Source of the DNA: Reclinomonas americana ATCC 50394
Taxonomy: Eukaryota
Length of the DNA stretch: 49,398 nt
Direction of reading: 5' to 3'
Assembly: GCA_048213135.1 (NCBI GenBank)
Contig: PS015060.1
Span: 57,835 to 107,232, forward strand
Every line of letters starts with the position of its first letter. Within the stretch, counting starts at the first letter, position 1. The notes beneath the pieces are model-generated. The model worked only from the letters and a program-made list of their open reading frames with translations, was not told the origin of the DNA and ran no database searches. This document shows positions 1 through 49,398 of the stretch, one piece after another. The position numbers and the translations under genes were made by a program.

Positions 1-81
1 CCCTCTTCCCTCTCCCTCTCTCTCTCCCTCTCCCTCTCCTTTCCACGCTTACCTCTTTCCGCCTCTCTCCTCATACGCCAG

Positions 82-3000
82 GTGTTGGAGACCATTAGCT
101 CGTGCGGCTTCGAGGCCGACGTGGTGGAGGAACGCGGCGATGTCCCGGCGCTGGAATTCGGCGTCACCGGCATGAAATGCGAGAGCTGCGTGGGGAAGAT
201 TGAGCGTGGTGTCGGCGCGCTTCCCGGCGTGTTGTCGGTGCGTGTGGACCTGGCCGGCGGCACTGTCACCGTGTGGGGTTCGGTGGCCGCGGAAGTCGTG
301 TATCAGGCTGTGCGGGAACTGGGCTTTTTGATTCGCGGCGTCGATGAGGAGAAGAGTTGCGCACGCCGTCTATTGTCTTTTTTCACTCGCGCCTTTTGCC
401 TCACGTCTTCCCTGCCGCAGCCACCGAGAGATTTGAGTTGATTGTGCGCGGACTGACGGACGAGAAAAAAGCGGCGAGTGTGGAATGCTCGATTGCATTC
501 ACCGACGGTGTCGATGAGGTGACCGTGGACCGCAACTCGGGGCGAGTGACTGTGCTCGGTCGAGTTGCATTCTCGTCGGTGAGCGCGCTTGTCTCCATGT
601 CTCATTCCTTGTCAACCGTGGCTGACGTAGGAGCGGCAGATTGAGGAGCATTTGAAGGCAGCCGGCGTGGAGATTGTGTCGGGCGCACCGTCTTCATTAT
701 CTTCATCTCCATCATCTGCTGCTGCTGCTGCCCCCGCTGCCTATGGCGCCGTGATGGTTGTATCTGCGATTGAGGGCATGAAGTGCAACGGTTGCGTCGG
801 CAAGGCCACGCGCGCCATCTCGGCCATTCCCGGTGTACAGAGTGTGGTGGTGGACCTGGCGAGCAAGACGGCGACGATCAACACGTCGTCACCGGTCAGC
901 AAGACTGCCGTGGTTGAGGCACTGACCGCCGTCAACCTGCGTGTGGTCGAGCCGAGCGGCAGCGACGGCCAGCCGGCGTCGGCCTTGTCGCCCACGGCAG
1001 CCGCCTCTTCTCCATCGTCAGTGATGGTCGTATCTTCCATCGAGGGCATGAAGTGCAACGGTTGCGTCGGCAAGGCTACGCGCGCCATCTCGGCCATTCC
1101 CGGTGTACAGAGTGTGACGGTAGACCTGGCGAGCAAGACGGCGACCATCAACACGTCGGCACCGGTCAGCAAAACTGCCGTGGTTGAGGCACTGACCGCC
1201 GTCAACCTGCGTGTGGTCGAGCCGAGCGGCAGCGACGGCCAGCCGGCGTCGGCCTTGTCGCCCACGGCAGCCGCCTCTTCTCCATCGTCAGTGATGGTCG
1301 TATCTTCCATTGAAGGCATGAAGTGCAACGGCTGCGTCGGCAAGGCCACGCGCGCCATCTCGGCCATTCCCGGCGTGCAGAGTGTGGTGGTGGACCTGGC
1401 GAGCAAGACGGCGACGATCAACACGTCGGCACCGGTCAGCAAGACTGCCGTGGTTGAGGCACTGACCGCCGTCAACCTGCGTGTGGTCGAGCCGAGCGGC
1501 AGCGACTTGTCGCCGCCCGCGCCATCGCGGCCGCCGGTCCCCGTGGCCACCGACGCTGGCCCGACGTTGCCGCTGGTGATCACCGGCATTGAGGGCATGA
1601 AGTGCCAGAGCTGTGTGGGCAAGATTACTCGCGCCCTCGCGGCTGTGCCAGGTGTCGTTGGTGCGGCAGTGGATTTGCAAGCCAAGACAGCCACCGTGAA
1701 TGGAGCCGCCTCTCTGTCGCTGTTGCATGATGCCATTCGTGCCGCTGGCTTTAAGATTCGCGCTCTCGACGTCATTCCCGGTTGCGTCCCTCCTCCCTTT
1801 GCAGTCCTAATTGCATCTATGAATGTGTCTGTGTTCTCACCCCTCTTTCCCCTTCTCGCAGACATGACCAAGTTCACCCTGTTTGTGCCGTCGCTGACGT
1901 CGCGGCAGGTGGCCACGGAGCTCGAGTGGGCGCTGACATCGTTGGATGGAGTCGACGAGGCTGTTGTCGACATTGACACGTCGCTGGTGACGGTGACGGG
2001 TCGTGTGCTGCTTCCGTGGGTCCACGAGTGCATCCAGCAGCACGGACTGACGGTGGAGACGCGCACACTGACGGTGCCCATTGAGGGCATGCGCTGCGTC
2101 AACGGCTGCGCCAACAAGATTCAGCAGGCACTGGCCAAGTTGGTTGGCGTCGTCGAGGCTGCCGTCGACTTTGAGCACAAGGTGGCATTGGTGCGCGGCG
2201 ACGGTGTCGACTTGGAGACTGTGCGCGACACGATTCGGCGACTCGGATTCAAGGTGGCCGACGTCGATGTGCCTGAAGGTGCGACATTGTGCAATCTTTC
2301 GCCCCTTTGTTTACCTCTTCTCATCAGCCATGGGTGTGTGCTCAGAAATGTCCCGACACGTGGTCGCCGTGGACGGCCTGCGGTGCGAGAAGCGCGACGC
2401 TCTCAAGTTGGAGCGCGAGCTGTCGTACATCCCGGGAGTCACCGACGCCCACGTGAACTTCACCAACAAGACGGCCACGGTGTGCGGCCATGTGACTCGC
2501 GACGATGTTGTGGCGTGTGTCGTGCGCGCGGGATACGTGGCAGCCGATGCCGCGTCGGCGCAGCGTGACATGCGCTTCTCGCTGCGTGGTCTGCTCACCA
2601 GCGACGTGTCGAAGAATCTGCTGTGGGCCATTCAGTGCCTCGACGGCATCACCCTCGTTACGATTGACGACGCCGCGTGTACCGTGCGTGTCGTCGGCAC
2701 GGCGGAAGCGGAAGCCGTGCAGAGGTGCATTCGTGAGCACGGTCTCGACGTGCAAGATGTGCAAGGTGCGTTTTCTGCGATCTCTTTGTCTCTCTCTCTC
2801 TCTCGCGCGCTCCTACCTCCGAAACCTCACCACCACTTGCGCAGTGACGACTGCGAAGCCGGCCAATGTGACTCCCGGCTCACCGGGCGCATCGCTGTCT
2901 CCATCGTCGTCCTCATCGTCACCGCCGCGAAGCAATGCTCGGCAGTACGTAATCCCAATTGTCGGCATGCGGTGCGAGCAGTCGTGTGCACGGCTGCTGG

Positions 3001-6000
3001 CACGTGCGCTGTCGGCGTTGAAGGGCGTCAGCCATGCGTCTGTCGACTTTACCACGAAGCAAGCCACGGTGATTGCCACGTGTACGGAGGACGACTTGCA
3101 TCGCGTGATTGCACAGCAAGGATTCGGAGTCGGCGAAGACACTTCAGTGGCCAGCACGGCGCCGACCACCAAGCGTTTCGTCCCCACCCTTCACCATTCG
3201 CACCCACCACAGATTGTGCTCATCCTTTGTCGTGACGGCTGCAGGTCGTGACCGAGAGCTGACACTGGAGCTTGAAGGACTGCGGCCGACCTCTGTGCCG
3301 CTGGTGGAGAAGCGGTTGCGAGACATTCCCGGAGTGTTGAGCGTGCGCGTCGTTGCGTACTGCTTGTTGGCCCTTGTCTACTCGGTGCCTGCAGGTTGCC
3401 TGACTTGACTTGCACAGGATCCGTTGCGGCGATATGTGGTTGTGCGGAGTGCGGCCGACGGAGAGTTGCTGGATGTACGACTGCTCTCCGATGTGATTGT
3501 GGCGTCCCAGCGTGGAGTGCGCGTGCGCGTGGCCATGCAGTCGCTGGCCACCCCCATTTCGACTCTTGGGCTGGCGGCGTCTCCGATTTCGCCAAGTGCG
3601 TACATCTCTCTCTATCTCTCTTTCTTTCTTACTCATTTTCTTCCTTATGTGTTTCTCTCTTTCTTTGTCTGTCTCCCTCTTTCTCTCTGTGTGTATCTCT
3701 CTTTCTTTCGCTGATTCTCATCCCTTTTCCTCATCGTTGCAGCTGGCGAATCCACCGGCAGCAATGTCAGCCTGGCCTCCACCACGCTGGCGTATTCGTC
3801 GACCGACGAAGACGACACTGGCAACGTGTCGCTGCTAAGTGGCAAGCATGTGTCGAAACGGCAATTCCGACGCGACGGGCAGCGCCGGAAGCGCGGAGAG
3901 CTGCAAAAGTACTTGGAGACGCACGAGGGTCCTGCGGTGGCCGTGGAAAACGTTCCAGAGTCAGGCACAGGTCGCTGGGTGTTTGAGGTGATGGGCATGA
4001 CGTGTGCGTCGTGCGTCGGCAACATCACCAGTGCCGTGCGCGAGATTCCCGGTGTCTCCTCGGTGGACGTCAATCTCATCACGCAAAAGGCGACCATTCA
4101 AGGCGAGACCATGATGCTGTCCACGAAGCGGCTGGACGAAGCCATTCGTGAGCTCGGCTATCATCCGCGGGTGATTATGGAGCCGTCAGACAGGGTATGC
4201 GCCTTGCTTTTTTTTGTGACTCCCTTTGTATTTCCACTCTTCCTTCTCATTCTGTGATATAGAAACCCTCGGACGACTCGTATCTGTTCCAGGTCGAGGG
4301 CATGACGTGCTCGTCGTGTGTGAGTGCCGTCGAGCACGCATTGTACTCGGTTGCCGGCGTGTCACGTGCCTCGGTCAACTTTGCCACCAGTCGAGCCAAG
4401 GTGGACCTGCGTTCGCCGGGGGCCACCGATGTCAAGTCGTTGATTGCAGTTGCGTTTGTGTTTTTGAGTATGTTTTGCTTTTTTCTCTGTCGTCGTGCTC
4501 ACCGCACGCATCGCAGGCGATTCAAGGCGCTGGGTTTTCCGCCAAGCAAATCGTGCGCACCAAGGCCATGGCGAGTGGCACGGAAGCGCGGTCCACATTA
4601 CTCCGTGAAGACGAGACACGCAAGTGGTGGCGACTGTTCAAGCTATCGTTGATATTCACTGTGCCGCTGCTGATTGTGTCGATGGTGTTGATGGAGTGGC
4701 ATCTCATGATGACAATGGTGCGCATGACATGCTTTTGCCCTGTCTCGTAGCATTTCTGCTCGTCTCTCAACTCCTATGTGTGTGTGTGTGCGCGCGCAGA
4801 TCATTGGAGGACTGACAGTGTCGCACTTGCTGCAACTGCTATTGTCATCGCCGGTGCATTTCTACTGCGGCCTGAGTTTCCACATTGGCGCCTACAAAGC
4901 ACTGCGACGCGGCAAAGCCAACATGGATGTGTTGGTGTCGCTGGGCACGAATGCAGCGTACCTCTACTCGCTCTTTGCTGTCGGCTACATGATGCTCTAT
5001 CCGGGTCAACAAGGTAATTGCTTTGTTTGTCGTCTGCGTCTTGCCTTGTCTAATTTTCCTGCTCACTCATACACATGAACACAGAGGGCGTGTTCTTTGA
5101 GACGTCGGCCGTGCTAATCATGTTCCTCACCCTCGGCAAGTTCCTGGAGAGCTTCGCCAAGGGCCGCACGTCGTCAGCGCTGCTGAAGCTGATGGAGCTG
5201 AATGCCGACACGGCTGTGGTTGTCGAGCTCGACGAGCACGGGCAGGTGACGTCGGAGAGGCAGGTGGATGCTGACGATGTCCTGCCGGGCGACATGGTCA
5301 AGGTGGTGCCGGGCGACAAGGTGCCGGTGGATGGCGTCGTGATTAGCGGCCTGTCGTCGGTCAACGAGTCCATGATCACGGGCGAGAGTGCACCGGTGGC
5401 CAAGGGTCCCGGCGACAAGGTGGTCGGTGGCACCGTGAACGGCGAGGGCGTCATGTTTGTGCGCTGCAGCAAGGTCGGCGCCGACTCGACACTCGGCCAG
5501 ATCGTGCGTCTCATCGAGGACGCCCAGACGTCGCAGGCGCCTGTGCAGCGTCTGGCCGACACCATTTCGTCGTGGTTTGTGCCGGTGAGTGACTTGAGTG
5601 CGCGAATGAGATTGCTCCGATGGTGATGAAAGCTGACAAGGTGGATGTATGGCAATACAGGTGGTGGCTGCTGTGGCGGTGGTGACATTTTTGGTGTGGT
5701 TTGTGCTCGGTGTGATGGATGCGTACCCGGCGCGATGGCGCGAGGAAGGTTTGTGCATGTGTGTATGAATTCTGGTGACGGTGGCGTGTGCGCAGCAATA
5801 CTCACTCGTCGTTTGCATGCAGGCATGAACTCGTTCCTGTTTGCTCTGCTGTGCGCCATTTCGGTGCTGGTCGTGGCCTGCCCGTGTGCACTTGGTCTCG
5901 CCACGCCGACGGCGGTGATGGTGGGCACTGGAGTCGGCGCCGAAATGGGCATTCTCATCAAGGGCGGCGAGGCGCTGGAGACCTTCCACCAGACCACCGC

Positions 6001-7869
6001 CATCATCTTTGACAAGACCGGAACATTAACACTCGGCAAGTTCCAAGTGCGCGAGGTCAAGACCTTTGTGCCCGACCGCGTCAACATGCGAGAAGTGCTG
6101 TCGCTGGCCTCGTCGGCGGAGAGCACCAGTGAGGTGAGTGTGCGAAGGGAGAAGGAGGGCGGGGGGGAGGAGGAGGGCATGTTTCTCATTTTTTATTGTT
6201 GGTGACATGCAGCATCCGATTGCCAAGGCGATTGTGGAGCACGCGCAGACTCTGTCGGTGCCCGTGTACACTCCGGGCGAATTCCGCGCGGTGCCTGGTC
6301 GCGGCATCTCCGCCATGTTGACGGAGCGGGCGCACATTGTGCAGCACTTGTGGGAGGCCGGCGTGGACAAGGTTCGGGAAAAGGGGGAAGGGGGAGGGGA
6401 AGGGGAAGGGGGTGGGGGGAGGGGAGGGGAGGGGAGGGGGAAGGGGGAGGGAAAGGGAAGGGAGGGGAGGGGAAGGGGGTGCAGGGCAGGGTCACTCCTC
6501 TCGTCTTTCTCTCTCTCTCCCTCTCTCTCCCTCTCTCTCTCTCTCTCTGTCTCTCTTTACTCTCGGTGGTGTTGCTGGCGGTGGTGTTGCTGGCGGTGGT
6601 GTTGCTGAGCAGCCGGTAACACCACCCAAGAAGAGCACGACTACCACTACTCGCTGAGACCGATGACACACAGCCGCATGTTGTCGACAGAGTGAAATGA
6701 GCGCAGCACAGAGAGAGAACGAGATGAGAACGACGCCGGACTTCGCGCTATGGTCCTGCACGTGTGTGTTTGTTGGCGGCTGTCGTCTGAGGCACCGCTC
6801 TCTGCCTCTTTCTCCCTCTTGCTCACTCCGTCTTTCCCTCCTCTCTCCCTCTCTCCCTCTCTACCTCTTTCATTCTATACTTCTTTCTCCCTTTCCCTCT
6901 TTCCCTCTCTACCTCTTTCCTTGTTTCCTTCTTCCTCTCTCTCCCTCTTTCCCTCTTCCCCTCCCTCCTCTCTTCCCTCTCTCTCTCCCTCCCTCTTTCA
7001 CTCCCTCCCTCCCTTCCGCCATCTCTCACTCTCCTTGCTGATTTACTCACCCCTGTATTCCCCCCTGCAGCGCACCCTGGTGGGCAGCCTTGCCTTTTTG
7101 GCCGACAACAACATTCCGATCAGCGGTCAGATGCGTGCGTTCATCGAGGAGGCGGAGCGTCGCGGCATGACTGTCGTTGCGTGCTGCTCACCATTCGTCA
7201 GTCTGTTCTCCGTCCATTCCCACTCACTCTCTGTCCCTCATTTAGGTGGCCGTCACTCTTGGCGACGCGCTGGTGGGCGCCATTTGCTTGGCCGACACGC
7301 CTCGCCCGGAGGCCCGTGGCACCATTGCCGCGCTGCGTGCCTCTGGCGTGCAGTGCTACATGGTCACTGGTGACCAGCCGTACGCCGCACAAATGGTGGC
7401 CGAGCACGTGGGCATTCCGCCGGCCAATGTGTTCGCCTCACGCCTGCCCGGCGACAAGACGGAGCGCGTGCAGGCGCTGCAGATGGAGGGCCACAAGGTC
7501 GCCGTCATTGGCGACGGCGTCAACGATGCACCGGCTCTGGTGCAGGCCGACGTGGGCGTGGCGGTCGGCTGCGGCACCGATGTGGCACTGGAGAGCGCCA
7601 AGGTGGTGCTGGTGAAGAACGATTTGCGCGACGTGCTCACCGCGCTCGATCTGGCGCGCACCACTTTCCGTCGCATCAAGCTCAACTACATTTGGGCTCT
7701 CGGCTACAACGTGCTGGCCATCCCGCTGGCCACCGGCATGTTCTTCCCGCTGATGGAGGTGCGCATGCCGCCGATTGTGGCCGGCGGTGCCATGATTATG
7801 AGCTCTCTCTCGGTGCTCGTGTCGTCGCTGCTGCTGCGGTGGTACAAGAAGCCGAGTGTCGCGCTCTGA
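82..7869 (+). CDS. ATP7: P1B-1 copper-transporting P-type ATPase (ATP7A/B, CCC2-like), multi-exon, 5' end lies upstream of the window
   Basis: Spliced product contains GMxCxxC HMA domains, [20 protein letters not shown] (about 5378), [10 protein letters not shown] (about 5878), DKTGT (6011), SEHP across intron 6134-6212, TGD, GDGVND, YN and MSSLSV; stop TGA at 7867-7869. The first exon in the window follows an acceptor ending at 81. Confidence 0.95.
751..1506 (+). repeat. 270-bp coding tandem repeat, about 2.8 near-identical copies, each encoding one HMA domain plus linker
   Basis: Units begin at 751, 1021 and 1291 (gtgatggtYgtatct...ggcatgaagtgcaacgg) and differ by only a few bases. Confidence 0.95.
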
Positions 7870-8620
7870 GAAAAGGGAAAGGGAGAGAAGGGAGAAAGGA
7901 TGTTAATGAAGAAAATCAATTTGCTTACGGTGCTTGGCGAGGGGAAAGGAGGGGAGTGGGAGGAGGAGTAGAAGGGAGAGAAAGTGGTGCGGGCGGAGAA
8001 GTTGATGAAAAACAAACAATGAGTTTGCTTGCTCCGAGCGAACACACACACGCGCACACGCAAGAAACCTGCTACTGCCTCGAGACTGCAACTTGGTCAT
8101 CAAGACAGCTGTTGCCAGCTTGTTGGTGAATGAATTGTCGAGCTGCGCGAAGTGAGCAAGAAGAAACGGAAAAGGAGAAACAAGAAAGAGAATGATTTTG
8201 ATGCAGATCTCAGTGCGCATTGTGCTACTGGCAGGAAGTCGAACGTGGGGAAGAAAACAATGCGTCCCCGTGTCCTGCTTCATCAAATCAACGAACTTGA
8301 ACGGTGAGATGTGGGAAGAGGCCACTCGACGCACGTCCACACTGTGCCTCTCTGTGCATAGTCACATGCACGAGCTCTGTCTCTTCCTGTTCCGCACATG
8401 CATGTGTTGCAAGAGTGTGTGTGAGTGTGTGTGCGCCATTTTTTCGCGCTCACACGCACACACACTCTGCACTTTGTCTGTGTGTTTGTTTGTGTGTGTG
8501 TTTGAGTCTCATGTTGCACTCTGCACATGTGATGTTTGCTTTCCATGTGCTCGATTTGGGATTGACATGTCTACTCACAACTTACCTCATTCACTCGCCC
8601 ACGCAGAGTAAAGAGAGAGC

Positions 8621-11600
8621 ATGTCAGCTGCCGCACCCGCCGCATCATCTGCTGGAGCAGCAGCAGCAGCAGCGCCTGCAAAGGCCACACCCGCAGGTTT
8701 GCAAGACGAAGAGAGAGAGAGAGAGGGAGAGGGAGAGAGACAGAGGAGAAGAAGAAGATAACGTGACGCCTGAAGCAGTCTAGGTGTCATCTTGCGCACA
8801 GCAGTGCGAAGAATGCATGCCAGAGTGAGCAGCTGAGGAGGGAGAAGAAGACAGCGAGGTGAGCGGCTGGAGCAGTATAGGATTACAAACTGCGAAAGAC
8901 TGCGATCAACGAGTGTGATCATGCAGAGGAGAGAGAGAAGGGAGCAGCTGAGGGCGATAAGTGATGAACACATGCTCAGTGATCTTGCGCAAGGAGAGAT
9001 ATGGAAGCTCAACGACGCTCTCTGCACACTATCCAAGTCTGTGGCGTCCCAGCTGTTACAAGGACTCTTCATCTTCTCCTACCGTTCTGTCACAATCGCC
9101 GTTTGCATGTGCTCTTCACATTGACGCGTCGCTTCGTCGTCTTCCGCTTTCCTTTCTCGACTCTTCTTCTTCTCCTACCGTTCTGTCACAATCGCCGTTT
9201 GCATGTGCTCTTCACATTGACGCGTCGCTTCGTCGTCTTCCGCTTTCCTTTCTCTCTCTCTCTCATTGTTGCTTGATCACACTCGTTGAGCAAGGAAGCC
9301 ACCTGAGTCGTCCTTGACTGCTTCATGCACATCTTTGTCCTCGTCCTCTTCTTTTCCTTATCCATTCTCCCTTCTCACTGAGCTTCTTCCATCACGGCAG
9401 CCACGGAGGGAGCTTCATCGTCGGCCGCTGCACCGCCGGCTGCCGATGACGAGGTGGCTGGATTGGCGGATCGTGTGGCGGCGACCAAGCTGGATGCTGA
9501 GGAGCAGACAGAGGTGCCGCGTGCACTCTTCAATCGGGAGCAGTACATTCAGCGAGTGGATTTGCTGCAGCACAACCCCGAGAGCCCACTGTTCTCGGCG
9601 AAAGCTTTTGATGATCCCGCGCTGCGCATGTTTCGTGGTCGCCACTGTCGCTGTTGGTCGTGGTTGTGGTCGTGGTGGTCATCTCTCACGCGTTGTTCTC
9701 GAGCAGCAAGCCGGAGATTCTGCGTGGTATCTTTGAGGTGAAGCAGTACAGACTGCCGTCGAAGATTCAGGAGGCCACACTGCCGCTGGTGCTCTGCGAT
9801 GCACCGTGCGTAGACTTGCCTCATCATCATGATGGTGTCATCTCGCGCTGAAATCCATCTTTTCCATTTCCATGTGGTATACAGTCGAGTGGGTCTCATT
9901 GGACAGGCGCCAACGGGAACGGGCAAGAGCTTGTGTTTCATCACGGCTATGCTGCAGCGATGTGATCCGACCAAGGAGGTGCCGCAGGCGCTGTGCTTGT
10001 GCCCCACACGCGAACTGGCACGCATGCACGCAGTGGAGGTGCAGGAGGTCGGCAGATTCACCGGCCTCAAGGTGCGACAGGCGACACCGGGTGGCGACAG
10101 TTGAGTGCTGGGGATGGGAAATGACGGCAACGATGATGATGATGATGAGACGTGCTGACTGTGTGGGTGACGACGGTCTGCAGCGAGCCAGGTGACGCAG
10201 CAGATTGTGGTCGGCACGCCCGGCACGATTCTCAATCTCGTGCAAGAGCGCAAGTTGAATCTGCGCAATCTGCAAGTGTGGGTGATTGACGAGGCCGATC
10301 ACATGATGGAGCAATTCCGCGAGGATACCGATAATCTCAAGAAGTGAGTGGGAGGAGAAGGGGAGAGATGAGGGAGAAGGAGAGGGGTGTATGTGCTGTC
10401 CTCTCGCAATGTCTTCACAAATCTTTTTCTCTCCATTCTGATCTGACACTTGCTCCCTTTCCTCGCAACCCCCTGCAGGAAGATTCCACCGGGCACCCAA
10501 GTGCTTCTCTTCTCGGCCACATTTGCGGAGAACCCGGATCTGCAAAAGTTTGCCGTGTCCCTGGTCGGCAAGGACGCCAACATTGTGAAGGTGCAGGAGT
10601 CGGAGTCTGCCACGTCGAGCACAGTGGTGCACTTTGAGCTGGATTGCGGCAGCCCGGCCAATCGGCTTCAGGCGTTCAGCAAGCTGTACCCGAAGTTGCC
10701 GGCGGGCAAGACCATTGTGTTTGTCAACGTTGCGTCTTTGATTTGGAAATGGAGGGTGCATTGTGCAACAGGCAAAACTCACCACCACGGTACAACACAG
10801 ACACGAAAGGGAGCCGAGGAAGTTGGCCTTGCGATTCACGACACGTGCGGGCTCACCACGGCGGTGTTGACAGGAGGTGTGTGTGTGTGGTGAAGGGAGG
10901 GAGGGAGGGAGAGAGCGTGGAGAAGGAAGGAAGGGAAAGGGAATACTGTGAAGATGGAAGAACAATCAGGAAGAAAGCACAATGAGTGAGTGAGAGAGCG
11001 TCTGAGAGAGAGAGGAAGGAGGAGGACAATTGGATAAGCGAGAGAGAGATATTGTGACACTGTTCGCCTTCGTGATCCGCGAATCTCACTCGCATTTTCT
11101 CTGGCGACACACAGCTCGTGACCCCAGCCAACGTGACGTGGTGGTGGATCAGTTCCGCTCCGGCACGCACTCAGTACTCGTAGCCACCGATGTTTTGGCT
11201 CGTGGTTTTGATGAGCTGGAGGTGAGAATGGAAGTACAAGGGGCATGCCAGTGTGTGCTTGTTACGTATTCACTGGATGTGTCACCAGACGACGGCGGTA
11301 ATTAACTGGGACGTACCATCGGCACAACACAACGGCAAGGACATGGCGCAAGTGGTGTACCAGCATCGCGCTGGTCGCTGCGGACGCTTTGGCAATCGGG
11401 GAGCTTGTGTCACGTTCATTGTCGATCGGTTGTCGCGTGAGACATGGACTCGTTGCGTTGGGGGGAGAAGGGAGAGATTGGGAGAGAAGAAGGGAGCGTG
11501 CTATCTCGTATCGTTTCTGCGCGCGTGTCTCTCTGCCAACCTGTTTCTCCTTCGTCCTCTTGTTTCTCCTCCCAAAGCGTGTTCTTCTTTTCACCTCGAT

Positions 11601-12120
11601 GTCTGGCTCGCTCTCTTTCCCTCTCCGTGTTTGTGTGCGTGTGTGTGTGTGTGTGTGTGTCATTACTGGACTCATCTACTCTCTTGTGTCGCACTGGACG
11701 CATGTAACTCTCAAATCCTTTGAAGGCTGTTTTTCTTGCCATTGTGTCGATTTCTGTCGATTCGTTTCCGAGTCCTCTGTGCTCTCTTTCACTATTCGCA
11801 TGTTGCACATGGAGTGTTTCACCCTCGGTCATCGGGAGTCGTGTTCACCCAGCATGTTCTTCAACCTCTCAGTGCGTGCGTGCTGTTGTCTATCCTCTCA
11901 TTCTCTGTTCTCTGTCGCACACGGCGTGTGTCACTCTCTCCGTGTGTTCTCCAACCTCGCCAGTCACTTTGCATGTCTATTCTTCACAATCTTCCCCTCA
12001 CCTTCTCCCTCCCCTTCTCCATCCACAGGCATCAAGCGCTTCCAGGAGGCGGTCTACACGCTGGACCCGCAAGACTGGGACAAGAATGAGGAGCTGGTGA
12101 ATTCCAAGCTGCAGGAATAG
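8621..12120 (+). CDS. DBP5: DEAD-box mRNA export helicase DBP5/DDX19, about 10 exons
   Basis: NPESPLFSAKAF..LRIKPEILRGIF (DDX19-like N-terminus), PSKIQE, GQAPTGTGKS, PTRELA, GTPG, DEAD, SAT, TDVLARGFD, HRAGRCGRFG; ATG 8621, TAG 12118-12120. Confidence 0.9.
9065..9252 (+). repeat. About 95-bp direct duplication in DBP5 intron 1
   Basis: ctcttc..ctcctaccgttctgtcacaatcgccgtttgcatgtgctcttcacattgacgcgtcgcttcgtcgtcttccgctttccttt occurs twice in tandem. Confidence 0.9.
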
Positions 12121-12267
12121 AGAGTGAGGAGGCAGAGTGTGTCCCCCGGAAATGTAGTTGGGCACTGCTGATAAAGAAGAAATGAGTGTTGCTGCGCGTA
12201 CAAGATATCCTGCTGCTACTGCACTACATTTTTTTCGTTGCGCTGCGTCGCCGCGTGCTACACAAAA

Positions 12268-12402
12268 TTATAACGAGGTGCTCAGCTGCTGCTGAATCTG
12301 CGTCACATCATACAAATCGTCTCGCAGCAGCTCCACCATGACTCGCAGGCCTTCGTGTTCGTCGTCCAGATACTGTCAGCGGCACGACACGTCAATAAGC
12401 AA

Positions 12403-12448
<46 letters not shown>

Positions 12449-15400
12449 TAGGCGCACCTTGGTGAGACTTGACACGGCGTCGTCTTCGTCGGCCCGAGAT
12501 GAACCCTACGCACGCAAACACACACTTGAGAAACGGATGTGGCGTTGAACAAGACGTAGGCACGGTGCACACCTCGCCAGATCCGTCCGTCACCGCGCGA
12601 CGTGGTTTGAACGCCACCTGTGACCGCGCAGCGTGTGGAATTGCATACGCGTGTGAGAGCGGCTCCAGCTCGTTCAGTCGGCCCTGGAATTGGTTGGGCC
12701 TGCGGAGCGAACAAGTGCATGAGCATGACCGTCGACGAGAACAATGCACGCGATGCTGTGTCATGCAACGCAACTTGGACAACTCCTCGCGCATCATCTC
12801 GAGCTTGCTGCGCAGCTCGCGCTCCTCGTCAGAGTGCATCAGGCCGGCACCGCCACTGCCACCGCGGCGGCCGGACGCCGAGTATGTCATGCCCTTGGAG
12901 CTCAACAGCTTCTCCACGGCAATCATCACCTGCGAGCGGAGAGTGGGGTCAGCATCTGAATTCCTGCAAGTGGCTTGCGCTCACGCAACAGAAATCATGT
13001 GCTGCATCGATGCCATTCGTCGCCGCTTCAGTTCAGCGACACGAGCGACGGATGTGATGAGCTTGTCGCGAAGCTTCTTGATGTCGTCGCGTGATGTCTA
13101 CAGTGGCTGTTTTGAGACAACGGTGATTGTGTCGAGATGCACATTACTGCAGTGCAGACTTGCCTCCAGATCCTTGCTAAACTGCGCACGTGCTCGCTTC
13201 TGCAGTCGAAATCTCTCCAGCAGCTGCACGAATCCGTCGCACGGCAGCAGAATCAACCTGTCACACAAGAGAAAAAATAAGGTACGAGTGGGCGGAGTGA
13301 AAACACTGTGTGCGGGTGCGGGGACGTGGGATGCATCGACGCACCTCTCCGGGTCTGGGTTCTGCTCCATGGCCTGGTTCCACAGATTCTTGTCAATGTG
13401 GTTGCGCGGGTACTCACGATTGTGCAGTGACGCGCTGATGCCTCGCGGGGCAGGCTGGTACACAATGGTGCGGAACAGGTATGGTTGCCCGTCGGTGAAG
13501 ACGTGATTGGGCTCGTAGGCGGCCACCAGCTGATCAAAGTCATCCTTTAGTTGATTGGTCTCCGCTGTACGACACAAGAGGTGAGTGAGAAGAAAAGGCG
13601 CGGGAGGGAGACTGGAAGAGTGGTGAAGCGCACCCGATGTGACGACTGCGAAGAGAGTACGTGAGTTGACACATGCATGCAGAAGAAGCATCAGACTCAC
13701 AGACACTCACCAGTGTGGCCTTGATATGGCACAACTGAAGAGATGAATGGAAATCATCAGAGCAAGATGTGAGTGGAGAGACGCAAAGGCAAGCAAGCAA
13801 GATGGGACTCAACGTGCTTGCGGCTGGCCCATTCCTCGTCTGTATCACAACGTGAGCGTGGTGACAAAGGTGGCACTGAACGAACGAAACCGAGACACAC
13901 GAACCCAAAGCCCGCGCCGCCTGTTGTTCCCACACCGCGTCCAAAGCCGCCACCTGTTGCTGCACCTCGACCTGTGTACAGGCAACAAATCAGCAAAGCA
14001 AGGGAGAGGTAACACGTGCGCAACATCGATGAAAACGCACCAAACCCCTGTCCAAATCCTCCGCCACCGGCAGCGGCGCCCGTGCCGAAGCCTCGACCAA
14101 ATCCACCCGCTCCAGCTGCTTGGCCACCTGCCGCTGCTCCTTGCTGGCCACCAGCACCTGCGTGGACACGAGAAGTGGGTGAAGGGTGCGAAGGTGGGTG
14201 ACTGGAAGGGATGAGACGAACCAAAGCCACCACCTCCACCGGCGCCAAAGCCGCCGGCGCCGAAGCCTGATTGTAAGGGACAAGGAATGTTGCGAATGAC
14301 GGCGATGAGCACAGTGGAACATGAGTGGCGTGCACAGACATGTCTTCACTGCCAAGAGGAGCGACAGAGCAGAATCGAATTGCACGTCTACCAGAGCATG
14401 GGAGAGAAGGAGGAGTAGGAGGAGAAGGAGGAGGAGAAGAGAGGGAGGAGGAGGATGCGGGAGAGGAAGAAGAAGAAGAGGAGGAAGATTAGGAGGAAGA
14501 AGAAGAGGAGGAGGAGGAGGAGGAGGAGGAGGAGGAAGGAGGAATGAGCAAGAAGAAGAAGAGAAGGAGGAAGAGAAGGAGGAAGGAGGAATGAGCAGGA
14601 AGAAGGAGGAACGAGGAGGAAGAAGAGGAACGAGGAGGAACGAGGAGGAACGAGGAGGAACGAGGAGGAACGAGGAGGAAGGAGAAGGAGAACAAGAAGA
14701 AAAGACGATGAGAAAAATGGGCAAGAGGCAGGTGATGACGGAGAATAACAACAAGAACAAGAACAAGGAGGAAGAGAAGTTGGAGGAGAATGCAGTGGAG
14801 GAGGAGGAGGAGGACGAGGAGGAGAATGTGGTGGAAAAGGGGAAGGGAAAAGGGAAAGGGAGCGGGAGCAAGAAGGACAAGTAGAACAAGAAGAACAAGA
14901 AGGAGCAGACGGAGGAAGAAGGAGGAGGAGACGAAGAAGGAGAAGAATGACAAGCAAGGGCGAGAGTTCGGTGTGAGAAAGAGGTGAACGAGATTGAGAA
15001 CAGCGTGCCTCTCGCACCCTTTTCTCCCCCTATCTGCGTCCCGTCTCTTCCCCTTTCCTCTCATCCTTACCTCGTCCAGCGCCAAATCCACCAGTCGCAC
15101 CACCCGCACCCGCACCAAACCCTCTCCCCGTCGCCCCAAACCCTCCACCAGCACCAGCTGCACCTGCACCAAACCCTCGCCCAGCACCAAATCCACCAGT
15201 CGCGCCGCCAGCGCCCTGCTGAGTCCCAAAGCCTGGAAAAGAGAGAGTGAGGGAAAGAGAGAGAGGAGGGGAGAGAGAGAGAGAGAGGCAGAGAGAGGAG
15301 GGAAGAAAAGGGAAGGGGGAGGGAGAGAGAGAGAGGCAAAGAGAGAGGAGGGTAGAGACAAGGAGAGTGAGTGGCAATACACACCTCGACCAAAGCCTCC

Positions 15401-15840
15401 AGCAGCACCTTGCTGGCCTTGCTGACCAAATCCTGATCAAACGACATGCAAATGAGATACTGCACGCACTCTCACACTCTGTGCCCTCTCTCTCTCTCTC
15501 TCTCTCACACACACAGAGTCTTGCAAGTTGCATTGTTTGTGAGTCCCCTTCTCTCTCTTGTCTTCTCTCACCTCGACCAAATCCGCCTTGTGCACCTGCA
15601 CCAGTCTGACCAAAGCCTCGACCAAAGCCTGAGAGAGAGAGAGAGAGCGAGAGAGAGAGAGAGAGAGTGTGACAAGAGAGAGTGAGAGAGAATGATTGTG
15701 GGAGAGAGAGAGCAATTGTGTGTAGTGAGTGAGCAATTGTGGGGGAGAGAGAGAGAGAAAGAGAGCAATTGTGAGTGAGTGAGTGCGTGAGTGCGTGAGT
15801 GAGAGGGAGTGAGACAAGACAGAGAGAAAGACATGGCCAT
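12268..15840 (-). CDS. NUP54: Nucleoporin Nup54/Nup57 with GFG/GFGRG-repeat N-terminus; first-exon boundary uncertain
   Basis: FG-repeat mini-exons, then LWNQAMEQNPDPERLILLPCDGFVQLLERF, coiled coil, PNQFQGRLNEL and C-terminal YLDDEHEGLRVMVELLRDDL, matching the Nup54 pattern; TAA at 12270-12268. Confidence 0.85.
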
Positions 15841-16286
15841 GTTTGACAAGTGCGCGCGCGTCTGTGAGTGCAATTTTCGTGCGCGTTTGTGCGTGGAGAG
15901 TGTGCTGTGCAGTGTTAATGTGCGTGGGTGAGTGCGTGCGCGCGAAACTCGTCATGGATTGTTGTGAGGCACAAACGAATGCGCAGGACAGGCGACGTTA
16001 GTTGTTCTCTGCCTCTCCTGGATGCCGCTGTTCGCAGTAACGTGACTACCAGCTGCATGATACTCGCATACAGCAGAAGCAAGGCTCGAAGCAGCGAGAG
16101 AGCGCGCGAAAATGCGAAATGCATTGACTTGCGAAGTTCAACGCGCTTTGCCTCACAAGAGAGCAACGCCACCTGTGAATCCAGCACTACCCCTCTTGCG
16201 CCATACAGCACTGCCACGCCCAACATCACCTGCAAAAAGCGAGTTGTCCTGCGCGATTATTTTCCTCACTCACTCACAAAGCAAGA

Positions 16287-17261
16287 ATGCAACGTCTGCG
16301 CGAACTGGAGCACCGTCGCCGCGACATTGAAGCCGAAGTCGAGGCACTGACCAACACACTGACAGCAGGCAAGCCAAAAACAAACAAACCAAAATGAAAA
16401 GCGCATCTGATCATTGCGACTCACTTTTTCCTGTGTCACACAACAGGCGAGAATCCTCCGGGTCTCACTGGCAGTCTGGTCGATCGGCAAGGCTTCCCGC
16501 GCGCGGACGTGGACATTATGGCGGTGCGAGCGCAACGGAAGCGCTTGAATGGTCTCTTTACATGTGCGATCATTCCTCACGCGCATCCAGCTGCTGACTT
16601 TCTGCGTTTTCTCTTCTGTGACAGAGCTGCGCACGGATTATGCACTGCTGGTCGCGCAATTGGAGGAGGCCATGTTGGCGGCACATGCTGAGGCGCGCGA
16701 GGTCGGCGAGGTGCCCAGTGATGGTATGCAACTACAGAGGGCGAGTTGTCACGGGCACTGAACTGACTGTGCGTCGCAGAGTTGCAAGTGATTGAGACGC
16801 CGAAAGTCGACTGGGAGGCACTGGTGTTTGAGGATGCCAGGCGACAGCACCAGGCGCAGGTTGCTGCTCCAGTGCAAGCTCCGGCTCCTGTAGCTGCAGC
16901 TCCAGCTGCTGTTCCTGCTGCTCCGGCTCCTGCGCATGACATTGACTTGGATCTCAGCCAGCTGCGCATCTTGGCGTTGGTGCGCACGGTGGCGGAGGAG
17001 TCGCCGGCGGAGAGCGCCGGCTTGCACGTGGGCGATGCGATTCTGCGGTATGGTGGCGTCGATCACGGCCACCAGAATCCGTACTTGTCGAGTGGCGCGA
17101 CGGCGCTGGCGGCGATTGGCGAGTGGACGCGGCAGCATGAGAATGCCGAGTTTCCGGTGCTGGTCAAGCGCGATCACGGGCACTTCTTGACGGTGCACTT
17201 GCGACCGCGTCGGTGGGCCGGGCGTGGGTTGTTGGGATGTGAAATCGTGCCACCGCAGTGA
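16287..17261 (+). CDS. PSMD9: 26S proteasome assembly chaperone PSMD9/Nas2/p27, 4 exons
   Basis: MQRLRELEHRRRDIEAEV...LVDRQGFPRADVDIMAVRAQR (Nas2 N domain), PDZ VAEESPAESAGLHVGDAILRYG, C-terminal PRRWAGRGLLGCEI. Intron 1 (16369-16446) is GC-AG. Confidence 0.9.
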
Positions 17262-17852
17262 ATAGCGTACGGGATGGAGAGGGGAAAGAGAGGGAGGGAG
17301 ATCGCGATCAAAGTGCACGCCAGCGCAGAGAAGCTGAGTGGAGGTCGTCAAGGCCAGGGTAATTGCTCCAGCTAGCGTCACTGACACTGTAGTCACCTCG
17401 ATCAAGGTGCACGCCAGAGCGAGAGACGAGTGAGTGACGCTGTAGGAAAGGCGCAGGGAAGCCGAAAGGAAGCCGTCATGAAATCGCTCCATCTCTATCA
17501 AAGTGCAAGGCCACGGAGAAGGAAACGAAAGCTGTGAGAGCGACCAAAGTACAAGCGTCGGACGCCGACGGCAAACGAAGGCAAAGGAGACCATTGAAGT
17601 CAGAAAACCAGCTGCAAAAGAGTGGAGAAAGCAAGTAGGCAAGAAGAGATCATTGAAGTCAGAAAACGGCTGCAAATAGTGTGGAGAAAGCAAGCACACC
17701 AAGAGCTGCAAAAAAGTGGAGAAAGCAAGCAAGCTAACACCATCGACGTCACAAAACCAGCTGCAGACAGCGGCAAAGAAGACCTGTCCCCATCTCCCTT
17801 GGCCCTCCACAGTTGTCCCTTCCCCTCTTCCTTCACATCTTTCTTTCGATCT

Positions 17853-18401
17853 TTACAAAGCACACCAGTACACATGCACGACACAGTAGAGCAGCTTGGT
17901 GTCGAACTCGACGGGCACACAATCATCGGTCGCCGCATCCCAGTAACACGAGCTGGCCGTGTGCACGCCGGCGCCGACCTTTTGCACGAGACTGCAATTG
18001 AGAATGTACTTGAATGGGCGTCCCTTGGCAATCAGCAACTGCAACGCCTCCTCCATAATGTCGTTCATGAGCTGCGGCACCTTGTTGTGCTGGTACGTTT
18101 GCATCTCTTTGAGGTACTTTTCTTGTACCTGATTGAGAGACATGATGATGAGGCAGCACGCAAAAAAAGAGAGAGACACGAGGTTAGAAAACGCACCTCA
18201 AAGACGATGGCGCGCACCTCCTCAGGATCAATGGTCACCTGCGGCAACGAGAGTGTGTGAGTCTAAACTGCGCGCCATTTTCACACGCACACACACAACG
18301 CCCACTCCCCGCCCTCTCTCTTGCTCACTGGCGCACAGACACACACAGAGAGCGAGACACAGACACAACAGCCGCACCTCCTCAACCTCCTCTTCTGCCA
18401 T
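17853..18401 (-). CDS. DYNLT1: Dynein light chain, Tctex-type (DYNLT1/3-like), 3 exons
   Basis: YQHNKVPQLMNDIMEEALQLL...RPFKYILNCSLVQKVGAGVHTASSCYWDAATD is the Tctex-1 signature; ATG 18401, TAA 17855-17853. Confidence 0.92.
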
Positions 18402-18660
18402 TGTGTCGGTTGTGTTTTTTGGCGCCAACGCCTGGTGGACAGAGCTCGCGCGCAGTGATTGTACCTGCATTGCAATGTTTGAGGGCGTTCAACATGCGGG
18501 TTTAATCACGTTTCTCGTGGTTGCACACTTGATTATTCTTGTTGCGTGTGTGTGTGTGAGCGAGAGAGAGAGAGATGGGCGGAAAAAAGTTGTCTTGACT
18601 GATGCAGTGGGTCGAAGATGAGAGGGAAGAGAGAGAGAGAGAGAGAGAGCAGAGAAGCTG

Positions 18661-19960
<1,300 letters not shown>

Positions 19961-20142
19961 CTTTGGTCACCTTCCTCTTCTTCCCTCACCCTCCTCCTCT
20001 TCCGCAGCTCATCATTGTGATTCGCGCAATCTGGTTCCCCACGACTGCGGCCACTGTCGACGTGCGACAAGTGATGAAGGGCGAGAAGCCAGTGATGGAG
20101 AAACTCGAGTGAAATAGTTGTGTGTTCTTCTTCGTCTCTTTA

Positions 20143-23100
20143 TCACGCAGGCGGCCACAGCTTGGTGAGTGCTCTCCGAGAGGTTTTCTCGGGCATCAGC
20201 TCGGCCAGCTCCTTGAAGAGGAACATGTTCTCGTCGGTGGTGCTCCATACGGTCTCGAGTGCGCGGCGGCTGTCAATGTGGCGCTCGAGCAGGCTGCGTA
20301 CGAGCGAGCATCGTGGTGTGAAGCGAAACAGTGGCTGTGGAACGGTAAGGTGAGTGAGAGGGCGTGGGGGAGGAGCGAGTGAGGCAGGCGCGCAACTGCG
20401 AGTGGTGCGAGGTTGGCAAACACGCGGCCTTCGACAATGGCGCGGGCAAACTCGCGACAGCGTACGGTTTCGTCGGGGCACGGCACGGGAACGGCAGGGA
20501 GCTCCCATTTGTCGACACCAAAGTAGGGTTGGGCGATTGACACCACCTCGTCGCGCTCCGTGTCGTATCTGCAATTGGTGCGGGCGAGTGAGGCGCAAGG
20601 GAACGACAACGCTCACTCGACGATGCACTCTCTCTAGATATTCTCTTCTGACCCTCTCGCCATCGCCCTTTGCCCCTCCTCTCGTCCCTTGACATTTTCG
20701 CTTCACCTCCTCCTCTCCTCTCCTCTCCTCTCCTCTCCTCTCCTCTCCTCTCCTCTCCTCTCCTCTCCTCTCCTCTCCTCTCCTCTCCTCTCCTTCCCCT
20801 CTCTGTTCTCCTTATCCTCCTTCTCTTCATCTCTAACCTCACCTCTCCTCTCCTCTCCCCTCCTCTCCTCTCCTCTCCTCTCCTCTCCTCTCCTCTCCTC
20901 TCCTCTCCTCTCCTCTCCTCTCCTCTCCTCTCCTCTCCTCCCTCTCCCTCCCTCCCTCCCTCCCTCCCTCCCTCCTCTCNNNNNNNNNNNNNNNNNNNNN
21001 NNNNNNNNNNNNNNNNNNNNNNNNNNNNNNNNNNNNNNNNNNNNNNNNNNNNNNNNNNNNNNNNNNNNNNNNNNNNNNNNNNNNNNNNNNNNNNNNNNNN
21101 NNNNNNNNNNNNNNNNNNNNNNNNNNNNNNNNNNNNNNNNNNNNNNNNNNNNNNNNNNNNNNNNNNNNNNNNNNNNNNNNNNNNNNNNNNNNNNNNNNNN
21201 NNNNNNNNNNNNNNNNNNNNNNNNNNNNNNNNNNNNNNNNNNNNNNNNNNNNNNNNNNNNNNNNNNNNNNNNNNNNNNNNNNNNNNNNNNNNNNNNNNNN
21301 NNNNNNNNNNNNNNNNNNNNNNNNNNNNNNNNNNNNNNNNNNNNNNNNNNNNNNNNNNNNNNNNNNNNNNNNNNNNNNNNNNNNNNNNNNNNNNNNNNNT
21401 TTCCCCTTTCCCCTTTCCCCTTTCCCCTTTCCCCTTCCCCCTTTCCCCTTTCCCCTTCCCCTTCCCTCCCTTCCTCTCCCTCCCCCTTTCCCCCACTCCC
21501 CCTCTTCGCACGCAACGACGGCGGAACATCCTCCGACCCCTTCATGCGCGAACACATGGCTTCGCCGAGCTCCACCAGCCACGCAGGCTTGATCTCCGTC
21601 ACCCCTCGCATGGTGGTCGTGCGCTGTCCACGCACCAGCTGCTGGAAGCACACGAAGTCGGGTCGCTGGGCGCCCACGAAACTCTCCGGGTGAACGTACA
21701 CGGGTCCCTTGTGGCCGAGCGCAAAGTACGGCATCCGAACCAACCTGAATGCTGCTCCCAGCCAAACACACAGAGGTGAGGAATGTCTGCCGTGACAACA
21801 AGACGGGGGATTGGCGACGCACTTGAGTTGGCGGCCTTCATCGCCGCGATTTCATCGGCAGTCGCTCGCCGCGCCACTTGATCAACAAAGCCAGCACACA
21901 AAACCTACGAGTGAAGACCATAAGTCTCGTGCAGCCGTGTCAACACACTTCCGCATGACTCCTCACCTGCCGCAAGAACAACTCATCGAACGCCGAGGGG
22001 GGCTTCATGGCCTCGCCGATAATGCCCACCGACGCCTCTACCGACTCCTCCTTCAGCGAACTGGCCAGCTGCTCTCGCAGGCGTCGGATTTCGCGCATCG
22101 ACTACACCATGCCGAACTCAGTGCCGATGCGCAATAAACAACGCACATGCGCACACGCAAACCTTCTCAATGAGTCCGTGCTCCTCGCAAAACTGACTCC
22201 GCTGGTGCTCTGGTGTGTGATCGTAGGCCCCTACGGCACGCAGCGCAGCAAGCAAGTCCGATCGCGGGTGCGCCCACATCTGTGATTCACACGAGTCGAT
22301 TAGTACCAGTTTCTATCCATCTACCACAATTCCTGATTGTTAGCGCATGCTTCTCACTGAGACTGCTCACAGAAAAACAAGGTTCCGCCGCACAACGAAG
22401 AGACTACTCATTGAAAAGAAGAGGCTCCACACTGAGAACGAATTGGCGTCTCACTATTTCAGAAGAAGCACGTCACTGAATGCAATGCAGCTTCTCACAC
22501 AGAATGGAGCTCGTGTTGAGAAACGCGTCTCGTACAGTGAAACGTGTCACGCAGAATAAACAGGCTTCTCACAGACTCAGAAACTGCTTGGCAAAAGTTC
22601 TCACTAATGGAGACGAGGCTGACTTCAGAGAACGACAACGCTGCGAGGTATGCGTATGCGACTGACGAGGTTCCTCAGCGAGAGCGCGGAAAACAAGGCG
22701 CGCGCATGCCCATCACCACCGCTGCACTAATGATGTGTTTCTTCCACTTTCTCTCGTCGCTCTTCCACCTCGTCCCTCTAGTCACCTCGCCCTATCTCAC
22801 TTTCCCCTTTCCCCCTTTCCCCCTTTCCCCTCTTCTCCCTTCCCCCTTCTCCCTTCCCCTTCCCCTTCTCCCTCCCCCTTCCCCTTCCCCTTCCCCTTTA
22901 CCCTTCCCCCTTCCCCCTTCCCCCTTCCCCCTTCCCCCCTTCCCCCCTTCGCACCACCCGCATCGCCTGCAGCTCCTTGGCCCGCTTGCCCAGCTTGCTG
23001 ACTGGCTTCTTGACAAACGCGGAGCCCGACGACGACGCCAGCGCCACCTCCTCCGCCGTGCCTTCTTCGTCCGCGCCATCTTCTTCGTCCTCGCCCTCCA

Positions 23101-26100
23101 GACTGGCCTTGACAAACACTTGCTCGACAGTGAGAATGGCCACCAGCGCAATCACGTAGGGGAGGCACGAGTGCTGACTGCCGAGCACCAGCATGCGTGC
23201 GAAGCGCGGTGCCACCGGATACTGCGACATGAGGCGGCCGAGATTGGTGATGTTTTCCCTGTGGCGCGCGAGAGGATGAGGCGGGGGGAAGAGAGTGGAT
23301 CAACCATCAATGCGGGGCGCACCTCTTGTCGAGAGCAGAGAGATTCTTCAGCACGTCAATGGCGACACGCAGTGACTGCCTTTCGGGTGGAGTGGGGAAG
23401 GGGAACTTGGACACGTGCTCAATGTTCATGGTCTGCGCACCCGTGGCCATGAGACAAGCGAGCAAATAAATGAAAAAAGTAAGGAACACGACTGACCTTC
23501 ATCTGCAGCACCACATGATCGATTGGCGTGCGCAGAATCTCGGGGGTGGAGAACTGCGGGAAGAGCGAGTCGAACACGGTGCCACTGAACAGACGGTAGC
23601 AGTGCCCGGGTCCCACACGACCGGCACGACCGGCACGCTGATCCGCACTTGCCTATCATAAGCAGGATGGTGAGCAACAGAATCGAGAGGGGCTCATTTG
23701 TGGAAGGCACCTTGGAGGTCCACTGCACGACGTACGAGGAGACGCCGGCAGCGCCCTCGTAGATCCGCTCCTTGACTCGCCCACTGTCGAGCACGTAGCG
23801 GATGCCGGGGATGGTGATGGAGGTCTCGGCAACATTGGTGGCCACGATACACAGTCGGTGATTCTGTGAGGGCGTGTGAACGAGTCAGCAAAGACAATGA
23901 TTTACAGCTGGCAGTCCAAGTATTATTTGCACCTGCGGTGGGGTGGCGAAGACACGCTGCTGCATCTCTTGCGACAGCATAGAGTAGAGCGGCAGCACAT
24001 GCATCGGTTGCAGAGGGAATTTCTTGCCACCGCCATCCACATCCATGTCTGCGGCCTCCGAGAACTGCGGGACATCAAACAGTGGCTTGGTCGAAGAACC
24101 CTTTCGATTGCTGCTGCCCGCGGCAGCGGATTTCGGAGTCGCAGTTTTGGACGACGAAGCTGTGTGTCGATTGTGAGTCCCGCGCATCAAACAAGGAAGA
24201 CGCCAGCGCACACAAAAAAACAAACCTGCACCAGACTCCTGGTCTGCATTCAGCGTGTATCCAATCTCGTCATCGTCGTCGTCGTCATCATCACTGTCCG
24301 TACCGGAGCTGGCAGCATCGCCGTCACTCTTCATCGAGTCGTCATCGTCGTCATCATCATCGCTGTCTCCATCGCGTTCTGCATGCATCACCATGTTGAG
24401 CGCGTGTCGGCAAGGCGTGGCAGTCAAATGCCTCTACAAACTTCGATGAGATGTCGGCCTCTGCAGCTCTCGCTTGACGGCCTCGGGCGAGAATTGCTGC
24501 CGAAGCTGTGCGCACAGCTGATCGACTTCAAACTGGCCGGTGAGGAACACCAAAATCCCACCCTGCACGCAGACGGGCAACGTGAGACAGAGGGAGAGAA
24601 CAGAAAGTAAAGCAGAAGAAGAACAACTCAACTGGTGGCAGCTGCCGGTGCATGCGACACAGCTTTTTGAAGGCTGCACCAACATAGTCCACCATTTCCG
24701 TTCTCCGACTGCATCGACCTCAATTAGTATCAACTCTCTGCGTGGTAAACAATCGGAAGGCGCAATCCCAAACCTAAAGTGCACGGTCACTGGATGCTGG
24801 CGCGCATCCACATTGACCACTGGCGGTGGCGTTGGGAAGAGGGTCTTGTTCTCCGTAAAGTCGCTCACACGCAGCGTGGCAGACATGATGACCAGCTTCA
24901 GCGGCGTGAGGCCCTCTGTGTGCATCGCTTTCAGCAACCACGCGAGCAGCTATCTCTCTCTCCCACACACAAACAAACAAACGACCAACCTTTACCCTCG
25001 CGAGCCAGTCGATTGCGCAACGGAATGGCACGTGAGAGCATGCCGATGAGAATGTCCGTGTTGATGTTGCGCTCGTGCGCCTCATCGAGCACCACCACCG
25101 AGTACTTGCGGAGGAGGAAATCAAGCTGCAGCTCGCGCAAAAGGATACCATCGGTCATGAACCGAATGACGGTGTTGGTGGCCAGGTTGCGGTCGTAGCG
25201 GACGTGGTAGCCGACCTTTGTCACCATGTTAGACAGCAAGGCAATCACAGACACTCTCACAAGAATACACGCACATCGTGGCCGAGTGGTGTGTTCAGTT
25301 CAAAGGCGACACGACGCGCCATGCTGTGAGCGGAACAACATGAGTGAGTGCGGCAATCTCATTGAAGAATCCATGTCTCCCACAAACCTGACGGCGGCAA
25401 CTCGGCGCGGCTGCGTGACAGCAATGGCTCCAGGTTTGCCAGCTTCTGGCCGACCATATCCGGCCTCATACAGGAACTGAGGGACTTGGGTGGTTTTTCC
25501 CGATCCCGTCTCACCGCACACAATGCACACATCGTTCTCCTGCACACATACATGACAATCGTTGAGGATGAGCAAAAGGGAGGAGTCATCGATGAGGTTG
25601 TTGAGGCAGCTCACATTCACAGCCTCCATGATGCTGGCCTCCTCCATCACCACTGGCAACTCGCTACGCTGACTTTCGACCTCCGGCAGCCGGGTCACGG
25701 GAACGAAGAACGCCCCACCCTCACGCTCTGCAGCGCACACGGAGAATGTGTGAGACATACTCTCTCCATACACGCAATTGAGTGAATCAAAAGTGGCGCA
25801 CGAATAACAGGGCGAAGCTTGGCCGGATCCGTACCCATGCCGACCACCGGCTCCTCGTCTTGCTCAATAAACAAACCGCGGCTATTCTCCTCGCCGTCGT
25901 CGGCGCCACCACTGTCACCAACATGGTCACCCTCCACTGGCGCATCGACGCCCATCGATTCGTCCGCCGCAGCTCCATCACCGTCCTTCTCTCCAACCTC
26001 CTCCTCCTTCGCCGCGTCCTCCTCATCGTCGGAGCTCTCCTCCATCTGCTTCCGCAGATTCTCAAATCGCTCCTTCACTCGATCCAGCGAGCCAGCAGGC

Positions 26101-27804
26101 CATCGCGAACGACGTGCCTCTTCTTCCAGGAAGCGCACAAAATCGCCGACCGGATCGTCATCATCATCTGCTGCTTCCTGCTTCTTCTCTTCCACCGCCA
26201 CCTTTGTCTTCGTCTTCTTGCTCTTCTTGGCACCCTCTCCGCCATCCGCATCGTCGTTCAGCATCGACGACAGAATCGCGCGTGCCACTGCCGACACCTC
26301 CGTCTGACCAAATCCAACATCCTTCGACGCGCTGCCCGTCGTCACCTCTTCGTCCTCTTCTTCCTCCTCCTCCTCCTCCTCCTCCTCTTCGCCTTCCATA
26401 TCCTCGTCGTCGCCCTCACTGTCACTATCAGAGGCCACAGCAGGGCGTCCACTGCGTGACAGCAGCTCCTTGTACGAGTGCACGACCGGCTTGGCAGGGG
26501 CGCCTGGCACCGGCTTCACTTCCTCCTCCGAGGCCCTCAGTGGCCTGGCGCCAAACGACGGCAAGTCCGACATGCGCACGATGGCCGTGCGTGCTCGTGG
26601 AGGAGGAGCTGCTGCAGTGGAAGCCGCAGGTGTGGCGGTGTCGGCAGTTGTGTCGGCAGCCGGTGTTTCGGCGACTGACTGCGCCTTGACGGCAGCTGCG
26701 CACGAGGAGGTCAGAAAAACGGAGGAGAGAAAGGCAGCCACTTGCCGAGTTGCGACGCACCCACACTCTCCACTGCATCGCGCACTTCACGCGTGGTGCC
26801 GGTGCGCTTGATGACAGAAGCCGGCGCCGCAAACGATGAAGCAGCACCACTGGATGGCGTCGGTCGACCATTCTCCTGCTGCTTGCCATCCTTCTCCTCC
26901 TCCTCCTCCTCATCCTCACTGTCACTTATCCCCTCATTCGCCTCCTCCCGACGCATCCGCTCCACACGCTCACGCAGATCCGCATCCACCAAGTGCCCAA
27001 CACCAGCATCCATCTGCCGCTTCGCCAGCTGCAGCTGCTGCTTGGCAGTCGCACGCTGCATCCCAAGCAGCAGTCAGACTCGTACACAGAGCAATCTCTA
27101 TCCGTGCAAACGACGCACCTGACCCATGCTCGAGCTGGTGGCCAGCAGCGACAGAGACTCGGCCGACAAGGCGGATTTCCTGCACACAGACAGCCAATCA
27201 TCAGCTGGCACTTGAAAGGCACATACCTCACATGCAAGGACACAAAGGTGCGCAACGCTAGTGAGTTCATGGCGGTCTCCGCACGAGCCTCTCTCAGCTT
27301 CTTGGCCTCCCACTGCTGCTGTCGGCGCAGTCGATTCTTGATCACACGAGCAGGCAACTTTGGCTGGCCACTGTCGACTTGCTCACTCTCCTCCTCGCCA
27401 TCACTGTGCTCTGCAGCGTCGGAGGACCTGAGCTTGCTGGGGTCGACCTTGTTGAGCTTCTGTGTGAGCGAGTGTGTGAGTGAGCAAGGAGCAGCTGTGA
27501 CTGTGTGACTGAGAGAAATGCAAGTGACCTTCTTGAATCTGATTCTCTTCTCATCGCGCACTGGCTTGTGCTTGGGGTCAATGAGAATGGCGTTGGTGTC
27601 AGAGGGCAGGCCGCTGCAAGAGAAAAGAGGGGTGAGGGTGTGTCGTGTGCGTGATGTGTGAATCAGCACATGCGCGCGCGCTCACCTGGAAGAACTGGTT
27701 TTGCGCTGCTTTAGCTCAGGGCTCAGCACGGAGTCGACATAGGACTTGGAGTGTGTGTCGCCGCCGTCGTCGGAGGTGCTGCGGGAGCGCTTCCGGGAGC
27801 TCAT
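20143..27804 (-). CDS. DHX37: DEAH-box RNA helicase DHX37/Dhr1, more than 20 exons
   Basis: DTNAILI N-terminal motif, [120 protein letters not shown] 20145-20143. Confidence 0.92.
20706..21495. repeat. (CCTCT)n and (TTTCCCC)n repeats in a DHX37 intron around gap 20980-21399
   Basis: Visible pentamer and heptamer tandem repeats. Confidence 0.9.
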
Positions 27805-28078
27805 TGTGGCGATCAAGTTGCAGGACAATCAATGCAAAATCGGACTGAAGTCGACACGACCAGGCAGCCTCAATCCTGAGAGCGCGATCCTGATCTTACT
27901 AGACGAAGAGCGGTGTGATGTCGACTACGTACGCTGCGCGCAGCGTGCACGTGTTCAGTTCGAATTTATGATCAACTTCGAGTTCGCAAGGCCGTGGTCA
28001 AAATTTCCCTCTGCGATGCTGTTACGCGAACACATTCAGCAGGCTAGAGGGTGTGTAATGCAGAGAGGAAAAATCCAA

Positions 28079-28090
28079 TTTGGCGCCAAA
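28079..28090. promoter_or_regulatory. Palindromic TTTGGCGCCAAA (two overlapping E2F-like TTTSSCGC sites) in the DHX37/NHL divergent spacer
   Basis: Exact 12-bp palindrome about 55 nt upstream of the ATG at 28146. Confidence 0.4.
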
Positions 28091-28145
28091 ATTGGCGTTT
28101 CAACCGTTTTCTTCTTTTGTTATTTTGCATATGCACTGCGAGAAC

Positions 28146-31100
28146 ATGTCACCACCGTTTGACATCTCTCACTCACGTGCTCGACTCGTCGCTGTGCGCC
28201 TCCTCGCCACACTCACGCTCATCATCTTGTTGGTGAACTCCATCTGCAGCGCAAGTTGTGTTTGCGTGCTTGCGTGTGTGTGTGTGCGCGCTCTCTTGCA
28301 CTGCAGCGAGTGTTGTTAAGCGACGCAATTATTAAGCTGCCTCTTACTTGTGTGCCACTAACTACATATATCGCAGACGCCCAGACAGTCACCACCGCTG
28401 TCGCCAACAACATCACTGGCTTGTCCGCCACTCTCAACGCGTGGGTCAATCCCAACAATGTCGCAGGGGGCACCACCAACTCTTTCGAGTGGTCTCCGTA
28501 CGCCACCGCCGTTGGTGTCTCTTCGGCCACTGTCGCCACCTTAGTGGGCACTGCAGCCTCGTCAGGAACGACCGACGGAGTCGGAGCAAGTGCGCGATTC
28601 AACACGCCAATGGTGAATCAAGACGTCTTGCCGATCATGAAACTTGCCTTATGTTGTATGCTAACGCGGCGGGGTGTGCTCTCTCGACAGGGACTGGTCT
28701 TCGATGCAGCAGGCAACGTGTATGTGGGCGATTACGGGTTTGTCATACTTGCGCTCTTTCCTCCAATCCATCCGTCGATTGTTGTGCTTCTTGCTCTGTC
28801 TCTCACTCGTGGATGCTGGCAGCAACTGTCGCATTCGACGCATCACCGCTGCAGCCACAGTGACCACTTTCGCGGGCACCACTTGCGGCCTGTTAGATGC
28901 CACAGGAGTGTCTGCCAAGTTCAAAAAGTGTGTTGTCTTCTCTCTGCTTGTCTCTCGCACACTCACTCACGCACTCTCACAGTGTTGCCGGCCTCGCCAT
29001 TGACCAAACCACGGGAACGATGTATGTCGCCGATGTGAGTGTGTACAGGCATGCATGATCACGTGTGATGCAGGCACGCATTCTCACTCCGACTCTGTGC
29101 GTCTCTCTCCCATAGTTGACAAACCACGCTGTGCGTGCCGTCACCACTGGAGCAGCTGTCACCACACTGGCAGGCAATGGGGCGTCGGGGAGTGCCAATG
29201 CCTCGGGTGCAGCGGCCTCCTTCAATCAGCCTGCCTCGGTGGCGGTGGACGCCACAAACCAGGTGGTATATGTGGGCGACTGGCTCAACAACACTGTGCG
29301 GCGAGTGACCTACGCCGGTGCGGTGACGACCTTCTGTGGCACTGCGGGCATGAGTGGCACTGCCGATGGTGCGTGTGCGGGGGCGGCGCGATTCGGTGGT
29401 CCCAACGGCGTGCTGCTCGTCGGATCCACACTGTATGTTGGTGAGCGTTGTGTGGGAGCGAGAGAAAGATGCCATTACTCCCGTTCTCATCCTCCCTTCC
29501 TGCTTGTGCGTGAGTGCAGCCGACCGCGTGAACAACTCCATCCGGGCGATTGACACGGTGGCGATGACGGTGACGACGGTGGCAGGTTCAACGAGCGGTG
29601 CATCTGGATCCACGGATGGCACCGGTAAGTCCACCACGTGCACCTCTGCGTGATCGATTGCGTGGGGGTGTTCATCGATGTTCATGTATCAGGAACGGCT
29701 GCCCGCTTCAACACGCCCATTGGACTGGCATATGACGCAGGAAATAACGTCATCTATGTTGCCGATGTTGAGTATCGTCCCACTCACTCCGTACCATGTA
29801 CGCCTTCGCCGCTTCTTGATCCTGACTGCCTTGTACCGGACGCAGTCTGTCAACAACACCGTGCGGCAACTCAGTGTGTCAGACTCGTCAGTGACAACGC
29901 TTGGCGGCGCGGCGGGTGTGAGTGGTTCAGCCGATGGCAGTGCACTGACCGTGGCACGCTTCAACTCCCCTGTCCACCTCGCGTTCGATGCATCGACTGC
30001 ATCGGTGCTGGTTGTCGATTACACCACGCACATCATCCGTCGCCTCTCGCTGGCGTCACTAACAGTGTCGGCCACACCCGCCACCGCCACTGGCTCTGCC
30101 GCCACTTCCATCACCGCCTCGCTGACTGGGTTGGCAAGCAACTGGACGTTCTACTATCGCGCCGTTGGTATCATCTCCACACCCAGCACCGTCAATGGCG
30201 CCACCGTGTCCTTCACCACCGCCACCAATGTGGCTCCCACCGATATTAGCTGCTCGTCGACGACGTATGTGTCGCCTTCGGTGGCAAATCAAGTCGTATG
30301 TGCGCTGCAGACGACGGATGCCAACACGGGCCAGTCGTTTACGTACTCAATCATCGGTGGCGCCAACAGCGCGGTGTTTTCGATCAGCGGACAATCGCTG
30401 GTGATTGTGGCGGCGGGGCAGGCGGGCAGCTCGCTGGCGGTGACGATCCGATCGACGGACAATGGATCGCCGCCGCTTTTCTTCGACAAGGCGTTCACGA
30501 TCACCACGGGTGAGGCAATGATAGTGTCTCTCTGTCGCGCTCTCTCTCTTTCTTCTCCTTCTTCATGTCTACCACCATTATTCTCTTCTTCTTCCATTTC
30601 TTCCTCTTTGACTCCTACTCTTCCTCACTTATCCCTTCCTGCCGCTGAATACTTCCCCTTTCTTGTGCCACAGCCACCCAGTCGCTGGCCACGCTGTCGG
30701 CCAGCAATGTGACGACGTCGTCAGTGACATTGAATGCTGTGGTGGGCAACTCTGTTGCGGCCTCCACAATGAGCAACTCGTTCGCGTGGGCGCCGACGGC
30801 AGCGGCTCTTGGTGTGACGCCAGCCGTGTCGACATGGTTGGGGACAGCGGGCATGGCTGGCTCGACAGATGGCACAGGCGCTGCTGCGCTTTTCAGCTCA
30901 CCGGTGGTGAGTGTTCCGTCCAGTGATCGCCCACAATGCGCCTTTGACTCAGCAGAAGAATGCAGAGCATCGCATTTGATGCCTCCGGGACGGCATATGT
31001 GTGTGACCAATCCAACCGCACTATTCGGCGAGTGACAAGTGGAGGTGTGGTGACGACGTTTCTGGGAACTGCCACCACCGTTGGGGCCTTTGTTGATGGC

Positions 31101-34100
31101 GTTGGCCCCGCTGTGCGGTTTAAAACTCTCACTGGCTTGTCGATCGATCAGACCACCGGCTACTTGTACATTTCTGACGTTGCGTTGTCGAGCGTGTTAT
31201 TCTTGGCAAGTGCGTCGCCACTCTCACATCAAAAAAAAACCACGAACTGTAGGGCAACAACCACGCAGTTCGTGTGAGCACGCCTTCCGGCTCCGTGTCA
31301 ACGCTGGCTGGCAACGGATCGTCCGGCACTACGAATGGTACCGGATCGAGCGCGAGGTTCAACTATACACACGGCAATGCGGTTGACGCGTCGAACAAAG
31401 TGCTGTATGTTAGCGACAGGAGCAATTCGGCAATCAGGAAGGTGTGTGTGCGCGCATCGGCACTTGTTGATGTTGCGTCGGTGTACTCATACCACGTCCT
31501 CGCACAACACAGGTTACTTATGGTGGTGAAGTCACCACCTTCTGTGGCACGATGGCAACAGCCGGTGCAGTAGATGGAGCGTGCGCTACAGCACAGTTTT
31601 CTGTGCCTTGCGGCGTGGCCTTGGATACGTTAGCCAATCGGCTGTACATTGGTATGTGTGCCCTGTACAATCTTGGTCACAAAACGCGATCTCACGCATG
31701 GCGATCTGCAGTTGATAACACTCGCCACAACATTCGTGCAATCGACATGGTGGCGATGACTGTGTCGACTCTTGCTGGCTCTGTGACCGCGACAACAGGG
31801 TCGACTGATGCTACTGGTACTCTGGCCCTGTTCAGCTACCCTGTCGGCATCCAGCTCGATCGAGCGCGTGGCGTTCTTTATGTTTCTGATGTTGAGTGAT
31901 TGGGTGATTGAGTGTTTCGTTTTTGGCACCTCATTTAGCGCGACTCTCAAAGGCGGGCAATGCTACTATTCGTCAAATCATCGTCAGCACGGGTGCCGTT
32001 ACAACCATTGCGGGTACTCTGGGTGTCACTGGATCGACCGATGGGAATCCGCTCACCAATGCGAAGTTCTATGGCCCGGTTCGCACTGTCATGTTCTGCG
32101 ACTGCAGCATTTCTTCCTGGGGAGCTCACTTGTGAGTGCAGCATCTTTTTGCGTACGATGCCCCCTCGTCCACTCTCTACATTCCAGGTGCGAGTTTTTC
32201 CAACAGTGTTTGACGTCGGTGAGCTTATTCTTTGTCACCATTCCTCAGATTACTACAGCAACACTATCCGCCGACTTACCATCGGCTCCACCACCGTCAC
32301 GGCCACCCCGGCCACCTCTGGCGTCGCCTCCAGCACCGCCCTGACCGCGTCACTGACTTCGCTCGCCGCCAACTCGACATACTACTTCCGTGCCATCTCC
32401 ACCTCCACTGTGCCCAGCACTCTCACCGGCTCCACCGTGTCCTTCACAACTTCCAATTCGACGCCGACCGACGTCGTCTGCTCTACCTTATCCTACGTCG
32501 CACCGTCGACGGCCAACGTACCAGTGTGCACGATGAGCACCAGTGATAGTGATGGCGGCCAGTCGTACACGTACGTTGTCACTGGTGGAGCGAATGGGAG
32601 TGCGTTTTCTGCGAGCGCTGGCGCACAGCTACAGATCACCTCGGCGGGACAGACGGGGAGTCCACTGGTCGTCACGATTCGCTCGTTCGACAATGGCACT
32701 CCGGCGATGTTCGTCGACAAGACACTCAGTGTGACGGCGGGTGAGTGAGATGTGTTGTGCACGAATGGGGAACATTGAAGGTACTCATTGCCTTCTTGCC
32801 TGCACGCAGTGCCCACTGTGACGTCGTTGTCGGCCACTTTCGTTTCTGCACTGGCTGGCCAGTTGGTGACCCTGACAGGATACGGGTTGCTCGACAACTC
32901 GGCCGACGCCTCGGCGTATGTGTTGGCCTCTCCCCTGTGCGGCGCCACGACACCGCCGACGGCCGTGGCCAGCACCAGCATCAGCAGTGCATTCGGCAGT
33001 GTGAACAGCATTACGTTGACGATTGGGGCGGCGGGTGCAGCAGGTGGCACGTACGAGCTGTGTACGCGATGGACGTCAGCTAGCACGTATGTGGCAGTGT
33101 CGGCTTTTGCCATTGGTGAGTGAGGATAATGCAGGGAGAACTCTGCCTGTGTTTGATCGCGTGCTTGCTTGTTTGTTTGCGTGTGTGTGTGTAGAATTGT
33201 ACTCGTTTCCTTCTTCTTCTTCCTCTTCTTCTTGTTCACTGTTTGTCTCTCTCAGTGTGCGTGCGTGCGTGCGTGCGTGTATGCGTGTATCTGCTGACCA
33301 GAGTGTGTGTGCAGGGAGTGTTGGTCCGAGTGACATTCTGCTGTCGGGTCCGCAGACGTACTCGAGTACGACGGTGCCATTCACCGTGGGCACACTGAGC
33401 ATGGTGGATCTCAACACGGGACAGACGCCGACATTCAGCATTGTGGGTGGTGTACACGCGGCTCTGTTCAGCATCGTGGGTGGCAACCAGCTGACAATCT
33501 CGGTGGCTCCGCCGCTGTATCGGCGATTGCAAGTGTTTGTGCAAGTGAGCGACGGGGCGTTGACGTACACCAAGCAGTTCACGATTGTGTATGGTGCGCC
33601 ATGGGGAAAAAAGGCGGCGGTAGGGTGTGCAGAGAAAGAGAAAACGGAAGCAGCAGATCTGTGTGATTATTGTCGCCCTCCACTCAGAGAAACGAGAATA
33701 TGGGGCGATGAGGGGAAGGAGACTAGAAAACCGGAGCAGCAGATCTTTAATGCCTTTTGTCGCCCTCTTTCCCCTCTACCTGGGACTTGAACATGTGACT
33801 GGTACTGACACTGATACATGTGATTTGTACAGCCTGGAGTGCAGGTTGTTCGACAGTGCAGAATGGAGTTGTGGCTCGTTGCGTTGGTGTCAACTCAGAT
33901 GTGTCGTACTGTCGGCCGTCTCATCTCCGTCACGACGAACAGCCGCCTTGGAAGTGTGCCTTTTCGAGGCAGTGGATCGACCTGGCGGCACAACGTTGGC
34001 GGCGATGCCCTCTGTTGTGAGCGAAGTCGGGTGTTGCGAACTGTGCGACCTGTACCCGCTGTGTCGATCGTGGACATTTCTTGATGCCGCGGCGGCGTCG

Positions 34101-34597
34101 AACTCGTCCGGCGCGAGTGTGTGCACACTGAAGGCATGTAATCGGAGATCGAAGAAGATGAAGGAATGCCAAGCTCACCTTCTTGTTGCACGCAGAGCAC
34201 CGTACCAGCGACGGCCGCCAATGCCGAGACCAGCAACGTGTGTGGCTCGCATTTCTGCTTGGTGTCGGGACGCAAGACGAGTGTGGCAGCGTACGACAGC
34301 AACGGCTTCCAGACCAGCACAGGTGAGTGCTCGCAGAGAAAAGAGATGAGGGAGAGATCTATGACTGACGTGGCTTGTTGACCTGCAGACCGACCTGGTG
34401 GCGATCTCACGTGGGCCATCAAAACGACGACTGGCCCTCAAGCATGCTCGCTGTGGTGTTCGCAGTTGACGGCGTGCGGCTCGTGGACGTTCACGGCGTC
34501 GACGATGCAGTGCGTGCCGAAGAATGGCGTGGTGGCCACATCGACGGCGACAGCGTGTGCGACGAGCGCGGACTGCACATCGGGGTTGAAGATTTGA
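28146..34597 (+). CDS. Large secreted multidomain protein: signal peptide, 2x[split FnIII-like + NHL propeller + cadherin-like], IPT/TIG-like, cadherin-like, 2x PAN/apple
   Basis: Hydrophobic N-terminus (RLLATLTLIILLVNSICSA). NHL repeats such as GTTDGVGASARFNTPMGLVFDAAGNVYVGD. Cadherin-like NVAPTDI...TTDANTGQSFTYSI...IRSTDNGSPPLFFDKAFTIT. PAN-like DRPGG...CCELC...CRSWTF...CTLK. TGA at 34595-34597. Confidence 0.85.
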
Positions 34598-34682
34598 GTG
34601 GTGTTGTCGAGCTCAGTTCTTGCGCAATGCGTCATCGCGCATTGCTTGGATTAATGAATTCCTCGACCTACTACAATACCAT

Positions 34683-37600
34683 TCATTCTTCCATCCCGAG
34701 CAACACAAATTCCAAGTCCATGTCCTCTAACAGTGGCAATCCGCGCAGTCGAGCCACCTCTCCTTCGCTCCAATTCAACGTCTGCATAAGGTACGTGACA
34801 GGCCTGTGGAGAATGACGTCACTGCGATGCCGTTTTCTTCATCACCCGAACAGTACAGCAGGCGACGAAACCTGCGTGTTCGCTTGCTGGCCACACGAGC
34901 ACTATCCGCCGCCTGTATCTTGTGCAATGCGCTGAGGTGTTCGACGGCGACTAGTGGCGGGCGAAGCCGATCGCGAGCGACAAACTGCAAGACCGAGTGC
35001 CCCAGCTCGAGACTGCAAACACGGGTGAGCAACGCGAAGTGGATGGAGTGCCAACTTTTTTTGTGGTTCCGAACCGTCGACTCATTTCAGCCGCATTCTC
35101 CATTGTCAAGCCGCTGCTCGGCAACAAGGCCAAGCTAGCGGCAGTAGGTGGAGTCGACGACGACGACGACGACGACGATGAGCTTGGCATTGCACACTCA
35201 CCGGCCCGAGTCGCAGCCGTTTTACGCAGAGCACACATGGACGCGTTGACCAGCGACAGTGCCTGCGTGGTGATTTTTTGTGAGCTCACACACACCTCCA
35301 CAGCGCTTCACCAAATTCCACCTGCTCACCAGTCGTTCGTCCGCAAGCGCCGCAAACGAAATGCAGTCGGCCAAATCGGCCACAGCTTCAAGCAGCAACA
35401 GCCCGTCCGTCTCCTCCTCGGCGGCCGCCTCTCTTTCGGAAGCAATAGCAGTGCCACACGAGGCAGCACCATTGGCGAATATCACGTCCAACGATGGAAT
35501 GGCGGGGTCCGAGGACCACACTGGGTGAGCACAGGAGGGTGAGGGAGGGAAAAGGCAAGGAGAGAGGGAAAGGAGGGAGAGAGGGAGACAGAGAGAAAGA
35601 GAAACAGAGAAAAAGAAAGAGGGAGAGAAAACATAAGGATTAGGCAAGAGGAATAAGTGAGACTGGGAGGAAGGAGCGAAGAAAAAATGAGGAACGGAGA
35701 CAGAATGTGGGATTGATAGAGTGCATGCCAAGAGTGCAACACAGGGGAGAAAATGAGAGAGGGGGAAAGAGCAAAACAAAACAAAGCAGGAGGAAAGAAT
35801 TCAAGAGAGGGTCACTGAACGCGTGTGTGAGAGAGAAAGGAGAGAAGGCGAGGGACAACGAGAAAGTGAGACTGCAGACGGTTGACCGAGCGAGTTGGAG
35901 AATGGAGAGACAGGAGGGTGCCCAACAACGAACTAGAGAGGAGAAGGCAACGCAGATGGGAAGAGAAGAAGAGATTAGGGGCAGAGACAGAAAGTGAGAT
36001 GGGGGCGAGATGAATGACGGAGAAAGAAAGGAGAGCAAGAGAAAGAGAGAGAGAAAGAGGGGGGAAGTGGAGAGTTGAGGAACAGAATGGGGGAAAGAGG
36101 AAAACGGAGGAAAGGGTGAACAAAGAGAGAGGAGAGATGCGGGAGAGAGACAGCAAACTAGAGAAAAAGAAAGGAGAGAACGTGAATGGGGAAAGAGAAA
36201 GAGTCACAGTGAAAGAGTAGAAAGGTGAAATATCAAACAAACCATGTGGAGGCATCGGCAAATCTCGCATCGCTCGAGTCACCAGTGAGACGCCGAGCAC
36301 GTGTTCTGTGAGTTGCGGCGAAGCGCCCCAGTACTGCAGTTCGTTGGTGAGGCGGCGTCCGTCACAGGACAGCAGCGACGCCAACTGGCTCATGGTATCG
36401 TTGCTGTCCGCAGTCAGGTGAGCGACAAGGCGAATACAGACAGACACAACGACGGCAATCACGCAACGAAATGGTGCGAGGCGTACGTGCGGTAATGACC
36501 GCCAGACATGCTCTTGCGTGTCTCGCCAAGGCGTTGGCTGGAGCACGCTCAAAGTGTAGCACGCGTATCCTGCTGCTACCAACGAGCTCAGCCGGTACAC
36601 CTGCATTGGATCGATTAACGCGAGTTATCAACGGCAACGGTTGATGAGCGCTGCCGCAACTGCTACCCGTCAGCACCACTGGACGCTTCGTGGCCTGCAC
36701 CAGCTCCTGCACACCGGCCAAGAAAGCGCGGTCATCTTCAAATGTCGCATCGACATTCTCAATCAGGAACAGCGTGGACTGTGAAGGCATCAAGTAAGAT
36801 GAAGCAAGGACAGCAGAGAAACATACAACTGCGCCACAAACCCGACTGCTGTGCACGAGATCCAACACGCCGCCACTGCCACTCGCAGCACTCGCTTCCA
36901 CCTCCTCTACCACTTCCTTTTTCTTCCGCAACCGCGTATTCTTCTTGCCAGTTGCTCCATTCGCAGCCGCCGCCGCCGCCGCAGCAGCAGCAGCAGCAGC
37001 AGCGCCACCACCACCCCCACCAAAGAATGACGTCAGAGGCCCGGCATGGGGTGGCGCGGCGGCTTGACGACGCCCTCGCTTGCCCTTGGTGGCGGGGGAG
37101 GCCGGTGGTGCCGGCAACGACCCTGCCCCATGCGCGTCCCCAACAGCATATGACACCGAGTGCGACTGGGTGGCCTCCAAAAACATGCTGGCCAGTAGTT
37201 TGCGAGTGCGCGCGTGCGAGCCTGCATCCAGCTCCACAATTCCCATTTTCAGCACGCTCGCGCACATGGCCAGAGCGCACGATTTGCCGCTGGAGGGGGG
37301 TCTGGGGGGGGGGGGAGGGGAAGGGAGGGAGGGAGGGAGGGGAAGAGGTTAGCACAGTCAAGAAACATGGCGCACAGAGACAGGGAGAATGAGAGTATAG
37401 GGAAGTAGGTGCAGGGTGAATCGGCGGAGGGAGAAGAACAGAATCGTGAGGACGGGTGATTGACAGCAAGGAACAGTGGACTGCTGCATTCAAAGAGGCA
37501 GAGAGTTAATAAGTAGAAAGAGAGGAGAGACCCGTCTGTATCTGTCTCCTGTTGTTGCACGTGGACGCCTTTCCTGTGCGACAGCGCATTGATTTCTCAA

Positions 37601-40009
37601 GCTCTCACAGGCGAGTGATACACGACAAGAGAATCAGTGTGCACAAAGAGAGAGAGAGAAGGGACAAGAGAAGGAGAGAGAGTTGGAGAACATGTTGCAC
37701 GCTATTCACCAGCCGGAATGCGACGTCTGCGCGACAGGGCACGGTTCACTCTCTCTCTCTCTCTCCCGTAGACAATATAACAGACGAGTGAAGGCAGAGA
37801 GAAAGAGGATGTCCCGAGGAAGAGAGAGACGGCGAGAGAATAAGCAAGTGAGAGAAAGAGAGAGAATGCGTTTCATGCTAACCGCCTGACGGAATGCAAT
37901 GCTTGCATCACCAGGCACGTTCTCTCTCTCTCTCCCTACCTCCCTCCCTCCCTCTTCCCGCGCATCACCCTCACCCGCACAGAAACACAGCCGTGACCCG
38001 ACTCGTGTCCTCGTCGGAATAGTCGCTGCACGAGAAGCTCGAGTCGGAATGGTCGCCGCCGTTGCGATCAACGCCGAGTCGTTTCTGTGACAAAGAGACA
38101 GAGCGTGAGAAGATTTAAAAAAGACATGCACACACAATTCAAGTTGATGTACGCAACCCTCTGCTTGTGCCACGACCGCAGGAACGCCAACATCTCGTCC
38201 ACCGCCGCATGATTCCACCACAGCTGATTCGGCTGCCGCGGAGCCAACACGTCGTTCCACAAGCTCGTGGGTGCCGCCTGCAACTCAGTGCGGTACCTCA
38301 CAGCTGCAGACGCGATGAGTTACAGCAGCACGAGCAGCATGCGCTCTGAACTCACCGAGCTCGTTCACGTTGTCCACTGACGCGACGCCGTCATCCGCTA
38401 CGATCGGCATCGCACGACGTGGTGGCAGCAGTCGCATCGGCGCTGGAGTTGTTGATGTTGTCGTCGTGGTCGTCGTTGCAGTGGTGGAAGAGTCGTCGAA
38501 ATCCTCGTGCGCTGCAAATGGCTGCTCACGAGAGGCACACAGACAGTGAGAGAAGAAGAGAGGGAGGGAGAGCGAGAAAAGGAGAGGGAGGGAGAGAGAG
38601 ATGCGGAGAGAGTGAAAGAGAGACGGAAGCAGAGTGAGAGATAAGCTGAGTGAGAAACAGACACAGAGAAGAACAGTAGAGAGAAAGAGAGGAAGCTGAG
38701 AGAGAAGCAGAGAGAAGAGGCAGTAGAGAGAGAGCGAGAAGACAAGATGGTGAGCGAAAAAGGAGAGACAGGCAGAGAAAAGCAGCGTGAGAAGCGAGAG
38801 AGAAGCAGAGAGGGAGAGAGAGAGAAGGGAAGCAAGAGAGAAGCAGAGAGAAAGAGAGAGAGGGAGGGAGACGCAGAGGCGAGAGACGAAGAGAGGAAAG
38901 CAGAGAGGAATGCAGAGAGGCAGAGAGTTAAGCACAGAGAGAAAACAGATCCAGAGAGAAGTGGAGAGAAACAGAGAGAACAAGAGAGGCAAAGAGAAGC
39001 AGAGAGGGACAGAAAGAAAAGCAAAGAGAGAGAGAGAGAGGCACAGAGGGAGAAGCAGAGAGAGAAGAAAATAGAGAGACAAGCAGAGCGGCAAGCACAG
39101 AGAGAAGGAGAGACAAGCAGAGAGAAAAACAGAGAGAAGAATGAGAAGAGACGCACAGAGAGAAGGAGAGAGAGAACCAAGAGGAAGAGAGGAAAAGTGA
39201 AGCACAGAGAGAGAGAGAAAGACAAGCAAACAGAGAGAACCAGAGAGAGTGATGAGAGAGGCAGAGCGAGACAGACAGACAAGAAGGGCGACAAGCACAG
39301 AGGTAAGCAGAGAAAAAGCACAGAGAGAAGGAGAGAACCAAGAGGAAGAGAGGAAGAGAGAAAGAGAGAAGCACAGAGAGAGAGAGACAGAGAGAAGCAG
39401 AGAGAGAAGACCAGAGACAACACGTGATCTGCATTCAATCTGCATCCTCCACTCCTCCCACACACTCACCATCCACCCCACATGACACGGCGGCAACGCC
39501 TCCTCCGGCTCCCTCCCATCCACCACCACCTCCGCCACCTCGGCCACATACTGCACAAACGCGCCAGGCAACAAGAACGGATGACTCTCGCGTCCCTCAC
39601 TCATCGCCGCCACCGCCTCTGCATTGCGTCGCTGGTCCTCCAACTCACGCAACTCGGCCTCCTCTGCGGCCACTCGTCGCCGCTCCTCTGCAGAGAGGAA
39701 GAACAGGGAAGTCGCAGAGGAGGAGGCCTTGTTGCGAGTGCGTTTCGTGGGAGGCTCGTTGGTGGGTGGATCGGGGAGCTCTTCCACCTCATCTGCGCAA
39801 TCCTCCTCTTGCTCTTGCTGCTGCTGTTGTTGTTGCGCGAGGGCGGTCAGAGTGCGTTTGCGTGTGGACCGACGCAGTTTCATAATGTCAAAGGCGGAGG
39901 GAGGTGCAGGTGGAGGAGGTGGAGGAGGTGGAGCAGGTGCGTCTCCTCCGCGTGCAAGAGAGGTCAGTTCGTTGAAACCTTCTGCGAGGTCGGGGTCGAA
40001 GAAGGCCAT
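34683..40009 (-). CDS. ATAD5: ATAD5/Elg1 PCNA unloader (alternative RFC large subunit)
   Basis: LWNDVLAPRQ..EMLAFLRSW, spliced Walker A FLCG|PPSSGKS (intron 37974-37302), ELDAGS, EATQSHSV, LFLIENVD..DDRAFL..ATKRPVVLT and C-terminal SKRTRRPVTYL follow the ATAD5 layout. Confidence 0.85.
38545..39420. repeat. GA-rich low-complexity tract filling an ATAD5 intron (CT-rich on the sense strand)
   Basis: Degenerate (GCAGAGAGAA)-like repeats. A similar tract lies at 35535-36225. Confidence 0.85.
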
Positions 40010-40043
40010 TTTTGCGCGCGGAAAAAGTGGAAAGTTGGTTTGC

Positions 40044-40051
40044 GCGGGAAA
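40044..40051 (-). promoter_or_regulatory. E2F-like site TTTCCCGC upstream of ATAD5
   Basis: GCGGGAAA on the + strand, about 35 nt before the ATAD5 ATG, in the 380-bp divergent spacer. Confidence 0.4.
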
Positions 40052-40389
40052 AACAATTACGCGTCCTGCTGAGTTTGTGGATCTTGGGGAAGTGACCAAG
40101 AGTCGAGGATCTGCGCTACGATGGTCGCTGAGTATACCATAGCAAGGCGACGTAGAGGAAGTCTCGGTACATGGGGAGAGAATGTCGACGTCGACGTTCA
40201 CGCAAGCATATGCAACTGAATTCGAAAGGCGCAGTGCCAGCGAGGGGCGCATAAGAGTGCAAGGCAATGCGCGGTAACAACGTAAGAAAAGAGGAAAGCG
40301 CTTGTGCAAGGGTGTGAAAGTGAAGTTGGTCGGACATTTTGCTCGACGTCGCATATTGGTTGTTCAGAGAGAGAAGAGAACGAACGAAG

Positions 40390-40422
40390 ATGAGCAGGTG
40401 GAACCCATCGAATCCCTCTGTC

Positions 40423-40458
<36 letters not shown>

Positions 40459-40692
40459 TGTGTGAGTGAGTGCAAGAGAAAGACACTCTCATTGACACGT
40501 GTCTCACACTCTCTCACTCACTCTCTCTCTCTCTTGCAGCTCTTGAACCGTGAGCTGGCGCAGTTGCAGAAGGAGCCCAGGTGAGTCATGCAAAGAGAGA
40601 GAAAAGAGATGTTGCGTCATTGATGTGTGTGTGATTGAACTGACACGTGTTTGTGTGTGCAGTGAGCTGTTCGTTGCTGGGCCGCTGGAGGT

Positions 40693-40741
<49 letters not shown>

Positions 40742-41024
40742 AGAGAGAGAAGGAAGGAGGAGGAGAGAGGAGGAAGGAAGGAGAGAGACGTAGAGTAGAC
40801 GACGTACGAGTAGTTGTGTACGTTTAGTTAGTCGGTCCCGTTCGTTCGTTCCTCTACCACACACACACACACACACNNNNNNNNNNNNNNNNNNNNNNNN
40901 NNNNNNNNNNNNNNNNNNNNNNNNNNGACGGAGGGAGGAGGAGAAGACGACGACACACGAGAGAGAGAGAGAGAGAGAGAGACACACACCTCCTCTCTCT
41001 CTCTCTCTCTCTCTCTTCTTCTCA

Positions 41025-41058
<34 letters not shown>

Positions 41059-41460
41059 AGCACAGGAAGGGAGAGAGAAGCACGCACAGAGTGAGGAAAC
41101 ACAGACTCTCTCTCCCTCCCTCTCCCTCTCTATCTCTCTCCGCGCACGCACACACACACACAAAGACTCTCTCTCCCTATCTCCCTCTCCCTCTCCCTCT
41201 CTCTCTCCCCCCTCTCCCTCCCTCTCTCCACACACACACGCGCACAATGACCCACCCCCGCCTTCACTCCTCAAGCTGTCCCTTTTCCCACTCACTTTTT
41301 TCTCTTTCCAGGAGGACTTGTTTGAGTGGCACTTTACGCTGCATGGACCGGAGGGAAGTGACTTTGAGGGCGGTGTGTATCACGGGAGGTTGACGTTGCC
41401 GACGGATTGGCCGTATCATCCGCCGGATATCTACTTCTTGACGGTGAGGTGGAAAGGGGA

Positions 41461-41548
<88 letters not shown>

Positions 41549-41769
41549 GTACGTACGACGACGACGACGACGACGACGTACGTACGAGTACGAGAGGACG
41601 GAGGACGGTACGACGGACGACGTACGGTACGTACGNNNNNNNNNNNNNNNNNNNNNNNNNNNNNNNNNNNNNNNNNNNNNNNNNNNNNNNNNNNNNNNNN
41701 NNNNNNNNNNGCGCGTCGTCGACGCGTACGTACGTACGTACGTACGTACGTACGTACGTACGTACGTAC

Positions 41770-41828
<59 letters not shown>

Positions 41829-43426
41829 AGGCGTGAAGGACCGAGAAGACTAAGAAGTCAGTCCATGCAGACACGCGCGTGTAAATGACAGATGGAGGGC
41901 GAGACGAGCAGCGGTCAACTTCCTTGCAGACACGCGCGTGTAAATGAGGAGGGGCGGGGAAGAGTCTGGGCTGAAGAGCGGTGTGTTGCAAGGGAGGGCA
42001 GGAGACCAGCTTGCCTTCTGAGAGCGAGAAGACGTTTGCTCATTCACAGTGAGAGGGACCACTCTTTTCATTTTCGTCTCACCCTCTTCCCGCACAGCCA
42101 AACGGCCGCTTCGAGCTCAACCAGAAGATCTGCCTGAGCATCACGTCGTATCACCCCGAGTCGTACCAGATTGTCACCATTGTTGCGTTTTCCCTCCTTC
42201 GCCGATCTCCGCTGCCTCTGCTTACCCCCCTTTCCCTTCCTGCAGCGACAAGTGCTGGAGGCGCTGTACGTGCACTTCCTCGAGGAGGGGCAGGGTGCGA
42301 TTGGCGCGCTCAATGCGCCGCCGGAGCGGCGACGCGAGCTGGCGCTGCAGAGCTGGGACTGGACGTGCGACAAGTGTCAGTGCTGCAATGCGGAGCTGCT
42401 GCCACCGCGGCCGCCAAAGGAGGAGGGGGCGGGAGCGCGAGCGGGAGATGGAGCAGTTGCGGGAGGGGGGATTGGGGGGTTAGGGGGGAAGGGATTTCTT
42501 TTGCAGAACGTGTTTTTGCGATATGTCGTCCCTCTCGCTGTGGTTGTCTCACATGTTCTCTTTTGTTTCCCACACCTTTCTCCTTCGTCAGTCGTTCCTT
42601 GCACTATTACGTCGCATTCGATTCTGTTCCCTATACACGCCTCTTTCCCCACACCTTTCTCCTTCGTCAGTCGTTCCTTGCGCTGTGTCGTCGCATTCGG
42701 TTCTGTTCCCTATCCACGCCTCCTTTCTGTTTTTTCGATACACCAGCGGCCTTCCGAGGATTCTCGTATTTCATGGGAAAGCCTTTCTTCTCCAGTGTCA
42801 GTTGCTCTCTCTCTCTCTCGCTCTCGCTCTCTTGTGCAAGCACACGCACACACTCTCAAACACAGCAAACTATCCAATCTGTCTGTTGTCTCCCCCCTTC
42901 CTCCTTCTCCTCTGCCTCCCACAGCCTTTTTCAATGTTCTCGCTCTCTCTGTCTCTAATACCCTTCTCCCCCTCGTTTCCCCTCGCAGCCACGCCCTCCA
43001 TCCGCCCCCACCTCACCACCGCCGGCCGCCCCGGCGCCGACTGCCGCCACCGCGACCCCTCCCGCCGCCGCTCCGCCTCGCAGAGTGCCTCCTCCTCGGT
43101 GCGTCTGTCTTCCTTATGCGCTCCCTTCTTATCCTCTTCTCACATTCCATTCGCGCAGATCCCCCGACGTGGTTGCCGGTGCCGCAGCACCTGCGCCACC
43201 CGCTGCTGCTGCTGCTACCACCACCGCCACCACCGCGGCGGCGAGGGGCGCCTCCGCCACCTCGGCCGCCGATGCCGAGCTGGAGAAGCAGGTCGTGTTG
43301 CCGCCGATGCGCTCGGTGATGCGCACGCTGTTCCCCTCAAAGTTCGACACGCTGATTCTGCTGGTGGCGACGGTGGTGGCGCTGTTGTTCTATCAGAAGG
43401 CGCTGCGTATGCATTGGACGCAGTGA
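40390..43426 (+). CDS. UBE2J1: Tail-anchored ubiquitin-conjugating enzyme UBE2J1/Ubc6-like, 8 exons
   Basis: MSRWNPSNPSVKLL...GPLEEDLFEWHFTLHGPEGSDFEGGVYHGRL...FLTPNGRFELNQKICLSITSYHPE (catalytic Cys), GAIGAL..ERRRELA..WTCDKC, Pro/Ala linker, C-terminal hydrophobic anchor LILLVATVVALLF. Confidence 0.92.
42568..42722 (+). repeat. About 79-bp imperfect direct duplication in a UBE2J1 intron
   Basis: cccacacctttctccttcgtcagtcgttccttgc...gtcgcattcg.ttctgttccctat.cacgcctc occurs twice. Confidence 0.85.
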
Positions 43427-44791
43427 TGAGGGTGGGGGTGAAGAGAGTGAAGAGAAAGAGATGGGTTGTTGTGTGGTTGTAAATTGCTGGAGTACACCAA
43501 CAGCCTAACACGAGAGGCCCGAGTTTAGGGTCTGTGCATTTCCTGCACCGATTACAGATCAACACGAATGCGGACCAGGCTCTGCTCGTAACAGTGAACC
43601 ACCACCAAACAAGCAACAGCTGCCTTGATGACCAAGTCCAACCATTTCCAAACGCAGACACCAGTCTTGAGGTAGCGGCAGGTTTTCTTGTGTCTCTGTT
43701 GCAGAAGTGATTTTAGCACTGTGGCAGCCACTGACCGTTGGCCGCACAGTAAGAGATGAGAAGACTGACGGGTTACTTGGTGACGCTGACTCGGACATGC
43801 CGGCGATATTGAAATTACGGTACGTTTCTTCAGTGCCGCACGGCCCTCATATTCACTCATCGCTCTTCTTTGTACTCCTTACGGCAGTAACTGCTGACAC
43901 TGGCTCTGCTTGCACGCAACCAGCATGTCTTGCACGTTCTTCCCCTCCACCGCCACCACTGTACATAATGACGACGACAACATCAACATTGTGTCTGTGG
44001 TCAACGTCGTCTTCAACCCTGAGTCCTCTTGTTTCTCACTGTGCGGCCACCGGTCAGTGGCTATCACGGTGTTTGAAATCACTGATGCGACAACAATGAC
44101 AACAACAACAACAACAACAACAACTGCGCCCACCACCAGCCACCACCGATATGAGCCTCACCAACAACATGACAAGCTCTTGTGTTTCAACCACTCCACA
44201 CCACCACTGCTTTTGCTTTGCCTGCTTCACGGATCCGGACCCNNNNNNNNNNNNNNNNNNNNACTCTTCTTTTGCTCTTGGGAAAGATGCCCCCGTCTTA
44301 TTGGTGACTGGTCGTTCACTAGTGGAAATTGTCCCAATTTCCAGATAATACTTGATCGTGACTTTTTTGCACAAAACTGCAGGCGTTCCTCTCGCGGCAC
44401 ACAACCACATGCAACACGCCTCCGCTCTCCACTGCACTCCACCGAATACCACACTTTTCAAGAAAAACCAGTTACTCGGAATCTTTTCAGTTTTAATTTT
44501 TGGACAAAACCTTGTCGCCATGGCAATAACCCTTCTTCACCCTCTCTTTACGTATCCCTCCTCTCTCTCTCTCACACACACACACACTCTCCACCCCAAC
44601 CATCTCTCCAAAAAAGGAAGTTGCATAGTCAATGCGTCAACGCAGTACACGTCGACTTGGGACGGTTGTCCAGTCCTCCATTCCACAACTCAGTTTCCAG
44701 TATAATCCTTTCACTTGCTTTGAAGAGCAGAGGCAAAGTGCCCTCTTCCTTCTCATAGTCTCTCTGGTCTTTCCTTTGTTTTCTTTGACCC

Positions 44792-47182
44792 ATGACACCA
44801 AAGAGCACCACAGCCCTTGTGCTGCTCGCCGGCGTGCTTCTCCTCATCGCCATTGTCGCTGAGGCGAACAGCGCCCGCCACCAACACCAACACCGCCGCC
44901 ACCACAACGACGACGACGACTTTGACGACGCTCTCTTCCGTCTCAACCACCGCCGCTGGACCGGCCGCAACCAGCACCACCACCGCAAGTCCTCTGCGTC
45001 CCACGGCAGCCGCAGCCATGGCCGCCGCAGCCGCAGCCACAGCCACAACAGCCACAGCCACAGCCACAGCCACCACTGGCCGCTGACTGCACCAGTGACT
45101 GTGCTGGTCGCCTCCTCGAACGCCACGGGTGGTTCGTCCCAAGTCTTTTGCGCCCAAAATCGGTTAATTTTCCGTTTCTCCTTTTCGACTCACACCTCTT
45201 ATTGCAGCGTCCTCGGTCAAGACGTCGACTTGCGAGGGCTTTTCTGCGACGCTCACCTGCAAGGGTGGCCTGGTGCTGTCTGTCACCAAGGCGGCGTACC
45301 GCCCGGCCAACTTTGGCGAGTGCGGTGTGGCCGATTTGGCCTTCTACACGCCGTATGGCCTCTCGTCGCGCGTCGGCAGTGCGCTGGAGCACCTCACTGG
45401 TCACCACCACCACCACCGCAGCCGCAGCCACAGCCACAGCCACAGCCACAGCCACAGCCATGGTGGCCTGTGGCACTCGCCGCTGGGCTTCAGCTACAAC
45501 CACCACCACGCGGCTGCGCGCCACCACGCGCACGCCCGTCCGCCGGTTGTCCCGAGCACGCTGTGCCCGGCGATTGATGCCACTGCGCGTCTGCAGGGCA
45601 AGTGCAACGGCCAGGCGTCGTGCTTGGAGAGCACCCTGAGCATCACCAAGAACTGCCCGCTGTCGTCGCCGTTTATTCTCGAGATCGAGTACGGCTGCGG
45701 ATTGCCGCAGGGCAATGGCGGCACTACGCCGACGACCCCGACGACTCCGACCACGCCGACGGATCCGCGCAGCAACTGCACCAAGGGCACGCCCAAGTGC
45801 CGTTGCCACTGGACGGCGACTGGACTGCTGTGCCTGCGCAGCAAGAGCAAGTCGCACAGCCACTCGCACAGCCACAGCCACTCGCGCAGCCACCCGCGTG
45901 CGGTGGTGCACACGCGCCTGCACAAGCGCCGCAGCAGCCACAGCCACTCGCACAGCCACCACCAGCGCGTCAAGCCGCTGTTCCGCTCGCCGTACCTGTC
46001 GGGTCTCCCGCGCAGCCACAGCCACAGCCACAACTTGCCCGCGCTGGTGCACAAGCGCGGACACGCTCACGCTCATGGCCACAAGCACGGCCACGCGTAC
46101 GCGCCCGCTCATGCCTTTGCGCATGCGCACAAGCACCGTCATGCCAGCCACGTGCACCCGCAGGTGGCTGCTTGGCCCGCGCCGGCTCATGGCGTGACCC
46201 GCGACTCGGCGTGCCCGACGCTCAGCGCCAGCCTCCAGTGCCCGGCCGGCCGCCACGTGCAGGTCAAGCAGGCTCGTCTGCGCCCGGCTAGCCCGTCGGA
46301 CGGATGCGCTGCGTCTCCCCACGCGCACAGCCACTCGCACAGCCACTCGCACAGCCACAGCCACAGCTTCAGCCATGGCCACGGCCGTCGCCACTTTGCG
46401 CACGCTCACCGCCGCAGCAGCAACAGCCACGGCGCTCGCTGCCGCATCGCCGTCGACATTACCAACCAGCTGAAGCAGCGCTGCAGCGGCCAGCACCAGT
46501 GCTGGGTGCGCTCGGACACCTTCAACAGCACCAAGTGCGCCAAGAAGCAGGTGGTCGAGGTGGACTACTCGTGCTCGCCCGGTGAGTCTTTCCACCACCT
46601 TCTCTGCTTGTATGTTGTCTCGATGCTCACTCTCCCCTTTTTCTTTCAGCTCCCCGCCCGCATGTGCCTGCTCCTCGCCACTACCCGCAGCCTCCTCGCT
46701 ACCCGGCCCCGCACTTCCCGCAGTACCCGCCGCAGCAGCCACACCTGCCCCCGTTCCCGCAGCAGCCGTACTTCCCCAACTTCCCGGCCTTCCCGCAGCA
46801 GCCGTACTTCCCCAACTTCCCCACCTTCCCCCAGCCGCCGTACTTCCCGGCCCCGCCGGCCAACCCCAACCCTGCCCCGCAGCAGCCTGGCGCGCAGTAC
46901 CTGCAGCGCGTGCGTGCTTGCGGTGGCAACGTGGTGACCGCCGCCTGCCGCGATGGTGGCTCGCTGGTGGTGCTGAGCGCCACGGTGCGCGCGGCCAACT
47001 CGACTGACGGCTGCCCTGTGCCGCCGGCCGGCCAGTGCGCGGCGGTGAACGACGTGACGGCGCCGGTGAAGCAGAAGTGCGATCGCAGCACCAACTGCAC
47101 GGCATCGCTCAACGACTACGAGGGCGGCAACTGCTCCACCACCCGCGTGCTGGAGATTAGCTACTGGTGCCCGTCGGTGTAA
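44792..47182 (+). CDS. Secreted His/Ser-rich protein with three SUEL (galactose/rhamnose-binding lectin)-like domains and a Q/P/F/Y repeat; exons 44792-45131, 45208-46581, 46650-47182
   Basis: Signal peptide MTPKSTTALVLLAGVLLLIAIVAEA. Three 8-Cys units such as CEG..LTC..LSVTKAAY..C..C..LQGKCNGQASC..C..LEIEYGC. (SH)n tracts and QQPYFPNFP repeats. Splice phases are consistent. Confidence 0.8.
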
Positions 47183-47565
47183 GCCGCGCGCGCCAACCGC
47201 TCTTGCTGTTTCTTTGTTCTTTCTGTATGCATTTTTTGTTGTTGCCAAGGTTGTTTTGCTGGTGGGAGTATGAGAGCAAGAGGTGGTGATTATTTTTGCG
47301 AGGGCCACTGAGGTCTTTTGTGTGTTGCACTTTTTTGATGATTTGATTTTCCGAGTGTATTATGTTGTTGCGATTACATGGCGAAGGGGGGAAGGGTGAG
47401 GGCGAGGATGATATGCAATAGCCAAGAGAATCAAAACCAAGTGGGCGCACCGGAGGATTCACTTGTCCCTCGGAGGATCATTTTTTCCGTCCTCGCACGA
47501 CAGTGTCGTCATGCTCGTGTACACCCACTACTATTTGTTTTCATCCCGCACGCCAACACCACACC

Positions 47566-48017
47566 ATGGTGAGACATCGCTACTCTTGTTGTTTGCATCA
47601 TGCAGCTCCCACTAACGCACTCTCTCCCTCCAGTCGTACCAGCGCACTGAGCAGTCGAGCAAGGATTCCCCCTCGGGAACCGAGTTCACTCGCACGGAGA
47701 AGGTCGTGCAGCCGGGCGAGCGCTACGAGTCGAGCATCTCGGAGCAGCGCGTGGGCGAGGACACTCGAGGAGTGACGGAGAAGATTTCCGACGCGGCCTC
47801 GAACGTGGCGCACAAGGTGAAGGACTGGGCGTCGTCAGCGTTTGGCAGCGGCACCGACACCACGGGCACCACGGGCACCACGGGCACCACGGGAACCACG
47901 GTTGGTACCACGGGAACCGGCAGCACGCTGCTCGGCCAGGGCGCGGCGGCGACAGGCATCGAGAAAAAGACGACGGAGCAACGCACCACCACCAGCGTGA
48001 ACTACCCGTCGACTTGA
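47566..48017 (+). CDS. Small hydrophilic Thr/Gly-rich protein, LEA/hydrophilin-like; exon 1 codes only the ATG
   Basis: ATG|GTGAGA...CAG (intron 47569-47633) joins in frame to SYQRTEQSSKD...VTEKISDAASNVAHKVKDWASS..(TTG)n; TGA 48015-48017. Confidence 0.7.
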
Positions 48018-48167
48018 GCGGCGGTCGCGAGCGGAGGAGGAGAAAGAGGAGACGCAGCGTCATCAGAGCACCATTGTGAATAGGGCGAGAAAGAGAGAGC
48101 GATGAAAGCGTGCTGCTGCTGCTGCGTCTCGAAAAAACCCCTGCTGACACTGCCTGCCGGCGTTCAC

Positions 48168-49247
48168 TTACGGCTTCGGCACCGGTGAAATGTCTTGCGT
48201 GGCGCGCACGGCGCCCTTGGCCACCAAGTAGTTCACCAGCTTGGTAATGTCTTCTTCAGTGCCCGTCAAACGCGAGTAATGGTCGGCCATGGCCTCCTGC
48301 TTGGTGAATGCGAGGGCGTCGTCCGTCGATTGCACCAGCGATGCGTGGTACACGACAACCTGCGTCGGACTCGCCGAGTACAACACGGTCTCTGTGGGGG
48401 AGGCGGGAGAGTGAGAGAGGGAGAGAACAAGGGAAAGAGAGAAAGGGTGTGACGCAAGCGAGAGAGAGAGAGAGAGAAAAGGGAAAGAGAGACGCGAGAT
48501 GGAGGCAGGCGGAGCGAGAGAGAGAGACAAGGGAGACAGAGTGAGTGAAACTGAGAGGCAGAGAAGGAGAAAGAGAGACAGAATGAGCGAGAAGAGAGGA
48601 ACAGCGACAAACAGAGAGAGCAATCGTGAGCAGGGTTGGCAAGAGACGAGCGACGGAGTGAACGAAAAGACACAGACAAACAGACAGATAGAAAGACAGG
48701 CAGGCAGAAAGAGAGAGAGAAGACGAAGAAGAAGAAGAAGAAGAAGAGAGGCAGAGAGAAAGGAACACAGAAGGAGAGAATAGCGGCGAGGAGGGTTGAC
48801 AAGTAAAGAGGGCGCAACTATTGATGATCCTGCGTTGAGCGGGGCGATTAGTGAGCACGTCGACCAGCATGCTGGCGGTCTTGGGCACCGTGTCGGACGT
48901 GACCACAAACGCCGACTTGAATCCCTCAAACTTGTTCTTCTTCGGGTCGGCCTTGGCACGCTTCCAATCCGCCGGCTTCCACCTGAACGACATCAATCAG
49001 AGTCTGCGCATATGAGAGAGAGACAAGACTGCTTTCTGCATAAAAACCAACCATGTCAACCGATCATACGATACGCCTTCGATATCCACTGTGGTCGCCA
49101 CATACGTGAACTTTTCACGTGCGCTCCACTTGAACTTGGGCGACGGGCCATTTGCGCACTTGAGAACGTATGGATTCTCCCATTTCTCCCTCTCCACTGT
49201 CACCTCCAGCTCGCCAGCAGTCAGCGGGAAGCTCTCAAGAGGAGCGA
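48168..49247 (-). CDS. Protein of unknown function, last three exons; 5' part lies beyond the window
   Basis: Phase-consistent exons about 49247-49052, 48982-48819 and 48391-48168 with non-repetitive coding-like sequence, ending in TAA. Confidence 0.7.
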
Positions 49248-49398
49248 CTGATTGCAAGAGACAAGTAAGAGAGAGAGAAGGGCGGGTCTTTTGCGCAGAC
49301 TCTCTCTTTCGCTCTCTCTCTCTCCTCTCCCCATTCTGTCTCGTGTCACATTCTCTCTTTCTCTCTTCTTCTTCTTCTTCTCCTTCTCCCTCTCTCTC

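Follow-up and report, generated by a model that had tools for sequence, protein, structure and literature searches.

In this stretch of GC-rich eukaryotic DNA, approximately one intron in five opens with GTTGCGT or GTTGAGT. On statistically solid grounds in this window, the GTTG[CA]G donors form a real class, which represents, in terms of its abundance, an extreme case of a rare register already known. On balance, we consider it probable from the sequence that GUUG(C/A)GU is a genuine and abundant 5' splice-site class, which is recognised in a shifted register and cut at the first GU. The data are one 49-kb window, i.e. the whole stretch analysed, of a draft assembly with five runs of N.

Frequency of the donor class

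A sequence-only reading of this DNA had listed 21 GTTGCG or GTTGAG motifs as intron starts and had put their share at about a fifth of introns. All 21 motifs occur exactly at the positions given, 14 on the plus and 7 on the minus strand, and the preceding base is, as claimed, not a G in 19 of them (exceptions are 1781 and 38157). As intron starts, 20 of the 21 were retained; position 33878 was not secured, the frame being open there without an intron, and is excluded from the counts. Two GTTGCG donors absent from the list were found on the minus strand at 21516 and 20396, both in a DHX37-like gene, so that the 22 sites counted below are the 20 listed ones plus these two. They constitute 22 of 102 curated introns (21.6%), which agrees with the earlier estimate; this count is not independent, because the gene finder used for the 102-intron set had a donor model already including the GTTG[CA]G class, and hand edits followed. 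Among the introns of three conserved genes, 11 of 39 belong to the class. All 22 donors start with GT at a boundary deduced from frame and homology, and they are distributed over the three intron phases (13, 6 and 3 sites).

The excess over independent base frequencies was borne out as well: 22 class members were observed among the donors and 1.04 expected (p = 9e-23). The hexamer itself is common, accounting for 77 of the 5928 GT sites on both strands of the window (1.3%), and 21 of its 43 sense-strand copies within genes are not donors. One might hence suspect that so frequent a hexamer coincides with intron starts by chance, or that a T was added by faulty assembly. Chance is contradicted by the above excess and by the share of 21.6% among donors versus 1.3% among GT sites, and no correlation with +5 or the -1 base would be expected of assembly errors; we regard this explanation as practically negligible. 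Of the sense-strand GTTG[CA]GT heptamers, 17 of 23 serve as donors.

Assignment of the junctions

For a motif-blind test, all frame-compatible GT/GC..AG pairs were enumerated, and the spliced peptides were scored exclusively by HMMs of homologs. The GTTG[CA]G donor ranked first at seven of nine junctions (4449, 7176, 10100, 10729, 24632, 21516, 20396) and second at the other two (11452 and 3352). The test is not infallible, because it misranked the ordinary junctions 4718, 6372 and 9806, which lie in variable regions. The donors are listed in the following; ranks and bit scores are those of the motif-blind test.

356..362, plus strand: GTTGCGC donor, intron 356-420, Cu-ATPase; preserves an open frame of 1958 aa; CTCAC 18 nt before CAG.
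1781..1787, plus strand: GTTGCGT donor, intron 1781-1861, Cu-ATPase; frame continuity; CT-rich; CTCAC 23 nt before CAG.
3352..3358, plus strand: GTTGCGT donor, intron 3352-3417, Cu-ATPase; retention would give an in-frame stop at +54; second of 38 candidates with the HMA profile (12.9 versus 13.5 bits, not discriminating).
4449..4455, plus strand: GTTGCGT donor, intron 4449-4516, Cu-ATPase; aligns without gaps to 12 homologs; top-ranked among 99 candidates by the HMA profile (+6.6 bits) and among 135 by the ATPase profile (+5.0 bits).
7176..7182, plus strand: GTTGCGT donor, intron 7176-7245, Cu-ATPase; top-ranked among 22 candidates (+4.6 bits); aligns without gaps to 12 homologs.
10100..10106, plus strand: GTTGAGT donor, intron 10100-10183, DDX19/Dbp5-like DEAD-box gene; first of 110; retention would give a stop at +2.
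10729..10735, plus strand: GTTGCGT donor, intron 10729-10800, DEAD-box gene; first of 123; the GC variant 3 nt downstream scores 7.1 bits lower.
11452..11458, plus strand: GTTGCGT donor, intron 11452-12028, DEAD-box gene; second of 512 candidates, with 47.4 bits versus 48.2 for the GC inside the motif (0.8 bit) and 39.4 for an in-phase GTGAGAC 15 nt upstream.
12768..12774, minus strand: GTTGCGT donor, intron 12774-12700, Nup54-like gene; read by eye; CTCAT 21 nt before CAG.
12983..12989, minus strand: GTTGCGT donor, intron 12989-12930, Nup54-like gene; retention would give a stop at +6; CTGAC 20 nt before CAG.
13807..13813, minus strand: GTTGAGT donor, intron 13813-13735, Nup54-like gene; CT-rich; retention would give a stop at +2; the 26-nt exon ahead of the donor contains no other GT.
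20390..20396, minus strand: GTTGCGC donor, intron 20396-20335, DHX37-like gene; first of 173 with a margin of just 0.5 bit; GC variant 2.3 bits lower.
21510..21516, minus strand: GTTGCGT donor, intron 21516-20569, DHX37-like gene; first of 39 (+5.7 bits); the intron length is only nominal, because the N run 20980-21399 falls inside.
24626..24632, minus strand: GTTGAGT donor, intron 24632-24563, DHX37-like gene; first of 89 by 34.5 bits.
27250..27256, minus strand: GTTGCGC donor, intron 27256-27180, non-conserved N-terminal part of the DHX37-like gene; frame and signals only.
29767..29773, plus strand: GTTGAGT donor, intron 29767-29845, NHL-repeat gene; product YVAD|SVNNTVRQL; CTGAC 21 nt before CAG.
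31179..31185, plus strand: GTTGCGT donor, intron 31179-31252, NHL-repeat gene; product YISD|GNNHAVRV.
31891..31897, plus strand: GTTGAGT donor, intron 31891-31952, NHL-repeat gene; product YVSD|AGNATIRQI; retention would give a stop at +6.
33878..33884, plus strand: GTTGCGT, claimed donor, dropped from the counts; an intron-free reading stays open in one frame between 33833 and 34116.
38151..38157, minus strand: GTTGCGT donor, intron 38157-38085, unnamed gene; frame and signals; CTCAC 22 nt before CAG.
42182..42188, plus strand: GTTGCGT donor, intron 42182-42245, UBE2J-like gene; 80% C+T; CTTAC 22 nt before CAG.
42456..42462, plus strand: GTTGCGG donor, UBE2J-like gene; acceptor uncertain; frame and signals only; downstream exons tiny and uncertain.
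48812..48818, minus strand: GTTGCGC donor, intron 48818-48392, unnamed gene; frame and signals; 84% C+T; CTCAC 21 nt before CAG.

For 11 of the 22 sites, the evidence consists of the open frame and of intron signals (356, 1781, 3352, 12774, 12989, 13813, 27256, 38157, 42182, 42456, 48818). Site 356 falls in the linker between HMA domains of the Cu-ATPase, which is why there is no homology test for it. A branch-like motif of the CTCAC/CTGAC kind is found at nearly all sites, mostly 16-29 nt upstream of the YAG, the extremes being 10 nt at 3352 and 41 nt at 42456. In the region of 42182, GTCACCA is the sole other in-phase GT; a PDB search aligned the exon before this donor to residues 85-107 of UBE2J2, and the search with the exon after it gave no match.

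The NHL-repeat gene offers an internal comparison. The splices at 29767, 31179 and 31891 each restore the D-x5-[IV]R spacing common to eight NHL-like repeat copies. Paralogous phase-0 introns follow the same D codon and begin with GTGAGT (29035), GTGCGA (32188), GTTGAGT (29767, 31891) or GTTGCGT (31179). Since these introns share the D-codon boundary, the exon boundary appears fixed and the T added inside the intron. The intron at 31891 ends with the acceptor AAG; using a TAG that lies 14 nt further upstream would disrupt the frame. No in-frame placement was achieved for the intron located between 29520 and 29766, which was left out.

If the true cuts were elsewhere, for example in GC-AG introns starting 3 nt downstream (GTT|GCGT), or if some of the introns were not spliced, the class would be an artefact of annotation. 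At 11452 and 20396 the GC variant is within about 2 bits (0.8 and 2.3). Frame alone does not demand splicing at 1781, where the intron has 81 nt, a multiple of three, and is stop-free, nor at 12774 with its stop-free 75 nt; retention at both would preserve the frame. Moreover, 33878 may be no intron, and splicing there would imply an intron of 21 nt or 65 nt. On the other hand, exons in all three phases would need GTT ends, and the branch-like motif precedes the YAG at nearly all sites. GC-AG introns offset by 3 nt were rejected, because five of the 22 donors are GTTGAG, without a GC, and because the GC variant scores 4.6 to 7.1 bits worse at 4449, 7176, 10729 and 21516, with ties at two junctions. 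Taken as a whole, an artefact of annotation is thus very unlikely.

A gene finder blind to donor positions from +3 onward fragmented the genes and misplaced donors, and was given up as a test; the position-weight gene finder used in this analysis misplaced the donors at 29767 and 31891. In word-based homolog searches, the closest relatives had 56% identity (Cu-ATPase) and 76% (DHX37 exon), no transcript-derived protein of this organism was found with these two queries, and the DEAD-box exon 10480-10728 gave no match. A metagenome scan yielded 16 loci with a best identity of 60% and no close relative, and was not used. Pfam matches of single exons (Tctex-1, UQ_con and PAN_4, and weakly Nup54 and SUEL lectin) were not informative for junctions.

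Sequence dependencies and register of recognition

Positions +4 to +7 of the 22 shifted donors are occupied by G, by C (17) or A (5), by G, and by T (17), C (4) or G (1). At positions +3 to +6 of the 55 canonical donors we found G, then C (22), A (23) or T (10), then G (49 of 55), then T (32), C (12), A (7) or G (4). The slid consensus thus matches, and the characterisation of the class as the local consensus GTG(C/A)GT with one additional T and without +5G holds: G occurs at +5 in 0 of 22 shifted donors versus 70 of 80 others. A G at +4 is present in 26 of 43 donors with +3T versus 0 of 55 with +3G (p = 1e-12). The extra base is only T, as GTAG, GTCG and GTGG followed by [CA]G were used at 0 of 6, 0 of 31 and 0 of 55 sense-strand occurrences, respectively. 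At +5, C is preferred (17 of 22, versus 22 of 55 at canonical +4; p = 0.005), from which a U1 5' end with a G opposite canonical +4 is predicted.

On the exon side, a final G is found in 2 of 22 shifted donors versus 60 of 80 others (p = 2e-8). Compared with a phase-matched coding background, G at -1 of the class was observed 2 times with 7.9 expected (P = 0.0045), A 8 times (3.4 expected) and C 8 times (6.8 expected). The corresponding values at canonical -2 are 34 (10.6) for A, 6 (15.9) for G and 7 (16.9) for C, and the comparison of A at class -1 with A at canonical -2 gave p = 0.07. The mimicry of the -2 slot is only partial, because C equals A at -1 (8 each of 22) and C is depleted at canonical -2.

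Three donor classes coexist among the 102 introns, namely 55 with +3G, 21 with +3T in the normal register, and the 22 shifted ones. The second group, GTT[TCG]G in the normal register (21 of 102), had been overlooked in the sequence-only reading; +3T is general in this window, as it occurs in 43 of 102 donors, half of them in the normal register. The related forms reported earlier match as written, including GTATGCG at 4195; the one with two extra T starts at 22162 on the minus strand, its position having been given as about 22163.

3175..3181, plus strand: GTTTCGT donor, intron 3175-3244; frame continuity.
9630..9636, plus strand: GTTTCGT donor, intron 9630-9706; second of 149, with 40.3 bits versus 41.7 for the GC candidate.
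22155..22162, minus strand: GTTTGCGT donor with two extra T, intron 22162-22102, DHX37-like gene; first of 118 (+7.5 bits).

The donor motif of U12-type introns is /RTATCCTT. Introns of this type were rejected as a candidate, as a donor of this kind occurs in 0 of the 102 curated introns.

The absent +5G, the depleted exon-end G and the exclusive use of T as extra base lead us to prefer a shifted register of the U1 type to a simple bulge. In the corresponding model, for which we infer every RNA-RNA contact, the recognised part UGCGU or UGAGU, plus the preceding G, would equal the local consensus G|GUG(C/A)GU placed one base downstream. The intron's +1G would occupy the slot usual for the last exon G, +2U would be a tolerated mismatch, and +3U to +7U would pair as +2 to +6 usually do. 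Cleavage would be fixed at the upstream GU in the catalytic stage, which would require one base of leeway between the cleavage position and the contact with U6.

A bulged U would leave U1 paired as usual to the exon end, +1G and +2U; the U at +2 or +3 would bulge, and +4 to +7 would pair as +3 to +6. This arrangement has one base pair more than the shifted register, the slid consensus fits it no worse, and the degeneracy of a U bulge beside a U could explain some of the T preference. Human sites with +2/+3 bulges are described by Tan et al. 2016 (PMC4856993). However, one would expect a weak site with a bulge to retain or even reinforce the AG at the exon end, yet -1G is depleted (2 of 22, 7.9 expected) and no AG| preference exists. 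Likewise, A, C or G is never the extra base (0 of 92 occurrences used), and duplex folding placed +1G on U1 position 8 in only 3 or 2 of the 22 donors with either assumed U1 end. With an assumed U1 5' end containing ACGUAC, +1G fell on position 9 in 13 of 22 and on position 8 in 2 of 22 donors. We consider a bulge unlikely to account for the class. A point against the shifted register is that an assumed standard U1 5' end gave no consistent register and very weak pairing, with a mean of -2.1 kcal/mol, versus -7.1 for canonical donors.

Similarly low is the probability we assign to a dedicated component, i.e. a second U1/U6 paralogue whose recognition sequence has an extra or changed base, or a protein factor of U1C/LUC7 type, for which the class would lie in the ordinary register. 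Measured against a standard U1, these donors are very weak; nevertheless, 17 of the 23 heptamers on the sense strand function as donors, and the donors form discrete classes and no continuum. In addition, co-evolved U1 5' ends exist (Entamoeba, and a candidate in Mastigamoeba), as stated by Roy and Bowser (10.1101/2022.06.08.495308). A U1 variant with +1G on C8 should, however, still prefer -1G, and this preference is absent. An Rfam search of the window at gathering thresholds gave 0 snRNA matches and no U1, U6 or U5 gene there.

Returning to the shifted register, the sequence-only reading had proposed that such a register or a variant factor is a mainstream mode of splicing. Four sequence statistics fit the shift; the mainstream part of the proposal was established for one 49-kb window only. 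A spliceosome working in two registers, with about one fifth of the introns genome-wide one base out of register and either the standard U1 shifted as a normal mode or a second U1/U6 paralogue bearing a compensating change, has in our estimate somewhat less than an even chance.

Relation to known donors and significance

Shifted or bulged U1 registers in human genes are rare exceptions, which were proven minigene by minigene; human shifted-register donors number a few dozen among some 200,000 sites. The human donors of /GUUAAGU type go back to Roca and Krainer 2009, as cited in Tan et al. 2016 (PMC4856993). The donors of this window resemble them in starting with GUU, in carrying the species consensus one base downstream, in being cut at the upstream GU, and in lacking +5G and mostly -1G. 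They differ in that they make up 22 of 102 introns in one window, that the shifted consensus is GUG(C/A)GU and not GUAAGU, and that the U1 pairing is a predicted one. Registers with a one-nucleotide bulge were described by Roca et al. 2012 and by Tan et al. 2016 (PMC4856993); in the latter, bulges at +2/+3 or +3 account for 68 and 51 of the 10,248 noncanonical sites predicted in human. Both cases share one extra nucleotide between GU and the downstream pairing block, whereas in this window the exon-side consensus is lost, the extra base is only U, and the frequency is orders of magnitude higher.

According to Roy and Bowser (bioRxiv 10.1101/2022.06.08.495308), Entamoeba combines the donor GUUUGU with a U1 ACAAAC and Mastigamoeba the donor GUGCGC with a candidate U1 ACGUAC, and +4C occurs with a standard U1 in Thecamonas and Mamiellales. 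The common +3U (43 of 102) and +4C (22 of 55) of this window are similar; unlike Entamoeba with its one consensus (88-98%), three donor classes coexist here, one of which appears to be out of register. Literature searches by motif words and topic, supplementary files aside, returned for no organism a description of a shifted class that is abundant; none of the papers matching the motif words dealt with splicing. Donor logos or lists of sites relevant here may exist in the supplementary material of Tan et al. 2016 and of Roy and Bowser.

A gene finder evaluating six intronic positions in a single register would put roughly one donor in five at the wrong place in this genome. If the shifted register is indeed used in about a fifth of its introns, the organism would supply hundreds or thousands of natural examples, which would reveal the real requirements for the exon end, for +2U and for the hand-off to U6. 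They would also test whether the choice of the cleavage site can be uncoupled from the U1 register as a rule and not by accident. Should the spliceosome work in two registers, its catalytic core would regularly have to accommodate an additional nucleotide separating the cut from the U6 contact. With such donors, the organism would offer a natural test of how the splicing machinery locates the cut.

Genes and introns of the window

The window (49,398 bases) has a G+C content of about 56% and contains five N runs, which mark it as part of a draft assembly. It carries tightly packed, intron-rich eukaryotic genes, ten of which were recognised; a search of the window with Rfam found no RNA genes. 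The best protein matches in large collections reached only 53-56% identity for a 203-residue exon of the Cu-ATPase and at most 76% for a 75-residue exon of the DHX37-like helicase, so those collections do not cover the organism or its close relatives.

Genes recognised in the window (position, strand, product)
82-7869, +, Cu-ATPase with many HMA domains
~9401-12120, +, DDX19/Dbp5-like DEAD-box helicase
12268 to beyond 14266, -, Nup54-like FG nucleoporin
~17476-18401, -, Tctex-1 protein
20143-27804, -, DHX37/Dhr1-like helicase
~28377-34597, +, large NHL-repeat/PAN protein
~34775-39604, -, unnamed gene
40390-43426, +, UBE2J-like E2
44792-48017, +, His-rich lectin-like protein
48168-49398, -, unnamed gene

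The N-terminus of the Cu-ATPase (82-4448, +) is an unusually long array of HMA and HMA-like domains, and its exon 631-1780 (+) holds three near-identical tandem HMA copies. Opposite the His/Ser-rich lectin-like gene (44792-48017, +) lies an equally long open frame (44629-47105, -); the gene finder called both strands at this locus, a weak SUEL lectin match being the sole support of the plus strand. An AAG/lysine-coding low-complexity tract (19009-19162, -), which adjoins the N run 19222-19786 within an AT-rich segment (18001-20000, 34% G+C), was built into a gene by the gene finder; it is probably non-coding. In the UBE2J-like protein (42098-42455, +), only residues up to HPES-Y align to solved UBE2J2. 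The stretch W-N-P-x-W-S, which follows HPDTW there, is absent, perhaps through divergence of the gene or an incomplete gene model.

With a median length of about 70 nt the introns are short. Most are rich in C+T, and a CTCAC/CTGAC-like motif precedes the CAG or TAG by about 20 nt. In 20 of the 22 introns with an extra-T donor (GTTG[CA]G), the A of a branch-like CTCAC/CTGAC/CTCAT lies 16-29 nt upstream of the 3' splice site (for example 356-420 and 7176-7245 in the Cu-ATPase, 24632-24563 in the DHX37-like gene); the exceptions are 3352 (10 nt) and 42456 (41 nt). A long purine tract (GGGGA/GGGAA) opens a 699-nt Cu-ATPase intron (6372-7070, +; donor GTTCGGG), and a long CT tract closes it.

Junction tests and frequency of GTTG[CA]G donors

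The sequence-only reading had listed 21 GTTG[CA]G donors. The motif starts exactly at all 21 coordinates, and a non-G exon end, claimed for 19 of them, was counted at 19. The hand-curated Cu-ATPase keeps a frame of 1958 residues open across 17 introns, five of which have claimed GTTGCG donors. For a blind test, all frame-compatible GT/GC..AG pairs between two anchored exons were enumerated, and the spliced peptides were scored, without use of the donor sequence, against HMMs made from homologs only (36 DDX19-like proteins, 45/66 DHX37 proteins, 45/70 Cu-ATPases, 71 HMA segments).

Blind ranking of donors (position, strand, rank)
4449, +, 1/135 and 1/99
7176, +, 1/22
10100, +, 1/110
10729, +, 1/123
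24632, -, 1/89, margin 34 bits
11452, +, 2/512, a GC within the motif being ahead by 0.8 bit
21516, -, 1/39, GTTGCG, DHX37-like gene, newly found
20396, -, 1/173, margin only 0.5 bit, GTTGCG, DHX37-like gene, newly found

The intron starting at 21516 (-) spans the N run 20980-21399. At 3352 (+) the test did not discriminate the donor, and it is fallible, as the ordinary variable-loop junctions 4718, 6372 and 9806 were misranked. A MAFFT alignment with 12 homologs was gap-free at 4449 and 7176. Three claimed sites of the NHL gene restore the D-x5-[IV]R spacing common to eight repeat copies; the position-weight gene finder placed two of these three wrongly. For the other eleven sites, the assignment as putative donors is based on frame continuity and intron signals. 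At 1781 and 12774 the frame survives intron retention, and at 33878 (+) the open frame runs through a putative intron of 21 or 65 nt. At the level of genomic sequence, the observation of GTTG[CA]G donors in this window is confirmed.

Three conserved genes together have 39 introns, 11 of them in the class. For the whole window, 125 introns were taken from the gene finder, whose donor model already included GTTG[CA]G; 28 were dropped and five added by hand, giving 102. Among those dropped, six bridged two genes and others crossed gaps or had flanking exons of a few bases; also removed were the claimed site 33878 and two false calls, at 564 and at 14024. In this set, which is not independent of the hypothesis, 22 donors (21.6%) are GTTG[CA]G, 21 are other +3T, 55 are +3G and four are others, so that the earlier estimate of about a fifth of introns holds for this one window. 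Independent positions would yield 1.04 such hexamers versus the 22 observed; among all GT sites of the window, 1.3% carry the motif. Within the ten gene spans, the sense strand holds 23 GTTG[CA]GT heptamers, of which 17 are used as donors and six are not; of 61 GTG[CA]GT hexamers, 22 are used. Copies of GTTGCGT at 791-797 and 1061-1067 (+) fall in coding sequence for the HMA motif (..CNGCVGK..) of tandem HMA repeats that are nearly identical, and are evidently unspliced.

Sequence profile and pairing register

Positions +4 to +7 of the 22 shifted donors read G, C17/A5, G, T17/C4/G1, and positions +3 to +6 of the 55 canonical (+3G) donors read G, C22/A23/T10, G 49/55, T32/C12/A7/G4. A +4G occurs in 26 of 43 +3T donors versus none of 55 +3G donors; +5G is found in none of the 22 shifted versus 70 of 80 other donors, and -1G in 2 versus 60 of 80 (p=2e-8). 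Relative to the phase-matched coding background, shifted -1G is too rare (2 vs 7.9 expected, P=0.0045) and -1A too frequent (8 vs 3.4); at canonical -2, A is enriched (34 vs 10.6) and G reduced (6 vs 15.9). Position -1 of the shifted donors resembles canonical -2 in A and G; C is depleted at canonical -2 but not at shifted -1. The slid consensus, the missing +5G and the depleted -1G of the sequence-only reading are thus retained, its site 33878 being left out of the counts. Its interpretation, a shifted or bulged register or a variant U1/U6 or dedicated factor as a mainstream splicing mode, is supported in part.

We lean towards a U1 register shifted one base downstream as the recognition mode of the class, with RNA contacts that we infer as follows. 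Intron +1G would fill the slot of exon -1, +2U would be a mismatch and +3U would occupy the +2 slot, for which reason +3 would have to be U; the former exon-end preference would be displaced one base upstream. The sequence dependencies of the class are as this register predicts. A plain bulge, with normal-register pairing and one U looped out, is unlikely: it predicts that AG is kept at the exon end and that other bulged bases are tolerated, and neither is seen. The extra base is T only; on the sense strand of the genes, GTAG, GTCG and GTGG followed by [CA]G serve as donors in 0 of 6, 0 of 31 and 0 of 55 occurrences. A further candidate for the extra-T form, built on a GTGTGT variant, is GTTGTGT at 29447, which follows a C.

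Five NHL-repeat copies (29035, 29767, 31179, 31891, 32188; +) have a phase-0 intron directly after the same D codon, with two canonical donors (GTGAGT, GTGCGA) and three extra-T donors (GTTGAGT twice, GTTGCGT once). The exon boundary thus appears fixed and the T gained or lost within the intron, which suggests that both donor types interconvert through a single-nucleotide change there.

The shifted register was also modeled by folding the 22 sites with assumed U1 5' ends, not taken from this organism. The standard end (Tan et al. 2016) gave very weak duplexes (mean -2.1 kcal/mol vs -7.1 for canonical sites) of inconsistent register; an assumed end with G opposite +4, as Roy and Bowser report for a candidate U1 of Mastigamoeba, placed +1G on position 9 in 13 of 22 cases and on position 8 in 2 of 22. 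C is preferred at shifted +5 (17/22) over canonical +4 (22/55; p=0.005). From this folding and the C preference, we predict that U1 of this organism has a G opposite canonical +4. A dedicated component that serves the class, whether a variant U1 or U6 or a protein factor, seems as improbable as the bulge.

Other +3T donors and known systems

A T at +3 is widespread (43 of 102 curated donors), and +3A occurs in only three. Twenty-one of the 43 are GTT[TCG]G(T) donors that keep the normal register, 18 of them having +5G and 16 having -1G (examples are 5749 (+), 25387 (-), 24989 (-), 14221 (-) and 45132 (+)), a group missing from the sequence-only reading.

Shifted and bulged U1 registers are established in human. 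Tan et al. (2016, PMC4856993) give 68 predicted human sites for bulge +2/+3 and 51 for bulge +3. The GTT[TCG]G(T) group is reminiscent of the Entamoeba consensus. According to Roy and Bowser (bioRxiv 10.1101/2022.06.08.495308), Entamoeba has GUUUGU donors with a co-evolved U1; a +4C consensus occurs in Mastigamoeba, Thecamonas and Mamiellales, and a candidate Mastigamoeba U1 has a G opposite +4. As described there, these lineages have a single consensus in the normal register, whereas here an out-of-register class stands beside others. Literature searches by motif and by topic, limited to main texts, turned up no paper naming GTTG[CA]G(T) motifs as splice sites or reporting an abundant out-of-register donor class. 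Judged from the sequence of one window, these donors represent a known register in a quantitatively extreme form.

What the first reader, a model, noticed from the sequence alone, without database searches (positions are those of the whole stretch)
82..4560. Copper ATPase with at least 14 tandem heavy-metal-associated domains
Hand-splicing gives 14 complete HMA-like units in the window plus the tail of another at 82-120, and the gene continues upstream. Human ATP7A/B have six and yeast Ccc2 has two. An N-terminus this large suggests a built-in copper buffer or an unusual regulatory or trafficking arm.
Basis: partly seen in the sequence, partly recalled or inferred. Interest (0 to 1): 0.75.

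Follow-up and report, generated by a model that had tools for sequence, protein, structure and literature searches.

The report
Copper pump with fourteen-plus metal-binding-type domains
An intron-rich gene of an unidentified protist encodes an otherwise ordinary copper-exporting pump whose front end carries at least 14 copies of the small copper-chaperone-like domain (humans have six), about a third of which have lost their copper-binding cysteines, making it the longest such chain I could find in any database searched.

Summary
Window 82-7869 (+) is one GT-AG gene of 18 exons, open at its 5' end. It gives 1954 codons without a stop.

The C-terminal 720 residues are a complete P1B-1 Cu(I) ATPase. 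TGES, CPC, DKTGT, SEHP, GDGVND and the copper-type YN and MxxSS membrane motifs are all present.

The N-terminal 1233 residues hold 14 HMA-fold units plus the tail of a fifteenth at 82-129.
- Pfam HMA finds 13 of them exon by exon.
- The fourteenth (unit 12) is split by an intron. It is seen only weakly, by my own profiles on the spliced product.
- 7 units keep CxxC and 2 carry a CxxxC variant also found in other eukaryotes.
- 5 units lack the cysteine pair. Four of these five model confidently as the HMA fold.

In a profile search of 1.84 billion protein representatives, the best 150 hits have at most 10 HMA stretches. The protein itself is not in that library. The reviews I read give one to six or seven domains.

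The arm's function is inferred, most likely a regulatory or copper-sensing arm as in ATP7A/B. No RNA data were available, the organism is unidentified and the gene's start lies outside the window.

Verdict: real, an extreme variant of a known kind, of moderate interest.

The parts
82..7869 (+). Whole gene as far as the window shows it: 18 exons, open at the 5' end, stop TGA at 7867-7869. Exons: 82-355, 421-578, 640-1780, 1862-2278, 2346-2765, 2845-3174, 3245-3351, 3418-3595, 3743-4194, 4263-4448, 4517-4717, 4800-5013, 5085-5584, 5661-5748, 5823-6133, 6213-6371, 7071-7175, 7246-7869.
   Evidence: all 17 introns are GT..AG and the frame stays open for 1954 codons; residues 1067-1950 align in a single BLASTP segment (41.6% identity, 898 columns) with a plant HMA5-type ATPase (P0001), across nine exon junctions.
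82..129 (+). Tail (last helix and strand) of a further HMA unit (unit 0). The rest of it lies upstream of the window.
   Evidence: Read from the translation. The outside HMA profile matches its positions 56-67 here at i-E 0.23, which is not significant on its own.
148..342 (+). Unit 1, canonical HMA with GMKCESC.
   Evidence: Pfam HMA 2.9e-15 for this exon; CxxC at residue 33.
426..681 (+). Unit 2, HMA-like without the cysteine pair, split by the intron at 579-639. An alternative in-frame acceptor at 630 would add 3 residues.
   Evidence: Pfam HMA 7.6e-06 (26.7 bits) on its first exon alone. 13.9 bits, i-E 3.1e-6, with the outside profile on the spliced product.
748..1491 (+). Units 3, 4 and 5 (748-951, 1018-1221, 1288-1491). 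They are near-identical canonical HMAs (GMKCNGC) with 22-residue Ser/Pro/Ala linkers, forming a 270-bp tandem duplication inside one exon.
   Evidence: TRF: 751-1506, period 270, 2.8 copies, 95% matches. Protein identity 95-98%. Codons that differ between copies over 72 codons, synonymous/non-synonymous: 6/4, 5/3 and 9/1.
1564..1770 (+). Unit 6, canonical HMA (GMKCQSC).
   Evidence: One of the 4 Pfam stretches in exon 640-1780; 66.3 bits with the outside profile.
1870..2058 (+). Unit 7, HMA fold without cysteines. It is 6 residues after unit 6 and 2 residues before unit 8.
   Evidence: One of 2 Pfam HMA stretches in exon 1862-2278. The AlphaFold2 model of that exon has mean pLDDT 90.3; unit 7 shows strand-helix-strand-strand-helix, with no clear final strand in the DSSP output.
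2065..2262 (+). Unit 8, HMA with a one-residue-longer site, GMRCVNGC (CxxxC).
   Evidence: The same CxxxC spacing occurs in 77 of 597 HMA segments, in 28 of the 150 best library proteins.
2357..2548 (+). Unit 9, HMA fold with the CxxxC-type spacing but only the first cysteine (GLRCEKRD).
   Evidence: Pfam (2 stretches in exon 2346-2765). [quoted passage not shown] Foldseek gives ATP7B and CopA N-terminal domains as top matches.
2570..2755 (+). Unit 10, HMA fold without the cysteine pair.
   Evidence: Second Pfam stretch of exon 2346-2765. Second ferredoxin-like domain of the model. Only 8.2 bits with the outside profile.
2943..3134 (+). Unit 11, HMA with GMRCEQSC (CxxxC).
   Evidence: Pfam 4.3e-10; CxxxC at residue 847.
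3256..3534 (+). Unit 12, probable HMA-like unit without cysteines, split by the intron at 3352-3417. This is the weakest of the 14.
   Evidence: No Pfam hit on either half-exon. On the spliced product: i-E 1.6e-5 (11.2 bits) with the window-unit profile, which does not contain it, and 1.3e-4 (8.7 bits) with the outside profile. It could not be folded because it is spliced.
3535..3975 (+). 98-residue low-complexity linker with a basic cluster. It is interrupted by the 147-nt intron at 3596-3742 and separates the distal arm from the two membrane-proximal units.
   Evidence: linker list; 47% Ser/Thr/Pro/Gly/Ala; no Met in it.
3976..4173 (+). Unit 13, canonical HMA (GMTCASC).
   Evidence: Pfam 8.4e-17 over profile positions 1-62 of 62.
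4281..4552 (+). Unit 14, canonical HMA (GMTCSSC), split by the intron at 4449-4516. Its last strand shares exon 4517-4717 with the first membrane helix.
   Evidence: Pfam 2.1e-13 on its first exon. 69.4 bits over profile positions 3-67 across the junction.
4553..7869 (+). P1B-1 ATPase core: membrane helices, then the A, P and N domains. Intron 16 (6372-7070, 699 nt) is made of G-rich and CT-rich simple repeats.
   Evidence: Pfam E1-E2_ATPase 1.7e-36 and Hydrolase 1.3e-17. NCBIfam TIGR01511 (copper-translocating) scores 179, 121, 215 and 32 bits on four exons. Motifs. PDB best match is rice HMA4 8q75, 8.3e-59.

Best explanation
Shown: this is a single nuclear gene for a Cu(I)-exporting P1B-1 ATPase. 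Its cytosolic N-terminus is a chain of at least 14 Atx1/HMA-fold modules, 15 if the truncated one is counted, and there may be more upstream.

Inferred mechanism:
- Units 13 and 14 are canonical and lie next to the membrane. They are 13 residues apart and about 30 residues from the first membrane helix. I take them to do the job of MBD5-6 of ATP7A/B or the two domains of yeast Ccc2: they take Cu(I) from an Atx1-type chaperone and gate its entry into the CPC/YN/MxxSS transport site.
- A 98-residue flexible linker ties them to a distal arm (units 0-12).
- In that arm, seven two-cysteine modules (1, 3, 4, 5, 6, 8, 11) alternate with five cysteine-poor modules (2, 7, 9, 10, 12). Each cysteine-poor module sits 2 to 17 residues from its neighbour.
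- The arm most likely works as an enlarged version of the regulatory MBD1-4 region of ATP7B. When empty of copper it restrains the pump. Graded copper loading of its sites releases it, and perhaps redirects the protein in the cell.
- The cysteine-less modules would then be structural partners or docking surfaces rather than metal sites, as proposed for the degenerate MBD3 of plant RAN1.

The array grew by internal duplication. That growth is recent and under purifying selection for units 3-5.

The confidence of 0.6 is for the whole statement. I put the shown part (one gene, a copper pump, at least 14 HMA-fold units) at about 0.9 and the regulatory-arm mechanism at about 0.4.
For: One gene:
- The reading frame is unbroken over 18 GT-AG exons.
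- Unit 14 and the first membrane helix share an exon.
- There is no Met between the acceptor at 3742 and the first strand of unit 13.
- Residues 1067-1950 align in one segment with plant HMA5-type ATPases: 41.6% over 898 columns for P0001 and 42.3% over 896 for P0004.

Copper pump:
- Regex finds TGES, CPC, DKTGT, SEHP, MVTGD, GDGVND, Nx6YNx4P and Px6Mx2SS.
- CPC, YN and M..SS are stated to be characteristic of copper IB-1 pumps in PMC3922081 (passage).
- TIGR01511 is the best or second-best NCBIfam model on all four core exons scanned.

HMA units: as set out in the observation check.

Fold of cysteine-poor units:
- Its best PDB matches are ATP7B 7si3 (E 6.2e-8) and the two-domain N-terminus of B. 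subtilis CopA, 2rml (E 1.2e-7). 31 matches have E <= 0.001.
- The model of units 7+8 has pLDDT 90.3.

CxxxC is a natural HMA variant:
- It occurs in 77 of 597 segments, in 28 of 150 proteins.
- Of the ten proteins looked up, those that carry it and have a named member come from Bremia, Pythium, Ascophyllum and Paratrimastix.

Selection on the youngest copies: synonymous/non-synonymous codon differences are 6/4, 5/3 and 9/1.

Regulatory reading, from established knowledge rather than tests here:
- MBD1-4 of ATP7B are auto-inhibitory and MBD5-6 are needed for transport (PMC3308323, passages).
- RAN1 MBD3 lacks the cysteines, keeps the fold and is proposed to be a regulator or anchor (PMC12586476, passages).
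Against: - There is no transcript evidence of any kind. The splicing is a model.
- The 5' end, the start codon and any further units are outside the window.
- Units 10 and 12 are weak by the outside profile (about 8 bits each). Unit 12 has no Pfam hit and could not be folded.
- Units 3-5 are 95-98% identical, so their number could be an assembly error in either direction.
- Nothing here tests copper binding, auto-inhibition or trafficking.
- The ATP7B analogy rests on position and linker lengths only. The pump core is nearer to plant HMA5-type pumps than to ATP7A/B.
- The same genome is reported in earlier notes to hold other very long domain arrays, so the expansion could be largely neutral.
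Confidence: 0.6

Rival explanations
1. The arm is a built-in copper buffer or sink. Many Cu(I) sites on the pump would store or hand on copper stoichiometrically.
For: At least 9 two-cysteine sites lie on one chain. The recently duplicated units 3-5 are all canonical binders and are kept under purifying selection.
Against: 5 of the 14 units have lost the site, which a selected buffer would not be expected to tolerate. A handful of sites per membrane-pump molecule adds little capacity compared with soluble chaperones or thiol pools; this is an inference, not a test.
Confidence: 0.15
2. The expansion is largely neutral. In a genome prone to tandem domain arrays, duplicated HMA modules accumulate and then decay. 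The cysteine-less units would be relics, with no function beyond what two or three domains provide.
For: There is an ongoing in-exon tandem duplication. Five units have lost the metal site.
Against: The cysteine-less units are still recognisable by Pfam, and the four I could model did so at pLDDT of about 90, so the fold has been kept. No frameshift or stop occurs in 1233 N-terminal codons. Synonymous differences outnumber non-synonymous ones in the young copies.
Confidence: 0.2
3. Gene-model artefact: two genes. One would be a soluble multi-HMA protein ending near 3595-3714. The other would be an ordinary two-HMA ATPase starting in exon 3743-4194.
For: The longest short intron (147 nt) and the 98-residue linker lie exactly here. 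If intron 8 were retained, the upstream frame would stop at 3712-3714. Multi-HMA proteins without an ATPase part exist among the library hits, for example P0126 and P0139, although these may be fragments.
Against: There is no Met in the frame of exon 3743-4194 before the first strand of unit 13. The donor at 3596 and the acceptor at 3742 are in matching phase. 147 nt leaves no room for a terminator, promoter and untranslated regions; that last point is an inference.
Confidence: 0.07
4. A cassette system. Exons 4, 5 and 6, and the pairs 2+3 and 7+8, are symmetric in phase (1-1) with lengths divisible by three. Exon skipping could therefore give isoforms with different numbers of HMA units.
For: Exon lengths are 417, 420 and 330 nt, and 158+1141 and 107+178 nt for the pairs; all are multiples of three. 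Intron 3 (81 nt) is in frame and free of stops.
Against: Phase symmetry is also what duplication of whole modules leaves behind. There are no RNA data.
Confidence: 0.1

Closest known systems
Human ATP7A / ATP7B (Menkes and Wilson copper ATPases)
   Same: A P1B-1 core with CPC, DKTGT and SEHP. It has a chain of HMA domains, with two canonical domains close together next to the membrane behind a long flexible linker, and distal domains beyond it. ATP7B structures 7si3 and 7xuk match the C-terminal exon at 8.7e-52 and 1.5e-50, and 7si3 is the top structural match of the unit 9+10 model.
   Different: ATP7A/B have six domains, all with CxxC (PMC3308323 and PMC11970713, passages). Here there are at least 14, of which 5 lack the pair and 2 have CxxxC. 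The trafficking signals of ATP7A/B were not looked for.
Plant HMA5 / HMA7 (RAN1) type copper ATPases and rice HMA4 (PDB 8q73-8q76)
   Same: These are the nearest by sequence in the pump core. Identity is 60% over the A-domain exon to a Dioscorea protein and 41.6% over 898 columns. The best PDB hit is rice HMA4, 8.3e-59. RAN1 also carries a cysteine-less HMA-fold domain, MBD3 (PMC12586476, passages).
   Different: The plant pumps have 3 HMA-fold domains (one search counted 3 in each of the seven plant and green-algal hits printed). In RAN1 the degenerate domain is the one next to the membrane; here the two next to the membrane are canonical.
P0121, an unnamed 1636-residue Cu-ATPase from a 17.4-kb NCBI contig: the longest HMA array found in the library
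   Same: A P1B ATPase with a long run of tandem HMA units. My profile finds 10 stretches, Pfam finds 9, and 9 pass i-E < 1e-3. By eye, a cysteine-less HMA-like stretch follows its last canonical unit.
   Different: Its units are near-identical copies, nearly all canonical, and number 9-10 rather than 14 or more. Its core is 36.6% identical to this one, so it is not a close relative.
Cu-ATPases with 7-8 HMA units in Mucoromycota (Umbelopsis, Apophysomyces, Pilaira), a chytrid (Terramyces), the starfish Patiria and the abalone Haliotis
   Same: Natural expansions beyond six domains. Pfam stretches: 8 in P0136 and 7 in P0127, P0137, P0141, P0143, P0163 and P0168.
   Different: About half the number found here. 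I did not examine whether any of their units lack the cysteines.

Membership tests
P1B-1 (Cu+/Ag+) P-type ATPase | P-type catalytic motifs: DKTGT phosphorylation site, TGES in the A domain, GDGxND hinge | tested here: met
   DKTGT at residue 1619, TGES at 1458, GDGVND at 1836, MVTGD at 1786 of the spliced product. Pfam E1-E2_ATPase 1.7e-36 and Hydrolase 1.3e-17.
P1B-1 (Cu+/Ag+) P-type ATPase | Copper-type membrane site: CPC in TM6, YN in TM7, M..SS in TM8 (PMC3922081, passage seen) | tested here: met
   CPC at 1575; an N-x6-YN-x4-P match at 1894; a P-x6-M-x2-SS match at 1923. The longer spaced patterns are recalled from Arguello 2003, which I did not read.
P1B-1 (Cu+/Ag+) P-type ATPase | Score above the curated cut-off of NCBIfam TIGR01511 (397 bits for a whole protein) | tested here: inconclusive
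   Only single exons could be scanned. They gave 179.2, 120.8, 214.8 and 32.3 bits. Each is below the cut-off alone; a rough sum is 547 bits. The general heavy-metal model TIGR01525 scores about the same.
P1B-1 (Cu+/Ag+) P-type ATPase | Eight membrane helices (two extra helices before the usual six) | tested here: inconclusive
   A simple hydropathy scan gives hydrophobic windows at 1259-1303, 1362-1380, 1516-1550, 1555-1590 and 1921-1944, plus one at 1744-1765 that lies in the cytosolic part. It does not resolve all eight helices. Reading the sequence by eye suggests eight.
HMA domain (Pfam PF00403) | Match to the Pfam model above the gathering score | tested here: met
   13 stretches in 8 exons, all exon scores above 24.8 bits. 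Unit 12 could not be tested this way because it is split by an intron.
HMA domain (Pfam PF00403) | [quoted passage not shown] | tested here: met
   Tested for units 7-10 only. Models have pLDDT 90.3 and 91.8 with the expected order of elements. PDB matches are ATP7B, CopA, CopZ, Atx1 and CCS domains. In unit 7 the final strand is a single residue in the DSSP string, and in unit 8 it is only two residues.
HMA domain (Pfam PF00403) | GMxCxxC metal-binding loop | tested here: not met
   Met in 7 of 14 units (1, 3, 4, 5, 6, 13, 14). Units 8 and 11 have CxxxC. Unit 9 has one Cys. Units 2, 7, 10 and 12 have none at the site. So five units are HMA-fold domains but not canonical metal-binding domains.
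ATP7A/B-type regulatory N-terminus | Copper-dependent auto-inhibition and trafficking mediated by the distal domains | not testable with these tools
   It needs biochemistry or cell biology. Only the layout (a proximal pair, a long linker, a distal arm) resembles it.

The most novel reading that the evidence does not exclude
The arm is not just 'more of the same'. It would be a patterned chain in which copper-binding modules are paired with cysteine-less partner modules, with linkers of 2-17 residues between them. Such a chain could act as a multi-step copper-counting switch or relay, giving the pump a steep, tunable response to cytosolic copper. In-frame cassette exons could additionally let the cell vary the number of steps. 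That would be a new regulatory design for a P-type ATPase.
Probability: 0.15. Interest if true: 0.7.

Novelty: new variant of a known kind. Interest (0 to 1): 0.5.

Why it matters
Why copper pumps of complex organisms carry several metal-binding domains, and what the distal ones do, is still debated. The reviews I read describe a range of one or two in prokaryotes up to six in humans, with seven in amphioxus. They link the number to finer regulation.

A natural pump with at least 14 such domains, a third of them without the metal site but with the fold retained, is an extreme test case. It shows that the number is not capped by the pump's mechanics. It also offers ready-made 'binder plus non-binder' pairs for studying interactions between domains.

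It adds the record-holder to a little-noticed set of pumps with 7 to 10 domains in fungi, molluscs, echinoderms and unnamed microbes.

The practical value is limited until the organism is identified and the transcript confirmed.

Tried and rejected
- Whole-genome search: no genome is held for this window, so the upstream part of the gene and any paralogues could not be reached.
- RNA evidence: no RNA holder was listed for 82-6371.
- Relatives of the pump core: a search with the A-domain exon returned 6912 hits. The best was 60% identical. Neither the protein itself nor any close relative appeared, but only proteins of 292-2000 residues were candidates.
- Metagenome contigs: 80 loci were kept, with a best identity of 57%. 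None was close enough to give the upstream region, and they were not used further.
- Earlier notes of the scan: nothing near this place and no note on HMA arrays. The organism is 'unidentified' in all notes seen. I ran no further search on placing it.
- Literature: five searches found no paper describing a P1B ATPase with more than seven HMA domains, and none on CxxxC-type HMA sites in such pumps. The library is limited to open-access papers and preprints.
- Other features in the region: the antisense ORFs (741-2120, 3220-3717, 5050-6192, 6193-6747) gave no Pfam family above cut-off. No Rfam family was found in 1-9000.
- Unit 12 could not be folded or scanned against Pfam because it exists only after splicing.

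Full report
**What is there**

The first 8 kb of the window are about 60% G+C and contain no N. Reading the frames and joining them at GT..AG borders gives one gene of 18 exons, from 82 to a TGA at 7867-7869. It has 5865 coding bases and 1954 codons without a stop.

Sixteen of the 17 introns are 61-147 nt long. Intron 16 is 699 nt of G-rich and CT-rich simple repeats. Five of the 17 donors read GTTGCG. Earlier notes on other pieces of this genome report the same unusual donor class.

The exon at 82 follows a CAG acceptor behind a CT-rich tract and opens in the middle of a domain. So the gene starts upstream of the window.

**The pump**

The C-terminal part is a complete copper pump.
- Pfam finds E1-E2_ATPase (1.7e-36) and the HAD hydrolase domain (1.3e-17) on the relevant exons.
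- NCBIfam's copper-translocating model TIGR01511 is the best or second-best model on the four core exons scanned, with 179, 121, 215 and 32 bits.
- A regex scan of the spliced product finds TGES, CPC, DKTGT, SEHP, MVTGD and GDGVND. It also finds the YN and M..SS membrane motifs, which a review passage names as characteristic of copper IB-1 pumps (PMC3922081).
- Residues 1067-1950 align in one BLASTP segment with plant HMA5-type pumps, at 41.6% identity over 898 columns. That segment runs across nine predicted exon junctions, which is good independent support for the splicing model in this half.
- The nearest solved structures by sequence are rice HMA4 (8q75, 8.3e-59) and human ATP7B (7si3, 8.7e-52).

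**The array**

Of 17 exon translations scanned, 8 carry Pfam HMA, with 13 stretches in all. The missing one, unit 12, is cut by an intron, so neither half scores alone.

On the spliced product I ran two profiles.
- One was built from 11 units of the window itself. It is circular for those 11 but not for units 2, 12 and 14.
- The other was built from 597 HMA segments cut out of the 150 best library proteins.
- Both report the same 14 domains.
- Under the outside profile the strong units score 35-69 bits. Units 2 and 7 score about 14 bits, and units 10 and 12 about 8 bits (i-E about 1e-4).

So 13 units are solid and unit 12 is probable. The 16 residues at 82-129 look like the end of a fifteenth unit.

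**Which units can bind copper**

| Site | Units | Count |
|---|---|---|
| CxxC | 1, 3, 4, 5, 6, 13, 14 | 7 |
| CxxxC (one residue longer) | 8, 11 | 2 |
| First cysteine only, CxxxC spacing | 9 | 1 |
| No cysteine at the site | 2, 7, 10, 12 | 4 |

The CxxxC form is not an oddity of this gene. It occurs in 77 of the 597 outside segments, in 28 of 150 proteins. Among the ten proteins I looked up, CxxxC carriers with a named member come from the oomycetes Bremia and Pythium, the brown alga Ascophyllum and the flagellate Paratrimastix. The outside set was selected with a profile that contains CxxxC units, so that share is probably inflated.

The cysteine-poor units keep the fold.
- AlphaFold2 models of exon 5 (units 9+10) and exon 4 (units 7+8) have mean pLDDT 91.8 and 90.3. 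Each shows two ferredoxin-like domains.

**Layout**

Linkers divide the chain as follows.
- 1-2 is a pair (6 residues apart).
- 3, 4, 5 and 6 are separated by 22-24-residue Ser/Pro/Ala linkers.
- 6-7-8-9-10 form a tight block, with linkers of 6, 2, 9 and 7 residues.
- 11-12 follow, 17 residues apart.
- A 98-residue low-complexity linker with a basic cluster comes next.
- The canonical pair 13-14 (13 residues apart) ends about 30 residues before the first membrane helix.

Each cysteine-poor unit therefore sits directly behind a neighbour with a short linker.

Units 3-5 are a 270-bp tandem inside one exon (2.8 copies, 95% matches). Differences between the copies are mostly synonymous (6/4, 5/3 and 9/1 codons). 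That argues that they are translated and under selection, and that the array is still growing.

Exons 4, 5 and 6, and the exon pairs 2+3 and 7+8, have lengths divisible by three and share phase 1 at both ends. This fits growth by duplication of whole modules. It would also allow in-frame exon skipping.

**One gene or two**

I could not get RNA data. The sequence argues against a split:
- The last strand of unit 14 and the first membrane helix are in the same exon.
- Exon 3743-4194 has no Met before the first strand of unit 13.
- Donor and acceptor phases match at every junction.
- The gaps are of intron size.

I give the two-gene reading about 7%.

**How unusual**

The reviews I read give one or two domains in prokaryotes, two in Dictyostelium and yeast, three in C. 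elegans, four in Drosophila and six in chordates. A predicted seven is mentioned in amphioxus (PMC3308323; PMC11970713; passages only).

A profile of the window's units was scored against all 1.84 billion representatives of about 15 billion predicted proteins. It matched 45,070 proteins at E <= 0.001 and 260 at E <= 1e-30.

Among the best 150, counting stretches with i-E < 1e-3:

| HMA stretches | Proteins |
|---|---|
| 9 | 1 |
| 8 | 1 |
| 7 | 9 |
| 6 | 20 |
| 5 | 48 |
| 4 | 58 |
| 3 | 13 |

The top protein, P0121, has 10 stretches in the tool's own table and 9 by Pfam. Because scores add up over domains, a protein with 14 ordinary HMA units should have topped this list, and none did. The gene's own product is not in the library either.

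The named proteins with 7-8 units come from Mucoromycota, a chytrid, a starfish and abalones. The 120 nearest relatives of the pump core have mostly 2 units (95 of 120) and at most 6; in that search only proteins up to 2000 residues were candidates.

Limits of this claim:
- Only the best 150 were listed.
- Intron-rich eukaryotic genes are often missing or fragmented in such libraries.
- No close relative of this organism is present, so 'common among related protists' remains untested.

**How it probably works**

What is shown is the architecture. What follows is inference from the ATP7A/B and plant literature.
- The membrane-proximal canonical pair probably receives Cu(I) from an Atx1-type chaperone and controls access to the transport site.
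- The distal arm probably acts as an enlarged copper-sensing, auto-inhibitory and perhaps targeting region like MBD1-4 of ATP7B.
- The cysteine-less modules probably serve as partners or docking surfaces, as proposed for the crystallised degenerate MBD3 of Arabidopsis RAN1 (PMC12586476, passages).

A pure buffer role is less likely, because a third of the units have lost the site. A largely neutral expansion cannot be excluded.

**Verdict**

It is an extreme variant of a known kind, not a new kind of system. I rate it of moderate interest (0.5). It is limited by the missing 5' end, the lack of transcript data and the unknown organism.

Noticed in passing
window 356, 1781, 3352, 4449, 7176 (donor sites): 5 of the 17 introns of this gene begin GTTGCG. 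Three more begin GTTTCG, GTTTGT or GTTCGG instead of a GT[AG]AGT-like donor. This matches the unusual donor class reported by earlier notes on other pieces of the same genome.
   Followed up: partly
window 6372-7070: Intron 16 is ten times longer than the others. It consists of a G-rich (GGGGA)n block, a (CT)n block, a 15-bp triplicate and a long CT-rich tract. No Rfam family and no Pfam-bearing ORF were found in it.
   Followed up: partly
window 1781-1861 and 630/639: Intron 3 (81 nt) is in frame and free of stops, so its retention would add 27 residues between units 6 and 7. Intron 2 has two in-frame acceptors 9 nt apart (AG at 629-630 and at 638-639).
   Followed up: no
window 41300-41434 (+): An exon encodes part of a ubiquitin-conjugating enzyme core (Pfam UQ_con, 1.8e-09). 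It lies in a region broken by runs of N.
   Followed up: partly
window 29654-30712, 31939-32748 and 33020-33790 (+): Three long ORFs share repeated Thr/Ser-rich modules and a similar C-terminal block, suggesting paralogous surface-protein-like genes. No Pfam family at E <= 0.001.
   Followed up: partly
window 45168-46937 (+): A 589-codon open frame is rich in (Ser-His)n and Pro/Ser runs, in a 66-69% G+C stretch. No Pfam family was found. It may be a low-complexity protein or non-coding.
   Followed up: partly
window about 18900-21500, 40900-41700 and 44250: Runs of N (1130 in the window) are flanked by long homopolymer-like and dinucleotide repeats. The assembly is fragmentary here.
   Followed up: no
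P0121 (library protein): This unnamed 1636-residue Cu-ATPase has 9 near-identical canonical HMA units. By eye, one cysteine-less HMA-like stretch lies just before the membrane part. It is the longest array found outside this window and apparently undescribed.
   Followed up: partly
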